Positions 1-64,000 of a stretch of DNA of 64,000 bases are shown piece by piece; the stretch's first letter is position 1; each line of letters opens with the position of its first letter. The stretch spans positions 2,650 to 66,649 of the forward strand of contig JBNKJB010000012.1 of NCBI GenBank assembly GCA_050290965.1, written 5' to 3'. Source of the stretch: Sulfurimonadaceae bacterium (GTDB taxonomy: Bacteria > Campylobacterota > Campylobacteria > Campylobacterales > Sulfurimonadaceae). A model generated the notes under the pieces. That model did not search any database, had not been told where the DNA came from, and was given only the letters and a program-made list of their open reading frames with translations. The position numbers and the translations under genes were made by a program.

Positions 1-1
1 T

Positions 2-220
2 GCTGATCGTATTAAAGCATTATTACAACGTTACGATCTTCCTGTAGATTATCATATTAGTAATGTTGAGGCTTTCTATGATGCTTTCTTTTTAGATAAA
101 AAAAGCAGTGATGCAGCGATTATGTTTGTTATTCCAGAGGGTATTGGCGGGGTTGTGATGCGCAGTGATATTGACGCAGCAACGGTTAAAAGTACCTTAG
201 CAACATACAGCGAGGGGTGA
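2..220 (+). CDS. aroB: 3-dehydroquinate synthase, C-terminal fragment (5' end lies outside the window)
   Basis: Frame is open from the window edge to TGA at 218-220. The translation ..LLQRYDLPVDY..FYDAFFLDKKSSDAAIMFVIPEGIGG.. fits the AroB C-terminal pattern (LP..DKK..ILP..IG) as I recall it. It is absent from the ORF track because it has no start codon. Confidence 0.6.
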   Translation, partial: ADRIKALLQRYDLPVDYHISNVEAFYDAFFLDKKSSDAAIMFVIPEGIGGVVMRSDIDAATVKSTLATYSEG

Positions 221-221
221 T

Positions 222-1910
222 GTGAAACCGTTACTGCTACTGCTACTTATTACAGCAGCTACGCTTTTTGCCAATACACAAGCGGCTAGCAGCTCGTCTG
301 AAGCCAATACTGCAGTATTGACACCACAAGAAATAAAACGCCTTGAGGCCGAACGTCATCAAGCCGAAGTTGAAGCTAAAAATGAGCAGATTCGCCGTCT
401 TAAGATTGATTTGAAGCGTAGTAATCGTGAGCTGGGTCGTGAGAGTATTTGGCTCAACAGTTACAGCTCGTATTTGAAGTATGTTGATGTTAAAAAAGAG
501 CATAATGCCATTCAAAAAGAGATTGAAGAGCTTTCAAAATATGGTAAAAGCAGCAAAGATAAAGACAAACTTGATTATCTGATCCATAAAGAATCTATTC
601 TAAATGATCAGCTTACGTTGCTAAAAGATCATAGCGAATCGCCATTTTCCATGTTGCTAAAACCTGATGAAATTGGCAGTGTTCCCGAGATTACCAATCC
701 TATTGATATTTTTGCTGGTATCTCATTTACCAAGCGACTCAACAACTCTTATGCCGATTATATTGCACGTGGCAATGAGTTGCGTCTTTTGGTTATTGCG
801 CTGCGTGAAAAGAAAAAAACACTAACCGAGCTGGCCAAATTAGATGAAAATGCCACACAGTATAAAGATAAAATTGCTTTTGTCAGCCGAAAATTAACAC
901 AATTTGAAAACGGTTCGGATACACTAAATACGACAGCAGAGGTGTATTTAAAACGCATTCAAGAGGTACAGCTTCAGGTAGAAAAAGGGATTAAAGAGCA
1001 GGTGGTTAAGCTCTTTAATCTGAGCATGACCATTATGGTGTTGTTTGTTATCTTTTTGGTTCTCAAATTTATTATTAAAAAATACATTACTGACAACGAA
1101 CGCTTTTATATGGCGAACAAGATCATTACTTTTATTAACATTACGCTGATAATTTTTATTATATTTTTCACCTACATCGACAAAGTTGCTTATCTGGTTA
1201 CGGTACTTGGATTTGCATCGGCGGGTATCGCCATTGCCATGAAAGACTGGTTTATGAGCATTTTGGGTTGGCTGGTCATTGTATTTGGCGGCGCCATTCA
1301 TGTGGGGGATCGCGTTCGTGTAGATAAGGACGGTATGAAATATGTGGGCGACGTATTGGATATTTCGCTGTTGCGTATTACGATTTTAGAGGATATCACG
1401 CTGACTTCTTACATGCATAATCGTCGCGCTGGACGTATTGTGTTTATTCCCAACAACTATATTTTCACCACCATGATTGCCAACTACACCCATGTATCAC
1501 TAAAAACGGTGTGGGATGGTATTGATATTACCATAACCTTTGATTCCAATCATAAAAAAGCGGCACATCTTGCCAAGGAGATCACACGTAAGTATGCGAA
1601 AGGTTACACCGATATTACGCGCAAACAGTTAAATAAACTGCGCAGCCGTTACAATCTGAAAAACTCTAATGTTGAACCGCGTATCTTTACCTTTGCCGAA
1701 GAGAACGGCATGCGTGTTAGCAGTTGGTATCTTACAAATGCTTATGCCACATTAACGCTACGCTCAACCATCTCAGCTGAAATTATAGATGCCTTTAATG
1801 CCGAAGATGATATTCACATTGCCTACCCAACACAACGGTTGCATATTGGCAATCCAAAATCCAAAGCGCAACCACCGTCTGGCGTTGAAGAGGATAATAT
1901 AGCAACATGA
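222..1910 (+). CDS. MscS-family mechanosensitive ion channel with a long N-terminal periplasmic coiled-coil (MscK-like architecture)
   Basis: GTG start. It has a signal peptide, a coiled-coil region and TM helices. The conserved MscS beta-domain GDRVRVDKDGMKYVGDVLDISLLRITILED is present. Confidence 0.8.
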   Translation: MKPLLLLLLITAATLFANTQAASSSSEANTAVLTPQEIKRLEAERHQAEVEAKNEQIRRLKIDLKRSNRELGRESIWLNSYSSYLKYVDVKKEHNAIQKEIEELSKYGKSSKDKDKLDYLIHKESILNDQLTLLKDHSESPFSMLLKPDEIGSVPEITNPIDIFAGISFTKRLNNSYADYIARGNELRLLVIALREKKKTLTELAKLDENATQYKDKIAFVSRKLTQFENGSDTLNTTAEVYLKRIQEVQLQVEKGIKEQVVKLFNLSMTIMVLFVIFLVLKFIIKKYITDNERFYMANKIITFINITLIIFIIFFTYIDKVAYLVTVLGFASAGIAIAMKDWFMSILGWLVIVFGGAIHVGDRVRVDKDGMKYVGDVLDISLLRITILEDITLTSYMHNRRAGRIVFIPNNYIFTTMIANYTHVSLKTVWDGIDITITFDSNHKKAAHLAKEITRKYAKGYTDITRKQLNKLRSRYNLKNSNVEPRIFTFAEENGMRVSSWYLTNAYATLTLRSTISAEIIDAFNAEDDIHIAYPTQRLHIGNPKSKAQPPSGVEEDNIAT

Positions 1911-3151
1911 AAAAAGTCTATTTCAAAACTTTTGGATGCCGTACCAACATGTTTGATTCGCAAGTCATGATGAGTGCACTTAAAGCGTTTGAAATTACAC
2001 AAAATGAGCAGGAAGCAGACATTGTAATTCTTAATTCTTGTACCGTTACCAATGGTGCCGACACCACAGTTCGCAGCTATATTTCGCATCTTGAAAAACA
2101 TTCCAATGCCCGGATCTATCTTACTGGTTGCGGTGCGCATACCAAGGGTGCGTCACTTTTTGAGAGCGAGCGGGTTTTTGGAGTGTTTGGTCAAAGTGAA
2201 AAACAGCGTATTGATACACTGCTCAAAAACGAGACCCGTTTTTATGAACCTGGTGATCTGAAATTTGTAGATAACACCATTGTTTCGGAATTTGTCGGTA
2301 AAAGCAGGGCGTTTATTAAAATTCAAGAGGGGTGTAATTTTCGCTGTAGCTACTGCATTATTCCCTATGTCCGTGGAGATTCGCGTTCATTGGATGAAGA
2401 AAATATTTTAGAACAGGTACGCATTTTAGCATCTAACGGTTTTGGCGAGTTTATTTTAACCGGCACCAATGTGGGCAGTTATGGCCAGGGTGAAAAACGT
2501 TCGCTTGCCGGATTAATGAAACGTATGAGTATGATCCGTGGGGTACGGCGTATTCGTATTGGATCACTTGAACCAATCCAAATCAATGACGAATTCAAAG
2601 AGATTTTAGACGAGCCGTGGCTTGAGCGGCATTTACATGTAGCGATTCAGCATGCATCACAAGAGATGCTGCGTATTATGAACCGACGTAATCGCATTGA
2701 ACATGATCTGCTTCTTTTTAATGAACTTTCTCAAAAGGGATTTGCTTTGGGAACAGATTTTATTGTTGGTCATCCTGGAGAAACTGATGCCTTGTGGGAT
2801 GAGGCAATGCGCAACCTGCGCCAGATGCCGCTGACGCATCTGCATGCGTTTACTTACTCTAAACGCGATGGCACGCCCGCATCGAATATGAAAAATCAGG
2901 CGGATGGTGCTGCATCAAAACAGCGTATGCTACAGCTTCAAGAGCTGGTAGATGCCAATAATTTAGCATTTCGAAACCATGTTACAATACCCCTGGAAGT
3001 ACTTGTTGAGAGCAAGAAAGATGATGCGTATTATGGATATGATCAGTTTTTTAATAAAATTCTTATTCAGAGTAAAGATGATATCCGTGGTGAATGGATG
3101 CAGTTTGATACGTACGACATTATGAAGGAGCATAATCGTGTTGAGCTCTAA
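1907..3151 (+). CDS. Radical-SAM methylthiotransferase of the MiaB/MtaB/RimO family (tRNA modification)
   Basis: N-terminal UPF0004 motif FKTFGCRTNMFDS and radical-SAM motif CNFRCSYCIIP. Length is 414 aa. It overlaps the upstream gene by 4 nt. Confidence 0.85.
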   Translation: MKKVYFKTFGCRTNMFDSQVMMSALKAFEITQNEQEADIVILNSCTVTNGADTTVRSYISHLEKHSNARIYLTGCGAHTKGASLFESERVFGVFGQSEKQRIDTLLKNETRFYEPGDLKFVDNTIVSEFVGKSRAFIKIQEGCNFRCSYCIIPYVRGDSRSLDEENILEQVRILASNGFGEFILTGTNVGSYGQGEKRSLAGLMKRMSMIRGVRRIRIGSLEPIQINDEFKEILDEPWLERHLHVAIQHASQEMLRIMNRRNRIEHDLLLFNELSQKGFALGTDFIVGHPGETDALWDEAMRNLRQMPLTHLHAFTYSKRDGTPASNMKNQADGAASKQRMLQLQELVDANNLAFRNHVTIPLEVLVESKKDDAYYGYDQFFNKILIQSKDDIRGEWMQFDTYDIMKEHNRVEL

Positions 3152-4775
3152 AAAAAATCGACTGATTCTTTTGGTCTCTGCCGCAATTATTGCAGTATTG
3201 GTGCTGTTTGCATTGGTGCGTGATAATGCGCAACTCATAAGCTTGCAAGAGAGCCGGAGTCTTATTGCTTCAAAATCGGTTACAAAAGCGATTCATTCGG
3301 GCGAATACCTTTACATGTATTCCAAGCAGGGCGATTATAAAATTCCTTACAATCAAATTACTCCAGAAATGATCAAAACGCTCAAAGTTGATGTGTCGCA
3401 AGGCGGTGTCATTACTGCAATACTTGTTATTTTAATCCTCTTACTTGGCGTGGCTTCGTTTTTGTTTATATGGTGGCAGAAGCAAGGGGTTCAAGCACCA
3501 AAAACCAAAATTGTCACACCTGCAAAAGAAACAAGCAGTGAAGCTATAGTTCCTGTACGTTCCAATGTCAGTTTTTCTGATATTGGCGGTATTAGCGATG
3601 TCAAAGAGGAACTTGAAGAGATTATTGATTTTCTCAAAAAACCAAAACGCTATCTTAGTTTTGGTGCGCGTATGCCACGCGGGGTGCTTTTGGTAGGGCC
3701 TCCTGGTGTGGGTAAAACCATGATTGCCAAAGCTGTTGCCGCCGAAGCGGACGTACCGTTTTTTTATCAAAGTGGGGCATCCTTTGTACAGATTTATGTA
3801 GGGATGGGTGCCAAACGGGTACATGAGCTTTTTAGTGCTGCTAAACGCAATGCACCTTCAATTATTTTTATTGATGAAATTGATGCCGTGGGTAAAAAAC
3901 GCGACGGCAATCGCAATGATGAGCGCGAAGGCACACTAAATCAGCTTCTTACCGAGATGGATGGATTTGAAGAAAACAGCGGGGTTGTTGTTGTGGCTGC
4001 AACCAATAACATTGAAGTCATGGATGCTGCTTTGTTGCGCGCGGGCCGTTTTGATCGTCGTATTTTTGTAGATTTGCCAACACCTCGTGAGCGTGAAGCC
4101 ATTTTGGGAAAATATCTGCGTCATATACCCAATGATGTCAAGCTTGCGGATGTAGCGCATATTACGGTAGGTTTTAGCGGTGCGGCACTTGCTGCGCTGG
4201 TTAATGAAGCAGCGTTGCTCTCATTGCGTCAGCATGAATTGCAAGTGACGATGGAGCATTTTCATGCGGTTAAAGAGAAAGTGATGTTTGGCAAGAAAAA
4301 AGTACAAATTGTCACATCCGAGCAAAAACGCTACCGTGCGCGTTATCAGGCAGCCAAAGCGTTGGTGGCAACGTGGTTTGACCTACCGTATGAAAAGATA
4401 GCATTAACTTCTGATAACTTTAATCCACCCGTAGGTCAGCCGCTTTTGCGTCATGAGATAACGGCGCGGATTCAGATGCATTTAGCGGGTATGGCAGCGA
4501 GTGATATGGAGTTTGGAGAACATGCTACCAATGTGCAAAACGATATCTCAGAGGCAAGAGAACTGGCCGCACAGATGATAGATGATTATGCTATGGGTAC
4601 GTCACTGATGCCGTGTGATGAAGAGAAAGCAATACTGCTTGATGCCTTATATGACGAAACCAAAAAACTCTTAAGCGGTAAAGATCTGATTTTAGAAAAA
4701 ATAGAGGCTATTTTGATGGAGTATGAGAGCATTTCAAAAGCCTTGGTGAAAAAGACAATCGGTGAAGTTTTATAG
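3138..4775 (+). CDS. FtsH-like membrane AAA+ ATPase paralog with a degenerate metalloprotease site
   Basis: Two N-terminal TM helices, Walker A GPPGVGKT, Walker [10 protein letters not shown] and second region of homology [22 protein letters not shown]. The position of the M41 HEAGH zinc motif reads YQAAK (nt 4344-4358). Confidence 0.8.
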
Positions 4776-5274
4776 CGGATTTTCGCTACGTGATGAAGCG
4801 CATTTTTTTGAACCCTATTTGAAAAAAAGCGATTACACGGTAGCAGGTTTTAGTTATGGTGCTATTAAAGCACTCTTACATGTAAGCCGTACTCATATGC
4901 GCATTGATACGTTGCAACTCTTTTCGCCTGCTTTTTTTCATGACAAAGATGATGCTTTTAAACGTCTTCAGATAATGAGCTATAAGAACAATTCACAGCG
5001 TTATCTAAAGCATTTTATCCAAGGATGCTTTGCACCATATCCAACGCGAGATATTGAGCATGGTATGCATGATGCAACGCAACTTACAGAGCTGTTAGAG
5101 TTTCAATGGGACGCTAAAATGCTTAAAGCATTATGTGAACGAAATATTGAGATAGAGGTCTTTTTAGGGGGCAAAGACACCATTATCAATGCAGTAGAGG
5201 CCAAAGCTTTTTTTCTGCCTTATGCCACCACTTATTATTATAAACATGCCAATCATTTTTTATTAGAGGAGTAA
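4762..5274 (+). CDS. bioV: Small alpha/beta-hydrolase, BioV-like pimeloyl-ACP methyl ester esterase candidate
   Basis: 170 aa with nucleophile elbow GFSYG and later GGKD and HANHF, which could be the Asp and His of a catalytic triad. It sits directly after the FtsH paralog, as I recall for H. pylori BioV. Confidence 0.5.
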   Translation: MKFYSGFSLRDEAHFFEPYLKKSDYTVAGFSYGAIKALLHVSRTHMRIDTLQLFSPAFFHDKDDAFKRLQIMSYKNNSQRYLKHFIQGCFAPYPTRDIEHGMHDATQLTELLEFQWDAKMLKALCERNIEIEVFLGGKDTIINAVEAKAFFLPYATTYYYKHANHFLLEE

Positions 5275-5276
5275 TT

Positions 5277-5810
5277 GTGAGTCATATAAAAATAGGGGTT
5301 ATTACCGCTTCAGATCGTGCGAGTGCCGGAATTTATGAAGATATTTCTGGAATGGCCATTCAAGAGACAATGAAAGCGTATCTTAAAAGCGAATTTGAAA
5401 TTGAGTATCGTTGCATTCCCGATAATCAAGATGAGATTGAAGCTACAATGATTGAGCTATGCGATGTGTCTGGATGCTGCCTTGTCGTCACAACGGGAGG
5501 TACTGGCCCCGCACTGCGCGATGTCACGCCTGAGGCCACAGAAAATGTGTGTCAAAAAATGATGCCGGGTTTTGGCGAATTGATGCGTCAGGTGAGTTTG
5601 CAGTATGTGCCTACAGCAATTCTTTCACGCCAGACAGCTGGAATTCGCGGTAAGTCGCTAATTATTAATCTTCCGGGAAAACCTAAGTCGATTCGTGAAT
5701 GTCTTGATGCTGTGTTTCCTGCGGTGCCGTATTGTATTGATTTAATTGGGGGCGCTTATATCGAGACAGATGAAGCAGTGATCAAAGCCTTTAGGCCTAA
5801 ATCAAACTAA
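5277..5810 (+). CDS. mog: Molybdopterin adenylyltransferase MogA
   Basis: Near-colinear with E. coli MogA as recalled: ISDRAS, TTGGTGPA.RDVTP.AT, MPGFGE.MRQ.SL..VPTAILSRQ, NLPG.PKSI and FRPKS. Confidence 0.93.
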   Translation: MSHIKIGVITASDRASAGIYEDISGMAIQETMKAYLKSEFEIEYRCIPDNQDEIEATMIELCDVSGCCLVVTTGGTGPALRDVTPEATENVCQKMMPGFGELMRQVSLQYVPTAILSRQTAGIRGKSLIINLPGKPKSIRECLDAVFPAVPYCIDLIGGAYIETDEAVIKAFRPKSN

Positions 5811-5932
5811 AGCGTATTCCTGCGCTTGCAACCGTGTTGTTAATCTTCTTTAACATTACTTACATGTAATCTTTTAATGACGTAAAATTATTGACTTTTT
5901 ATATTATTTCCTATATGGTTGTATCAACAAAT

Positions 5933-5946
5933 GTTGTATATACAAC
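5933..5946. promoter_or_regulatory. 14-bp perfect palindrome GTTGTATATACAAC, candidate MarR-type operator
   Basis: It lies 12 nt upstream of the marR-family ATG (5959) and just before RBS AAAGGA. A half-site repeat GTTGTATCAAC lies at 5919-5929, and TTGACT at 5891-5896 could be a -35 box. Confidence 0.35.
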
Positions 5947-5958
5947 TAAAGGAATTGA

Positions 5959-6396
5959 ATGGCTGGAAAATTATTGCAAAATATTGGATCTCAAATAAAA
6001 ATCACCGCAAATATTATGTCATCAGAGCATAATAAATATCTAAATGAGTATGACATAAGTAGTGAGCAAGGGATGCTGTTGAAGTTTGTTTATGACTTTC
6101 CAGGCTCTACCCAAACCCAACTTGCAGAGCTGTTGTATAAAGATAAAACCACCATTACGCGTATGATAGATATCTTGGAAAAAAAAGGAAGGTTATATAG
6201 AGAGGTTTCGCAAAAAGATAGAAGGGTTTACAACATCTATTTGACCGAAACAACAAAACAAGAGGTCGAAGCGATTGCTCCGGTTTTTGAAAAAATAGAT
6301 CGTGAATTACGAGAAATGATCTCGGAGAAAGAGTATGAAAACACAATAGAAATTTTAAAAAAGATCCAGGGATATTACAGGAGGTTGAACAAATGA
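5959..6396 (+). CDS. MarR-family transcriptional regulator
   Basis: 145 aa with a winged-helix region (TQTQLAELLYKDKTTITRMIDILEKKGRLYR..DRR). It is the first gene of the efflux operon and overlaps the next gene by 4 nt. Confidence 0.85.
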   Translation: MAGKLLQNIGSQIKITANIMSSEHNKYLNEYDISSEQGMLLKFVYDFPGSTQTQLAELLYKDKTTITRMIDILEKKGRLYREVSQKDRRVYNIYLTETTKQEVEAIAPVFEKIDRELREMISEKEYENTIEILKKIQGYYRRLNK

Positions 6397-7625
6397 AAAT
6401 AATAATAACAGTGTGTATGATAACACCAGTTATGATGTATGCAGATACGTTGCAAGAGCTTATTGAATCGGCAACACACAACAATGATATGATCATCTCA
6501 AAAAAAATGGTACAAGAATCCAAGCTAAAAGAGGTGGAATCAGCACAAAACTCCTACTATCCCACGCTTGATATTGGTGGAGCGTATCAGAGCTTAGAGG
6601 AAAAAACGCCCAATGTGGCTGGAGATATCTATACCGGTTATGTAAAAGTGGGATTGGATCTTTATGATGGTGGTATAAAATCAAGTACCATCGATGTTAA
6701 CAAAGCACTTTTAGATGCGTCACAATTTGATACATCGGCATACAAAAAGAGTTTAGAGCTTGCTATTACGCAAGACTTTTTTAACATCAAAAGTGAAGAG
6801 GGAACATTACAGTCTCTAGAAGAGAAAAACAATCAGCTAGAGGCAGAGTTAGAGCGTATTAAGGAGTTTTATAAAGTTGGAAGTGCGACAACCGACCAGA
6901 TAGACAGACTTCAAGCGGCGCTAAGTAACAACCTCTATCAAATTGATACTGCAAAATATCAGATTCTTTCATTAAAAAAACTTTTGAGTATCAAAGTTGG
7001 AAAAAGTGTTGAAACTCTGGATGATTCCATCATAATAGCGCCTCAGTCGGTAGCTAAAGAGTCAAGTGATGCTATCAAATCTTTAAAAGCAAATGCCTCG
7101 TCATATGAGTATGCTGCGCGAGGTGTCAGTGCTGTGTATTACCCACAACTTCGCATAGAAGATACCTATAGCTTTTATGATTATGGCAGAACGGATATAG
7201 CACATCCTGAAGGCTTGGATAAACAAAATAAACTCATGCTTACGCTCAATATGAGATTGTTTGATGGCTTTAGTGCCAATAAACAAAAAGAGGCAAAACT
7301 TCTTTATAAAAGTGCTTTAGAGGCACAGATAAAACAAGCAAGCCAGACGCAAGAGGCCAACATAGAATTGGCACGCTCTAAAATAGAGACAACCAAAGCT
7401 CAGATTCAAAGTGCCAAAAGTTCACTTGAATCCGCAACAAGTGCTTATGAAACGATTGCTCAAAAATATAAAGTAGGGGTTGTTGATAATGTCACCTATT
7501 TGGATGCGCTTACAACAAAGACCAATGCAAAAGTGCAGTATGGGATTGCTTTGAATAATCTGCAAATCGCCTATGCTGCCTACTATTACTATACCAATAA
7601 CACTATCAAGGAATACATCAAATGA
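6393..7625 (+). CDS. TolC-like outer-membrane efflux protein (OMF)
   Basis: 410 aa with a signal peptide and two-fold repeated coiled-coil/beta architecture typical of OMF proteins. Operon order is OMF-MFP-RND, as in H. pylori hefABC. Confidence 0.8.
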   Translation: MKIIITVCMITPVMMYADTLQELIESATHNNDMIISKKMVQESKLKEVESAQNSYYPTLDIGGAYQSLEEKTPNVAGDIYTGYVKVGLDLYDGGIKSSTIDVNKALLDASQFDTSAYKKSLELAITQDFFNIKSEEGTLQSLEEKNNQLEAELERIKEFYKVGSATTDQIDRLQAALSNNLYQIDTAKYQILSLKKLLSIKVGKSVETLDDSIIIAPQSVAKESSDAIKSLKANASSYEYAARGVSAVYYPQLRIEDTYSFYDYGRTDIAHPEGLDKQNKLMLTLNMRLFDGFSANKQKEAKLLYKSALEAQIKQASQTQEANIELARSKIETTKAQIQSAKSSLESATSAYETIAQKYKVGVVDNVTYLDALTTKTNAKVQYGIALNNLQIAYAAYYYYTNNTIKEYIK

Positions 7626-8752
7626 AAACAATCAAGCAAATCATCATGCTCAGTGCGGCAACGTTGTTAGTACTCCCTACACTTATGCATGCAGAAGATG
7701 CACCAAAAGCGGCGATGCCCGCACCAAAAGCAGACGTTTATATTGTTCCCGCACCGCAAGCTTTGCCTATTAGTTTAAAATATCCTGCACAGGTACTGTC
7801 TTTAAAAAATGTGCAGGTTGTTGCAAGGGTGTCGGGGGTATTGGAGAAGAAATTTTTTGAAGAGGGGCAAAAAGTAAAAGAAGGCGCGCTCTTATATAAG
7901 ATTGAAGATAGCATTTACAAAGCAAAGGTAGATGCCGCTAATGCTTCGGTACAACTGGCTCAAGCAGCGTTTGATAATGCAACAAGAAATTGGAATAGGG
8001 TGAAAGAGCTTTTTGCTAAAAAAGTCGTGAGTTTAGAGCAAAGAGATAACGCACTCTCTGAATATGAGCAAAACCAAGCCTCTTTGGCTTTGGCAAAAGC
8101 GCAGTTGAATCAGGCACAAATTGATTTGGATTACACCAATGTTGTTGCGCCGATCAGTGGAATTGTAGGTTTGAAAAAAGTTGATATTGGAGATTATGTA
8201 TCGCCAAACATGAGCACCAGTCTCATTGAAATTACACAAAACGACAGCGTGTTTGTAGAGTTTTCAATGCCATTGAGTGATTACATGAATATTAAAAACA
8301 ATATTTGGTCAATGCCCAAAGAGACGAAACCAAAAATTTCATTGCAAATAGATGGCAAAACAACACAAAGTACGGGTGTTATTGATTTTATAGATGTGAA
8401 TGTCAATAAAGAGACATCAACCGTGAAAATGCGAGCTGTGGTTGATAATAGTGATGGTTATCTTATGGCTGGCAGCTTTGTGCGCGTTCTTTTAAATGAT
8501 GTCACACAAAAAGATATTATCACAATACCTCAAAAAGCACTATTGCAAAATCCTCTTGGAAGCATCGTTTTTGTTGAAGAAAAGGGCATTGTGGCTGTGC
8601 GACCGGTTCAGATTAGCAATGAAGCCGGTGATAAATTTGTTGTAACTCCCGGAGCACTGAAAAGCGGTGATAAAGTGATTGTTAACAATTTCTTTAGACT
8701 AAAACCTGGCGCTGCGGTTGCGGTTGATAAAGTTATTAATGAGGGAAAATAG
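7622..8752 (+). CDS. RND efflux periplasmic adaptor (membrane fusion protein)
   Basis: Signal peptide, a coiled-coil hairpin, and the lipoyl/beta-barrel motifs APISGIVG and GDYV. It lies between the OMF and RND genes. Confidence 0.88.
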   Translation: MKTIKQIIMLSAATLLVLPTLMHAEDAPKAAMPAPKADVYIVPAPQALPISLKYPAQVLSLKNVQVVARVSGVLEKKFFEEGQKVKEGALLYKIEDSIYKAKVDAANASVQLAQAAFDNATRNWNRVKELFAKKVVSLEQRDNALSEYEQNQASLALAKAQLNQAQIDLDYTNVVAPISGIVGLKKVDIGDYVSPNMSTSLIEITQNDSVFVEFSMPLSDYMNIKNNIWSMPKETKPKISLQIDGKTTQSTGVIDFIDVNVNKETSTVKMRAVVDNSDGYLMAGSFVRVLLNDVTQKDIITIPQKALLQNPLGSIVFVEEKGIVAVRPVQISNEAGDKFVVTPGALKSGDKVIVNNFFRLKPGAAVAVDKVINEGK

Positions 8753-11700
8753 ATGTTTTCAAGATTTTTTATAAACAGGCCAATCTTTGCTACCGTTATT
8801 GCACTTATCATAGTGATAGCAGGGATTGTATCCATACAGATATTGCCGGTCAAAGAGTATCCCGCGGTAGCTCCGCCACAAATTAACATTACGGCTATCT
8901 ATCCGGGGGCTGATGCACAAACGCTTTCAAAAACGGTTTCAAGTACTCTTGAAGATGCGATCAACGGAGTGGAGCATATGACCTATATGACTTCAACCGC
9001 CTCACCTAGCGGCGTGCTTTCCATGAGTGTCTTTTTTGAAGTGGGAACGGATGTTGATCAGGCAAAGGTAGATATTAATAACCGGGTGCAACTTGCGCTT
9101 GTTAAATTACCTCAAGAGGTACAAAGACAAGGTATCAGTGTTAAAGAGCGTTCTCCCGATATGCTCAAAGTTGCCGCGTTTACATCAAGTAATCCTGAGC
9201 ATGACAGGTTGTTCATATCAAACTATATTAATGTCAATATTCTGGATGAACTCAAACGGATTAAAGGGGTGGGTGATGCTATTGTTTTTGGACAAAAAGA
9301 TTATGCTATAAGAATTTGGATAGACCCTGCCAAATTAAAACATTTTAATCTATCACCAGCAGATATTAGTAATCAAGTTGCCAGTCAAAATGGTCAGTAT
9401 GCGGCAGGAAGCGTTGGTGCAGAGCCTTTAGGTGAAAAAGTTCCCCTTACGTATGTTGTCTCTAGCGAGGGCAGATTAAAAACGGTTAAAGAGTTTCAAA
9501 ATATTATTATTAGGTCCAACAGTGATGGCTCCACCTTGCGTCTAAAAGATATTGCACGTGTTGAACTGGGCTCTGATGCTTACTATACCGATTCAAAATA
9601 TTCTACGAAACCTATGATGCCAGTAGGGATCTTCTTATCTTCGGGTGCGAACGCTTTGGAGGTATCGGATGCTGTAGATAAAAAACTCGAAGAGTTAAAA
9701 GCTTCTTTTCCAAAAGGTTTGGATTATGCTTTGCCGTATGATACCAGCATCTTTGTCAACGCTTCGATTCAGGAAGTGCTAAAAACACTTTTGGAAGCTA
9801 TCGTATTTGTTACCATACTGATTTATCTCTTTTTAGGTAATTTCAGAGCAACGATTATTCCTGTTCTGGCGATTCCAGTATCTATTGTTGGGACATTTGC
9901 AGGCCTTTATGCCGCGGGCTTTTCTATCAACCTTTTAACACTCTTTGGGCTTATTCTGGCCATTGGTTTGGTTGTGGATGATGCCATTATTGTTATTGAA
10001 AATATCGAGAGGGTGCTACGAACTAAAAAAATAACAGTCAAAGAAGCCACCGTAGAAGCTATGAAAGAGTTGAGCACTCCTATTGTTGCGATTGTTTTAG
10101 TGATGTCGGCTGTATTTATTCCCGCAGCACTAAGCGGGGGTTTTAGTGGAGTCATGTATAAGCAATTTGCGATGACGATTATTATGGCGGTTGTCATCTC
10201 TGGTATTGTGGCTTTAACGTTAACTCCTGCACTGTGTGCCATATTTTTAAAAGAGCACGAAGAGGAACCCATCTGGCCTATTAGAAAATTTAATCAATTT
10301 TTTGATTGGTCGACAACGATCTTTTTAGGTTTTACACGACAAACCATTAAACTGTGGGCTTTTTCTCTTTTGCTTTTTGGTGGATTGCTTTTTACCACCT
10401 ATGCAACAATGCAAAAAATACCATCAGGACTGGTTCCATCAGAAGATAAAGGTGTGTTGCTTGTTATTATGAATATGATGCCGGCAACCTCTTTGTCTGA
10501 ATCGGTCAAAATTGCAGATGGCATTGAAAACGTTTTTTTAAACCATAAAGATATCAATGCAACGGCAGCCATTATGGGTCTTGATTTAACTACATTTGCC
10601 TATAAAACCGATGCTGGGATTATGTTTGTAAATCTTAAGCCTTGGGAAGAAAGAACGCTTCCAAATCAAAGCGCACAAGCACTTGCCGGACAATTCTTTG
10701 GACAAATGATGCAAAACAAAGATGCGTTTGTCATTCCGGTTAATCCTCCTCCGATTCGGGGAATGAGTATGACCGGTGGATTTGATATGTGGGTACAAGA
10801 CAGAACCGGTGGTGATTTGCAAACACTTAATGAGTACGCACAACAGATTGTGGCCGAAGCCAATAACGACCCGCGTATTACGGGTTCAAGAACCTCTTTA
10901 AATACGAACGTGCCGCAGTACACTTTAAAAGTTGATAGAGAAAAAGCGAAATCAATGGGAGTGAGCTTAAAAGATATTTATGCAACGCTTCAAAGCACCT
11001 TTGGTCAAGGGTATATTAATGATTTCAATCTCTATGGAAGAACCTTCCATGTCAATATACAAGCCGATTCGGAGTTTAGATCACGCAAAGATAATTATAA
11101 AGATGTGTTTGTGCGATCAAGCAATAATGAGCTAATACCACTAAGTGCGCTTGTGGATGTTAAAAGAGTTGTTAATGCAAGTGTCATTCAGCGTTTCAAC
11201 ATGTTTAACGCTGCTAATATCACAGGAAATCCAGGAGCTGGTTATACGTCAGATGATGCCAATAAAGCCATTGAAGAGATTGCAAAAAGAATTTTACCCG
11301 AGGGCTATTCACTGGCGTGGGCTGGCACAACGTATCAGGAAAAACAACTCGAAGCCAAAGGAAATTACGCTTCCATTTATGCTGCTATTTTTATCTTTTT
11401 GATTCTGGCAGCACTGTATGAAAGCTGGAGTATTCCTATGGCGGTTATCTTGTCGATTCCTTTTGCCATACTTGGCGCAGCCATTGCGGTATGGCTTAGA
11501 GGATTAGAGGCTGATGTCTATTTTCAAGTGGGATTGGTTACGCTGGTGGGACTTTCGGCAAAAAATGCCATCTTGATTGTGGAGTTTGCAATGGATAAAC
11601 GTCGTAGTGGCATGAGTCTTCTTGAAGCAACCATTGAAGCAGCGCGGTTGAGATTTAGACCGATTGTAATGACCTCGTTAGCTTTTATTGTTGGAACACT

Positions 11701-11887
11701 ACCATTGGCAGTGAGTTCAGGAGCCGGTTCGGCAAGCCGTCATATTATTGGAACAACGGTTGTTGGCGGGATGATTGCAGCAACGCTTATTGGGGTTTTA
11801 TTTATTCCGCTTTTCTTTTATATTGTTGTTTGGGTTAAACAAAAATTTAGTCAAAAGAGCACGCATAACGCATTACATGTAAAGTAG
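8753..11887 (+). CDS. RND multidrug efflux transporter (AcrB/CmeB/HefC family)
   Basis: 1044 aa with 12-TM/two-loop architecture and N-terminus MFSRFFINRPIFATVIALII. Conserved TM4 reads GLVVDDAIIVIENIER. Confidence 0.95.
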   Translation: MFSRFFINRPIFATVIALIIVIAGIVSIQILPVKEYPAVAPPQINITAIYPGADAQTLSKTVSSTLEDAINGVEHMTYMTSTASPSGVLSMSVFFEVGTDVDQAKVDINNRVQLALVKLPQEVQRQGISVKERSPDMLKVAAFTSSNPEHDRLFISNYINVNILDELKRIKGVGDAIVFGQKDYAIRIWIDPAKLKHFNLSPADISNQVASQNGQYAAGSVGAEPLGEKVPLTYVVSSEGRLKTVKEFQNIIIRSNSDGSTLRLKDIARVELGSDAYYTDSKYSTKPMMPVGIFLSSGANALEVSDAVDKKLEELKASFPKGLDYALPYDTSIFVNASIQEVLKTLLEAIVFVTILIYLFLGNFRATIIPVLAIPVSIVGTFAGLYAAGFSINLLTLFGLILAIGLVVDDAIIVIENIERVLRTKKITVKEATVEAMKELSTPIVAIVLVMSAVFIPAALSGGFSGVMYKQFAMTIIMAVVISGIVALTLTPALCAIFLKEHEEEPIWPIRKFNQFFDWSTTIFLGFTRQTIKLWAFSLLLFGGLLFTTYATMQKIPSGLVPSEDKGVLLVIMNMMPATSLSESVKIADGIENVFLNHKDINATAAIMGLDLTTFAYKTDAGIMFVNLKPWEERTLPNQSAQALAGQFFGQMMQNKDAFVIPVNPPPIRGMSMTGGFDMWVQDRTGGDLQTLNEYAQQIVAEANNDPRITGSRTSLNTNVPQYTLKVDREKAKSMGVSLKDIYATLQSTFGQGYINDFNLYGRTFHVNIQADSEFRSRKDNYKDVFVRSSNNELIPLSALVDVKRVVNASVIQRFNMFNAANITGNPGAGYTSDDANKAIEEIAKRILPEGYSLAWAGTTYQEKQLEAKGNYASIYAAIFIFLILAALYESWSIPMAVILSIPFAILGAAIAVWLRGLEADVYFQVGLVTLVGLSAKNAILIVEFAMDKRRSGMSLLEATIEAARLRFRPIVMTSLAFIVGTLPLAVSSGAGSASRHIIGTTVVGGMIAATLIGVLFIPLFFYIVVWVKQKFSQKSTHNALHVK

Positions 11888-11898
11888 TTTACATGTAA
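11873..11898. repeat. Two TTACATGTAA palindromes 16 bp apart, spanning the RND gene stop codon
   Basis: Exact copies at 11873-11882 (codons LHVK then TAG) and 11889-11898. The second fills most of the 19-nt gap between the convergent RND and porin genes. Confidence 0.95.
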
Positions 11899-11906
11899 CG
11901 CTCGCG

Positions 11907-13238
11907 TTAGAAACGATAACGCAAATAAAGGCGCAGATCTTGTGCGCTGTCTACAATATTGCTGGCTAAAGCTGTGCTATCGGGAAGGGAGCTGATTTTA
12001 ACCGGCGTACCGCTTTGTGAGCCAAAAAATCCATTGCTGCCGCTGTATTTATAATCAATGTAGGTATAGCGCAGCTGTGCCGAAAGTCCTTTTAAGATTG
12101 GCTCAGTCCAGTAAAACTCATAAGCATCACCGCGAGCAGCTATTTTAGAGCCAATCAGCGTGTCTTCAGCATAGGTAAACGAGCGCCAGTATTTGCTACC
12201 ATAATTGTATTCCACTCCAATACGCCCCTTGTTGGTGACAAATGAGGGAAACTGTGTGCCAAACCAGAGACTGTACCCGGTTTTAGAATGGGTGGAGCCT
12301 AGCATACTTTTAGAGCCATCAGGATCAGTTTGTGACATCGCTGCACTGGCAAAGAAAAGTGTATCGCGCAGAGATTTACTGGTATAAGATACATAGCTTG
12401 ATAGCAGCTTCAGATCACCAACAACGTGAAGGGCAGGGTTGTAGTTGGCGGGATTGAAATTGCCCATCATATCAAATCCTGCATTGGTAATGTCAATCAG
12501 GTTTTCTGCTTGAGTATATTGAATTTCAGTGGCGATGGCATTGTTGCTATAGGGAACGAGATTGATGGCAAACATGGTGATGTTTTTAGTAGAGTTATCC
12601 AAACCGTCGCTGTAGGGGGCAGTATTAAAATGTGACTCTACATTGCTCATTCCTTGTCCGGCTGCAAATTTGATGGAAGAACCAGAAAGGCCCGTTATAC
12701 CATCAAGATAAAATTTGAGATTACCGCCGTCAAATTCGGCATTGCTAATATGTGCTAGTGGTGAAGTTGCCTCATCGTCTTCTCTGAGATTAATAAGTTG
12801 TCCATTGTTAGATGGACGGCGGCCAATACCTGCTTTCCAAGGTAAATCAAGACCAAAAAATGTATCGTTTTTAAAATTCAGATAGACCGAACGTACCCTA
12901 AGAACATCATCTTGTACTGTCTCAGATGCCAACCAGTCAAAACCGTCCATATTAAGCGGTGTGCTAGAGATACGTTGGCCCCAAAATTTATTATAAGAGA
13001 GTTGTCCGCCAAATTCAACACCAGGGGTAACGCTATAGTGCATATTAAGCCACAAACGATTGCGCCACAGTGCATTGTTATCTTGATGCGAGCCATCAGC
13101 CATAGTATAAGCCAAAGAATCCATGCTCAATCGATAATCGGCGCCAAGAGCAAGCTTGTCATCCATTGATGGAGCACTTGTTTTAGCGCTTAGTGATCCT
13201 GCAAGTAAGAGTGGAATCATAAAAGAGGATAGTTTCAT
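11907..13238 (-). CDS. Putative outer-membrane beta-barrel protein (porin-like)
   Basis: Signal peptide MKLSSFMIPLLLAGSLSA, alternating amphipathic beta-strand pattern rich in Y/G/S, and a C-terminal aromatic signature YLRYRF. Confidence 0.6.
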   Translation of the reverse strand: MKLSSFMIPLLLAGSLSAKTSAPSMDDKLALGADYRLSMDSLAYTMADGSHQDNNALWRNRLWLNMHYSVTPGVEFGGQLSYNKFWGQRISSTPLNMDGFDWLASETVQDDVLRVRSVYLNFKNDTFFGLDLPWKAGIGRRPSNNGQLINLREDDEATSPLAHISNAEFDGGNLKFYLDGITGLSGSSIKFAAGQGMSNVESHFNTAPYSDGLDNSTKNITMFAINLVPYSNNAIATEIQYTQAENLIDITNAGFDMMGNFNPANYNPALHVVGDLKLLSSYVSYTSKSLRDTLFFASAAMSQTDPDGSKSMLGSTHSKTGYSLWFGTQFPSFVTNKGRIGVEYNYGSKYWRSFTYAEDTLIGSKIAARGDAYEFYWTEPILKGLSAQLRYTYIDYKYSGSNGFFGSQSGTPVKISSLPDSTALASNIVDSAQDLRLYLRYRF

Positions 13239-13432
13239 ATATTTTCCTTGTTAAAAAGCTATTAGACTTTTGCATTAGCTTGGGCAGGTAGTGTGAGTTG
13301 CCATGCTAAAGATAATGACAAGGTGATTGTAAGAAGGGATAGGCAATAGAGTATTGCCGGAGATTCATCGTAAGTTAACGCTATAGAAATAGAGATTAAT
13401 TGAGTCTAAACAGATAGAAAAACAGGGGTTAT

Positions 13433-15361
13433 TTAAAGGTTTTCTCTGTGAATTGAAATTCCTTTTAGATGCGTCAGGGGATAGGCAAAAGCAATACCGG
13501 CACCGCTACCGATAATATCAAGATCGTTCATGACTTTTTGAATAACAGCATCAACTTTGTTGGAAGGAATAATAAACATTAAATTGGCATCCGTATTCTC
13601 AGATTCGAGACGATTGTAAAAATTATCCATCTCTGCAAGCCCCATACCATGGGCATCCATAATCGTCACACCGGTTGCTCCGGCTTCTTTAGCACTTAAA
13701 AGCGCTTTCTCTTTGGTGTGATGTGGAACAATAATATGAACCGCAGAAAAATGTCTATTGTAAGAGTGTCGCAAACCGCTGGCATCGACATTGACAGTGG
13801 TAAGTCCCATATTATTGGCATCTTCAATGGCCTGACGCAGTTCCAAAATATGCGCTTTCTCTTTTTCATGCGTACCCAAGACACCGATTTTTTCGGTAAT
13901 AACACCATAAAGCATTACCGTTATCATTGGAAAAAGCGATGCAAATGCAATAAGACCAAAACCATCAATCAGAGGATCGCGTCCTTCAATATTGGTAGCA
14001 AGTCCCAGCCCAAGCGCTGCAACCAGTGGTACGGTGACGGTTGAAGTAGTAACACCGCCGCTATCATAAGCAATGGAGACAATATACTTTGGTGCAATGG
14101 TGGTAAGTGCAATCACAAAGATATAACCTACAATGATGTAATAGACGATATGACCACCATCAATAATACGAAAAGATCCGAGCGCAATACCAATAGCCAC
14201 TCCAAAAGCTACAAAAACACGAAGAACAAAGTCGTTAATTTTGCCGTCACTAATCTCTTTAGCTTTACGGGCAATGGCTGAGAGTGCGGGTTCGGCCATG
14301 GTGGTTGAAAATCCAATGGCAAAAGCAAAGAGATAAATAACGCTTTGGCTACCATTTTTGGTAAGTTGTAGTGCCATTGTCTCACCCAAACCAAAAAGTC
14401 CCATTTCAAGTCCGATAATAAACGCATCAAGACCAATAACAACAAGTCCAAATCCAATAAAAGTCTCTTTAAGATTTTCAATCGGTTTTTTAAGAACAAC
14501 ATACTGAAAAAAGAGAATGACTCCCAAAATAGGAATAACGTCTTTGATGACATTGAAAAAGCTTTTGAAAATACTAAAAAAAGAGAATGTAGGAATGGTG
14601 CTAGCGGCATTAATTAAATCATGTTGTAAAGGAATAGGGGTTTGGGTTGCTTCAATAAAATGGTAGACGTAAATACCGTAAAACTGCACAAAAATCATGG
14701 GGGTTAATGATGCAAATGCAATCAATCCAAAGCCATCAAGTACAGGATGACGCCCTTTGATACTTGAGGCCAAACCAATACCAAGTGCCGCAACCAGCGG
14801 AACCGTTACGGTTGATGTGGTAACGCCACCAAGATCATACGCAAGTCCTACAATCTCATGCGGGGCAAACGCCGTGGTACCAACCACCAATAGATAGCCC
14901 ATGATAATATAGTAGTGAATGGGATGACCTTTGATAATGCGCCATACACCCAAAATAAGGGCAAAACCCACGGAAAAAGCCACTACAAGTCTTAAAATAT
15001 CGGCATCAATGCGCCCACTACTGATGCTTGCAGCTTTAATGGCAATGACATAGAGTGCCGGTTCGGCAATGGTGGTACCAAAACCAATTAAAAATGAAAA
15101 AATGACAATCCAAAACGTTGAGCCCTGATGCGCAAAGTTTGATGCCAGCTTTTCGCCTACAGGAAACACTCCCACTTCCAAACCCAGCAAGAAAATAGCC
15201 AGTCCAATACCTACAATAAGGAGTCCTACAAGCGTTGGCAGCCAATTGTCCGGTACGCTTTGAATAATAGCGAGTTGAAAAAAGATAATCACCAAGATAA
15301 TAGGCAATAGATCGCGAAAAGATTCGCGTAGCAGTTGTAAAAATGACTTGATGCTTAACAT
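13433..15361 (-). CDS. Fusion protein: two tandem DUF1538-type membrane domains plus a C-terminal P-II-like domain
   Basis: An internal repeat is visible: AYDLGGVTTSTVTVPLVAALGIGLAS..DGFGLIAFASL versus AYDSGGVTTSTVTVPLVAALGLGLAT..DGFGLIAFASL. The last ~105 aa (nt 13436-13750) have a GlnB/P-II-like pattern (VHIIVP..KEAGATGVTIMDAHGMG). Confidence 0.7.
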   Translation of the reverse strand: MLSIKSFLQLLRESFRDLLPIILVIIFFQLAIIQSVPDNWLPTLVGLLIVGIGLAIFLLGLEVGVFPVGEKLASNFAHQGSTFWIVIFSFLIGFGTTIAEPALYVIAIKAASISSGRIDADILRLVVAFSVGFALILGVWRIIKGHPIHYYIIMGYLLVVGTTAFAPHEIVGLAYDLGGVTTSTVTVPLVAALGIGLASSIKGRHPVLDGFGLIAFASLTPMIFVQFYGIYVYHFIEATQTPIPLQHDLINAASTIPTFSFFSIFKSFFNVIKDVIPILGVILFFQYVVLKKPIENLKETFIGFGLVVIGLDAFIIGLEMGLFGLGETMALQLTKNGSQSVIYLFAFAIGFSTTMAEPALSAIARKAKEISDGKINDFVLRVFVAFGVAIGIALGSFRIIDGGHIVYYIIVGYIFVIALTTIAPKYIVSIAYDSGGVTTSTVTVPLVAALGLGLATNIEGRDPLIDGFGLIAFASLFPMITVMLYGVITEKIGVLGTHEKEKAHILELRQAIEDANNMGLTTVNVDASGLRHSYNRHFSAVHIIVPHHTKEKALLSAKEAGATGVTIMDAHGMGLAEMDNFYNRLESENTDANLMFIIPSNKVDAVIQKVMNDLDIIGSGAGIAFAYPLTHLKGISIHRENL

Positions 15362-15373
15362 AAAGTAGCCTTT

Positions 15374-16099
15374 TTATTTACCAATTTCAACCATTTTGCG
15401 GCGTAAGTACGCAATGCGACTTTGGAGTGGCAAATCTTTAGGACAGACATCTTCGCAACCTAGCAGTGTCATACAGCCAAAAACTCCGTTTTCATCACCT
15501 ACAAGTTCAAAGTAATCCAGGTTACTGCGTGCATCACGTGGGTCAAGTTGATAGCGGGCAATTTTGTTAAGCCCCACAGCCCCTACAAAATCTTCGCGCA
15601 TCTGGATGGTACCGCATCCGGCAACACAGCATCCACACTCAATACAGCGATCAAGTTCGTAAATCTCTTCAGCAAGTTCGGGTTCCATCTTCGCTTCAAG
15701 TCGATCAAAATCAAGCTCTTTTTCCTGATGAATCCATGCTTCAAGCCGTTGGTTAAGTCCACGCATCCAGTTACCTGTGTAAACGGATAAATCGCCAATA
15801 AGTTCAAAAACAGGCAGTGGTGCTAGCGTGATTTCATTATCAAGCTTGGCAGTAAGAGTGCGACAAGCAAGCCCAGGACGTCCATTGATAATCATGGCAC
15901 AACTGCCACAAATTCCTGCGCGACAGACAAAATCAAATTTGAGTGAATTGTCGATATGCTTACGAATATCGTTAAGAGCAATATAAAGGGTCATACCCGG
16001 AGCTTCACGGATTTCGTACGTTTCCATACGAGCACGGTCATTTTTTAGATGCGGATCAAAACGTAAAACAGAAATTTTAAGCGTGCGTCCTTCACTCAT
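15374..16099 (-). CDS. frdB: Fumarate reductase iron-sulfur subunit
   Basis: 2Fe-2S motif CRAGICGSCAM and cluster motifs CIECGCCVAGC and CMTLLGCEDVCP. I prefer the start at the second Met (16099), 1 nt after the frdA stop. The ORF-track start at 16126 would overlap frdA. Confidence 0.93.
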   Translation of the reverse strand: MSEGRTLKISVLRFDPHLKNDRARMETYEIREAPGMTLYIALNDIRKHIDNSLKFDFVCRAGICGSCAMIINGRPGLACRTLTAKLDNEITLAPLPVFELIGDLSVYTGNWMRGLNQRLEAWIHQEKELDFDRLEAKMEPELAEEIYELDRCIECGCCVAGCGTIQMREDFVGAVGLNKIARYQLDPRDARSNLDYFELVGDENGVFGCMTLLGCEDVCPKDLPLQSRIAYLRRKMVEIGK

Positions 16100-16100
16100 G

Positions 16101-18092
16101 TTACAACCTCTCGTTAAGTCGCTCATTGCGACCTTGATATTTTATGGGAAGTTTATCGCGAAAAGGCATGAGTGCATCTTGAATGGCAAAACGATCTGCT
16201 CCTTGAGCGTGCAGGGTATTTTTAAGTGCATCTACCTCATTTTGGCGTTTTTCGCTCTGTGCATCAACAATATTCAGATTTTTTCCATAACCGCGCCATC
16301 CCGGAGGCAACTCCATGCTTTGAATATCAATGGCTTCATAATCTATTTGTGGAAGCGAGTGCGTTTCATCCGGCCATGAAGTGAGGGTACGTTTGAGCCA
16401 TTCATGGTCGTTACGTTCGGGATAATCTTCGCGTGCATGTGCGCCGCGGCTTTCGGTTCGCAGCAGCGCTCCATAAGCGACACAAAGCGCAACTTTAAGC
16501 ATTTTTTGCGTGCGGTATGCATTTACAAGTGCCGGATTAGCTGCTAATGATTTGGAGCGGTGTACATGAATATTTTTGCTGCGAATGAGCAGTTTTTCAA
16601 GTTCGTTTACGGCCTCTTGTAAGTCATGGCCATTGCGAAAAATACCGACTTTGTCCATCATAATTTTTTCCATCGCTTCGCGCAGTTCAAAGGAGTCTTC
16701 GCTATTGGCTTTTTCTTCCAATAAAAACTCAAGTTTTTCTTGTTCGCGTTTAATAAAGTATTCGACGGTATTAGTATTAATATCCAATTGGCTTTGCGGA
16801 GTATCGCAAAAGTCGGCTATGTATTCTGCAACCAACATGCCTGACACCACGGTTTCAGCCACCGAGTTACCGCCAAGACGGTTAAAACCATGCAGATCCC
16901 AACAGGCGGCTTCACCACAAGAAAAGAGTCCTTTGAGCGTTTGCGATTCACCACGATAATCCGTGCGAATGCCACCCATAGAGTAGTGCTGGGTAGGGCG
17001 CACGGGGATCCACTCCTCGGCGGGGTCAATTCCTAAAAAACTTTCACAAATCTCTTTGACTTCACGCAGATTTTTTTCAATATGTTCACGTCCTAAAATA
17101 GTGATATCCAGCCATAAATGATCACCATAGCGTGATTTAACCCCTTTGCCTTTGCGGATGTGTTCTGTCATACGACGACTCACCACATCACGTGAAGCAA
17201 GCTCTTTTTTTTCAGGTTCATAATCGGGCATAAAACGGTATCCGTCCACATCGCGCAATACTCCGCCATCACCCCGGCAGCCTTCGGTAGTTAAAATACC
17301 TACGGGAACAATGGCTGTGGGGTGAAACTGTATGGCTTCCATATTCCCTAATGTGGCTACTCCAGTTTCTAGTGCAATGGCATGGCCGATACCTTGACAG
17401 ATGGTGGCGTTGGTGGTAACGCTATAGAGTCTGCCATAGCCACCCGTGGCAATGCAGGTAGCTTTTGCTAAATAGGCGGTGAGCTCTCCGGTCATAAGAT
17501 TGCGTGAGACGGCACCATAGCAGCGGCCATTTTCATGAATGAGTGCAATCGCTTCGCGGCGTTCTCTAATGACGATTTTTTTCTCTTGTGCGCGGTTATC
17601 CATGGCATAGAGCATGGAGTGGCCCGTGCCATCAGAGGTGTAGCAGGTACGCCATTTTTTAGTACCACCAAAATCACGTGCCGTGATAAGGCCATGGGCA
17701 GCATCTTTTTCACTAATCGTAACTTTTTGGGCATTGATAATGGATTGATGATCCCCACGTTTGACACGGTTCCACGGCACACCCCATGCGGCTAATTCGC
17801 GGATTGCTTTAGGCGCGGTGTTAACAAACATACGCGCTACCAGCTGATCGGCACCCCAGTCTGAGCCTTTAATAGTATCTTCAAAATGGATGTCTTCATT
17901 ATCGCCTTCGCCCATAGCACTGTTGCCAAGACTGGCCTGCATGCCACCTTGCGCTGCAGCCGAGTGGGAACGTTTAGGTGGGACGAGGGTGAGTAAAATC
18001 ACATCATTGCCGCGCTCCTTAACCCCCGTGGCAACCCGCAATCCGGCAAGGCCACCGCCAATAACAAGCACATCCGTATAGGTGATCTTCAT
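16101..18092 (-). CDS. frdA: Fumarate reductase flavoprotein subunit
   Basis: FAD fold [12 protein letters not shown], covalent-FAD His region [10 protein letters not shown], and active-site HPT and RGEGG-like CRGDGG. 663 aa, the long Wolinella-type form. Confidence 0.95.
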
Positions 18093-18847
18093 TCATGGAC
18101 TCCTTGAGGATGATAGCGCTCACCGCTTTTGAAATCACCTGAAGTTCCAATGTACATGTAACGCGCTAGCGAAGCGGTTCCAAGTACCAGATAAAAGGTA
18201 ATGACAAAATACATAATGGCACGAATTTTTGCACGGCGTGCTTTGAAATGCTTATGCTCTTTGGGCTCAAAAAACCCCCATTTCAAAATCAACCGATACA
18301 CGCCCACACCCGCATGCACAATAACTGAAAAAAGCAGCAGCAAATAAAGCGGCCACATCACATCTTGTGCAACACGTTCGCTTGAAGCAAAGGGGCCGAT
18401 ATTTCCTGGTTGGGTAATCATGGTATAAAGATGAATGGAAGCTAGAAAAAACATAGCAAACCCGCTCATGACCTGTATGGCCCATAATGAGGTGTCGTGG
18501 TGCTGCATACGGTGCATATGGGTGTTAAATGCTTTGTACTGGCGGTAACTGGCGGGAAATTTTCGTAGTGCCACAAAAGCATGAATGATAATAATGCTCA
18601 AAATAAAGAGTGCCAGCAGTGAAATGATTGAAGGGTGCTTTTGATCAAAAAAATAGTAGCCCTCAAAAAACTGTGTCATAACATACATAGCATCGTTAGA
18701 GATGAGAATGGATGATTCAAAAAGAATGTGAGCAGCTATAAAAAGAGCTAAAATCACCCCTGTAGCACTTTGAATAAAATCAAGTCGTGCCGGAGTTTTG
18801 TCACTATGGTGTTTCACCGCTATTCCTTCGGTTGAAAGTAGGCACAT
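18089..18847 (-). CDS. frdC: Fumarate reductase dihaem cytochrome b subunit (Wolinella type)
   Basis: [12 protein letters not shown] resembles W. succinogenes FrdC AKLDWWQSATG as recalled. Five TM helices carry conserved His residues. The start is uncertain: the ATG at 18847 has no RBS, whereas a GTG at 18817 follows GAAGGA. Confidence 0.85.
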
Positions 18848-18848
18848 C

Positions 18849-18971
18849 AGAGTTTTTGGAAAACTCTATGTAAACGCACTTTGAGCAAAGCCCAAAGTGC
18901 TACGCTAGCCGCTGAGGCACTAAAGCTTGCCCCTTTGGGGCAGATTAGGGTTCTTGCGATTTTGCAAGAAC
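18849..18971 (-). promoter_or_regulatory. Four consecutive stem-loops in the frdC upstream or leader region
   Basis: AGAGTTTT/AAAACTCT at 18849-18867. GCACTTTG/CAAAGTGC at 18876-18900. TGCCCC/GGGGCA at 18928-18942. GTTCTTGC/GCAAGAAC at 18950-18971. A minus-strand TATAAT lies at 18980-18975. Confidence 0.5.
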
Positions 18972-18997
18972 TCAATTATAGCAAAGCTTGTAAAGAA

Positions 18998-19771
18998 TTA
19001 TAAGGAGAGGCGAATACCTACGGGACAGTGATCGGAACCCTCAATCTCTTCAAGAATAAAGGCATCTTCGAGGCACTCTGCCAAATCATCGGAGACAAAA
19101 AAGTAATCAATTCTCCATCCAATATTTTTAGCGCGTGCTTGTGCGCGGTAACTCCACCAACTGTAGTGATCAAGCGCATCCCCATGCACATAACGAAAAG
19201 TGTCAATGTAACCGTGTTCAATCACCTTGTCAATCCAGGCACGCTCAATCGGTAAAAAGCCGGAAGTCCCTTCGTTGGCTTTAGGGCGGGCCAGATCAAT
19301 CTCGCGGTGCGCCGTATTGACATCGCCACAAAAAATAATAAATTTGCCTTCGTTGCGAAGCGCATCACAATAGGCTAAAAAATCCTCATAAAATTTGAGC
19401 TTGTACGCCAGACGCTCCTCATCTTTTTGGCCATTAGGAAAATAGATGCCAAAAATACACAAATCACCATAACGTTGCTCTATGATACGCCCCTCATTAA
19501 GGGTATCAATATGCTTACATGTACGCACATCATCAGGTGCAAACTTAGATAGCGCCATCGTGCCAGAATAGCCTTTTTTTTCGGCAGAGTTGATGCTGTG
19601 ATTGGGATAAAGTTCAAAAAGATGAACAGGCACTTGATCTTCGGTGGCTTTAATTTCTTGAAAAAAGAGAATATCCGTCTCGCGTTCATCAAGCCAGTTA
19701 AACCCGTTTTTATTGGCAACCGCGCGAATGCCGTTAAGATTCCATGAAAGAATCTCGATACTTCCAGTCAT
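18998..19771 (-). CDS. xth: Exodeoxyribonuclease III
   Basis: SWNLNGIR, FFQEIK, GDVNTAH, and a C-terminal SDHCPV. The start is taken at Met26 of the track ORF (MTGSIEILSWN). Confidence 0.92.
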   Translation of the reverse strand: MTGSIEILSWNLNGIRAVANKNGFNWLDERETDILFFQEIKATEDQVPVHLFELYPNHSINSAEKKGYSGTMALSKFAPDDVRTCKHIDTLNEGRIIEQRYGDLCIFGIYFPNGQKDEERLAYKLKFYEDFLAYCDALRNEGKFIIFCGDVNTAHREIDLARPKANEGTSGFLPIERAWIDKVIEHGYIDTFRYVHGDALDHYSWWSYRAQARAKNIGWRIDYFFVSDDLAECLEDAFILEEIEGSDHCPVGIRLSL

Positions 19772-19827
19772 AAGAGCTACTTTTATTTTTGGCGTATTGT
19801 AACATGTTGAGTAGATCCATTTACACG

Positions 19828-19837
19828 TTACATGTAA
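19828..19837. repeat. TTACATGTAA palindrome in the xth/DUF1566 divergent intergenic region
   Basis: Exact 10-mer, preceded by the degenerate partial copy TTACACGT. Confidence 0.95.
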
Positions 19838-19955
19838 TAAATACACATATATTACATATTGTTTTTGTAAATTTTATATCACAATTGTTATTAATATATT
19901 TATTATTTTTAATTAGTATATATTCAAGTTTAACTGCTAAACTACCCCTATATTT

Positions 19956-19965
19956 TTACATGTAA
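19956..19965. repeat. TTACATGTAA palindrome abutting the RBS of the 19975 gene
   Basis: The sequence reads TTACATGTAAAGGCGATGAATG. The motif runs directly into AAGG, 6 nt before the ATG at 19975. Confidence 0.95.
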
Positions 19966-19974
19966 AGGCGATGA

Positions 19975-20514
19975 ATGTTAAAAATTGTGTTTTTATTTTT
20001 TTCTATTATTCCTATTTTTGCAGAAGATATATTGACAAAACGGTGTTATGACGCAGAGGGAACTGAAGTTGCCTGTACGAAGAGTTCGAGTAAGTCTGCG
20101 TTTAAGGATAATGGCAATGGCATTGTTTTGGATACATCGGGTTTGATGTGGCAAAATGATTATAAAGACAACAAAGCATTTGAAGAAAGCGGCAAAGTAC
20201 CGCATTTAAGCCATAGCGAAGCGCTTAAATACTGCAGTGCCATCAATTTAGGCGGTTATAACGATTGGCGTTTACCCATACGCCGCGAATTGCGAAGTTT
20301 GGCAGATTACTCTAAAAGTATGGGCTGTATCAAACCTGCACCGGCTATTGTAGATGTGTTTATATCAACAGTCCAAACAGATGATTGGTATTGGAGTGCT
20401 ACGGATTATGAGGAAAACACCACAGCAGCGTGGGCGATATTTTTTTATAATGGTTATTTAGGATGGAACAGTAAAGATCGCACGGGATACGTACGCTGTG
20501 TACGCAATCTATAA
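19975..20514 (+). CDS. Secreted DUF1566 (Lcl C-terminal domain) family protein
   Basis: Signal peptide, plus the motifs GYNDWRLPIRRELRSL, YWSAT and GYVRCVR that are typical of DUF1566. Confidence 0.65.
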   Translation: MLKIVFLFFSIIPIFAEDILTKRCYDAEGTEVACTKSSSKSAFKDNGNGIVLDTSGLMWQNDYKDNKAFEESGKVPHLSHSEALKYCSAINLGGYNDWRLPIRRELRSLADYSKSMGCIKPAPAIVDVFISTVQTDDWYWSATDYEENTTAAWAIFFYNGYLGWNSKDRTGYVRCVRNL

Positions 20515-20528
20515 GTTTGAAGCACCCT

Positions 20529-21071
20529 CTATTTTGAATATTTTAAATACTCTTGTCGTACACTGAAGTCGCCAACATCGGAATGGAGTGTGATACCACC
20601 TTCCATTATGGTGCACTGCAGGCGCATTGAACGCTTGAAAAGCGTTTCAGGATTTTGATCTACATGTAATAATATGACGCTAACATTTTCAAAGCGCATG
20701 AACTTATTTTCATTTTGGCTCCACCATGCACGTGCTGCTCCCTCATTATAAAGATATACAATCACATGTTTTGATCTGCCACTTGCTTTACGCAGCCGTT
20801 TTTCATCGCATTGGCCAAACTCGATCCATAACATAATGTCATCACTATAATTTTTAATTTGGAGTTCGGGTTCATCATCAGCAGCGCTCAATCCTTTGGT
20901 AAAGGCAAGGTGCTCATCCGCATTTAAGGCAAAAGCAATAAGACGAACCATCAATCTATAGTCGGTTTCGCTAGGATGCTTCGCCAGTGTGAGTTCATGA
21001 ATATGGTAATAGTGGCGGTCGATATCACTAATATCAAGACGCGCTTTGTAAATGGTAGAGCCAGTGGCCAT
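20529..21071 (-). CDS. yaeQ: YaeQ-family protein
   Basis: ATGSTIYKARLDISDIDRHYY..LTLAKHPSETDYRLMVRLIAFAL matches the YaeQ N-terminal signature as recalled. 180 aa. Confidence 0.8.
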   Translation of the reverse strand: MATGSTIYKARLDISDIDRHYYHIHELTLAKHPSETDYRLMVRLIAFALNADEHLAFTKGLSAADDEPELQIKNYSDDIMLWIEFGQCDEKRLRKASGRSKHVIVYLYNEGAARAWWSQNENKFMRFENVSVILLHVDQNPETLFKRSMRLQCTIMEGGITLHSDVGDFSVRQEYLKYSK

Positions 21072-21130
21072 GTAAGTATCTTTATCGCTTAGGGGTAGGA
21101 GGGTTCTCTCCCAAAAGGGGAGAACAAAAG

Positions 21131-22009
21131 TTATATGAAATTAACGGTAGAAACGTGATGTGAGAGACCAAGCTCTTCTTTAGAGCAGCCTAAAGCCAGC
21201 CCAACCATTTGTTGCATATGCAGTATAGGCATTTTTACATCACGGCCTACTGCATCGCTGGCATGTTTATATTGTGTATCAAGTTTCAGATGGCATAGCG
21301 GGCAGGGTGTCACCATCCAATCAGCATCTTGATCCATGGCACCCATAAGTGCTTTTCCTGTGAGTACGGCAGCTGTATGGGGTGCTTGAAGTTCCACATG
21401 AAAACCACAGCATTTGTTTTTTTCTTCATAATCAACACTCTTGCCGCCAAGTGCAATAACAAGATCATCCAGTGATGAGGGATTATAAGGATTTTCATCT
21501 CCGTTGCTCTCATTTTGCAGCTCAGATGGGCGAATATTGTGACAACCGTAAAACGGTGCAATATTAAATTGCTCAAGCGGTGTGGTTACTTTTTCTTTGA
21601 GTGCTTCAAGACCAAAATCGTCAAGAATAGCATAGAGAAAATGTTTGATGTGAGAAGTACCTTTATACTCAAGTCCCACTTCAGCGAGTTTACTATTGAC
21701 CTTGCGTTTGAGTTCGCTATCGGCATCCAAACGTTGTTTCGTCATAGCGGTATTAAGCTGACAGGTATTGCAGATTGTAATCATTGTCAAGCCATGTTTT
21801 TCGGCATAAGCAATGTTGCGTGCATTCAACACCAGTGAAAGAAAATCATCATAATCTTGCAGGTGTGATGCCCCGCAGCAGCTAGCTTCGGTGAGTTCAA
21901 CAATTTCAATTCCCAATTTATCGGCTACCGCGTAGGTAGACATCAATTGCTCAGGAGTACTCTCTTTGGCCGTACAACCTGTAAAAAGTGCATATTTCAA
22001 TTTTTCCAC
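21131..22009 (-). CDS. Type-E succinate:quinone oxidoreductase or fumarate reductase membrane-anchor subunit with two CCG domains (HdrB-like; SdhE/MfrE-type)
   Basis: Two cysteine-rich CCG motifs (ASCCGAS and NKCCGFH) with flanking CxxC-type cysteines. It is the last gene of the sdhA-sdhB operon. Confidence 0.8.
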   Translation of the reverse strand: MEKLKYALFTGCTAKESTPEQLMSTYAVADKLGIEIVELTEASCCGASHLQDYDDFLSLVLNARNIAYAEKHGLTMITICNTCQLNTAMTKQRLDADSELKRKVNSKLAEVGLEYKGTSHIKHFLYAILDDFGLEALKEKVTTPLEQFNIAPFYGCHNIRPSELQNESNGDENPYNPSSLDDLVIALGGKSVDYEEKNKCCGFHVELQAPHTAAVLTGKALMGAMDQDADWMVTPCPLCHLKLDTQYKHASDAVGRDVKMPILHMQQMVGLALGCSKEELGLSHHVSTVNFI

Positions 22010-22019
22010 GGCGTGCTCC

Positions 22020-23000
22020 TTAAAATTTTACGGTTGATGAGGATTTAACAAGTTTTTGGATCTCATCAAGGTTATCAGATTTTGGCATATTCCAAGGAAG
22101 CACAATTTTGCCTTTTTTAAACATTTTAAGTGCTACTGGTATATGTTTTGGCATACCGCAAGGACCTTCTGAATAGAGTACCAATCCACCCTCATCAAGT
22201 AGGCCGTGTTTTTTAATGGAGTGTTTAAAACCAACGGCGTGGCGTGTTGCCACGTTGTTAAGAGCAACACCGTGCTCAAAAACTTGATTGTGCAGTTTGG
22301 TGATTTTTTCAATTGGATTAACATCTTTAGGACAGACTTCGGCACATTCAAAACATTTAACACAATCCCATACGCCAGCAGCAGGAGCATTAATAATACT
22401 CAGGCGTTCATCAATCCCCTCATCGCGAACATCCGCATTAAAACGGAACGCTTTAGCAAAAGCCGCAGGTCCCAGATAATCTTCATTGATTTCAATGACT
22501 GGGCATGAATAGTGGCACAGGCCGCATTGGATGCAGTAATCTGATTCTAGCAATGCTTCTGCTTGTTCTGGACTAACGGCACACTCCATTTCAGGGTGTT
22601 CTTCAATATGACTAATCAAGTAGGGTTCAACCGCTTCGTGTTTAGTCCAAAAATCGGCTTTGTCGATGATCAGATCTTTGATAGCACGTTTTTGACTTAA
22701 TGGATCAAGTGTCAGTTCCGTACCAAAGAGTTCAATCAGATCGTTCATGCGTTCTTTACAAGCTAATACACCTTTGCCGTTGACTTTAATGGCACAGGCT
22801 CCGCAAATTCCATGACGGCAACTGCGACGGTAGCTAAAACTGCCATCATGTTCCCATTTGATGCGGTTGAGAATATCAAGGACTACTTCTTCAGAGGTGA
22901 CATCCATCTCTATTGTGGTGTAATAAGGTAGATAATCGGTTTCAGAGTTGAAACGGAATACCTTAAACGTGACTTTTCGTGTCGTAATTTCGCTTACCAT
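22020..23000 (-). CDS. sdhB: Succinate dehydrogenase/fumarate reductase iron-sulfur subunit (type E, long form)
   Basis: CRHGICGACAIKVNG, CIQCGLCHYSCP and CVKCFECAEVCP, with a ~70 aa C-terminal extension relative to FrdB. Confidence 0.9.
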   Translation of the reverse strand: MVSEITTRKVTFKVFRFNSETDYLPYYTTIEMDVTSEEVVLDILNRIKWEHDGSFSYRRSCRHGICGACAIKVNGKGVLACKERMNDLIELFGTELTLDPLSQKRAIKDLIIDKADFWTKHEAVEPYLISHIEEHPEMECAVSPEQAEALLESDYCIQCGLCHYSCPVIEINEDYLGPAAFAKAFRFNADVRDEGIDERLSIINAPAAGVWDCVKCFECAEVCPKDVNPIEKITKLHNQVFEHGVALNNVATRHAVGFKHSIKKHGLLDEGGLVLYSEGPCGMPKHIPVALKMFKKGKIVLPWNMPKSDNLDEIQKLVKSSSTVKF

Positions 23001-23011
23001 TCAGGTACTCC

Positions 23012-24733
23012 TTAATAGGTTCTTTCTTTAAGTTCATGTTTGCCAAGAATGACATCCATATATTCAATTGTAATATCACCTTCATCACTCATGTATGCCA
23101 TCGTGTGCTTGAGGAAATTTTCATCGTCACGGCTAGCATAATCTTCTCTAAAGTGGGCGCCACGGCTCTCTTTACGTGCTAGGGCACTCTCAACAATAAA
23201 GAGTGAGTAATCCAGCATATGACCCAATTCAATGGCTTCTTGCAGATCGGTATTGAAGATTTTTGATTTGTCGTCAATACGGCAATTCGCGTGAAAACGC
23301 TTGCGTAGATCTTTTAAGATATCAACTTGCTTTTTAAGTGTTGCTTCGGTGCGAAACACTCCGGCATTGTCTGTCATTGACTGTTGCAACAGGTCGCGAA
23401 TTTTTGGAACCGTATCACTACCGTTACGTGTCATGATGGTTTGAATTTCATCAATCATACGTTGTGCATCGGCTTCACTAACATCACCAAGTGCGATAGA
23501 ATCAATATCTTTAAGCATACTCTGTCCCACATGACGTCCAAAAAAGAGCGCTTCAAGTACGGAGTTGGCACCCAAACGATTGGCACCGTGTACACTTGAA
23601 CATGATGCTTCGCCCGCAGCATAAAAACCTTCTACAAACTCTGTGGCGTTCTTGCGTACATGGCCATCAATATCTACGGGGATACCACCCATAGAGTAGT
23701 GCGCTGTGGCACTAATGAGGATGGGCTCTTTAATCATATCAAGCCCAAGGAATGTGATGGCAAGATCACGAAGCTCTGGTAAACGCTCCATGATTTTTTC
23801 ACGGCCAAGGTGTGTTAGGTCGATATAAACGGCATCTTTGCGTGGGCCTACGCCGCGTCCTTCACGAATTTCGTTGATAATAGCGCGACTTACCACGTCA
23901 CGAGAAGCAAGTTCAAGTTTTTCAGGAGCATAACGACTCATAAAACGTTCGCCTTCAGAGTTAAGCAGTTTGCCACCTTCGCCACGCGCGGCTTCTGAAA
24001 TTAAAACACCGTTACCCGAGAGTCCCGAAGGGTGAAACTGTACAAACTCCATATCTTCAAGCGGCAGACCGTGACGTGCCACAATAGAGAGACCATCACC
24101 AGTGTTAGCATGAGCATTGGAGTTAATTTTATAGGCACGTGCATAACCGCCAGTCGCAAACATCACTGCTTTGGCTTGAAAGATCATCTTCTCTTGATTG
24201 CGAATATTAAAAGCAACAACCCCACTAACTTTGCCATCGCGATAAATAATATCTGCAGCGTACCACTCATCCCAAAACACAACCCCTTCGCGTAGTGCTT
24301 GCTCGTACACGGTTTGCAGTAGTGTCAATCCGGTGCGATCTTTAGCAAAACAGGCACGTGGTGAGCTCTGACCTCCAAAAGGACGTTGTGCAATGGTTCC
24401 ATTTTCATTACGGCTAAATGCCGCCCCCATGCGTTCAGCCCAGCGAATTGTTTTTGGGGCTTCGCGACACATCAACGCAACGACATCCTGATCTGCGAGA
24501 TAATCTGATCCTTTAACGGTGTCGAATTCATGAAGCTCAACACTATCCTCTTTACTGAGTGCTGCATTGATGCCACCCTGTGCGGCACCGGAGTGGCTTC
24601 GCAATGGGTGGAGTTTGGTGATGACGGCAACTGTTTTACCGGCTTTTTCAAGCTCACGTGCTGCAGTGGAACCAGCAAGACCGGCACCCACAATCACGGC
24701 ATCATAAGTATGGATTGGGATACTCATACACAT
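23012..24733 (-). CDS. sdhA: Succinate dehydrogenase/fumarate reductase flavoprotein subunit (type E)
   Basis: [11 protein letters not shown] begins at residue 11. [13 protein letters not shown] and ARGEGG are present. There is no twin-arginine leader. Confidence 0.93.
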
Positions 24734-24897
24734 TCCTTGATTTGAATAATAAGTGGCTGATTATAGCGAGATAACTCTTGAGTAGGAATAAAAATCAATT
24801 ATACAAACAAGTTTGTTAAAAATGTTACGTATTGTATCTTTTAAAGGGGGTATGGCGGGAAAAGAGGGTGTTTTAGTGTGTTAAAAAGTTACATGTA

Positions 24898-26082
24898 TTA
24901 AACGTAATCACGTAACTGAGCAATACGGTTGCGTCCTTTTTCTTGTGCTTTTTTTAAGAGGTCTATAGCGTGTGCAATTGAGGTATCAAAAGATTTGGTT
25001 TGATGTTTGACTAAAAAACCGCCAGAAAGTGTAATCGTAACTTTCTCGTGCTCTGGAGTTTTAAAATTAGTTTCGGCAATGGTGACACGAATGGTATCGC
25101 ATAGCTCTAACGCTTCCTCTTTTGATTCGCGTGGCATGATCAAAATAAAGCATGAATCATCAAGACGGGCAGAAATATCGTTATGTTGTTCATATAAAGC
25201 AATAACGGAAGCTATTTTTTTGATGACACTATCCATAAATTTTTCAGAATGACGAGCAAGCAGCAGTGAATATTCATCAATTTGAAAGGCGCAAAAACAT
25301 ACGGCATTGTTGGTTCGCATCGCTTTGCTGCTACCAAAAGCGTGAGCAAGTCCTTTGGCATTTTTGAGACCGCTTAGCGCATCAATATGGGCTGGATTTT
25401 CTTTGAAAATGCACTCTTTTTTGAGCTTGTTGGTAATTGCTTCGACTTCAGTAGTCTTAATGGCATACTCTTTCATATCAATGCCATAGAGTGACTGAAG
25501 ATCATAAATAATGAGTTTAAAACGATTTTGCATCCAGAAAAAGAGCAAAATGCCTGCAATAATTACACCGTAAATAATTGATTCACGCAAAAGGAATTGG
25601 CGATGTTCGTAAGCAATACTCTCCTCAAGCATTTCTGACATTTGATGGATATACTCTTGATGAGCTTGAAGCATTTGTTGTTTTAGCGTGTCTAAAGAGG
25701 TGTCACTAGGTGTCAAATAGGTTTTAACTGCTAATGCAAAAGTAGTATTGAGTTTATTGAGTTTTTTAAGCGCTTCATCATCTTTGAGAGAAGGGAAAAC
25801 AGGTTCAAGCGGATTAAATGATGCCTGATTCTCTTCAAGCGCTTCAAGTGTCATTGAAAGTTCGCCTCGAATACCTTGAAACGTGATCATGTCGAAGGTG
25901 TCATTTTTAGGAGTGAGTTTGGTAGCATTGTCGGCGATGTTGTGCAGTTGCTGGAGAAGATTGATCTGTTTTTGTGAAATACGCTCGTTTACTAAGATCA
26001 GACCAACTACGGCAAGAAAAAACATTAACAACAGAAGAAGGTGGGTTGCACTTTTAAGTGCTTTTTCTATAGAAAATTTCAT
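24898..26082 (-). CDS. Membrane sensor protein with a degenerate GGDEF domain
   Basis: Two TM helices flank a periplasmic region. GGDEF-domain landmarks DALSGLKN and NRIAQ are present, but the GGDEF position reads DDSCF (nt 25147-25161). Confidence 0.7.
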   Translation of the reverse strand: MKFSIEKALKSATHLLLLLMFFLAVVGLILVNERISQKQINLLQQLHNIADNATKLTPKNDTFDMITFQGIRGELSMTLEALEENQASFNPLEPVFPSLKDDEALKKLNKLNTTFALAVKTYLTPSDTSLDTLKQQMLQAHQEYIHQMSEMLEESIAYEHRQFLLRESIIYGVIIAGILLFFWMQNRFKLIIYDLQSLYGIDMKEYAIKTTEVEAITNKLKKECIFKENPAHIDALSGLKNAKGLAHAFGSSKAMRTNNAVCFCAFQIDEYSLLLARHSEKFMDSVIKKIASVIALYEQHNDISARLDDSCFILIMPRESKEEALELCDTIRVTIAETNFKTPEHEKVTITLSGGFLVKHQTKSFDTSIAHAIDLLKKAQEKGRNRIAQLRDYV

Positions 26083-26163
26083 ACCAAATCATCCTAAAAT
26101 ATTGCTATAAAAGAAATTTTACCATGAATTCACCTATATTGTTCCCCTGTAATTCATCTAGTA

Positions 26164-27030
26164 ATGTTCACCTGCTATAATTGCGCCAAAAAAAGTAGTG
26201 TGGGTTTGAATAAAGAAGATTTTTTTATCGACCGTATTAGCGCCCATACCAAGGCAATTGGAGACGATGGCGCACTTAAAGATGGGCTCATTTACTCCAA
26301 AGATGCTTTTTTTGAAAATGTTCATTTTAAGCGCAAGTGGTTAAGTTGTTACCAAATTGCCCAAAAAGCGATGATGGTTAATATTTCTGATGCGGTTGCG
26401 ATGAACGCCGTGCCAAAATATGCACTTTTGGCGCTTGGCATTCCTAAAACGCTCTCACGCAGTGATATGCGACAGCTCTCAAGAGGCTTTATTGAGACTG
26501 CCGCGCGCTATGGTATTGAAATTATTGGTGGCGATACGATTGCCAACAGTAAAATTGATATTACGGTCACTATCATCTCTCACACAACCCATCCTTTGTG
26601 GCGTAGTGGAATCAAACGGGGAGATTGGATCGCTTATACGGGCCAACTTGGATATGCAAAACGTGATTTACGGTACTTGATGGCGGGAGGCAGCTTACAT
26701 GCTAAGAGCCATTTTCATCGTGTACATGTAAGAGATGCTTTTGTGTCTAAAAGCCGTAGGTATCTGCGTGTAGGTATGGATATTTCCGATGGCTTGTTTG
26801 CTGATTTGAAGAAACTTTCTCAACGTAATCGATGTGGGTTTAGGCTGAATAAACCCCTTTTAAACTCTTTAGGCTGCAGCGGCGAGGAGTATGAAATGCT
26901 TGTCGCATGTTCGCCACACCATAAACGCGCCTTAATGCGTTATGCGCAAAAGACACGCACTCCTTTGCATTTTATAGGCAGAGCAGTACGCGGCACTTTT
27001 GTAAACAGTTGTAAAAACCACCATTTTTAA
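26164..27030 (+). CDS. thiL: Thiamine-monophosphate kinase
   Basis: AIGDDGA, the AIR-synthase-like fold motif GGDT, and DISDGL. The true start is probably later (GTG 26200 or TTG 26206), because an extended -10 TGCTATAAT lies at 26173-26181 inside the track ORF. Confidence 0.85.
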   Translation: MFTCYNCAKKSSVGLNKEDFFIDRISAHTKAIGDDGALKDGLIYSKDAFFENVHFKRKWLSCYQIAQKAMMVNISDAVAMNAVPKYALLALGIPKTLSRSDMRQLSRGFIETAARYGIEIIGGDTIANSKIDITVTIISHTTHPLWRSGIKRGDWIAYTGQLGYAKRDLRYLMAGGSLHAKSHFHRVHVRDAFVSKSRRYLRVGMDISDGLFADLKKLSQRNRCGFRLNKPLLNSLGCSGEEYEMLVACSPHHKRALMRYAQKTRTPLHFIGRAVRGTFVNSCKNHHF

Positions 27031-27039
27031 AGAGAGATA

Positions 27040-28122
27040 ATGAACCGATTATATGCACTTGATCACGCCCCGATCCCCTTTTATTTTCGACAAAGTGTTC
27101 GTGATTTTGTTGTAGAAGAAATTCCCTTGTATTCATGGAGCGGTATGGGGGAGCATTTGATTTTACATGTAAGAAAAAAAGAGCTCACAACTTGGGAGAT
27201 GCTGGAGATTGTGGCATCATATTTGGGAATTAAAACCAAAGAGATAGGTTACGCGGGCTTAAAAGATAAAAATGCCATGACAAAACAGTTTATTTCGGTC
27301 CATAAAATACATGCCGATAAAATGGCGCTGTTTTCACACGAGAAGATCAAAATTATTGAGACCCATTATCATGACAATAAGATTCGCATGGGACATCTTA
27401 AAGGCAATCGTTTTTTTATTCGTCTTAAAAAAGTAACACCGTTAGCGGCAAAAATGATTGAACAGGCGTTAGGGCAGATTAAAAAGAGTGGTATGCCAAA
27501 CTTTTTTGGATATCAGCGTTTTGGAATTGAAGGCGATAATTATCAAAAAGGCGAAGCGATTGTGTCGGGGCAGCTTAAAGAGCGCAATGTTAAATTGCGT
27601 CGTATGTATGTGAGTGCCTATCAAAGTCATATGTTTAATTTGTGGTTGAGCCGTCGCATTGAAATTAGCAAAATGGTTGCGAGTTTTGAAGCTTCTGAGA
27701 TAGAGTCACTTTTAAACATGCCAAAAGAGAGCATAGCCATGATGAAAGCTCAGGCACATCCGTTTAAATTGATGGTGGGTGATACCATGATGCATTATCC
27801 TTATGGCAGACTCTTTGCATTTGATGGCAGCAGTGATGAAGCGGAGCGCTTTATAAGTCGTGATGCCGTGCCTACAGGTCTTTTAAATGGGAAGCGCGTC
27901 AAACATAGTGAGGCGGATGCTTATAGTGTTGAAAAAGAGTTTGTTCGTACGATGGATGAAGACGGTGCGCGTCGTTATGCATGGATATTTCCTGAAGAGA
28001 TTGAATCTTTATATCGTGAAAACGAGGCATGGATGGAGTTGCACTTTAGCTTGCCAAAAGGTTCATATGCAACGGTTTTACTAGAAGAGATCGCTAAAAG
28101 AAACATTAAAGGAGAGGCATAA
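27040..28122 (+). CDS. truD: tRNA pseudouridine(13) synthase
   Basis: DFVVEEIP, GLKDK (catalytic Asp) and NFFGYQRFG. Confidence 0.9.
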   Translation: MNRLYALDHAPIPFYFRQSVRDFVVEEIPLYSWSGMGEHLILHVRKKELTTWEMLEIVASYLGIKTKEIGYAGLKDKNAMTKQFISVHKIHADKMALFSHEKIKIIETHYHDNKIRMGHLKGNRFFIRLKKVTPLAAKMIEQALGQIKKSGMPNFFGYQRFGIEGDNYQKGEAIVSGQLKERNVKLRRMYVSAYQSHMFNLWLSRRIEISKMVASFEASEIESLLNMPKESIAMMKAQAHPFKLMVGDTMMHYPYGRLFAFDGSSDEAERFISRDAVPTGLLNGKRVKHSEADAYSVEKEFVRTMDEDGARRYAWIFPEEIESLYRENEAWMELHFSLPKGSYATVLLEEIAKRNIKGEA

Positions 28123-28124
28123 TA

Positions 28125-28952
28125 ATGGCACACTACAGTAACTGGATTTCGCAACAATTTGGACGTTTTGCATCTAAAACATTTACTCCATGGTTCCAAA
28201 AAATTATCAATCGTACTTATGTGAGACTTATGGATCTTGAAATGTGCGAATTTGAACAACCAGAGTCGTATCAGAGTCTTAATGCACTCTTTACGCGTCA
28301 TCTGAAAGTACCGCGAACTTTTAGCAGTGACGCGCGCGACATGATTGCGCCTTGTGACGCATTTGTTTCCGAACGTGCCCAGATTGATGGGGCTTTGGCG
28401 ATGCAGATTAAAGGGATGCATTATAATGTAGATGCACTGCTTGGCACAGAAATTGACGAGGCGTCACGCAAACGGGTGCGTGGTGGCGATTATATTAATT
28501 TTTATCTTTCGCCGCGTGATTATCATCGCTATCATATCCCATGCGATACGCAGATATTAAAAGCGGTTTACATTCCCGGAAAACTCTATCCGGTCAATAT
28601 GCCGGCACTGCGTAACATTGCCTCGCTTTTTGTAGAAAACGAACGTGTTGTCTTAGAGTGTGAAAGTGCTGGAAAACGCTTTTTTATGGTGATGGTAGGG
28701 GCACTTAATGTGGGCAAAATGCAGATTGCTTTTGAACTGCAGATTCAAACCAATGCCACGGTTGATACTGTTCAATGCTATACCTACGAAAACCTGTTGC
28801 AGTCAAAAGGAGATGACTTTGGTTGCTTTGAAATGGGATCAACTATAGTCATCCTTTCTGAGAAGGGATTATTTGAATATCAGGTAAGTAGTGGCGAAAA
28901 AGTTCGTTATGGCGAGACGATAGCTACTATCGGTGTAGCAGATCAAGCTTAA
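28125..28952 (+). CDS. psd: Phosphatidylserine decarboxylase proenzyme
   Basis: YHRYH and the self-cleavage site FEMGSTIV (GST). Confidence 0.9.
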   Translation: MAHYSNWISQQFGRFASKTFTPWFQKIINRTYVRLMDLEMCEFEQPESYQSLNALFTRHLKVPRTFSSDARDMIAPCDAFVSERAQIDGALAMQIKGMHYNVDALLGTEIDEASRKRVRGGDYINFYLSPRDYHRYHIPCDTQILKAVYIPGKLYPVNMPALRNIASLFVENERVVLECESAGKRFFMVMVGALNVGKMQIAFELQIQTNATVDTVQCYTYENLLQSKGDDFGCFEMGSTIVILSEKGLFEYQVSSGEKVRYGETIATIGVADQA

Positions 28953-29526
28953 CGAAAAGATCACCTTTTTCTTCATAAATTTCAATATTGGTATCGATAG
29001 GTGTACGACCTTTGTGCAATACGCCTTCGACCGAATGAAATATATGCACAAAACGCTCATACATTGGAGCAACAACATAATCAATATGGCCGCGTTTCAT
29101 AATATTGGCAAGAACGTCGATGGCACAATAGTAAGCATTTTTATTGATATAACGTTGGGTCATATAGGTACGCATAATTTCGATGTTTTTCATGAGCGTT
29201 TCACGTTCAACGTCTGAAAGTGTTGTATTGTTTTTAGCATGATAGAGCATATTGTCAACATAGGCTGTTGATTGAGAGTGGGCATTAGTAATAATATCTT
29301 TTAAATTGTTGCAATGCTGCTCAAGGACTTGAAACATTTCCTTATCCGTCAAACGATGCATATCCGTCTGATAGGTATATTTTTTCTCGGGAATATATTC
29401 GTGATCGAGTGCTTTGATAAGTTGCAAGGTAATATTGATGTAGTTGTATTTGTCTTCTTTGTTGGTATCAAATACAATACCCGTGTGAGAAATGATTGGT
29501 TTGGGGCCTACAAATTTAATCCTCAT
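28927..29526 (-). CDS. Hypothetical protein, 199 aa
   Basis: A long ORF preceded by RBS AAAAGGA. I recognise no motif. Its 3' end overlaps the psd 3' end convergently by 26 nt. Confidence 0.5.
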   Translation of the reverse strand: MRIKFVGPKPIISHTGIVFDTNKEDKYNYINITLQLIKALDHEYIPEKKYTYQTDMHRLTDKEMFQVLEQHCNNLKDIITNAHSQSTAYVDNMLYHAKNNTTLSDVERETLMKNIEIMRTYMTQRYINKNAYYCAIDVLANIMKRGHIDYVVAPMYERFVHIFHSVEGVLHKGRTPIDTNIEIYEEKGDLFVKLDLLHR

Positions 29527-29662
29527 ACTGCCATCCTTTTTTGTTGTGATTAGTGTAACATAAATAAGAAGGTTTTAACGCAGCAATTGAAGCCGTCTCT
29601 TCGCTCTAAAGTGTATCGTTTATTTTCAGATGGCTTCTAACAACATAAAAGGAATAGCGGCG

Positions 29663-30763
29663 TTATACATTAAAGCGAAAGTGCATGACATCGCCATCGT
29701 GCACAATATACTCTTTGCCTTCTAAACGCATCTTTCCGGCTTCTTTGGCTCCGGCTTCGCCTTTACATGTAATAAAGTCCTCATAAGCAATGACTTCGGC
29801 GCGGATGAAGCCTTTTTCAAAATCGTTATGAATAACGGCGGCGGCTTTGGGGGCGGTTGTGTTTTTGCGGATGGTCCAGGCACGTACCTCTTTAACACCG
29901 GCAGTGAAATAACTCATCAGACCAAGTTTATCAAAACCTTTGTGGATAATCTGATTAAGACCGGACTCTTCAACGCCAAGTTCGCGTAAAAAATCATCGC
30001 GCTCTTCATCATCAAGCCCGATAAGCTCCTCTTCTACTTTGGCACAGAGCTTAATGACTTCACAGTTTTGAGCACTGGCATGAGCAATAAGAGCGGCGAT
30101 GTGTTCATTATCTTCAAGCAAACCATCTTCATCAACATTGGCACCGTACATAATCTCTTTTGAGGTTAAAAGACGCAGATCGCGGTTAAGCTCCGTAAAC
30201 ATATCATCATCAATTTGAGGAAAAGAGCGCGCCAGATTGCCATCGGCCAAATGTTCAGCCAAGGCATTGGCAAACTCAACCATAGCGGCCGCTTTTTTGT
30301 CTGCTTTAGCCTGTTTTTTAAGGCGATCAATACGGTTTTGCAACGCTTCCACATCGGCTAAAATGAGTTCGGTTTCAATGATTTCAATGTCACGCATCGG
30401 ATCAATGGAACCCTCCGTATGAACAATGTTGCTATCTTCAAAACAGCGCACAATCTGTAAAATTACTTCGGTTTCACGGATATTGGATAAGAATTTATTT
30501 CCAAGGCCTTCGCCTTTGCTGGCACCTTTGACCAGTCCTGCAATATCTACAAAATCGAGTGTTGAGAATTGAATGCGTTCGGGATTGACAATTTTGGCCA
30601 ATTCACTCAAACGACGATCAGGAACGGGAACCACTGCCTTGTTAGGTTCAATAGTACAAAACGGATAGTTTGCCGCTTCGGCATTTTGCGCTTTGGTAAG
30701 TGCGTTAAAAGTGGTTGATTTTCCTACGTTTGGCAGTCCGACAAGTCCGATGCTAAGTCCCAT
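29663..30763 (-). CDS. ychF: Ribosome-binding ATPase YchF
   Basis: [12 protein letters not shown], the [11 protein letters not shown]-domain, and the C-terminal TGS region ending [11 protein letters not shown]. Confidence 0.95.
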
Positions 30764-32205
30764 TAATTTCCTTCGTGTGATAAATGTTGTAAAAATTTGA
30801 GCGTCATGCGTACTCCTGCGCCGGTTGCGCCATAGCCGTTACAATCCCACGGCGTTTCCGTGTAGGCTGAACCCGCAATATCAAAGTGCAGCCATTTCTC
30901 TTTGTTTTCATCTTCAATGAAATGATCTAAAAAAAGCGCTGCGGTGATGGCACCGCCATAGGGTTTTGAAGCGGTGTTACTGATATCGGCGATTTCACTT
31001 TTAAGCAGTTTGCGCAGATGGGAGTTAAAAGGGAGGGTACCGGTGTTTTCACCTGAAGTGTCGGCAACATCCATAAAGGCGCGTTTGAGTAGATTGGAGT
31101 TACCCATCACTCCGGTGGTATATTGTCCTAGTGCCATCAGGCAGGCTCCCGTAAGCGTTGCGTAATCAAAAAGATAATCGGGTTTAACATGTTGCTGTGC
31201 ATACGTAAGCACGTCGCATAGCACCAGTCGCCCTTCGGCATCGGTATTGCGTACTTCAATTGTTTTACCGCTTTTAGAACGCAAAACATCATCGGGCTTA
31301 TAGGCGTTTGAGTCAATCATGTTCTCGGCAGCACCGATAAATCCGTGTACTTCAAGCGGCAGTCCCAGTTCACTGATGGCTTTAAGCATTCCCAATACGC
31401 CGCAGGCTCCCGATTTGTCCATTTTCATGGTTACCATGGCAGTGGCCGGCTTAAGGCTCATGCCACCGGCATCATAGGTTAAACCTTTGCCGACAAGCAC
31501 CACGGTTTTAAGTGGATTTTCGGGTTGGTAGCTTAAATGAATCAGACGCGGTTTATGGCGTGATGCTCGGCCTACGGCAAGCATAGCGTTCATGCCTTCG
31601 GCTTCAAGGGCGTGTTCATCCAAGATGTTACATGTAAGGTCATTACGATCTGCAAGGTCTTGAGCAATAATGGCCAGTTGCGCGGGATAGATATCTTCAG
31701 GTGTGGCATTAACAAGGTCGCGTGTAAAATTGGTGGCATTAGCAATAATTTTGGCCGCTTCAAAACGTGCTTTCATAGGCTCATAAGCCTCTAGCGTACC
31801 TTGCAAGTTTACTGCGGCAATAAGTACCTCTTTTAACGCAAGCTCTTTAGGCTCGGATTTATAGTCGTTAAACTGGTAGCCTCCCAGCATAATGCCTTCG
31901 ACAACAGCCTGAAGATTCTCATTTCCAAGCGCGGCAACTTTGATACGCGCTACGCTATATTTCATCAGCGTTCGAATGGCACCGGTAAGGCTAGATCGGA
32001 TTGCATCGGGCGTGTAGGCATCTACGCCGCAGTAGAGGGTGCTGCTTTCAATAAGATTGCACAGCTCATCTTGCGCGGCTTTAAATCCGGTACGTTGCAA
32101 TAGGGCACTTTTAGGGCTATTTTGCAGCTCTTTTTCATCGAGTATTACAATGGCATACTCAGCATGAATGTTGTCAAATACGTTATTCTCAAGAATCAGT
32201 TTCAT
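30763..32205 (-). CDS. pepA: Leucyl aminopeptidase (M17)
   Basis: VGKGLTYDAGG, NTDAEGRL and the metal-ligand context. Confidence 0.92.
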   Translation of the reverse strand: MKLILENNVFDNIHAEYAIVILDEKELQNSPKSALLQRTGFKAAQDELCNLIESSTLYCGVDAYTPDAIRSSLTGAIRTLMKYSVARIKVAALGNENLQAVVEGIMLGGYQFNDYKSEPKELALKEVLIAAVNLQGTLEAYEPMKARFEAAKIIANATNFTRDLVNATPEDIYPAQLAIIAQDLADRNDLTCNILDEHALEAEGMNAMLAVGRASRHKPRLIHLSYQPENPLKTVVLVGKGLTYDAGGMSLKPATAMVTMKMDKSGACGVLGMLKAISELGLPLEVHGFIGAAENMIDSNAYKPDDVLRSKSGKTIEVRNTDAEGRLVLCDVLTYAQQHVKPDYLFDYATLTGACLMALGQYTTGVMGNSNLLKRAFMDVADTSGENTGTLPFNSHLRKLLKSEIADISNTASKPYGGAITAALFLDHFIEDENKEKWLHFDIAGSAYTETPWDCNGYGATGAGVRMTLKFLQHLSHEGN

Positions 32206-32216
32206 ACATCTCTTTC

Positions 32217-33416
32217 TTAATCAAAATGGAGGATCTCTTTGGCTTGGATCATATCTTTATCACCGCGTCCAGAGAGGTTGACTATAATAAGTTTATTTTT
32301 AATATCAGGCAGTTTTTTAAGATAGGCAACGGCATGTGAGCTTTCAAATGCCGGAATGATACCCTCGCGTTGTGAAAGCCATACAAAGGCTTCGAGTGCT
32401 TCTTCATCCGTGATGTTGTCATAAGTAACGTTGCCTTGTTCTTTATGAAACGCATGTTCAGGCCCAATACCGGGATAATCAAGACCTGCTGAAATGGAGT
32501 GCGCTTCAAGAATTTGGCCATCGTGATCTTGAAGCAGATAGCTCATTTGACCGTGTAGTACTCCCGGGCGGCCTTTTAGCAGCGACGCGCCGTGTTTGTC
32601 GGTTTCTACCCCAAGGCCTCCAGCTTCAATGCCGATACACGCAACGCCTTCATCTTCTAAAAAGTGTTGAAACATACCCATAGCATTGGAACCGCCACCA
32701 ATACAGGCAATAACATGATCGGGGAGTCGATGCTCTTTTTGTAAAATTTGTGCACGTGCTTCATAACCGATAATTGCTTGAAAGTCGCGTACCATCATGG
32801 GGTAGGGGTGCGGGCCGGCTACGGTTCCTATAATATAAAAGGTGTCTCGCGCATGTGTGACCCAGTGACGAATGGCATCATTCATGGCATCTTTAAGTGT
32901 TTTGGATCCGCTTTGAACCGCATGAACTTTAGCACCAAGCAGTTTCATCCGAAACACATTTAGCTCTTGTCTGGCCACATCTTTGGCACCCATAAAAACT
33001 TCGCATTCCAGTCCTAAAAGGGCGCAAATGGTTGCGGTGGCAACGCCATGTTGTCCTGCTCCTGTTTCGGCAATAACTTTCTTTTTGCCCAAGCGTTTGG
33101 CCATCAATCCTTGCGCAATGACATTATTGACCTTATGTGCTCCGGTATGGTTCAGGTCTTCGCGTTTAAGATAGACTTTGGCACCAAGCTCTTGGGAGAT
33201 GTTGGCCGCATAATAGAGGGGGGTTTCACGACCCACATACTCTTTGAGATACGCATTGACTTCGCTCCAAAAACTCTTATCAAAACGGATTTTCTTATAG
33301 GCTTCATCAAGCTCTAGCAAAATAGGCATTAGTGTTTCAGGAACGTAGCGTCCTCCAAAAATACCAAAATGACCATTACTGTCGGGGTCAAATTTAGAAG
33401 GTGAGGGTATATACAT
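32217..33416 (-). CDS. trpB: Tryptophan synthase beta chain
   Basis: [15 protein letters not shown], the PLP lysine in HTGAHKVNN, and GGGSNA. Confidence 0.95.
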
Positions 33417-33964
33417 TAATCAATCCCTATAACCGTATAAACAGAGGTGTTTTTCTCAAGCTTTTGAACACCATCAAGAAAATTAAGTCCTAAAACAAAA
33501 CAGGCTTCTACGCACGTTGCTCCTGTTTTTTCAATCAGGCTGGCTGCTGCATATGCGGTGCCGCCGGTAGCAATCAAATCGTCTATTAAAAGCACTTTAG
33601 CACCTTTTTTTTCGCGGAATGCGTCAATATGAATCTCCACTTCATCAAATCCGTATTCAAGTGAATATTTTTCAGAAACGGTCGTATAAGGCAGTTTGCC
33701 TTTTTTTCGGATAGGTACAAAACCAATGCCTAGCATTTGCGCTAAAGCTGCACCAAAAATAAAGCCACGTGCATCAATGCCTGCAATAAAATCAAGTCCA
33801 TAACTTTCGTAGCGATTTTTGAGATGGCGCATTAAGATGTCAAACGCTTTTGCATCATTAAGCAGCGTGGAGATATCTTTAAAAATGATGCCTGGTTTTG
33901 GAAAATCTGGAATGTCGCGGATAGCGCCTGAAATAATCTGTTTGTCCGTGTCATTTAATAGCAT
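33416..33964 (-). CDS. apt: Adenine phosphoribosyltransferase
   Basis: PRPP motif [14 protein letters not shown] and N-terminal [12 protein letters not shown]. Confidence 0.93.
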
Positions 33965-33982
33965 GAAAGAGCCTTGTTAAAG

Positions 33983-34315
33983 TTATAAAAGAGCATCGAT
34001 TCGTCCTTCGAGTTCTTTAATTTTGTTTTGAAGCCGATCGGTTTCGATGCGATGCTTTGAATTTCGTTGTTTAAGCGTTTTAATCTCGTTGCGCAGCTTA
34101 TTAAGCTCTTCGGTTAGAATGTCAACATTGCCCAAAGCCCGTTGAAGTTGTACTTGATATTTTCGAATCAAAATTTCAGCTTCTTGCAACGTGAGTTTCA
34201 TCATATCGTTGCTACGCTGCTCTTTTTGAGTGATGCTTTTAAAATAAAACATCTTTACAAAAAGAAAAATGGCAAGAATGGAAACAATAGTGAGCAGCGA
34301 CCACTCCCAAAACAT
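33983..34315 (-). CDS. Small membrane-anchored coiled-coil protein (hypothetical)
   Basis: One N-terminal TM helix followed by a heptad-rich region. No family recognised. Confidence 0.5.
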   Translation of the reverse strand: MFWEWSLLTIVSILAIFLFVKMFYFKSITQKEQRSNDMMKLTLQEAEILIRKYQVQLQRALGNVDILTEELNKLRNEIKTLKQRNSKHRIETDRLQNKIKELEGRIDALL

Positions 34316-34318
34316 CCG

Positions 34319-34756
34319 TTAGCCTTTGATAGCTTCGATTTTATCAACACGGCCACAGTGGCGACCGCCTTCAAAACCGTGAGCGAGCCATGCATCTATG
34401 ATGGATTCGGCAACACCTTGTCCTACAATGCGCTCGCCAAAACATAAAATATTGGCATCATTGTGCTGACGTGCCACCTGAGCCGTATAAGCATCATGAC
34501 ACAGTGCCGCACGTATTCCATGATGACGGTTGGCCGCCATACTCATGCCAATGCCAGAACCGCATATGAGTACCCCTTGCGTTCCAGGATTTTCCAAAAC
34601 ATTTTGCGCAACTTTAATGGCGTAGTCAGGATAATCAACACGATCACGGCTAAAAGGTCCAAGATCAATAACCTCATGACCTTTCTCTTTTAAAAGCTTA
34701 CATGTAAACTCTTTTAGATCAATTCCAGCATGATCGGTTGCAACAAAAAATTTCAT
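34319..34756 (-). CDS. rpiB: Ribose-5-phosphate isomerase B
   Basis: ATDHAG, LICGSGIGMSMAANR and ARQHNDANIL. Confidence 0.92.
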   Translation of the reverse strand: MKFFVATDHAGIDLKEFTCKLLKEKGHEVIDLGPFSRDRVDYPDYAIKVAQNVLENPGTQGVLICGSGIGMSMAANRHHGIRAALCHDAYTAQVARQHNDANILCFGERIVGQGVAESIIDAWLAHGFEGGRHCGRVDKIEAIKG

Positions 34757-34768
34757 TTTATGCTCCTT

Positions 34769-35446
34769 TTAGGATAATAACAGTCTTAACACCATTTGAA
34801 TGGGTGCATAGAGGATATACTCTTTTAGCGGGGTAACCAAAATAATGACAACAATAATCATACCGTAAGGTTCAGCTTTATAAAAAAATTCGGCAATTGC
34901 ATTGAGACGATATTTAAGGCTTAGATACATTAAAAAATGCGCACCATCAAATTGCGGAATGGGCAAGAGGTTGAAAACGCCCAAGATAACATTGATTAAA
35001 AGCAGTTTCAGCACAAACAGATAGGCAAAAATATAAACGATGCTGTCAGATTCACTAGGTTGTGATAAAGAGAGCATCAAGATTGAAGCAAAGGCTGCAA
35101 GTGTAAAGTTATAGACAATACCGGCGAGACTCACCTGCATTGCAGCGTTGTAACCACCGTTATCAATAACAGTACGGGTATTCACCGGAACCGGCTTGGC
35201 CCATCCAAATAAAAAACCGCTTCCCATGCCTAATACCATGGGAATAAAATACATCATCGCTGGTACGACAATTGAGCCAACCGGATCAATATGCGATATG
35301 GGGTTAATTGTAAGCCGCCCGGCATTTTTAGCGGTGGAATCACCATATTTATAAGCAATATATCCATGCATGATTTCATGTCCGATAATGGCGACCATCA
35401 GCGCTAAAATAGCAGCAACAATTTCTAAAATACTCATAGTATCCAA
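34769..35446 (-). CDS. Site-2 protease family (M50) membrane metalloprotease
   Basis: HEIMHG zinc motif in TM1, multiple TM helices, and NLLPIPQFDG. Confidence 0.8.
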   Translation of the reverse strand: MDTMSILEIVAAILALMVAIIGHEIMHGYIAYKYGDSTAKNAGRLTINPISHIDPVGSIVVPAMMYFIPMVLGMGSGFLFGWAKPVPVNTRTVIDNGGYNAAMQVSLAGIVYNFTLAAFASILMLSLSQPSESDSIVYIFAYLFVLKLLLINVILGVFNLLPIPQFDGAHFLMYLSLKYRLNAIAEFFYKAEPYGMIIVVIILVTPLKEYILYAPIQMVLRLLLS

Positions 35447-35467
35447 GTGACATCCTGAGAAAGCGTG

Positions 35468-36286
35468 TTAATAAATAGCATGATCGTCTTTGTCATATTT
35501 GATTCGTTCGGCAATGGCGCGATCGAGATGATCTTTTTGTTCCAGATCCGTGGGAGTTTTGCCCATACGATCCCAACGAATCTCCCAATTTTGATCCATA
35601 CTAAAATAGATAAACCATGGTGTACCTTCGATTAAGCCATAGGGTACAGTGCCCCAAAATCGGCTGTCATTGGAGTGATCGCGGTTATCACCCATCATAA
35701 AATATTCTCCCTTGGGTACTTCGATAGGAGGGTAGTTAAATAGGGGCATGTACATGCTACCATTATTAACAACGTTGTCATCATGATGAATACCGGGATG
35801 CTCTTTTTGATAGGGATTTTTAACCCAGCTTTTACCGCCAAATTCCATAATTTCATACCCTTTGTAGTGCTCTTTTATGTAGGCATCACCTTCATGTGGA
35901 TGAAGGTAAAGATCTTTATTTAGCACAAAGAGCTGATCGCCAGGGAGGGCAACGCAGCGTTTGACATAATGGAGCGATGTATCTTTGGGGTAGCGAAAAA
36001 TGACAATATCACCACGTCTAGGGGCATCCCCATTGACAATGTGCCCATCGGTACCGGGAATGAGTGGAATTTCTAAAAAAGGCAAATGCGGTGTTGGAAT
36101 ACCATAAGCAAATTTTTTAGCAAAAAGATGATCGCCAATCAGCAGTGAATCTTTCATGGAAGCACTAGGAATACGAAATGCCTGCGCGACAAAGAAAATA
36201 ACAAAAAGCACAATAATAATGGTACCCGTCCAAGAGTTTGAAAAACGGTAAAATTTCAGAGAATAATCAACAACTTTTTGTTTCAT
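35468..36286 (-). CDS. lepB: Signal peptidase I
   Basis: Catalytic Ser box PSASMKDSL, Lys box VKRCVALPGD, and GDNRDHSNDSRFWG. Confidence 0.93.
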   Translation of the reverse strand: MKQKVVDYSLKFYRFSNSWTGTIIIVLFVIFFVAQAFRIPSASMKDSLLIGDHLFAKKFAYGIPTPHLPFLEIPLIPGTDGHIVNGDAPRRGDIVIFRYPKDTSLHYVKRCVALPGDQLFVLNKDLYLHPHEGDAYIKEHYKGYEIMEFGGKSWVKNPYQKEHPGIHHDDNVVNNGSMYMPLFNYPPIEVPKGEYFMMGDNRDHSNDSRFWGTVPYGLIEGTPWFIYFSMDQNWEIRWDRMGKTPTDLEQKDHLDRAIAERIKYDKDDHAIY

Positions 36287-37140
36287 TTGGCCTCATTAGC
36301 GTGAAGAGTTGCGGCTTTAAGCGTGTTTTTAAGTAGCATAGCAATGGTCATTGGACCCACACCGCCAGGTACGGGAGTGATATAAGAGGCTTTTTTGCTA
36401 ACCGCTTCAAAATCAACGTCACCAACAAGTTTGCCATCAGGCGCACGATTGATACCGATGTCGATTACAATAGCATCCTCTTTCACCATATCCTCAGTAA
36501 TCAGATTAATAACACCGGCCCCCACCAAAATGATATCGGCTGCTAAGGTGTGGCGTTTGAGGTCATCAGTGTAGATGTGTGTAATCTCAACTGTAGCATT
36601 TGCATTAAGTAGCAGTGCCGCCATCGGTTTGCCAACAATGTTTGAGGCGCCCACAACACAGCAGTTTTTACCTTGTAGCTTAATATTATATTCTGCAAGC
36701 AGTGCCATAACACCTAAAGGAGTACAAGGAACAAAGCCGTCTAGTCCAGTGCTTAAGCGACCAACATTATAAGGGTGAAAACCATCAACATCTTTAGAGG
36801 GCGCAACCAGTGAAAGCAGTTTGGCAGTATCAATTTGTGGCGGTAGCGGTAGTTGAATTAAAATGCCATCAATATTAGGATTGAGGTTCATCATCTCAAT
36901 GGTTTTTTCAATAGCCTCTTGTGAAATATCGCGGGGCATCTCATGTGTAACCGAATAAAACCCGGCGCGATCACATGCTTTTTTCTTCATAAGCACATAC
37001 GCATGGCTTGCCGGATCATTGCCAACTAAAATTACGGCTAGCCCGGGAACGCGTCCTGTGTCGGCTTTTAGCTTGGCCGATTCAAGGCTAATATTAAATT
37101 CAATCTTTTTGGCAAGAGCTTTACCGTCTAATATCTGCAT
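36283..37140 (-). CDS. folD: Bifunctional methylenetetrahydrofolate dehydrogenase/cyclohydrolase
   Basis: MQILDGKALAKKI, PGLAVILVG, GASNIVGKP and TPVPGGVGPMT. The start is taken at Met22 of the track ORF. Confidence 0.93.
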   Translation of the reverse strand: MQILDGKALAKKIEFNISLESAKLKADTGRVPGLAVILVGNDPASHAYVLMKKKACDRAGFYSVTHEMPRDISQEAIEKTIEMMNLNPNIDGILIQLPLPPQIDTAKLLSLVAPSKDVDGFHPYNVGRLSTGLDGFVPCTPLGVMALLAEYNIKLQGKNCCVVGASNIVGKPMAALLLNANATVEITHIYTDDLKRHTLAADIILVGAGVINLITEDMVKEDAIVIDIGINRAPDGKLVGDVDFEAVSKKASYITPVPGGVGPMTIAMLLKNTLKAATLHANEAK

Positions 37141-37279
37141 CTGCTGTCCCAATGCAGACCGTGCAGCATCATACAATAGAGGTGGATGCATCTTCGCAAA
37201 CACCGAATGCGCAGGTCTTATAAAATTTTTGTTATGATACCGATAAAATCATAACAGCAGGCTAAAATAAAGGAGTGTA

Positions 37280-37615
37280 ATGCGTTCTCTTATCTTGTTG
37301 TTTCTTGCATTAATGCTTGGGGCAGATGAAGACTTTATTACCAAAGATGAATATGCATCACAACTCTATAATAATCCACGTGGTATCAGTTGTGCCAAAT
37401 GTCATGGTGATGAAGGAGAAGGGCGCAAGATTGCCACATATGAGCATAAGGGGCAAAAAATGGTTCTTGAAGGGCCTAAAATCCAAGATGTCCCTTTTTA
37501 TCGGCTCAAAGAAGTGCTTACCAAACGGGCCAAGGGGATGCCGCGCTATTTTCTTACCGAAGATGAGATTAAGGCACTCTATTATTATCTGAAGGAAAAA
37601 GGAACAGTAAAATGA
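37280..37615 (+). CDS. Monohaem c-type cytochrome (c553-like)
   Basis: Signal peptide, haem motif CAKCHG, and distal Met in GMPRY. 111 aa. Confidence 0.8.
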   Translation: MRSLILLFLALMLGADEDFITKDEYASQLYNNPRGISCAKCHGDEGEGRKIATYEHKGQKMVLEGPKIQDVPFYRLKEVLTKRAKGMPRYFLTEDEIKALYYYLKEKGTVK

Positions 37616-38550
37616 TATTGGATGATATTAAAAGCATTGCTGCTTTGTGCGATCAAGGCAATTTTGACGCCGCCGATGCCCTTTTAAAACCTGCAAATCG
37701 CATTATAAATCACTCTAATCTTTTTCGCTCAGCCCTTATGGTATCGACACATAATCTTAAACATGTTATGAAAGTACCGCAGCTTGAAGCCGAAGCGATT
37801 ATGCTGAATCTTGAAGATGGCGTATCACATGAGCAAAAACCTACAGCACTGCGCTTGTGTGCCGCACTGCTTTGTGCTATGGTGCAAAGTGATAAAAAGC
37901 TGGTGGTGCGTGTGAATGCTCTTGATGAGGGGGGACGTGAAGAGATTGCTTATCTTAACCGTTTTGCTCCCGATGCGATTCGTGTTCCCAAAATTCGTAC
38001 TCCCCAAGAGGTTGAAGAGGCGCTGCAACTGATTGATGCGCCAATTGAACTGCACCTTTCTATTGAAACAAAAGAGGCGTGGTTGGCGATGCATGAGTTG
38101 AAGCTTTCGGAACGGGTAAGTACCTATTATCTTGGGATTCTTGATCTTTTTGCAGATCTAAAACTTCCTCATAGTCTGATTGCTATTGACAACCCCACTA
38201 TGCGCTACATGCTATCGCATTTTCTGCTTACATGTAAGGCCTTACATGTAAAGCCGGTAAGCTTTGTGTTTCAAGATTATAATGATCGAGATAGCTTTAA
38301 ACGCTGGCTTGGACTTGAAGATGAGATGGGCTTTGATGCCAAAGGGTGTCTTTCGCCGCTACAGGTGCGCGACGTTCACGATTTTTTTGGCCTTAGCGAG
38401 TACGATATTCAAAAAGCAAAAACAATTATTGAACTTTTTGAAGCCAAACAGCGTGAAGGCATTAGCGGTTTTACCCATGAAACCTACGGTTTTATTGATG
38501 AACCTATTTATAAAGGCGCATTAAGTTTACTGGAGCGAACAGGAGGATAG
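37612..38550 (+). CDS. HpcH/HpaI aldolase or citrate lyase beta (CitE)-like lyase
   Basis: NLEDGV motif, plus later SIETKEA and ILDLFADL, consistent with the CitE/malyl-CoA lyase fold. Substrate unknown. Confidence 0.55.
   Translation: MILDDIKSIAALCDQGNFDAADALLKPANRIINHSNLFRSALMVSTHNLKHVMKVPQLEAEAIMLNLEDGVSHEQKPTALRLCAALLCAMVQSDKKLVVRVNALDEGGREEIAYLNRFAPDAIRVPKIRTPQEVEEALQLIDAPIELHLSIETKEAWLAMHELKLSERVSTYYLGILDLFADLKLPHSLIAIDNPTMRYMLSHFLLTCKALHVKPVSFVFQDYNDRDSFKRWLGLEDEMGFDAKGCLSPLQVRDVHDFFGLSEYDIQKAKTIIELFEAKQREGISGFTHETYGFIDEPIYKGALSLLERTGG
38228..38251. repeat. 24-bp perfect palindrome made of two TTACATGTAA copies
   Basis: TTACATGTAAGGCCTTACATGTAA lies inside the CitE-like CDS and encodes LTCKALHVK. 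Confidence 0.95.
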
Positions 38551-38554
38551 AAAA

Positions 38555-39550
38555 ATGCGAGAGATAATAGGCGTTTTAACGCTGCTGTTACTTTTAAGTG
38601 GATGTTCGCAAACGGTACGGATGAAGGCGATTGTACCGGCTGAGATTGATCGTGCGGCATCAACCAAAACCATTGCAGTGAGCCGTTTTGAAAACGATTC
38701 GGTGAATCTCTCGGGTAAAATCGAAGCACAAATTGCCAAGCAGTTGCTTGATGGCACGCCCTATTTTACTATTGTAAGCCGCAATGATTTTGATCGTTTG
38801 ATCAAAGAGCAAAAGCTTCAAAACAGTGGTCTTCTTGAGCCTTCTCAAGCGGTTGATGTGGGCAAACTCATGGGGGCCGAGGCCATCATATCTGGCAGCG
38901 TATCCAAACCCTCTATTAGCGATAGCAACTATTACGAACAGCGCAGTAAATGTATGGACAAAAAGTGCAAAGATATTCGTTATTATGATGTGCGCTGCAT
39001 CAAACGCGCAGCAAGCTTATGGGCGGAAATTCGCATGGTAGATGTAGAAAAAGGCGATATCATTTATGCCGATCGCATTAAAAAAAGCGACGCATGGCGC
39101 CATTGTATGGATGATGCTGCCATACTGCCCTCACGCACTATGGCGTCGCAGAGTCTTGCTGATGAAATTGTGACTGCCTTTAGCGAAAAACTGATGCCGC
39201 ACTATCGCCACTTTGAAGTGGAACTGCTTGAAAAACCCGATCTTGAGTATACCGATGAGCAAGAAGCACTGCTGGAAAACGCTTTAAAATACATTGATAA
39301 AGAGCGGCTTGGAAAGGCACAAGAGCTGCTGACGCGTCTGATTGACAGCACGGCACAACGCAGTTATGTGCCTTTTTATAATCTGGGTGTTATCAAAGAG
39401 GCTCAAGGCGCTTATGAAGAGGCCAAAGAGTTGTATGAGCGTGCTGATGCATTGAGTATGAAGCCGGTTGATGCCATTGATACGGCGTATGTGCGTATTC
39501 GTAAAGTGATTGCCGATTATGAAAAAAGTCGCGCGCAAATAACGAGGTAG
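38555..39550 (+). CDS. Lipoprotein with a CsgG/LpoB-like N-terminal domain and a helical (TPR-like) C-terminus
   Basis: Lipobox LLSGC. TIAVSRFEN..FTIVSRNDFDRLIKEQKLQNSG..GAEAIISGSV is typical of the CsgG-like fold. Confidence 0.5.
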   Translation: MREIIGVLTLLLLLSGCSQTVRMKAIVPAEIDRAASTKTIAVSRFENDSVNLSGKIEAQIAKQLLDGTPYFTIVSRNDFDRLIKEQKLQNSGLLEPSQAVDVGKLMGAEAIISGSVSKPSISDSNYYEQRSKCMDKKCKDIRYYDVRCIKRAASLWAEIRMVDVEKGDIIYADRIKKSDAWRHCMDDAAILPSRTMASQSLADEIVTAFSEKLMPHYRHFEVELLEKPDLEYTDEQEALLENALKYIDKERLGKAQELLTRLIDSTAQRSYVPFYNLGVIKEAQGAYEEAKELYERADALSMKPVDAIDTAYVRIRKVIADYEKSRAQITR

Positions 39551-40551
39551 TGATGAAATCTATTGTTGGAGCTCTTTTTATTGCACTGCTTACAGGTTGT
39601 GCCGCGCCCAAAGAGAAAGTGGTGGCAGAACCTGTAGCACTCCCATCGTGGTATATGCAGCCGCCTGCATCCAACGCAACAACACTTTATGGCACCGGCG
39701 AGGGGGCCAATCGTCAAGCAGCTATTGATGATGCACTCACCAACATGATTGCTACTTTTGGTGTTTCGGTTTCATCACGTTTTGAAGTTCATACTATTGA
39801 ATATCAAGGGCGAAATGATTCATTTGACAAACAGGTAGCGCAGCATACCAGCAGTGAGGTCAAAAAAATCCGTATTAGTGACTATGAGGTCACTGATATA
39901 CGTGAATTGGGCTATAAACGCATTATTGTACAGGTGCAAGCCAATAAAAAACGCTTGCTTGCAGGTATGATTGCCACTGCCGATCAGCAGCTACGTCAAT
40001 ATGAATTTGCTATGAAACGTTCACGCACGAATGATGAACTCAAACAGCTTGCTATTGTGCTTGATGCACTCAAAGCACTGCAGGATTTACCCGATACGTT
40101 GCTGGTTATGAACGCATTAGATAGCACGGCTGATACCAAAGCATTATTGCAGCGGTATGAGCAGTTTTTAGACCAAAAAAAGAGCCTCTTGCAGCGTATA
40201 GGTTTTGCGTTGCATAGTGATTTGGCTACTTTAAAAGCACCTGTGAGCAAGGGACTAAGCGAACATGCTTTTCATATGACATCAAATGCTTCGGCCCAAT
40301 TTGATATTTGGATTCATGCCACAATGAATCGCGCCGAGTCTCATGGCTTTACGCTGGCACGCACAACATTGGTGTTTGAAACCAAGGATCACCAAGGAAC
40401 CATTGTGGCCTCTAATACCTTGCAACTTACAGGACAATCCTCGCAAGGGTATGATATTGCACTTCAAAACGTAGTAGAGCGTTTAAATGAGCGTATTGCT
40501 TCTGAGGGGATCGAGAATATTTTAGGATGGCCGTTTCGATTAAATGACTGA
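39550..40551 (+). CDS. LPP20-family lipoprotein
   Basis: Lipobox LLTGC. PSWYMQPP..LYGTGEGANRQAAIDDALTNMIATFGVSVSS resembles the LPP20 signature. Its start overlaps the previous stop. Confidence 0.55.
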   Translation: MMKSIVGALFIALLTGCAAPKEKVVAEPVALPSWYMQPPASNATTLYGTGEGANRQAAIDDALTNMIATFGVSVSSRFEVHTIEYQGRNDSFDKQVAQHTSSEVKKIRISDYEVTDIRELGYKRIIVQVQANKKRLLAGMIATADQQLRQYEFAMKRSRTNDELKQLAIVLDALKALQDLPDTLLVMNALDSTADTKALLQRYEQFLDQKKSLLQRIGFALHSDLATLKAPVSKGLSEHAFHMTSNASAQFDIWIHATMNRAESHGFTLARTTLVFETKDHQGTIVASNTLQLTGQSSQGYDIALQNVVERLNERIASEGIENILGWPFRLND

Positions 40552-40578
40552 TGTAGATGTTTTCCACTACGACTTTTT

Positions 40579-40588
40579 TTACATGTAA
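40579..40588. repeat. TTACATGTAA palindrome between the lipoprotein genes and the ech operon
   Basis: Exact 10-mer, 28 nt after the LPP20-like stop. Confidence 0.95.
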
Positions 40589-40684
40589 TCATACAATTCA
40601 GATATTTTTCCCACATACTAACGCAAGCAACGATAAATGCGCAGCAATGTTAGTTTTTGTAATACAACACTGAGTTTAGCGTAG

Positions 40685-40690
40685 TATAAT
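40685..40690 (+). promoter_or_regulatory. Candidate -10 box (TATAAT) of the ech operon
   Basis: TAGTATAAT lies 27 nt upstream of the ATG at 40717. RBS TAGGAG is at 40705-40710. Confidence 0.35.
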
Positions 40691-40716
40691 GGTGTAGATT
40701 CGATTAGGAGTAGGCC

Positions 40717-42468
40717 ATGTCTAATCTTGCCATATTGCTGTTATTACCCCTTTTTTCAGGCCTTGTGTATCCTTATATGAAAAGCACTGCACAGCAATAT
40801 GTGCTGCTTGGCATTACGGTGGTACCGTTGATTTTCATTACGATTGGCTTACTATCGATACCAAACTATCATTTACTGTGGGAAGGGCATAACACTCTTT
40901 CGTTTCTCTTTTTGATTGCGGATATGCTGTTGTTACTTTTTTTTGCTTATGTGGGGTATCGTCATCGCAATATGAAAGTGGCACTCTTAGCGATAGCGCA
41001 GCTTGTTTTATATGGTATTATCGAAATGACGCTAAGGCATATTGACGGCGTTTTGATTAGTATTGACAGGCTGTCAATTATTATGTTTGGTATTATTAAT
41101 ATTGTCGGTGGCCTTATTGTTGTATATGCGCAGGCCTATATGCACGATGAAAAGCTTGAAGCGAGCCAAAGAGCACGTTTTATGGCGCTGCTGCTCTTTT
41201 TTATTGTTATTATGAATAGCATCGTTGTTGTCAATTCACTACTGCTTTTTTTCTTTTTGTTTGAACTCACCACGCTGTTTTCGTATTTGCTGATTCGTTT
41301 TCGCAACGATGAGACGGCAATAGATAACGCACTACGGGCCTTGTGGATGAATCAAATTGGTGGCTTGGGTTTGTTAGCAGCCATATTTGCAGGCAGTGCA
41401 CTCTACAATACCTTTTATATTGATGTGTTACTTCAGCAAGGGTTTGCTCCTGCGGTGGTGGTATTTTTGGCATTTTCGGCGTTTGTTAAAGCGGCGGCAT
41501 TGCCTTTTGATCGTTGGCTGCTTGGGGCTATGGTGGCGCCAACGCCTGTGAGTGCCATGCTGCATTCGGCTACTATGGTTAAAATTGCGCCATTTATGAT
41601 TTTGAAATTTTCACCGCTTTTGGGGAGCGTTGGCGTTGTTGTAGGTGTTATTGGTGCGCTGGTGTTTGCGGCGGCTTCGTATATTGCGCTTTCAAAAACG
41701 CTGCTCAAAGAGATTTTAGGTTATTCCACCATTGCACTGTTGGGGCTAATGATGGCGCTAGGTGCATCAGGAACGCAAGAGGGATACGATGCGGCATTGG
41801 TGCTAATGGTATTTCATGCTCTTGCTAAAGCGCTGCTATTTTTAGTGGCAGGGTGGCTGGAAAAACGCTATGGTTTTAAAGATGTTTATCAAATGCAAGC
41901 TCTTAGCGAACGCTCTATGGCTGCCACGTTGATGCTGCTTTTTGGATTTATGGCCTTAACACTTCCGCCTTTTGGACTTTTTATGGGTAAAGTTTTGGCA
42001 ATTGAGAGCACCGCCTTATTGCTGCATACCAGCGCTTTATACCTCATTGTGCTTTTGGGCATTTTAATGGGCAGCGCGTTATTGGTGCTGCTTTATTTTA
42101 AAGTGGCTTCGTTTTTATTGTCCCATCGTGATGATACGCAGATACTGCCGCGTGATGCGATTGATTGGGGTTATGCACTGCCGCTGTATGTGTTGGCATT
42201 TATACAGCTGGGAATGAGTTTGTATCTGCTGGCAACATGGGCAAGCTTTTGGTCTGTTTTTATTGGGATAATGGCGCTGTTACTCTTGGGTGCTCTTTTA
42301 TTATGGCGCTGGATTGGGCGTTTTGATCGTGCTAAACCTTATCATTGTGGCGAAAGCAGTGCTTTTGAGCAGGCCTTTTATCAGATGCAGTTACATTTTT
42401 ATAAAAGCATGCAGTATGGATTTATACTGCTTTTTGGCATTTTACTAGGCGTGGGAGTACTGTTATGA
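40717..42468 (+). CDS. echA: Ech-type hydrogenase membrane subunit (NuoL/HyfB antiporter-like)
   Basis: 583 aa polytopic protein with NuoL-like conserved stretches (AAALPFDRWLLGAMVAPTPVSAMLHSATMV). First gene of a six-gene cluster in echABCDEF order. Confidence 0.8.
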   Translation: MSNLAILLLLPLFSGLVYPYMKSTAQQYVLLGITVVPLIFITIGLLSIPNYHLLWEGHNTLSFLFLIADMLLLLFFAYVGYRHRNMKVALLAIAQLVLYGIIEMTLRHIDGVLISIDRLSIIMFGIINIVGGLIVVYAQAYMHDEKLEASQRARFMALLLFFIVIMNSIVVVNSLLLFFFLFELTTLFSYLLIRFRNDETAIDNALRALWMNQIGGLGLLAAIFAGSALYNTFYIDVLLQQGFAPAVVVFLAFSAFVKAAALPFDRWLLGAMVAPTPVSAMLHSATMVKIAPFMILKFSPLLGSVGVVVGVIGALVFAAASYIALSKTLLKEILGYSTIALLGLMMALGASGTQEGYDAALVLMVFHALAKALLFLVAGWLEKRYGFKDVYQMQALSERSMAATLMLLFGFMALTLPPFGLFMGKVLAIESTALLLHTSALYLIVLLGILMGSALLVLLYFKVASFLLSHRDDTQILPRDAIDWGYALPLYVLAFIQLGMSLYLLATWASFWSVFIGIMALLLLGALLLWRWIGRFDRAKPYHCGESSAFEQAFYQMQLHFYKSMQYGFILLFGILLGVGVLL

Positions 42469-43283
42469 GCTGGCTTTTAACACTGTTTGCCCCCATACTT
42501 GGTGCTTTGGTTTATGGTTTTGAGCGGCGTGTTCGTGCGCGTATGCAGCAGCGTATGGGGCCGCCGCTCTTGCAGCCATTTTATGATATGTTCAAACTGA
42601 TGGATAAACGTACTTTGGTAGTGCACTCGTTACATGCAATGCTGGCAATCGTGCACTTTGTCATACTTTGGATGGCCGTAGCAGCGATTTTTCTGGGCTT
42701 TAATCTTATCTATGCCATTTTCTTGCATCTCTTTGCGCTGATTGCTTTGGTTGTGGCTGCGTATAGTGTAAAGTCGGTTTATTCACACATTGGCGCCAAT
42801 CGTGAATTGATTGCTTTGGTGGCGTATGAGCCGGTGCTGCTGCTTATTGTGGTGGGGTTTTATTTGGCAACGGGCAGTTTTGAAGCCAGTGCTGTTTTGG
42901 CACATCCCGCCATGATTTTGCAGATGCCGCTTTTTTTTGCAGCACTTTTGCTGGTGATACCGCTAAAACTTAAAAAATCGCCTTTTGATGTGGTTGAAGC
43001 GCATCAAGAGATTGTTGGCGGTGTCGAGGTGGAGTTTAGCGGGCTCTTTTATGAGTTTATTTATATGGCGCGTTTTTTAGAATATCTGTTTGTATATGCG
43101 CTGGTTTTCCTGTTTGGCGGCGCTTCTTATTGGTTGGGAGCTTTGCTGATTGGCTTGGTTTTTTTACTTGTTAATTTGGTAGATAATGCCACCGCAAGGC
43201 TACGTCAAGACCAGATGCAGCCGTTTTTTATTGCTGCGGCTTTGATGCTTGCTAGTGTTAATATATTATGGATGCTCTTATGA
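42465..43283 (+). CDS. echB: Ech-type hydrogenase membrane subunit (NuoH/HycD-like)
   Basis: FERRVRARMQQRMGPP, SPFDVVEAHQEIVGGVEVEFSG. 4-nt overlap with echA. Confidence 0.85.
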   Translation: MSWLLTLFAPILGALVYGFERRVRARMQQRMGPPLLQPFYDMFKLMDKRTLVVHSLHAMLAIVHFVILWMAVAAIFLGFNLIYAIFLHLFALIALVVAAYSVKSVYSHIGANRELIALVAYEPVLLLIVVGFYLATGSFEASAVLAHPAMILQMPLFFAALLLVIPLKLKKSPFDVVEAHQEIVGGVEVEFSGLFYEFIYMARFLEYLFVYALVFLFGGASYWLGALLIGLVFLLVNLVDNATARLRQDQMQPFFIAAALMLASVNILWMLL

Positions 43284-43807
43284 AATTTTTTAGCTCTTTT
43301 CGAAAAAAATCGCCCTGGATCACCCACTATAATGCCGGAAGCTGTAACGGATGTGATATTGAGATATTGGCGGCACTAGGCCCACGTTTTGATTTGGAGC
43401 GTTTTGGCGTGATTAATACCGGTAATCCCAAACACTCTGATGTTTTTTTAGTAACGGGGCCGGTGACGTATCGCTCACGTGAGCGCTTGATAGAGCTGTA
43501 TACCCTGATGCCCGAACCCAAGGTGGTAGTAGCGCTAGGCTCTTGTACCTGTACGGGAGGAGTGTTTCGGGGAATGGATAATGTTGAAGACGGCATCGAT
43601 CGTTACATTCCTGTGGATGTGTACATTCCCGGATGCGCTGCGTCACCGCAACTGATTATTGATGGACTGGTGCAGGCTCTTGATATACTAGAGCGCAAAA
43701 GTAAAGAGCTTGAGGTTCCCTACAAACTTTTTGGGGTATACAAACCTTTTGATAAAACTCATATGGCACTAAAGGTAGATGATGCAAAAGATAAACACAA
43801 CACTTGA
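43268..43807 (+). CDS. echC: Ech-type [NiFe] hydrogenase small subunit (NuoB-like)
   Basis: Cluster cysteines appear in SCNGCDIE, GSCTCTGG and IPGCAASP. Confidence 0.88.
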   Translation: MDALMKFFSSFRKKSPWITHYNAGSCNGCDIEILAALGPRFDLERFGVINTGNPKHSDVFLVTGPVTYRSRERLIELYTLMPEPKVVVALGSCTCTGGVFRGMDNVEDGIDRYIPVDVYIPGCAASPQLIIDGLVQALDILERKSKELEVPYKLFGVYKPFDKTHMALKVDDAKDKHNT

Positions 43808-44126
43808 GCGTGTCTATAATGACATTCAGGAATTTTATGATCCCCGTGCATGGCATTTTTTGACAATAAACGGGATTGATGCGGGTGATGAAGGTGTGAT
43901 TTTGCAATGGATCTTTTCGCAGTATGGACATAAAGATATGATTGTAATATTTGAGCTTACATGTAACTATGAAAGCAGGGTGCCTTCGATGGTAACACTG
44001 ATTCCTTCGGCATTTTTGAGTGAGCGCGAAGTGGTGGATATGTTTGGCTTACATGTAGAAGGTGCCACACCGGGACTCTACCTTGATAACGACTCTAGAC
44101 CGTCACCGTTACGGAGAAATTCATGA
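43779..44126 (+). CDS. echD: Ech-type hydrogenase small accessory subunit (EchD/NuoC-like)
   Basis: 115 aa, in the position of echD between the small and large subunit genes. SEREVVDMFG resembles the NuoC C-terminal motif. Confidence 0.6.
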   Translation: MMQKINTTLERVYNDIQEFYDPRAWHFLTINGIDAGDEGVILQWIFSQYGHKDMIVIFELTCNYESRVPSMVTLIPSAFLSEREVVDMFGLHVEGATPGLYLDNDSRPSPLRRNS

Positions 44127-45208
44127 AAAAAACCGTTGAAATTCCTTTGGGTTCGCAGCATATTGCGTTGCTTGAGCCGGTACGCTTTCGTTTTGAATGT
44201 GAGAATGAGACCATTATTGGTGTTGATGCCGATGTGGGTTTTGTGCATCGGGGTGTTGAAAGGGCCTGTACTAGTAATTTTGAGTATAAACAAGTGGGCT
44301 ATGTTGTGGCAAGGGTGTGCGGATTGTGTGCCATTACCCACTCGCTCTCCTACACCCTGGCAGTCGAAAAACTGCTGGAGCTTGAGCTCAATATGCGCAT
44401 TAAATATTTACGAATACTTATGGTAGAACTTGATCGCATTCATTCGCACATGCTTGCTTTGGCGCATACTGCCGAAAATGCAGGCTTTGAAGCACTTTTT
44501 ATGCAGGTGATGAATGATCGGGAACTGGTTATGGATATTCAAGAGTCCATTAGCGGTAATCGCATTCAGTTTGATTATATTGCTATTGGAGGTGTCAACC
44601 GTGATTTGAGCGCAGAAAGTGAAGCACTCCTGCGTAAAAATTTGGGGCTTTTAAAACCCAAGATTGATGCGCTGATGGAGCAGTTTGAAAACAACTGGAG
44701 CCTCTCGCTTCGTTATAAAAACATTGGTGTTCTTAGCCAAGATGATGCTTACATGTATAATGCATTAGGGCCACTAGCAAGAGCAGCAGGTGTCCCCACC
44801 GATGTGCGCAATGAGAGCAGTGATTTTCCCTATGAAGCTCTGGGTTTTGAGATGATACTTGAATCTACAGGCGACATTTATGCCCGAAATCGGGTGCGGC
44901 TTCGTGAAATATATAACTCGTTACAGATCTGTTTTAATATTGTTGATGGCCTCCCTGAAGGAGAACTGATGCAAAAAATCAAAGGAAAACCTAACGGTGA
45001 GGCTGTGGTGCGTTTGGAAGCACCGCGCGGAGAACTCTTTTATCTGATACGTGGCGATGGCAAAAATGTGCTGGAACGTGTACGGATTAAAACGCCTACT
45101 TTTTCGGGTATTCCCGCCATGATCGAAGTCTTTAAAGGCAGCCGTTACGCTGATGCTCCTGCGATTTTGGCATCGTTTGATCCTTGTATGTCATGTACGG
45201 CCAAGTGA
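44123..45208 (+). CDS. echE: Ech-type (group 4) [NiFe] hydrogenase large subunit
   Basis: N-terminal Ni-Fe motif RVCGLCAITHS and C-terminal DPCMSCTAK. The protein ends 3 residues after the last Cys, so there is no cleavable extension. Confidence 0.9.
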   Translation: MKKTVEIPLGSQHIALLEPVRFRFECENETIIGVDADVGFVHRGVERACTSNFEYKQVGYVVARVCGLCAITHSLSYTLAVEKLLELELNMRIKYLRILMVELDRIHSHMLALAHTAENAGFEALFMQVMNDRELVMDIQESISGNRIQFDYIAIGGVNRDLSAESEALLRKNLGLLKPKIDALMEQFENNWSLSLRYKNIGVLSQDDAYMYNALGPLARAAGVPTDVRNESSDFPYEALGFEMILESTGDIYARNRVRLREIYNSLQICFNIVDGLPEGELMQKIKGKPNGEAVVRLEAPRGELFYLIRGDGKNVLERVRIKTPTFSGIPAMIEVFKGSRYADAPAILASFDPCMSCTAK

Positions 45209-45215
45209 GTAGAGT

Positions 45216-45632
45216 ATGATTAATTCGATGATTCAAGCGCTTAAAAATCTGTTTTCAAAGCCTGCAACACATGCCTATCCACAAATCCCGCTGCCACTGC
45301 CCGATCACTATCGCGGGCTTATTGAATTTAATGAAAATCACTGTATTTATTGTGACAAATGCGAAAAAGTCTGTCCGCCGCGCGCTATTGTGTTTTCTCA
45401 ACACGAAGATGGTTCTAAAACCTATAACTACAATCCGTGGCTCTGTATTTATTGCAGCGAATGTGTGCGTGCGTGCCCCAAACCAGGCGAGGCACTATGG
45501 CAAAGTGAGAGCAAACCTTTGGTGGCTTTGAAAAACAAAGATGTCAATGGCGCATGGTTTGTCTGGCAAAAACATGCGGCTGCAAGCAGGGCAGAGTATA
45601 AAGAGCGCAAAAGCGCTAAGAAAGATAATTAG
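45216..45632 (+). CDS. echF: Ech-type hydrogenase 2x[4Fe-4S] ferredoxin subunit (NuoI/HycF-like)
   Basis: CIYCDKCEKVCP and CIYCSECVRACP. Confidence 0.88.
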   Translation: MINSMIQALKNLFSKPATHAYPQIPLPLPDHYRGLIEFNENHCIYCDKCEKVCPPRAIVFSQHEDGSKTYNYNPWLCIYCSECVRACPKPGEALWQSESKPLVALKNKDVNGAWFVWQKHAAASRAEYKERKSAKKDN

Positions 45633-46901
45633 ATGCGTTTTGGTTTTATGATTTTTGTTTTTGTTTTTGCTCTGGTAGCATGGAAGTTTGTTGAACAACA
45701 AGCGCGCATTGCACAGGGAGACGTGCAAATAAGAAAAACCCTTCCCATGAATATTGCACTTGAAAAAGTTGAAGCACGAACCTATCTTGATCGTATACGA
45801 GATGCCATGCATATGCAGCAATTGCTGCCAAATTCTATGCTAGAGTCTGCGGCACAAGCCCATGCTAATTATCTTTTGTTTAATAATATCTCTAGCCACA
45901 ACGAAACACAAGGGCTTCATCATTTTACAGGTGTAACACCAGCAGATCGGGCGTTTCATGCCGGGTATTTATCGTCTCATGTCAGCGAGAACCTTTCAAC
46001 TAAAAATCCTAGTGCAGAGCGTTCTATGGATGGACTTTTTTCTGCTATTTATCATAGATTTGGTTTTTTGAGCCCTGATATTGATGAAATTGGCATAGGA
46101 ATTACACAAGATCAAAATAATAGTGACAAAAGTGTTTTTGTTTATCTGATGGGTCATGCACAGCTTAATAAGCTCTGTGATGCAAAAGATTTTAGCAGCA
46201 ATGGCAATTATGTCTATAAGGTTTGTAAGGATGAAAAATTTCGTATTAAAAAAAGCCTTTTTAGCACGGCGCTTAATGATAGTAAGCGTGAGAACCCAAA
46301 AATAATTTTTTATCCGTATGACAATCAACAAAATATCGTGCCTGCATTTTATGCAGAAGATCCCGATCCGCTACCTGATTATGAAGTGAGTGGCTTTCCT
46401 ATTAGTATTGAATTTAATGATTATTTTTTTGATGATGTGAAACTGCTCTCTTTTAGGCTTTATATGCAAGACACGGAGATCAGCGATGTGCGATTGATGG
46501 ATGAACATAATGATCCCAATCAAAAGTTGAAACACAATCAGTATGCGCTTTTTCCATTAAAAAGACTCGAATATGACACGCAGTATCGTGCTGAAGTTAT
46601 CTATAGATCCAGGCAAAAGACAGAGACGCTTGTGTGGCATTTTCAAACGCAAAAGTTTCAACAGCCTTTGCATATTATTACACAAAAAGAAGAGACTCTA
46701 AATTTAGAGGACACTCAAGAACAGGTAATCTATTTTCGTCCGCTTAATGCTTCTGAGTTGCTTTTAAATTTTAAATTTCCCAGAAGTGTTGATGTTGATT
46801 TTATTGATTACAATACCATCAAACTCCACTTTCAATCGGATGCAACAAAAACATTTGATATTGTCTCTGATCAGCGACGCTTACATGTAAGCGTAAAATA
46901 A
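45633..46901 (+). CDS. Membrane-anchored or secreted CAP/SCP-domain protein
   Basis: N-terminal hydrophobic helix. AAQAHANYLL..SHNE and the GHAQ region resemble the SCP/CAP fold. Its ATG immediately follows the echF stop codon. Confidence 0.5.
   Translation: MRFGFMIFVFVFALVAWKFVEQQARIAQGDVQIRKTLPMNIALEKVEARTYLDRIRDAMHMQQLLPNSMLESAAQAHANYLLFNNISSHNETQGLHHFTGVTPADRAFHAGYLSSHVSENLSTKNPSAERSMDGLFSAIYHRFGFLSPDIDEIGIGITQDQNNSDKSVFVYLMGHAQLNKLCDAKDFSSNGNYVYKVCKDEKFRIKKSLFSTALNDSKRENPKIIFYPYDNQQNIVPAFYAEDPDPLPDYEVSGFPISIEFNDYFFDDVKLLSFRLYMQDTEISDVRLMDEHNDPNQKLKHNQYALFPLKRLEYDTQYRAEVIYRSRQKTETLVWHFQTQKFQQPLHIITQKEETLNLEDTQEQVIYFRPLNASELLLNFKFPRSVDVDFIDYNTIKLHFQSDATKTFDIVSDQRRLHVSVK
46877..46894. repeat. 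18-bp perfect palindrome ACGCTTACATGTAAGCGT (extended copy of the iterated motif)
   Basis: Lies in the last codons of the CAP-domain CDS (RLHVSVK, stop at 46899-46901). Confidence 0.95.
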
Positions 46902-46913
46902 GGAGCAGAAGAA

Positions 46914-47504
46914 ATGATAGAGAGCCATACGGAATATTTTGAAGAGACGTTTCAAGCCTTGAAACTTGGCGGTATAAAGATTGCCAATACCGAGTTTGAG
47001 GGGTGTGTCTTTCGTTCTTGTGATTTTGACGCTACATTTTTTTCTACATGTAAGTTCATTGAGTGCCGTTTTGAAGCGTGCAATTTAAGTGTGGCCAAAT
47101 TAACAGGATCAAAGCTGGGCGATGTGGAGTTTGTATCCTCAAAGCTCATTGGTATTGATTGGACGATGTGCGATTGGGATAGCCTGCTTGGTAGTGAAGG
47201 AGTGCGTTTTTATGCATCGCATTTAAATGACGGTAATTTTCATGCCCTAACACTGGACCGACTTATTATGAAAGAGTGCTTTGCAAAAGATGCCGATTTT
47301 CGCAACGCTTCATTGAAAAATGCCGATTTGAGGGGCACCGATTTTCTTGGCGCACTCTTTCAAGACACGCACCTAGATTATGCCGATTTTACCGAGGCAA
47401 AAAACATTGCGCTAAAACTCTGCACCAATCATTTACAAGGAACACGAATGAGCCATTATGAAGCGCTGAGTTTGCTTGAAGCAACTGGCATTGTGGTGAC
47501 GTGA
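46914..47504 (+). CDS. Pentapeptide-repeat protein
   Basis: Runs of A(D/N)LXX-type pentapeptides, for example FEGCVFRSCDFDATFFSTCKFIECRFEACNLSVAKL and ADFRNASLKNADLRGTDFLGALFQDTHLDYADF. Confidence 0.85.
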   Translation: MIESHTEYFEETFQALKLGGIKIANTEFEGCVFRSCDFDATFFSTCKFIECRFEACNLSVAKLTGSKLGDVEFVSSKLIGIDWTMCDWDSLLGSEGVRFYASHLNDGNFHALTLDRLIMKECFAKDADFRNASLKNADLRGTDFLGALFQDTHLDYADFTEAKNIALKLCTNHLQGTRMSHYEALSLLEATGIVVT

Positions 47505-47586
47505 GTTTAACATTCTCAATCAGTGTTTGTTTCAAAAAAAGTTTGCGTCATGATACAGAGTAAAGAGACAATGATATTCATAGCTT

Positions 47587-47595
47587 TGCTATAAT
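47587..47595 (+). promoter_or_regulatory. Candidate extended -10 promoter (TGCTATAAT) for the tamA-like operon
   Basis: Lies 23 nt upstream of the TTG start at 47618. RBS GGAG is at 47609-47612. Confidence 0.35.
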
Positions 47596-47617
47596 CACGG
47601 TAAAAACTGGAGATGCG

Positions 47618-49300
47618 TTGCGATATTTCGTACTGCTTTTGGCTTGCCAACTTATTGCTGCGCCGCTTCCGCTCTATTTTTCGGGTAATGAACAATTTAG
47701 TGATCGTGAGTTGTATGAGGGAATCGGGCTAAATCTTCCCTATTTTTATCAGTTTTGGCGTAGTGAACCGGCTTTGGAACCCTCACGCAGTGGGCTCTAT
47801 GCAACAACCTTGCAGGAGTTTTACAAAAGCCGTGGTTTTTACCATGCTAAAGTGCATGAAATCGTGAACAAAGATGCCATACGTTTTGCAATAAGTGAAG
47901 GTCCTGAAGTTATTATTGACGATGTCACGGTTGTTTCAAGGCTGGATGTAAGCAACGATATCCAAAGTAAAGTCGAAGAGCGTTTTGATGCGGCAACGTT
48001 TGTAGAGGATAAAAAGCGTATTTTAAAACGTGCTTATGATCACGGGCACTGCAATGCAACACTCAATTCCAAGGCATGGATTGACAGAGAAAAAAACAGA
48101 GCCTATCTGCTTTTTGAGCTGACACGCGGCGAGCAGTGCCGTTTTGGCCCTATACATGTAACAACCGATGAGACGCTTGCGCCTTGGCTGGCCAAATCTT
48201 TTTTGCGCTACAAAGAAAACGATCCGTTTTCAAGTGAAAAAATCCGCCAGAGTTATGACATGCTTTATGCACAATCGGGTATTGCCAAAGCCAATATTGA
48301 ACTTGAAGAGCATAACGGATCAGTTGTTCCGACAACCTTACATGTAAGTGTGCGTGAAGATCCCGTACGCTTTGAAGGTGGTGTAGGCTATAACAGTGAT
48401 GAAGGTTTTGTAATTCAAGGTGGTATTAAACATCGCAATCTTTTTGGAGATCTTCGTACCCTTGGGCTAGAGGGGCGATACTCACCCATTCGTCAGGAGA
48501 TTAAAAGCACCTTCACCATGCCACTGCCCGATCATAATCTTTTAGGCACCATCTTGGGTTATAAAAATGAGCGCTTTGACGGCTATAAAGAGCGTAGCCG
48601 CTATCTAAAGCCTTATCTGCAGCAATATGATCAGCCGCACTCTTATAACGAAGCCATTTTGATTGATGAGGCCAAAACGTACGACAGTAGTGACGAGGCA
48701 CTTTTTCCTGAAAATACGCTCTTTGTAACATCGTTGCAATTGGGATGGAAATTTGATGTGCGAGATCACTTGCTAGAACCAACACGCGGATACTACCTTT
48801 TTGCCGAAGTACAAGGCTCTAAAAGCTCCGTAATCTCCGATGCCACTTATATGAAAGCCCGAGTTGGCGGCGCACGCATTTTTTCCTATCACGATCATGT
48901 TTTTGGCCTGAAAGCGCATTTAGGTTCCATTCGTCGCTACGAAGGCGATTTGCCATCATCATACCGTTTTTATGCCGGAGGGATCAACTCCAACCGTGCC
49001 TATACCTATCGTTCTCTTGGGCCAAGTAATGATAATGGTGATCCCATTGGATTTAATGCGCTTTTTGAGGGCACTGCCGAATATCGTTACGCCATCTATA
49101 ACGAATTAAGAGGGGTTGTTTTTAGCGATGTTACGCTGATTGGGCAAGAGTATCTTCCCGATCAAAACAAAGCTTATACGGCTGTGGGGGTGGGACTACG
49201 CTATAGCACTCCCATTGGTCCGCTAGGCATTGATGTGGGAATGGATGTTGAAAATCCTTCGCAATATGCAGTGCATTTTCATATTGGAGAGCTTTTTTGA
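47618..49300 (+). CDS. tamA: BamA/TamA-family outer-membrane protein (TamA-like)
   Basis: TTG start, signal peptide, POTRA-like N-terminus and an Omp85 barrel ending HFHIGELF. Paired with a TamB-like gene. Confidence 0.7.
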   Translation: MRYFVLLLACQLIAAPLPLYFSGNEQFSDRELYEGIGLNLPYFYQFWRSEPALEPSRSGLYATTLQEFYKSRGFYHAKVHEIVNKDAIRFAISEGPEVIIDDVTVVSRLDVSNDIQSKVEERFDAATFVEDKKRILKRAYDHGHCNATLNSKAWIDREKNRAYLLFELTRGEQCRFGPIHVTTDETLAPWLAKSFLRYKENDPFSSEKIRQSYDMLYAQSGIAKANIELEEHNGSVVPTTLHVSVREDPVRFEGGVGYNSDEGFVIQGGIKHRNLFGDLRTLGLEGRYSPIRQEIKSTFTMPLPDHNLLGTILGYKNERFDGYKERSRYLKPYLQQYDQPHSYNEAILIDEAKTYDSSDEALFPENTLFVTSLQLGWKFDVRDHLLEPTRGYYLFAEVQGSKSSVISDATYMKARVGGARIFSYHDHVFGLKAHLGSIRRYEGDLPSSYRFYAGGINSNRAYTYRSLGPSNDNGDPIGFNALFEGTAEYRYAIYNELRGVVFSDVTLIGQEYLPDQNKAYTAVGVGLRYSTPIGPLGIDVGMDVENPSQYAVHFHIGELF

Positions 49301-52185
49301 TGCGGCTCTTGATTCATATACTTCATTACGTTGTTATTATCCTCAGCATCCTTGTTGTGGCCGCATTGCTTTTTGCATACCATCCACGCTCGCTTAAATT
49401 TGTGGCGCAGCAGCTACAAGAGAATGATATTATCGCGTTTACGCGTGTTGAAGGCTCTTTGGCATCGGGAGTCACGTTTTATGATCTTAGTTATGATCAT
49501 GATGCTTTGAGCGCAGCGTATCTTGACGTAGACTACAACATTCTTTCGCTCTTATCGGGCACCTTGCAAATGAATCGCGTTGTTATTAAAAATGCACGCG
49601 TGATGCTTTTAGCGTTTCAAGATGATGCCAATGCCAGCAATGAAGCATTCTCATTGCCTTTTGGTATTCATGTTAAAAGCGCACACATTCAAGACCTGCA
49701 GCTTATCGATACCTTGCGTTATGGTATCAGTGTACTTGCAGATGATGTGAGGATAACTCCCAATATCACCATAAGTGCCAAAACATTGCGAGACGGGCGC
49801 TTTGATCTTAACACATCCACCCCCTTACATGTAGATATTGGCGGTAGCAATATTCGTTTTGATAACGCATTACATGTAAAGGCATTAAAAGCGGATGGAA
49901 CAATAGATCATAATGCCTTACATGTAAGCGGTACAATTGCGAAAAATCGCTTTGAGGGCAGGGGAAATATACGCTATAACCCTAGCTACGTAGAGACACT
50001 AACACCGCATGTTTCATTGCCGCCATCACTAAATCTCAACAAGATATCGGCGGATATGTCACAGGTTTCTATTAGTACTATGGTGCCTGATCTGTTTTTA
50101 CGTAATGATGCCAATCTCTCACTCCAGCACATTGCTGCTACGGCGGAGTATCGTTATGTGGATTCTAATGTAACACTGAAGCTGCATCATTTGTTGGAAA
50201 CATCAGATATTGGCATTGATATATTGCATAATATTAACATAGGTTTTGATGCCGCAGTTGCAGACACACTCCATGCAACACTACAGCATCCTACAAGGCC
50301 GCTGCCTCTTAAAGATTTTGATGCCGATGTACTCTATAAAGAGGGCGCTTTTGGCGCTATGGTGCGTTCGCAAGGCCATCATCTGGATCTTAATAGCAGC
50401 GACTTAAACCGTATCCACTTTGATCTTGGAATTGATGATCTGAACCTTTCGGAGTTTGCAACACTTCCTGAAATTCTCTCCTCTTCAAGGCTAGATGCCA
50501 CGGCCAAAGGATACTACGACATCAACAGCAGTTTGTTGATGGGAACGCTCTATGCCAATGCCAAACACTCCAGTTTTGATGGGAATGTGTCGTATATTCA
50601 AGAGCATCTGGTTACGATGGGACATATTAGTACAGATGGTAATTCGCGCTTTTGGCAATCTTTGCCCTTGCGAAACATTGGCGGCGTCGATCTGGTTGCC
50701 GATATTGCCCCAACACATAAGATGCTTTATATTAACTCCGAAGAGTTCCATACCACACTCTTTCAAAAAGAGCATAAAATTGAAGGATGGGGGGCTTTGG
50801 CAACCACGGCATTTGATCTTAGCGGTAGCGTTGATGATGGCAATACCACGCTGCAACTTCATAGCAGCATCGGATCACTCTACACCCTTGCTGAAAGTTT
50901 GGTTGATCTTAATCTTAGTGAGAATCAAGTTTTTGACATGGGTGTTGAACTTAATAGCACCATTGCTATTGATGAGGGTATTCGTATTGATGTTGATATG
51001 CTGCTGCCGTGGTATTTGGCTAAAGTTGATGCTGAGAGCTATCACTACGGTACCAATGCCCAACTTGGATTGCGTTATAGCAATGGCGCGTATACTTTGG
51101 AGCATTATGACGTTGATTATGAGGGGTATAAACTTTTTGCCCATCGCCCCTCCTTGATTACGTATGATAATGATGCCCTACGGCTTCACCCTTTGTGGCT
51201 CAATGATGAGATAGCAATCAAAGGGGCATACACCTTTAAAGAGAAAACACTTTTGCTTAATGCAGATAGTGATGCTTTTCATTATAAAGGTGATGAAGGC
51301 GAGATTGAAGCGGCGTTACATGTAAGGTTAAACTATGATGCCAATGTCACCCAAATTGATGGTGATATTGAGATAAAAAAAGCATTAATCACTTATGAAG
51401 CACCTTCGGATAAAGTGGTTAAGGATGATGATATTATCGTGATTCAAGATGTTAAAGCACCGCTAAGTTCTCCGCTTGAGATCAGCGTACGCGTCCATGC
51501 TACACAACCTTTGCACTATAAAATTAAAAGCGTTGATCTTACCTTTGTTCCCGATATCACTATTTGGAAAGAGCGCGAACATAATCTGGAGCTTTTAGGA
51601 TGGATTTATGCCGATAAAGGGTGGATTTATAACGGCAGCAGCGAATTTGCACTCCAACATAGCGAAATCTATTTTAGCGGAGGCTCAACAATAGATCCGC
51701 TTTTAAATTTGCATCTGCTTTATACTATTGATAACAAATTTATTGACATCTACGCCACGCATACCCTGCATTCACCGGTATTTTTGTTTACCTCATCGCC
51801 TGCTATGAGCCAAAGCGATATTATGAGCTATATTCTCTTTGGCACACCGGCATCATCGAGTTTTGAGAGTAATGAAGGCGGTTCAACCAGTATTAATGCG
51901 GCCAATATTGTATTTGGTACCGGACTTAAAGAGATGATTGGCGATACCACAGGCTTGCGGGTGGATACTTTGAATCTGATTAGTAAAGCAGATGGCGGCG
52001 TGGGATTTGAAGTGGGAACACGCATCAACCGCGATTTGCGTGTGGTGCTGAAAAATGATGATATTTTTACGCTGGTGCTGCAGCTTTCGCTTAACAGCAA
52101 TTTGCGTGTAGATGTTGATGTCAAAGAAACCGGACAAGGTGTGAATCTGATCTATGTTCAAGAGTTTAAAGATTGGTTACAATAA
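49297..52185 (+). CDS. tamB: TamB-like translocation and assembly module protein (DUF490 C-terminus)
   Basis: N-terminal TM anchor, 962 aa of beta-rich sequence, and a C-terminal DUF490-like SQSDIMSYILFGTPAS. 4-nt overlap with the tamA-like gene. Confidence 0.7.
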   Translation: MMRLLIHILHYVVIILSILVVAALLFAYHPRSLKFVAQQLQENDIIAFTRVEGSLASGVTFYDLSYDHDALSAAYLDVDYNILSLLSGTLQMNRVVIKNARVMLLAFQDDANASNEAFSLPFGIHVKSAHIQDLQLIDTLRYGISVLADDVRITPNITISAKTLRDGRFDLNTSTPLHVDIGGSNIRFDNALHVKALKADGTIDHNALHVSGTIAKNRFEGRGNIRYNPSYVETLTPHVSLPPSLNLNKISADMSQVSISTMVPDLFLRNDANLSLQHIAATAEYRYVDSNVTLKLHHLLETSDIGIDILHNINIGFDAAVADTLHATLQHPTRPLPLKDFDADVLYKEGAFGAMVRSQGHHLDLNSSDLNRIHFDLGIDDLNLSEFATLPEILSSSRLDATAKGYYDINSSLLMGTLYANAKHSSFDGNVSYIQEHLVTMGHISTDGNSRFWQSLPLRNIGGVDLVADIAPTHKMLYINSEEFHTTLFQKEHKIEGWGALATTAFDLSGSVDDGNTTLQLHSSIGSLYTLAESLVDLNLSENQVFDMGVELNSTIAIDEGIRIDVDMLLPWYLAKVDAESYHYGTNAQLGLRYSNGAYTLEHYDVDYEGYKLFAHRPSLITYDNDALRLHPLWLNDEIAIKGAYTFKEKTLLLNADSDAFHYKGDEGEIEAALHVRLNYDANVTQIDGDIEIKKALITYEAPSDKVVKDDDIIVIQDVKAPLSSPLEISVRVHATQPLHYKIKSVDLTFVPDITIWKEREHNLELLGWIYADKGWIYNGSSEFALQHSEIYFSGGSTIDPLLNLHLLYTIDNKFIDIYATHTLHSPVFLFTSSPAMSQSDIMSYILFGTPASSSFESNEGGSTSINAANIVFGTGLKEMIGDTTGLRVDTLNLISKADGGVGFEVGTRINRDLRVVLKNDDIFTLVLQLSLNSNLRVDVDVKETGQGVNLIYVQEFKDWLQ

Positions 52186-52811
52186 CAGATATGAATAATA
52201 TGCCTGAGAAAATATGTTACATGAGTGCTTGCAAAGAGTGCGGTGTTGTTGTTGAATATGACAAACGCGATGTGACACACAACTATTATTGTCCTCGATG
52301 CGGTTATCTTATATACGGCCCGGGTGAGAGCTTTGCTTATGTTATTATTATGGCACTCACAGCACTGGTAGTATTTTTACCTACACTCTATTTTCCGATT
52401 CTAACCTTGGATATGGCCGGACGCGTGCAATCTACCACCATCATAAGCGCCGTGAGCGAATTTTACAAAGAAGGCGGCCTTTTTATCAGTGTTGTGGTAG
52501 CGTTTACCGGCATTGGCATTCCGGTGATGATGTTACTCTCTCTTTTGTGGCTGCTGATACCGCTGCATTTGGATAAACGACCGCTTTTTTTACGTCCGGT
52601 TTATAGTATTTATAGCACTATGAAACATTGGGGGATGGCGGAGGTGTATATGCTTAGTATCTTAGTATCAAGCATCAAGTTACAAAATATGGGTGATCTA
52701 AGTATTGATGTCGGTTTTTTTATTTTTGTTTTTTTTCTGATCTGTTTTTATATTACGATTGTCTGGTTTAATCCTGATGACATATGGCACAACAATGTGT
52801 TACACCACTGA
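52173..52811 (+). CDS. PqiA/LetA-family membrane protein, first half-size unit
   Basis: Zinc-ribbon CKECG..CPRCG followed by TM helices, which is one PqiA repeat. Confidence 0.75.
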   Translation: MVTITDMNNMPEKICYMSACKECGVVVEYDKRDVTHNYYCPRCGYLIYGPGESFAYVIIMALTALVVFLPTLYFPILTLDMAGRVQSTTIISAVSEFYKEGGLFISVVVAFTGIGIPVMMLLSLLWLLIPLHLDKRPLFLRPVYSIYSTMKHWGMAEVYMLSILVSSIKLQNMGDLSIDVGFFIFVFFLICFYITIVWFNPDDIWHNNVLHH

Positions 52812-53403
52812 TATTCAAGCAGGCAAACAGCTCTGCCTTAAATGCGAACTATTGCAAGACCTTGATGTTGTGCACTGTGCGCAATGCGGAAATGTACTGC
52901 ATCAGCGTAAAGCCAACTCGTTGCTGTTAACACTCAATTATACTGTTGCTGCTATTTTATTTTTACTGCCTGCCAATCTGCTTCCGATGATGATTATTAC
53001 CAACATGGGTGTGGATGAAGGAAACACTATTATGCAAGGTATTATCTGGTTTGTTTTGTATGGAGAGACTAGTATCGGTATTATTATTTTTTTAGCCAGT
53101 ATCGTAGTGCCGATTTTCAAAATTATGGTCATTATTGTACTACTGGCCATTACTTATTTTAAATGGACGCGTTTGGCAAAGATGGGACTGAAGCTTTATC
53201 GAGTTATTACCTTTATAGGAAAATGGTCTTTTTTGGATGTTTTTGTGGTGGGAATTATGATTGCGATGGTGCAGTTTCAAAATCTGGCAACCGTTCATGC
53301 CGGAGGCGCTGCGTTTGCATTTGCAATGGCTGTTATTTTGACCATGCTTGCTACGGAGTCTTTTGATCCAAGATTGATGTTTGATACCAAGGAAAATGAA
53401 TGA
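52795..53403 (+). CDS. PqiA/LetA-family membrane protein, second half-size unit
   Basis: Zinc-ribbon CLKCE..CAQCG followed by TM helices. The first ATG is at 52795, a 17-nt overlap with the preceding ORF. The track start at 52759 is TTG. Confidence 0.75.
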   Translation: MCYTTDIQAGKQLCLKCELLQDLDVVHCAQCGNVLHQRKANSLLLTLNYTVAAILFLLPANLLPMMIITNMGVDEGNTIMQGIIWFVLYGETSIGIIIFLASIVVPIFKIMVIIVLLAITYFKWTRLAKMGLKLYRVITFIGKWSFLDVFVVGIMIAMVQFQNLATVHAGGAAFAFAMAVILTMLATESFDPRLMFDTKENE

Positions 53404-56057
53404 ATACACCGCTCAAAAAACCGCGATCAACGGCACTTATTGTATGGACCATCCCTCTATTGGCACTGCTTATGGCCGGCTGGATGCTTTATAAATTTTA
53501 TGCGGATCGCGGTGGTGAAATTGTCGTCTCGTTTAATGATGGCAGTGGATTATTAGAGCGTAAAACATTGCTCAAATACAAGGGAATCGTCGTTGGAAAC
53601 GTCAAAAAGATAGAACTCCACCCCTCAGACATTTCACGGGTTAACGTTACCTTTAATGTTTCAAAAAATGCTATAGCCGCAATAGCGCGCAAAGGCAACA
53701 CGTTTTGGAAGGTTAAACCGCGTATTACGCTCACTGAAATATCAGGTTTGGAAACCATTGTTGGCGGCGTGTATGTCGAAGCGTATCCTGCAGAAAAATC
53801 GATTGAAGCACTAATGAAGCTTCCTGCAAAATATAAATTTGAAGCCTCCGATCACAAACCAGAAGACCGTCTGCAACCCGGATTAAAGCTTTTTTTGGAA
53901 GATGAAAGCGGTTCTTTTGGCGTTGATACCCCCATTATGTACAAAAAATTTATTGTCGGTCACGTCATTGAGCGAGAGCTTGAGAGAGATAAAGTGCGCT
54001 ACACGGTGCATATTGATAGCGCCTACAAAGATCTTGTTAAACAAGCAAGCCATTTTTGGGGTATTGAGAGTATTAATGTCAAAGCGGGGCTCTCTGGCAT
54101 TAAAGTCAAAGTAGACTCACTAGCCACTTTGGTAGCAGGAGGTATCACTTTTGATTCTCCCGCTACGTCACCTTCGGTTGCTGCAAGTATTGATGAAAAT
54201 AAAACCTTTCAGCTTTATAGTACAAAAGAAGATATTGACTATGATCCGCACCACTTAATCTTGCGTACCAAGAGCTCCTTTTCGCTTGAAGCGGGGCTGA
54301 GCGCTATTTATTATAAGGGTGTTGAAGCGGGCAAAATTGAGAGCGTCACGTATATTCCTGAAACCGATACAAGCGAATATCGCATTTTGCTTAAAAAAAG
54401 TTTTGCAAGCGTCATTAAAAACGGCGTTTACTTCTGGGCTGTTGAACCCCAGGTTTCACTGCAAGGAGTCTCAGGGTTAGATGCCATTACCAAAGGCTCT
54501 TATATCGCTTTTGAGGGGAGTGATGAAGGCCAACAGGAGTCTTATGATCTGCATACCATTCCTCCGCAGCGTGAGGGTAAAAAGATAACACTGCATGCGT
54601 CAAACATTTCAGGGCTTAAATCGGGTGCACCGGTTTTTTACAAAAGCTTTGAGGCGGGAATGATTAGCAAAGTAGCTCTTGATAGTGATAACAAAAACGT
54701 ACGTATTGATACCGTAATTGATCCAAAATATGCATCACTAATTAATACAACAACGCTTTTTTATAAACACAGTGCCATCGAAGCGGAGATTACATTTTCA
54801 AAAGTATCGCTGCATGCCGGCACACTTCCTGAGATCATCCAAGGAGGTATCAGTTTTGAAACGCTTGATGACAAGGCTGCACAAGGACGCAATGTTTTTA
54901 CACTTCTTGATGACAATAAAGCTTTAGAGAAAGAAAAATATTATCGCTCTGGAGGCAAACAGCTTACACTCTATGCAAAAAGTGCTCGTAATATTGGTGC
55001 AGGAACACCATTGCTTTATCATCAGTTTAAAGCGGGTGAGGTGATGAATGTGGCGTATGAAAGCATTAATGATCGTATTCGCATTGATCTGTATGTTGAT
55101 AAACGCTTTGCCAAAAAAGTACGTGCGTCAAGCCGTTTTTACAAACTCAGCGGTGCGGAACTTAACGTTGCTTTTCCAAAGATTGAACTAAAACTAGAAT
55201 CATTACAATCACTGTTTGAAACTGCTATTGCTTTTGATACGCCTGATGAAAGCACAAATGAGAATAAAAAATCCTATCTTCTTTATGAAGATCATGCCAC
55301 AGCATTTGATAATGCATACCGTGCACAGCTTTACCTTGATGAGACGTTTGGTCTTGTGGAGGGGAGTGCGATTCACCATAAAGGCATCACTATTGGCACC
55401 ATTGAAAAAATTGATCTTGAGAACAATCAGGTTGTAGCCTTAATGAAAATAGAGCAAGCCTATAAAAAGCTGATGACTGCCGATGCAAGCATCTCCCTTG
55501 AATCATTCAAAATGGGGCTTTCAGGCATTAAAAATCCTGAGGCACTTGTTAATGGTTCTTCTTTACATGTAAGCCCGGGAGTTGCGCTGCAATCAGGCAA
55601 AGCGTATCATCTTCAAAATATTTTGACGCATCAAAATCAATTGCGTCAAGGCTTGCGCGTTGTTGTTTCAGCAGACAGACGCAGTTCATTAGCTATGGGA
55701 TCGCCACTTTTTTACCGACAGGTTCAAATTGGTGATATTGAAGAGGTGCGCCTAAGCGACAATGCTACCCAGGTAGAATTTTTGCTTTATATCCAGCCTT
55801 GCTATGCGCATCTAATTCGTAGCAATTCGCATTTTTATAATGCTACGGCTTTAGGAATGGAGTTAAGCTTAAGTGGTCTTAAAATTGAAACAGAGACACT
55901 TGAAACAATGATATCAGGCGGCATTGCTGTGGTAACACCTGATGATTATGGTAATGTGGCAAATGAGATGCAGGTATTCAAGCTTTTTGATAAACCTCAA
56001 AAAGCGTGGTTAACGTGGTTTCCAAAATTGAAAAGTACGAATCCCATGTGTCAGTAG
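53400..56057 (+). CDS. Multi-MCE-domain intermembrane transport protein (LetB/YebT-like, PqiB family)
   Basis: N-terminal TM helix plus seven recognisable MCE repeats: LKYKGIVVGNV, IMYKKFIVGHV, AIYYKGVEAGKI, PVFYKSFEAGMI, PLLYHQFKAGEV, AIHHKGITIGTI and PLFYRQVQIGDI. 885 aa. Confidence 0.8.
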   Translation: MNTPLKKPRSTALIVWTIPLLALLMAGWMLYKFYADRGGEIVVSFNDGSGLLERKTLLKYKGIVVGNVKKIELHPSDISRVNVTFNVSKNAIAAIARKGNTFWKVKPRITLTEISGLETIVGGVYVEAYPAEKSIEALMKLPAKYKFEASDHKPEDRLQPGLKLFLEDESGSFGVDTPIMYKKFIVGHVIERELERDKVRYTVHIDSAYKDLVKQASHFWGIESINVKAGLSGIKVKVDSLATLVAGGITFDSPATSPSVAASIDENKTFQLYSTKEDIDYDPHHLILRTKSSFSLEAGLSAIYYKGVEAGKIESVTYIPETDTSEYRILLKKSFASVIKNGVYFWAVEPQVSLQGVSGLDAITKGSYIAFEGSDEGQQESYDLHTIPPQREGKKITLHASNISGLKSGAPVFYKSFEAGMISKVALDSDNKNVRIDTVIDPKYASLINTTTLFYKHSAIEAEITFSKVSLHAGTLPEIIQGGISFETLDDKAAQGRNVFTLLDDNKALEKEKYYRSGGKQLTLYAKSARNIGAGTPLLYHQFKAGEVMNVAYESINDRIRIDLYVDKRFAKKVRASSRFYKLSGAELNVAFPKIELKLESLQSLFETAIAFDTPDESTNENKKSYLLYEDHATAFDNAYRAQLYLDETFGLVEGSAIHHKGITIGTIEKIDLENNQVVALMKIEQAYKKLMTADASISLESFKMGLSGIKNPEALVNGSSLHVSPGVALQSGKAYHLQNILTHQNQLRQGLRVVVSADRRSSLAMGSPLFYRQVQIGDIEEVRLSDNATQVEFLLYIQPCYAHLIRSNSHFYNATALGMELSLSGLKIETETLETMISGGIAVVTPDDYGNVANEMQVFKLFDKPQKAWLTWFPKLKSTNPMCQ

Positions 56058-56920
56058 CCGCGTAAAAAATAACCTACTTTATAGCGTATCAGCGTTTTTT
56101 GCTTTGGCCTTGGATAGCGGCTATACGCATATTCAATGGTCTCTTTTGTCGTATCGTCAAGAATATAAAAACCGCTGCGCTGAATAAATTTGATATCAGA
56201 AATATCACCATTGGGATAAAGGTAAAACTCAACGATGTTATACTCATTCACACGTAAGTTATTGGGCAGATTGACGCTTCCAACCCGGGTTAAAACTTCT
56301 TGCGTAATGCGACGCATCACTTCTTGATTATCAAGCAGATATTTCTGTTCGCCTTCACTCAGTTTGCCAAAAACATCTCCATAAGCCTCTTTGAGGTTTT
56401 GAGCAATACGGCTTTCACGTCGTGTGGATGTTTTTTCCTTATCGGTATTCTCATCCGTTTTGACCTCTTTAGAAAGAAAATTGTAAAGCCGGTTATGCTC
56501 TTTTGGCGTGCTTTGATTTAGCTCTTCATCATTTTTTGCTTGCAGCGGTATATAAGGTTTTAAAGAGGGTATCGGTTCTGTTTTTGGCTGAGGTTTCGGC
56601 TTGGGCTGAGGTTTTGGTGGATTAATGGGTTTAGGAGTTGTTGGCTCTTTTGAAGGCGTAACAAAAGATTGTTTTACCAGTTCATTAAGCTGCTTGCCTT
56701 TGGGCATTGGTGGCGCAATCTTGGGATTTTTAACGCTATTTTTCTCAAAAGACTCTTTGAGTGCTTTAGGATTCTCTTTGAGCGATACTTTGATGCGATG
56801 CGGTTCACTCTCTTTAGGTTTTTCCAAAGTGGCAATATGCGATCCAAAAAGCAAAAATAGCAAAATGAGCAACATATGAAAGAGCAGGGCAATGATAAAA
56901 GCAGCTTGTGAACGACTCAT
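56051..56920 (-). CDS. tonB: TonB-family energy transducer
   Basis: N-terminal TM helix, Pro/Lys-rich spacer PKPINPPKPQPKPKPQPK, and a C-terminal TonB domain. The start is taken at MSRSQAAF (56920), preceded by AAAGGA. Confidence 0.8.
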   Translation of the reverse strand: MSRSQAAFIIALLFHMLLILLFLLFGSHIATLEKPKESEPHRIKVSLKENPKALKESFEKNSVKNPKIAPPMPKGKQLNELVKQSFVTPSKEPTTPKPINPPKPQPKPKPQPKTEPIPSLKPYIPLQAKNDEELNQSTPKEHNRLYNFLSKEVKTDENTDKEKTSTRRESRIAQNLKEAYGDVFGKLSEGEQKYLLDNQEVMRRITQEVLTRVGSVNLPNNLRVNEYNIVEFYLYPNGDISDIKFIQRSGFYILDDTTKETIEYAYSRYPRPKQKTLIRYKVGYFLRGY

Positions 56921-56928
56921 GATATCCT

Positions 56929-56938
56929 TTACATGTAA
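56929..56938. repeat. TTACATGTAA palindrome abutting the tonB RBS
   Basis: The minus strand reads TTACATGTAAAGGATATCATG. Confidence 0.95.
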
Positions 56939-56971
56939 TCGGATTATACCCAATGGCAATTAATACGCTTT

Positions 56972-56980
56972 TGTTATAAT
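56972..56980 (+). promoter_or_regulatory. Candidate extended -10 promoter (TGTTATAAT) for hemL
   Basis: Lies 28 nt upstream of the ATG at 57008. Confidence 0.35.
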
Positions 56981-57007
56981 GGCATAAAAATTTCAGGACA
57001 CGGACAT

Positions 57008-58297
57008 ATGAGTACTCAAACATCGTCTCAAGCTTTTGAAGAAGCACAACAACTTATTCCTGGAGGTGTCAACTCTCCGGTCAGGGCTTTTAAAAGTGTT
57101 GGTTCCACACCGCTTTTTATTCAAGAAGGCAGAGGCGGAAAGCTTATAGATATTGACGGGAATGAGTATGTTGATTATGTGCAAAGCTGGGGGCCGCTGC
57201 TTTTTGGTCATCGAGACGAAAGTATTGAAGCTGCCGTTATAGATGCCATCAAGCATGGGCTTAGTTTTGGCGCGCCAACGCTTTTAGAAACAGAATTGGC
57301 CAAAGAGGTGGTTTCTATTTTCAATTCAGTAGATAAAGTGCGTTTTGTAAGCAGCGGTACAGAAGCGGTGATGAGTGCGATTCGTTTGGCACGCGGCCAT
57401 ACGGGACGTGATGATATTGTCAAGTTCGAAGGCTGCTACCACGGTCACAGCGATTCACTACTAGTTCAAGCGGGTTCGGGTGCAGCCACTTTTGGCAATC
57501 CTAGCTCTCCCGGGGTTCCTGCCGATTTTACCAAACATACACTCTTGGCTAAATACAACAATATTGAAAGTGTCAAAAAATGTTTTGAACAAAGTGACAA
57601 TATTGCTTGTGTTATTATTGAACCCATTGCTGGCAATATGGGGTTGGTTCCTGCAGATAAAGAGTTTTTAGCCGCACTTCGTGCCTTATGTGACCAGCAT
57701 GGAAGCTTACTGATTTTTGATGAAGTAATGAGCGGTTTTCGCGCATCGCTTTATGGAGCTGAGAGCATTACAGGGACAACACCTGATCTTATTACACTAG
57801 GCAAAGTGATTGGCGGCGGTATGCCTGTTGGTGCCTTTGGAGGTAAACGCGAAATTATGAACAAACTCTCTCCCGAGGGACCTGTGTATCAAGCAGGAAC
57901 CTTAAGCGGTAATCCTGTTGCAATGGCAGCAGGCCTTGCGGCACTGCGTAAACTCAAAGCCAATGCATCCGTTTTGAAAACACTAGAAGCACGCGCAAAT
58001 CGTTTGGTTGAGGGAATGAAAGATGCCGCTCAAAAACATGGCATTACACTGCAAGTTGATGTGCGCGGTTCTATGTTTGGATTCTTTTTTAATGAGCATC
58101 CCGTTAAAAACTTTGATGATGCTGCCGCCAGCAATTTAGAACTTTTTGCAGCGTTTCATCGTGAAATGATTCATGAGGGCTTTTATTTTGCCTGCTCACA
58201 ATTTGAAACCGGATTTATCTCAACCATGACCACTGATGATATGATCGAAGCAACCATTGAAGCAAGCGAACGAGTTTTTGGACGCATTCATGGCTGA
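57008..58297 (+). CDS. hemL: Glutamate-1-semialdehyde 2,1-aminomutase
   Basis: [10 protein letters not shown] and the PLP-lysine region LGKVIGGG. Length is 429 aa. Confidence 0.95.
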
Positions 58298-58601
58298 GGA
58301 ACATGATAAAGCGCCACGCTTTAAGCCTTTAATCGAAGGTGCCGAGAGCCTCTCTCTTGGAATCTCTATGGTTGTTGCCGTTTTGATTGGTGTAGGGTTA
58401 GGGTTGGGATTGCGTCACCTCACCGGTATAGGATGGTTATTATGGGTTGGCGTTTTTATTGGTATTGCTGCTGCGGTTTTAAATGTTTATAAAGCATACT
58501 CCAAACAGTACAAAGAGTTTGAAGAGCTTGCTAAAAATCCGCGCTATAACCATCAAAAATATCTTGATGACGAAGAAGATGATGAGGACACAAAGTATTA
58601 G
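58290..58601 (+). CDS. AtpZ/AtpI-like small membrane protein
   Basis: Two TM helices ([21 protein letters not shown] and [19 protein letters not shown]). The start is taken at the ATG that overlaps the hemL stop (ATGGCTGA). Confidence 0.5.
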
Positions 58602-59094
58602 AGTATTAATATTGATTCAAGCTTTTATTGCTTTATTGCTTTTGGTGTCTTACACAACATTTATGGCATTTGAAGTGGCATGGTTAAGCGCCTTATTGGT
58701 GGTGCTTGGTTCTATGTATAGCTATCGTAATCTTGTCAACAAGCGCCTTGAGAGCTATGAAACAGGAAATGATCCTGATGCAATTGATCGTCTTGAAGAC
58801 CCTTATGATCTTTATAGCGAAACCATTGAAAACGAAGAAGATACACGCGAGCTTAAAACGGTCATCAAAGAAGAAAAAGCACGCCTTAAAGCCTCCAAGG
58901 TTAATGGTATTAAAGAGGGTGCTCCGGCTATGATATCGCTTTATCGTGTTGTGCCTTACCTCTTGCTGGTTCTAGGTTTCATTGGTTTAAAAAACAATGA
59001 AATGCTAGAGCTTGTTCCCTATTTGATTGGACTTGGGGTAGGTATTTTAAGTGCGTTGTGGATTGGAAAAAGCAGCCTAAAAAAGGCAGTATAG
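58579..59094 (+). CDS. Hypothetical four-TM membrane protein with an acidic central loop
   Basis: The hydrophobic N-terminus starts at [14 protein letters not shown]. The start codon is uncertain (58567-58582). Confidence 0.45.
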   Translation: MMRTQSIRVLILIQAFIALLLLVSYTTFMAFEVAWLSALLVVLGSMYSYRNLVNKRLESYETGNDPDAIDRLEDPYDLYSETIENEEDTRELKTVIKEEKARLKASKVNGIKEGAPAMISLYRVVPYLLLVLGFIGLKNNEMLELVPYLIGLGVGILSALWIGKSSLKKAV

Positions 59095-59104
59095 TTAGGA
59101 TAGC

Positions 59105-59788
59105 TTAATCCGTTACAATGGGAATATTAATAGTAATTCGATCGGTTTTAAACTCGATAAAAAGATGATTTTCATCGGCGAGATGTTGAATTTCACCAGA
59201 ATTCTTTTTATCCAGACGATTTGAACTAATTTCAAGTGAAAAAAGAGAATATTTCACTCCTTCATATTTTACATGCTCCCCCACACGAAAATAGATTTTA
59301 AATTGAACAATATCACCGGAACAGGCACTAATGGAACGATTGATCATTTTAATAAAAGGATCAGTCTGCAAACGGATTTCGGGTAGGGTGGGGTCAAAAT
59401 CTTTTACAAATGTTTTGGCGCTTCCAATAGAGTTGGAGCTGATGCACAGATCAAGAATCGTATAGACATTGACCAAGTCACCATGATTTTTTGGTTTGGT
59501 AAATTTAAAAGAGGGCATTTGATAAAGGCGGATGCCAATACTCTCTTCATTATCATAGCCTACAGTGATGCCAAAAAATTTATAGCGTCCGTATTCAAGA
59601 TCCAAAAAAGTGGTTTTAAAGCCAAAGGTGTTGCTAGCATAGGTCATCGCCAGTTCATAGATGGACTTGGCGTCAATGCTGCCTAAAAGAAATTGCGCTT
59701 CACTATTAAGCGAAATGACTTTGGCATTGGCATCAAATATAATAAAAGGATTAAAATCATTTTCAATCCAAAGCTGGTCGAAAGTCAC
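59105..59788 (-). CDS. Hypothetical protein with a PAS-like N-terminal region
   Basis: 227 aa, starting 7 nt after the rpoD stop. FIIFDANAKVISLNSEAQFLLG resembles a PAS core. No other motif recognised. Confidence 0.5.
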   Translation of the reverse strand: MTFDQLWIENDFNPFIIFDANAKVISLNSEAQFLLGSIDAKSIYELAMTYASNTFGFKTTFLDLEYGRYKFFGITVGYDNEESIGIRLYQMPSFKFTKPKNHGDLVNVYTILDLCISSNSIGSAKTFVKDFDPTLPEIRLQTDPFIKMINRSISACSGDIVQFKIYFRVGEHVKYEGVKYSLFSLEISSNRLDKKNSGEIQHLADENHLFIEFKTDRITINIPIVTD

Positions 59789-59794
59789 GTTAGA

Positions 59795-61669
59795 TTACTC
59801 TTCAATATAGTTTTTGAGTTTACGACCCACTTTGGGATGTTTAAGTTTTTTGATAGCACTGCTCTCAATTTGACGTACACGCTCACGGGTAACATTAAGC
59901 TCTTTACCAATCTCTTCAAGCGTGCGGTCACTTTCATCATCCATAATACCAAAGCGCATTTTGATAACGGCTTTTTCACGTTCATTAAGCTGCTCAAGTA
60001 CCGATTCAATCTGAATTTTCAGATCCTCTTTCAAAATCGCATCTGAAGGCGAAAGCGACGTTTTGTCTTCAATAAAGTCACCAAAACGACCATCTTCTTC
60101 ATTGCCGATAGGAGCCTCAAGTGAAATAGGCTCTTTGGTGATCTTGATGACATTTTTAACTTTTTCAGCTGAAAGGCCTACTTCTTCAGCAATAATGTCA
60201 ACACTTGGTTCACGCCCATGCTCTTGCAGATATTTGCGCATAATTTTATTAATACGGTTAATGGTTTCAATCATATGGATTGGGATACGAATGGTGCGTG
60301 CTTGATCAGCAATAGCACGGCTAATAGCCTGACGAATCCACCACGTCGCATAGGTTGAAAATTTGTAGCCTTTTTGGTATTCAAACTTATCAACAGCTTT
60401 CATCAAACCAATATTGCCTTCTTGAATCAGATCCAAAAAGGGCAGTCCGCGATTGGTATAACGCTTGGCAATTGAAACGACCAGACGAAGGTTTGATTTT
60501 GCCATACGTGTTTTAGATTTTTCAGAAATACTTTTTCCGCGTTTGATCTGCTCCAGGATGTCATAAAGCTTTTCGGGCTCCATATCAAAACTGTCTTTGG
60601 ACGCTTCTTTAGTCTGAATCAGCTTTTTAACTTCCATATAGGTGCTTACCATGGTTGCTTCAGGCACTTTGAGTGCAATTTGTTCTTTGGTAAGATTGGT
60701 AATATTTTTGATGATATCGGTATGATTTTTTTTAAGCGTATCGTTAAAGAGTGGAAGCTTGTACTCTAAGCGTTTGAGTTCTTTGTCAAAACCTTCATCA
60801 CTTTTAAGTGCTGTTTCCATGGAACGTACAAGCTCGTTAATCAATTTTGAAGTAGGACCAAGATCCAGTAGTTTTTCACGTAATACCGATTTTTTAAAGC
60901 TGATTCCCAAGTAGTAAAAAACATCATCGACACTTGAAGCGGTGGTACTGTCTACTTCCAATCGGTCTTTGTCAATGCTTTTAAGCCAATCTTTTTTTGC
61001 TTTTTCGAGTGCTTTAAAACTTGTTATGACTTTTTCAACACGTTTTTTATCTTTGCTGCTCAGTGTTTTTTCACTATTACTTTCGTCATCGTCATCGTTG
61101 TCACTATCATCATCACTGTCATCATCATCGTTCTCTTTCTCATCTTCAAAACTTTTAAAAAGTTCTTTGACGCGACGTTCACGATTAATAAGTGGATCTT
61201 TATAGTCTAGGATAAAATCAATCAGATAGGGAACAGAGCAGATAGCATCAATAATAATGCCTTCACCCAATTCAATTCTTTTGGAGATTTCAATCTCTTC
61301 TTCTTTTGTTAAAAGTGGAATCTGTCCCATTTCGCGAAGATACATTCTAACAGGAGAATCAGAACGAGACCATTCCATAAGCTCGTGTTGACGTAAAATA
61401 TCAAACTCTTCAACATCCGCTTCTTCAAGGAGTTTCTGTTGCGCGACACGTCGTTCTTCGGCTTCTTGCTGGTTAAGAAGTTTGGCATGTTCTGATGCCG
61501 TATAAAGGCATTTGTTGTATTTTTCAGCAAGCTTATGAATTGCTTTTGCCTGAGCTTGAGTAGGTTGTTTGTCAAACAGATCTACAATGTTTTCATATGT
61601 AATACAGTTGGAAGATTTATGTTCGGAAAAAATTAATTCCAGATTTTTGTTAAATTCTTTTGCAGTCAT
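59795..61669 (-). CDS. rpoD: RNA polymerase primary sigma factor
   Basis: Region 2 reads [54 protein letters not shown]. Region 4 reads [20 protein letters not shown]. An acidic spacer is present. Confidence 0.97.
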
Positions 61670-61794
61670 GGTTACTGGAGCGCTCCCCTCAGCATGTTAT
61701 TGCGAGTGTAATAAAGGGTTGGATTATACCCAGTTACTTATAAAGAGTTTCTTTAATAAACCATAACATATCGGTTAATAGCATTTTTCTAAAG

Positions 61795-61810
61795 TGGAAC
61801 ACCTCTTGCT
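61795..61810 (+). promoter_or_regulatory. Sigma54-type promoter (TGGAAC-N5-TTGCT) upstream of flgF/flgG
   Basis: The sequence TGGAACACCTCTTGCT has GG and GC spaced as in the -24/-12 consensus. It lies 35 nt upstream of the flgF ATG at 61845. Confidence 0.6.
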
Positions 61811-61844
61811 AGAAGTGCACTATATTAAAATTTCAGGATATGAA

Positions 61845-62669
61845 ATGCAAAGCGGATATTATGCAGCTGCAGGTGGTATGCTTACTCAGTTTAACCGTCT
61901 TGACACCGTTGCTAATAATCTTGCCAATACCAACACGGCAGGATATAAGAAAGATAATCTGATTGTGGGGGATTTTTTGCGTCTTTATAAACAAGCACGT
62001 GATGTATTGCCTCTTGAAAATCAAACGGTAGAAGGCGCGCAGTTTTATAATCGCTCCATGAACAGAACCCCTCAAGTTACAGATCGCTTTACAGATTTTT
62101 CGCTTGGCAGCATTGAAAAAACAGATAATACACTGGATTTTGCACTCACTCAAAAAGATCAATTTTTTGTTGTCAAAACACCACAAGGAATACGTTTGAC
62201 ACGTGATGGCTCGTTTAGCCTTAATGAAGAGGGAACATTAGTAACCAAGCAAGGTTATGAAGTACTGCCTTCTAATTATTTTCAAACACAGCAAGGCACC
62301 ATTACTTTTGATACGCAAGATGCTGTCATAGAAGCGGATAAAAATGGACAGTTTTACATCTCTGTTGCCGGTTCTGCGCAACTTGTACAAAGTAGCAAGT
62401 TAATGATTGCAACACCGCAAGATTCACAAATGCTTGTTAAGGAAGGAGATAATCTTTATAAGCCAGAATCTCTTGAAACGCTGAATGTGGATGAACAAAG
62501 CGGTGCACTTATGCAAGGTTTTGTAGAAAAAAGTAATGTCAATCCCATTCAAGAAATGGTAGCAATGATTGAAGCAAATCGTCTGGTTGGTATGTATCAA
62601 AAAGCTATGGATGCACAAATGAATGATATGAACCGTGACGCCATTGAAAAAATCGCACGTAAAGGATAA
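61845..62669 (+). CDS. flgF: Flagellar basal-body rod protein FlgF (FlgG2-like)
   Basis: The N-terminal rod motif LANTNTAGYKKD is present. The start is taken at MQSGYY, preceded by AGGA. The track start at 61794 would cover the sigma54 promoter. Confidence 0.85.
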   Translation: MQSGYYAAAGGMLTQFNRLDTVANNLANTNTAGYKKDNLIVGDFLRLYKQARDVLPLENQTVEGAQFYNRSMNRTPQVTDRFTDFSLGSIEKTDNTLDFALTQKDQFFVVKTPQGIRLTRDGSFSLNEEGTLVTKQGYEVLPSNYFQTQQGTITFDTQDAVIEADKNGQFYISVAGSAQLVQSSKLMIATPQDSQMLVKEGDNLYKPESLETLNVDEQSGALMQGFVEKSNVNPIQEMVAMIEANRLVGMYQKAMDAQMNDMNRDAIEKIARKG

Positions 62670-62672
62670 GTT

Positions 62673-63461
62673 ATGATGCAATCACTCTATACAAGTTCTA
62701 CCGGTATGTTGGGCATGCAAACCCAAATTGATACTACTGCCAATAATATTGCCAACGTTAACACTATTGGATTTAAAAAATCACGCGCTGAATTTGCCGA
62801 CTTAATGTATCGGGTTATGGAATATGCGGGAACTTCCACAAGTGATACTACCAAATCCCCAACAGGTATCGAAGTGGGCCTTGGGGTGCGCTCTACAGCA
62901 ATAAACAAACTCTTCTCCGAGGGCAGTTTAAAGCAGACTGATAATGATCTTGACATTGCCATCACCGGACGAGGCTTTTTTAAGATGGAACTACCTGATG
63001 GTACGGAAGTTTATTCTCGCAATGGCGCTTTTAAACGTGATGAAAATGGTACGATTGTTAACTCTGATGGGTATAAGCTCGTTCCTGAAATTGTCATTCC
63101 CGAAGATGCTACAAATATTAGTATCGGTACGGATGGCATTGTTACAGTGACGCAACCAGGGCAGGCTCAAGCTACTCAAATTGGTCAACTGCTAACCACC
63201 AATTTTATTAATCCTGCGGGACTGCATGCTATGGGTGACAACCTTTTTATAGAAACAGATAGTTCAGGCCAACCGATAGATGGTACGCCTGGTGTTGACG
63301 GACTGGGTGTATTACGACAAGGGTTTGTAGAGCTTAGCAATGTACAGCTTGTTGTGGAATTGACAGACCTTATTACCGGACAACGTGCTTATGATGCCAA
63401 CTCTAAAGTCATTACAACCAGTGATGAAATGCTCCAAACAACTAATGGACTAAAACGTTAA
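62673..63461 (+). CDS. flgG: Flagellar basal-body distal rod protein FlgG
   Basis: MMQSLYTSSTGM..IANVNTIGFKK and C-terminal GFVELSNV..MITGQRAYDANSKVITTSDEM. 262 aa. Confidence 0.93.
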   Translation: MMQSLYTSSTGMLGMQTQIDTTANNIANVNTIGFKKSRAEFADLMYRVMEYAGTSTSDTTKSPTGIEVGLGVRSTAINKLFSEGSLKQTDNDLDIAITGRGFFKMELPDGTEVYSRNGAFKRDENGTIVNSDGYKLVPEIVIPEDATNISIGTDGIVTVTQPGQAQATQIGQLLTTNFINPAGLHAMGDNLFIETDSSGQPIDGTPGVDGLGVLRQGFVELSNVQLVVELTDLITGQRAYDANSKVITTSDEMLQTTNGLKR

Positions 63462-63596
63462 AGTCCATAAACAAGGCTTATATTTTATGATATTAGCTTT
63501 GGCACATCTTTTTTCCCGATATTTTTTTCAGCCGCTCTTGGGTATAATCACAAAAATTAATTTCGGGGCAACTCGAAACATTTTAGGATTTTGTCT

Positions 63597-64000
63597 ATGC
63601 ATATTATTGAAGGAAATGTTTGGAATTTTGGTAAAGATATAGATACTGATCTTATTATTGCAGCCAGATACCTCAATACTTCTGATCCCAAAGAGCTTGC
63701 CAAGCATGTTATGGAAGATGCTGATCCAGAATTTGTAACCAAAATGCGTCCAGGGGATATTATTGTTGCTGATGAAAATTTTGGTTGCGGTTCTTCTAGA
63801 GAACATGCGCCAATTGCTCTTAAAGCAGCAGGTGTTGCAGCTGTAGTAGCACCTACATTTGCCCGTATTTTTTATCGTAATGCCTTTAACATGGGGCTTC
63901 CGATTTTTGAACTTCCACAAAGCATGGAGATCAAAGAGGGCGAAACCATTGCCATAAATATGGATGCTGGTACCATTACCAATAAGAGCACTGGAAAAGT
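63597..64000 (+). CDS. leuD: 3-isopropylmalate dehydratase small subunit, 5' part (continues beyond the window)
   Basis: My own translation from the ATG at 63597 reads MHIIEGNVWNFGKDIDTDLIIAARYL..ENFGCGSSREHAPIALK..FARIFYRNAFNMGLP. It has no stop in the window, so it is absent from the ORF track. TATAAT is at 63543-63548 and AGGA at 63584-63587. Confidence 0.85.
   Translation, partial: MHIIEGNVWNFGKDIDTDLIIAARYLNTSDPKELAKHVMEDADPEFVTKMRPGDIIVADENFGCGSSREHAPIALKAAGVAAVVAPTFARIFYRNAFNMGLPIFELPQSMEIKEGETIAINMDAGTITNKSTGK

Follow-up and report, generated by a model that had tools for sequence, protein, structure and literature searches.

A hyper-abundant 10-letter palindrome, probably maintained at the DNA level, in one uncultured clade of Sulfurimonadaceae

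The 64-kb stretch of DNA analysed here (the window) is part of a Sulfurimonadaceae MAG. Within its genes and in the gaps between them it carries the 10-letter perfect palindrome TTACATGTAA in 21 exact copies, where 0.12 are expected from dinucleotide shuffles (shuffle maximum 1), and the core of this word, TACATGTA, 33 times against an expectation of 1.19 (shuffle maximum 5) (Table 1). These are the top 10-mer and the top 8-mer of the window, at ~390 and ~52 times their respective order-3 Markov expectations. The inner hexamer ACATGT occurs 39 times, with only 6 occurrences outside TACATGTA where ~20 are expected. The original prediction had given the coordinates of the 21 exact copies, all of which we recovered, together with 33 cores and about six hexamers outside the word, and these counts also stand. 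Its 12 variants do all deviate solely at an outermost base; 11 of them were correctly placed, and the one given as 44759 is a typing error for 44749. The hyper-abundance of TTACATGTAA is confirmed as a real observation.

Table 1. Copies of the word and of its outer-base variants in the window (window coordinates; the word is palindromic and no strand is assigned to it)
Form	Position	Location	Reading frame, relatives or structure
Variant TTACATGTAG	2633..2642	MtaB CDS	L-H-V
Variant TTACATGTAT	3311..3320	FtsH-like CDS	Y-M-Y; full word in frame would give TAA stop
Exact	4876..4885	BioV CDS	L-H-V
Exact	5860..5869	Intergenic	Upstream of MarR/RND efflux operon
Exact	11873..11882	RND permease gene, final codons (ALHVK*)	Hairpin 5' arm
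Exact	11889..11898	Intergenic, between convergent genes	Hairpin 3' arm
Hairpin	11873-11898		10-bp stem, 6-nt loop
Variant GTACATGTAA	18152..18161	Sdh/Frd cytochrome b subunit CDS (-)	Y-M-Y, stop avoided
Variant TTACATGTAC	19515..19524	Exo_endo_phos CDS (-)	T-C
Exact	19828..19837	First codons of longest ORF 18998..19846 (-), or upstream region	
Exact	19956..19965	Intergenic	10 bp upstream of 19975 start
Variant CTACATGTAA	20660..20669	YaeQ CDS (-)	L-H-V
Variant TTACATGTAT	24889..24898	Non-coding	Abuts GGDEF gene stop codon
Variant GTACATGTAA	26722..26731	AIRS-domain CDS	V-H-V
Exact	27163..27172	TruD CDS	LHVR; orthologous copy in L004
Exact	29763..29772	YchF CDS (-)	ITCK for relatives' conserved IACG
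Exact	31628..31637	PepA CDS (-)	LTCN vs LECT/LECK; L004 orthologous copy, L011 one-off
Exact	34698..34707	CDS 34319..34756 (-)	FTCK vs relatives' FTVE; L004 orthologous copy
Exact	38228..38237	HpcH/HpaI-family CDS	LTCK; L011 orthologous copy
Exact	38242..38251	HpcH/HpaI-family CDS	LHVK vs relatives' CGVK
Hairpin	Copies 38228 + 38242		10-bp stem, 4-nt loop
Exact	40579..40588	Intergenic	3' of LPP20 gene
Exact	43957..43966	Complex1_30kDa CDS	LTCN
Variant TTACATGTAG	44049..44058	Complex1_30kDa CDS	L-H-V
Variant TTACATGTAT	44749..44758	Complex1_49kDa CDS	Y-M-Y, stop avoided
Exact	46881..46890	CAP-domain CDS, 3' end	Centre of 18-bp perfect palindrome 46877-46894
Variant CTACATGTAA	47044..47053	Pentapeptide-repeat CDS	T-C-K
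Variant ATACATGTAA	48152..48161	Omp85/TamA CDS	I-H-V
Exact	48338..48347	Omp85/TamA CDS	L-H-V
Variant TTACATGTAG	49825..49834	TamB CDS	L-H-V
Exact	49870..49879	TamB CDS	Word also exact at the orthologous site in L221 (40% identical TamB) and L011 (30%)
Exact	49918..49927	TamB CDS	L-H-V
Exact	51316..51325	TamB CDS	Word also exact at the orthologous site in L221 and L223
Exact	55563..55572	MlaD/PqiB CDS	L-H-V
Exact	56929..56938	In longest ORF 56051..56959 (-), upstream of called start 56920	Probably non-coding

The excess does not fall to an observed/expected ratio (O/E) near 1 outside the window: the adjoining 17.6 kb of the same contig contain 6 further cores. In 148 kb of pooled clade DNA there are 57 exact copies against 0.26 expected. 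In the window and the pool the 10-mer is enriched 220–390-fold, and the density of the word in the clade is ~330–520 per Mb, or about one every 2–3 kb. It is present in six independent genome pieces of a deep clade (the window, L004, L153, L011, L221 and L223), with 3.6–7.4 cores per 10 kb at GC contents of 36–50%. Elsewhere in Sulfurimonadaceae, over ~1.3 Mb, the O/E is 1.2 for the core and 1.0 for its one-off neighbours, that is, they occur at chance, and no core is found in 22.8 kb of L228, the next TamB relative. A single deep, uncultured clade has TTACATGTAA as a highly iterated palindrome throughout the genome, with an invariant core TACATGTA and a weak Y/R extension. The literature searched contained no prior description of the word, in keeping with the original remark that no such word was known for Campylobacterota.

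In the pooled, symmetrised flanks of the clade, T is found at −1 in 86%, Y at −2 in 77% and C at −3 in 33%, and the information decays gradually outward from the symmetric core. In the window the proposed flank extension is clear for the 5' Y (27/33) and weaker for the 3' R (20/33 on the + strand). One-off variants in the pooled DNA concentrate at the outermost bases (17 vs 1.1 expected), and the inner eight positions show no excess over chance (7 vs 6.9); in total there are 24 one-mismatch forms against ~8 expected, a ~3-fold excess. There is no cloud of near-miss copies around the 8-bp core (31 vs 42 expected), an absence that fits all-or-none enzyme recognition as well as uptake bias. Pairwise identity of the 50-bp flanks is 28.5%, with a maximum of 41%, compared with 28.1% at random sites; the flanks are unrelated and the word is therefore free-standing, not part of a dispersed repeat. 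Copies cluster at short range (4 gaps <60 bp, P = 0.013; 8 gaps <200 bp, P = 0.006). Closely spaced pairs form hairpins, without a T-run, between convergent genes both in the window and in L221, and L221 also has an extended palindrome of 28 bp.

When genes are called as longest ORFs, 17 exact copies are inside an ORF and the other 4 are intergenic. Since the copy at 56929 is upstream of a called start and that at 19828 lies within the opening 6 codons of an ORF starting with GTG, it is reasonable to divide the copies into 15 coding and 6 non-coding, as originally given. Non-coding DNA makes up ~4% of the window and is enriched 4–6 fold in the word. Copies occur in all usable frames, in genes on either strand and also in non-coding DNA. 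Most read L-H-V, and the most over-represented tripeptides of the window are LHV (5.2×) and TCK (8.6×). Leu-His-Val is spelled TTACATGTA in 16/17 cases (94%), compared with the 2.6% expected from codon usage. The three copies in the TAA-stop frame are exactly those without one outer base. Wordless relatives keep the LHVR of TruD through other codons; elsewhere residues conserved in relatives are swapped for those of the word (IACG to ITCK, LECT to LTCN, FTVE to FTCK, CGVK to LHVK). Orthologous 10-mers in outgroups are ~4.5 mismatches from the word, compared with 7.4 for random coding 10-mers. The word arises through point substitutions at already similar sites, and it acts at the DNA level, overriding codon choice and conserved amino acids and so altering protein sequences in the genes of these uncultured sulfur-oxidising bacteria. 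It is fixed and kept against codon preference, conserved residues and large genomic GC shifts, and there is therefore a DNA-level fixation bias for the perfect word.

Three of four window copies are kept in L004, compared with 4.3% of random 10-mers (P ~3e-4). Of the three TamB copies in the window, two recur exactly in L221, where the background rate is 0.8% (P ~2e-4), in a comparison at 30–40% protein and 45–52% nucleotide identity, and TamB copies are further common to L223 and L011. Orthologous copies even in TamB proteins this diverged mean that the system is old and actively maintained. It is very probable that the word is lineage-specific and maintained at the DNA level. This was the original reading: its lineage specificity agrees with the chance occurrence elsewhere in the family, and the drive, or binding or methylating activity, that it placed at the DNA level is supported by the override of codons and residues, the orthologous conservation and the random flanks.

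Palindromes containing CATG or ACATGT had been said to be normally avoided, and ACATGT indeed has an O/E of 0.40 in relatives without the word, and of 0.65 in the clade after masking of the words. RCATGY hexamers are avoided family-wide (GCATGC 0.47), which suggests that restriction-modification systems of that specificity circulate. The word contains the sites of PciI (ACATGT), NspI (RCATGY) and NlaIII/HpyI (CATG), but whereas restriction targets are avoided, here the flanked 8–10-mer is the enriched unit.

Rare genome-wide "signature words" are known from Neisseria, Haemophilus and cyanobacteria, and this word is a new counterpart to them. Like HIP1 (GCGATCGC) and the alternate cyanobacterial iterated palindromes, it is short and perfectly palindromic, with an over-representation of tens to hundreds of times and hundreds of copies per Mb. 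As with HIP1, its copies fall in genes in any frame as well as in non-coding DNA, its inner site shows no enrichment apart from the word, and it is restricted to certain lineages; HIP1 copies are likewise conserved at orthologous positions (PMC5861425), and HIP1 one-off variants are likewise concentrated at the first and last base (PMC4390886). Unlike HIP1, the word belongs to a different phylum, Campylobacterota, and to one clade within a family rather than being phylum-wide; it is AT-rich, of 8–10 bp, with a CATG centre, where HIP1 is GC-rich with a GATC centre; it has no associated methyltransferase identified in clade DNA; and it clusters at short range within the 64 kb of the window. HIP1 is reported to have a periodicity of 10–90 kb. 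Perfect copies of the Neisseriaceae DUS (GCCGTCTGAA) and the Pasteurellaceae USS (AAGTGCGGT) are enriched 183× and 392×, compared with ~220–390× for the word, and their one-mismatch forms 3–6×, the USS value equalling the ~3× found here (PMC1939737). They too lie inside genes at amino-acid cost, are enriched in non-coding DNA, form hairpins downstream of operons as close pairs, are conserved at orthologous sites and are clade-specific; they are, however, asymmetric, and our word is a perfect palindrome with a putative role in uptake. REP, BIME and MITE elements are also palindromic and numerous, but they are 20–150 bp long, intergenic and have conserved flanks, whereas only 8–12 bp are common to the mostly intragenic copies here. 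Chi, KOPS and similar skewed oligomers, and parS, matS, SBS and NBS, resemble the word in being short and having a chromosome-wide role. Chi and KOPS are asymmetric, strand-skewed and few-fold enriched; the word is symmetric, >200-fold enriched and found every ~2–3 kb.

We favour, with a probability of roughly 0.4, the explanation that the word is a self-marking site, probably methylated, that spreads by biased DNA uptake or recombination. The site would be recognised by a resident sequence-specific activity that is symmetric (dimeric), most likely a methyltransferase paired with a reader of the site's methylated form, and would mark DNA as self. Fragments with the (methylated) word would be favoured in natural transformation, at uptake or at homologous recombination, and copies would in this way spread and persist by a molecular drive like that of DUS/USS, which has now been proposed for cyanobacterial HIP1 as well. 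Hairpin-forming close pairs may have been co-opted at operon ends. Methylated HIP1 raises transformation >100-fold (10.1101/2024.09.10.611283), and DNA-uptake genes co-vary with HIP1 abundance (10.64898/2026.06.24.733823). No methyltransferase, receptor or competence genes were found in ~165 kb of clade DNA, nor was a reader or writer protein of the word identified in the clade DNA available. It likewise counts against an uptake self-tag that DUS and USS are non-palindromic and that the copies of the word are clustered at short range, uptake sequences often being described as more evenly spaced. The RAATTY (CtsM) site of Campylobacter jejuni is a degenerate 6-mer, common in AT-rich DNA and not reported to be hyper-enriched, unlike the specific 10-mer enriched >200-fold here, whose methylation is a proposal. 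In its role, RAATTY is similar to what we propose: a palindromic self mark for transformation in the same phylum, read in its methylated form, such that only DNA methylated at this site is taken up (PMC10046745).

We consider it less likely that the word instead accumulated as a by-product of a methylation-linked repair ratchet with no role in DNA uptake, as in Elhai's model of HIP. A resident methyltransferase would mark the inner ACATGT or CATG, and methyl-directed nicking or mismatch repair would resolve nearby mismatches towards strands completing the extended site. The word has the hallmarks used for this argument in HIP1 (PMC4390886), with one-off variants confined to its two terminal bases, no excess of the inner hexamer outside the word, and a density that matches the lowest HIP values or falls slightly short of them. 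It is palindromic, the usual form of methyltransferase sites, and the family-wide avoidance of RCATGY points to circulating restriction-modification systems, but a search of the available clade DNA turned up no methyltransferase gene. There is no specific depletion of the deamination-type neighbour TATATGTA (3 vs 4.3 expected), so that Vsr-like single-position repair is not indicated. By our own calculation, conversion of one-off forms only would cap enrichment at ~3× the word length, far below the 220–390× of the 10-mer, and exact conservation of sites at 45–52% nucleotide identity needs continuous protection beyond their creation. Helicobacter and Campylobacter are not known to have MutS1/MutL, which counts against this repair model.

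Less probable again is a selected chromosomal function, in which the word would be kept by ordinary natural selection, not drive, as the site of a nucleoid-associated or architectural protein, or as a hairpin or cruciform serving termination or domain organisation. Conservation of sites far above background is the argument of Xu et al. for HIP1, where it was read as selection of this kind and not as drive (PMC5861425). The gradual decay of information away from a symmetric core is as for a dimeric DNA-binding protein, and arrays of this palindrome apparently serve phages as operators, which means that proteins reading it exist; no candidate protein was identified. Architectural or occlusion sites such as parS, matS, SBS and NBS occur tens of times in a genome, rather than once every ~2–3 kb, and selection at hundreds of sites that replaces conserved housekeeping residues is hard to motivate. 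Short-range clustering and the hairpin pairs between convergent genes would suit this function, but the pairs have no T-run and most copies are single and intragenic.

It is most improbable that the copies belong to a longer dispersed REP/MITE-like mobile repeat, or that their excess comes from a protein motif, from codon usage or from assembly artefacts: against the extended palindromic flanks of some copies and the L-H-V encoded by most stand the random 50-bp flanks, the occurrence in all usable frames, both strands and non-coding DNA while relatives encode the peptides by other codons, the gap between predicted and observed use of TTACATGTA, and the presence of the same word in independent assemblies of different projects (NCBI MAGs, JGI and Logan).

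The 10-bp perfect palindrome TTACATGTAA (the word) occurs 21 times in the window, against 0.12 expected from dinucleotide-preserving shuffles, and its 8-bp centre TACATGTA (the core) occurs 33 times in 64 kb (~516 per Mb) against 1.19. They are the top 10-mer and the top 8-mer of the window, ~390-fold and 52-fold, respectively, above the order-3 Markov expectation. The bare inner hexamer, ACATGT, is found 39 times, with 6 lying outside the core where ~20 are expected. All 21 coordinates of exact copies in the original prediction match; its list of 12 variants stands save for one typographical slip, the sole error in it, the copy put at 44759 really starting at 44749. It had also been allowed that the copies might belong to a larger dispersed repeat. 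Alignment of the 50-bp flanks of the 33 copies gives 28.5% pairwise identity compared with 28.1% at random sites, so each copy is a short word in its own right and not a piece of something longer. These random flanks, together with the location of 27 of the 33 copies inside ORFs, rule out a mobile repeat of the REP or MITE kind.

The 27 ORF copies lie on both strands in unrelated housekeeping genes, including those of MtaB, an FtsH-like protein, BioV, an RND permease, fumarate reductase, TruD, YchF, PepA, Nuo-like subunits, TamA, TamB, PqiB and others. Six copies are non-coding and two more are at or before doubtful starts (19828, 56929), the non-coding share of the window being ~4%. Three reading frames are used, giving L-H-V or x-H-V (n = 17), T-C (n = 7) and Y-M-Y (n = 3). 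All three Y-M-Y copies are among those short of an outer base, and since the full word in that frame would create a TAA stop, it is the 10-mer that is favoured, an outer base being given up only where the coding frame demands it. In the window proteome, amino-acid frequencies predict 3.3 Leu-His-Val tripeptides and 17 are present; Thr-Cys-Lys, with 6 against 0.7, is over-represented more than any other tripeptide. The word thus measurably distorts proteins, which matters for analyses of evolutionary rate. Leu-His-Val is spelled TTACATGTA in 16 of 17 cases (94%), where codon usage predicts 2.6%. This difference, the three frames, the use of both strands and the non-coding copies rule out an origin in a protein motif or codon usage, and a peptide explanation is further ruled out by relatives that spell the same peptide with other codons.

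Two patterns are seen at the orthologous sites of wordless relatives. In the first, the same peptide is encoded by different codons, as in TruD, where LHVR is TTA CAT GTA AGA in the window and CTG CAT GTA CGA or similar in the relatives. In the second, the relatives have other conserved residues, which are replaced in the window to make the word (IACG to ITCK in YchF and LECT to LTCN in PepA; also FTVE to FTCK and CGVK to LHVK). The outgroup orthologous 10-mers are ~3–6 positions away from the word (mean ~4.5) compared with 7.4 for random coding 10-mers. Being already near to it, they indicate that words come by point substitution where few changes suffice, and not by insertion. These comparisons show a fixation bias toward the word at the level of DNA.

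The window corresponds to positions 211,475–275,474 of contig JBNKLV010000001.1 in MAG GCA_050292685.1. FolD-centred loci from GTDB species representatives place it in the Sulfurimonadaceae, near Sulfuricurvum. Only two of these loci are word-rich, L004 (a Sulfurimonadaceae bin, GC 50%) and L011 (Campylobacterota MAG135, GC 36%); no more than one core is present in any other Campylobacterota locus, most of which are from Sulfuricurvum or Sulfurimonas, or in any of the more distant taxa. A YchF-based metagenome scan supplied the word-rich L153, which with contig L148 was the addition among the matches listed. Two further pieces came from the nearest TamB homologues (38–40% identity): 22.9 kb of L221 (GCA_034659135.1) contain 16 exact copies, and 19 kb of L223 contain 7. 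L228, which follows them in TamB similarity (29% identity), has no word in 22.8 kb. When the window and the five word-rich pieces (the word clade, 148 kb) are pooled, the exact word is found 57 times, against 0.26 expected, and the core 76 times. For 1.3 Mb from other Sulfurimonadaceae, the observed/expected ratio (O/E) is 1.2 for the core and 1.0 for its one-off neighbours, and the lineage-specific character that had been proposed, with close relatives as its check, is borne out. In neighbour-joining trees the window falls together with L004 and L153, and L011 branches deep nearby. The databases hold no closer relatives in which stepwise gain or loss could be followed: the next TamB homologue is 40% identical, and the Logan contigs match the window genome at 100% identity.

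A patchy, mobile distribution is disfavoured, because all six clade pieces have exact copies at shared orthologous sites, in TamB and elsewhere. L148 is the exception. In this contig (1–9439) the ychF gene shares 97% identity with its counterparts on wordless Sulfurimonas-like contigs, and the 8 kb downstream is non-syntenic, with three exact words and genes for PPDK, a pyridine-nucleotide disulphide oxidoreductase, a P-type ATPase and DUF4010; either this stretch was transferred from the word clade or the metagenome contig is chimeric. Contigs L185 and L201 do not carry the same word, as their flanks differ (CTACATGTAG) and the copies form local hairpins. The word is a diagnostic signature of the clade that can be used in binning and can flag those of its contigs that are chimeric or were acquired horizontally.

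Between the window and L004, whose coding identity is 71.6%, three of four words are kept, compared with 4.3% of random 10-mers (P about 3e-4), even though their GC contents are 42% and 50%. A TruD site is common to L004 and L153 and absent from the window. The TamB genes are far more diverged (30–40% protein and 45–52% nucleotide identity, with 0.4–0.8% of 10-mers conserved). Even so, words stand in the same alignment columns, one in the window, L221 and L011, another in the window, L221 and L223, and two more in L221 and L223 (P between 2e-4 and 2e-2 per pair), and two of three window copies are kept against a background of 0.8%. Since these words are exact in the same columns despite the divergence, the system predates the split of the lineages and the sites are actively kept.

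In the pooled clade, one-off variants of the 10-mer number 17 at the outermost base, against 1.1 expected, and the other eight positions are at chance, with 7 against 6.9. The total of one-mismatch forms, 24 against ~8, is a ~3-fold excess equal to Bakkali's value for the USS uptake sequence, so that this statistic does not tell an uptake signal from an enzyme site. One-off variants of the core number 31 against 42 (O/E 0.73, P = 0.04) when the background model leaves the words out; with the words included, such neighbours had as a whole seemed 2-fold depleted. We read the deficit only as the lack of a cloud of near misses. A Vsr-type signature, the specific loss of the C-to-T, deamination-type neighbour TATATGTA, was rejected, that neighbour (3 against 4.3) not being singled out. 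Flank information falls outward, with T at −1 in 86%, Y at −2 in 77% and C at −3 in 33%. Copies cluster at short range, with 4 gaps below 60 bp (P = 0.013) and 8 below 200 bp (P = 0.006). Two of the close pairs are perfect hairpins between convergent genes, at 11873–11898 in the window after the RND permease and at 2588–2611 in L221 after an efflux operon, neither followed by a T-run; other pairs are intragenic.

Positions of longer palindromes, viral arrays and differently flanked cores
Locus	Positions	Feature	Context
Window	46877-46894	word within 18-bp perfect palindrome ACGCTTACATGTAAGCGT	overlaps 3' end of CAP-domain gene
L221	2585-2612	word within 28-bp perfect palindrome CCTTACATGTAAAGCTTTACATGTAAGG	between convergent genes
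L098	358-548	array of TTACATGTAA	IMG/VR viral locus
L105	3875-4095	array of TTACATGTAA	IMG/VR viral locus; mirrored in L092:10583-10803
L112	1204-1431	array of TTACATGTAA	IMG/VR viral locus; same contig as L121
L113	9480-9520	array of TTACATGTAA	IMG/VR viral locus
L128	915-955	array of TTACATGTAA	IMG/VR viral locus
L185; L201	3564-3583 and 2229 (L185); 1945, 5434 (L201)	TACATGTA with other flanks (TCTCTACATGTAGAGA; CTACATGTAG pair 12 bp apart)	local hairpins

To our knowledge, only a handful of short words occur at hundreds-fold beyond chance across bacterial genomes. The best-known palindromic one is the cyanobacterial HIP1, the purpose of which has been debated for 30 years. A HIP-type palindrome is the most over-represented octamer of its genome, at ~500–2500 copies per Mb (PMC4390886). 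TACATGTA, a palindromic top octamer, has a density within that range and resembles HIP1 also in its variation at outer positions, in an inner site that is not enriched alone and in sites conserved between genomes (PMC4390886, PMC5861425). However, HIP1, which is GCGATCGC, and the alternate HIPs described are cyanobacterial, and the clade word is TTACATGTAA in Sulfurimonadaceae, which makes the latter an analogue of HIP1 and not a member. Perfect copies of the uptake sequences USS and DUS are over-represented 183- and 392-fold, and one-mismatch forms 3- and 5.8-fold (PMC1939737). The clade word is like them in degree of enrichment (>100-fold for perfect copies with a smaller one-mismatch excess), in its cost in amino acids and in being enriched in non-coding DNA, and perhaps also in its hairpin pairs (PMC1939737). 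They are asymmetric 9–12-mers with a dedicated receptor (e.g. ComP), whereas it is a perfect palindrome, and no receptor candidate was identified in the clade DNA read. With sequence, symmetry and taxon all different, the word belongs to neither the HIP1 nor the DUS/USS family. Chi and KOPS are asymmetric and skewed by strand or replichore; a palindrome cannot be strand-skewed, so this is not a polar signal of their type. Restriction targets are avoided in the host, whereas the word is >200-fold enriched and only the bare hexamer is avoided. The original remark that palindromes containing CATG or ACATGT are usually avoided agrees with an O/E of 0.40 for ACATGT (0.47 for GCATGC) across the family and 0.65 (0.52) in the clade outside the word. 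In ~1.3 Mb of wordless loci (L002–L045, L141–L220) RCATGY is avoided relative to TCATGA (0.76) and CCATGG (0.82), as are GGATCC, CTCGAG and GGGCCC, a pattern consistent with circulating restriction systems of those specificities.

The word is best classed as an independent HIP/DUS-like word in a new phylum. We infer a reader or writer protein and a process that produces the fixation bias. HIP1 reportedly boosts natural transformation in a methylation-dependent way (10.1101/2024.09.10.611283) and co-varies with DNA-uptake genes (10.64898/2026.06.24.733823), and in Campylobacter jejuni, of the same phylum as the window, uptake is confined to DNA that has the palindrome RAATTY in methylated form (PMC10046745). 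By analogy with these reports we favour, at a probability of roughly 0.4, a reading in which the word would be a methylated self-tag of clade DNA and its copies would spread by biased uptake or recombination. Motif regular expressions on the ORFs of the window, L004, L011 and word-dense viral loci, and Pfam/NCBIfam searches of the window and locus proteins, found no methyltransferase or competence gene near the words; neither of these, nor a receptor gene, lies in the ~165 kb of clade DNA read. Words would alternatively be produced by a methylation-linked repair ratchet, which we consider unlikely, or be selected for an architectural role or as binding sites, which seems decidedly improbable; an artefact, a dispersed repeat or a peptide explanation is rejected, with a negligible chance left to it.

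Full-text literature searches found no description of the word, of an ACATGT-centred iterated palindrome, of an ACATGT methylome or of an uptake sequence in Sulfurimonas or Sulfurimonadaceae, in line with the original prediction that no such word had been described for Campylobacterota. We suggest tentatively that DUS, USS and HIP1 may here be joined by a fourth, independently evolved class of word for genome-wide self-recognition, the first from Campylobacterota, acting as a methylation-read palindromic uptake or recombination signal with a drive that rewrites conserved housekeeping residues. HIP-like systems would then be a general bacterial phenomenon and not a cyanobacterial oddity, and phylogenetic profiling could look for reader and writer proteins in a second lineage, unrelated to the first. 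An independent case is a natural replicate, AT-rich, CATG-centred and in another phylum. Its phylogenetic boundary is sharp, with word-rich and word-free genomes in one family; gene content across it could reveal the responsible methyltransferase, reader or competence component, and the comparison could test uptake bias, repair bias and selection as drivers of such words.

The scan of viral contigs for word pairs gave 59 loci, the dense ones being local intergenic arrays of 3–6 tight copies with short conserved flanks (e.g. CACTTTACATGTAAAG, five times). They resemble clusters of operators or iterons, local and distinct from the genome-wide dispersal in the window, and some phage DNA-binding proteins evidently read the palindrome. 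A gene for a CI/LexA-like repressor (Phage_CI_repr and Peptidase_S24) lies ~4.3 kb past the right end of the window (L226, 14773–15432); LexA is absent from many Campylobacterota. On the word-rich L153, a truncated ORF at 5739–6524 has an HsdM_N domain only and is apparently what is left of a type I restriction-modification system. In the wordless L228 (2945–6557), a gene for a 947-aa reverse transcriptase (RVT_1) adjoins an Abi_2-domain gene, the two being inserted among cobalamin biosynthesis genes and probably forming a retron- or Abi-type defence island. The window itself has two fumarate reductase/succinate dehydrogenase-like clusters within 10 kb (15374–18847 and 21131–24733), each with a flavoprotein, an Fe-S subunit and a cytochrome b or CCG-domain subunit.
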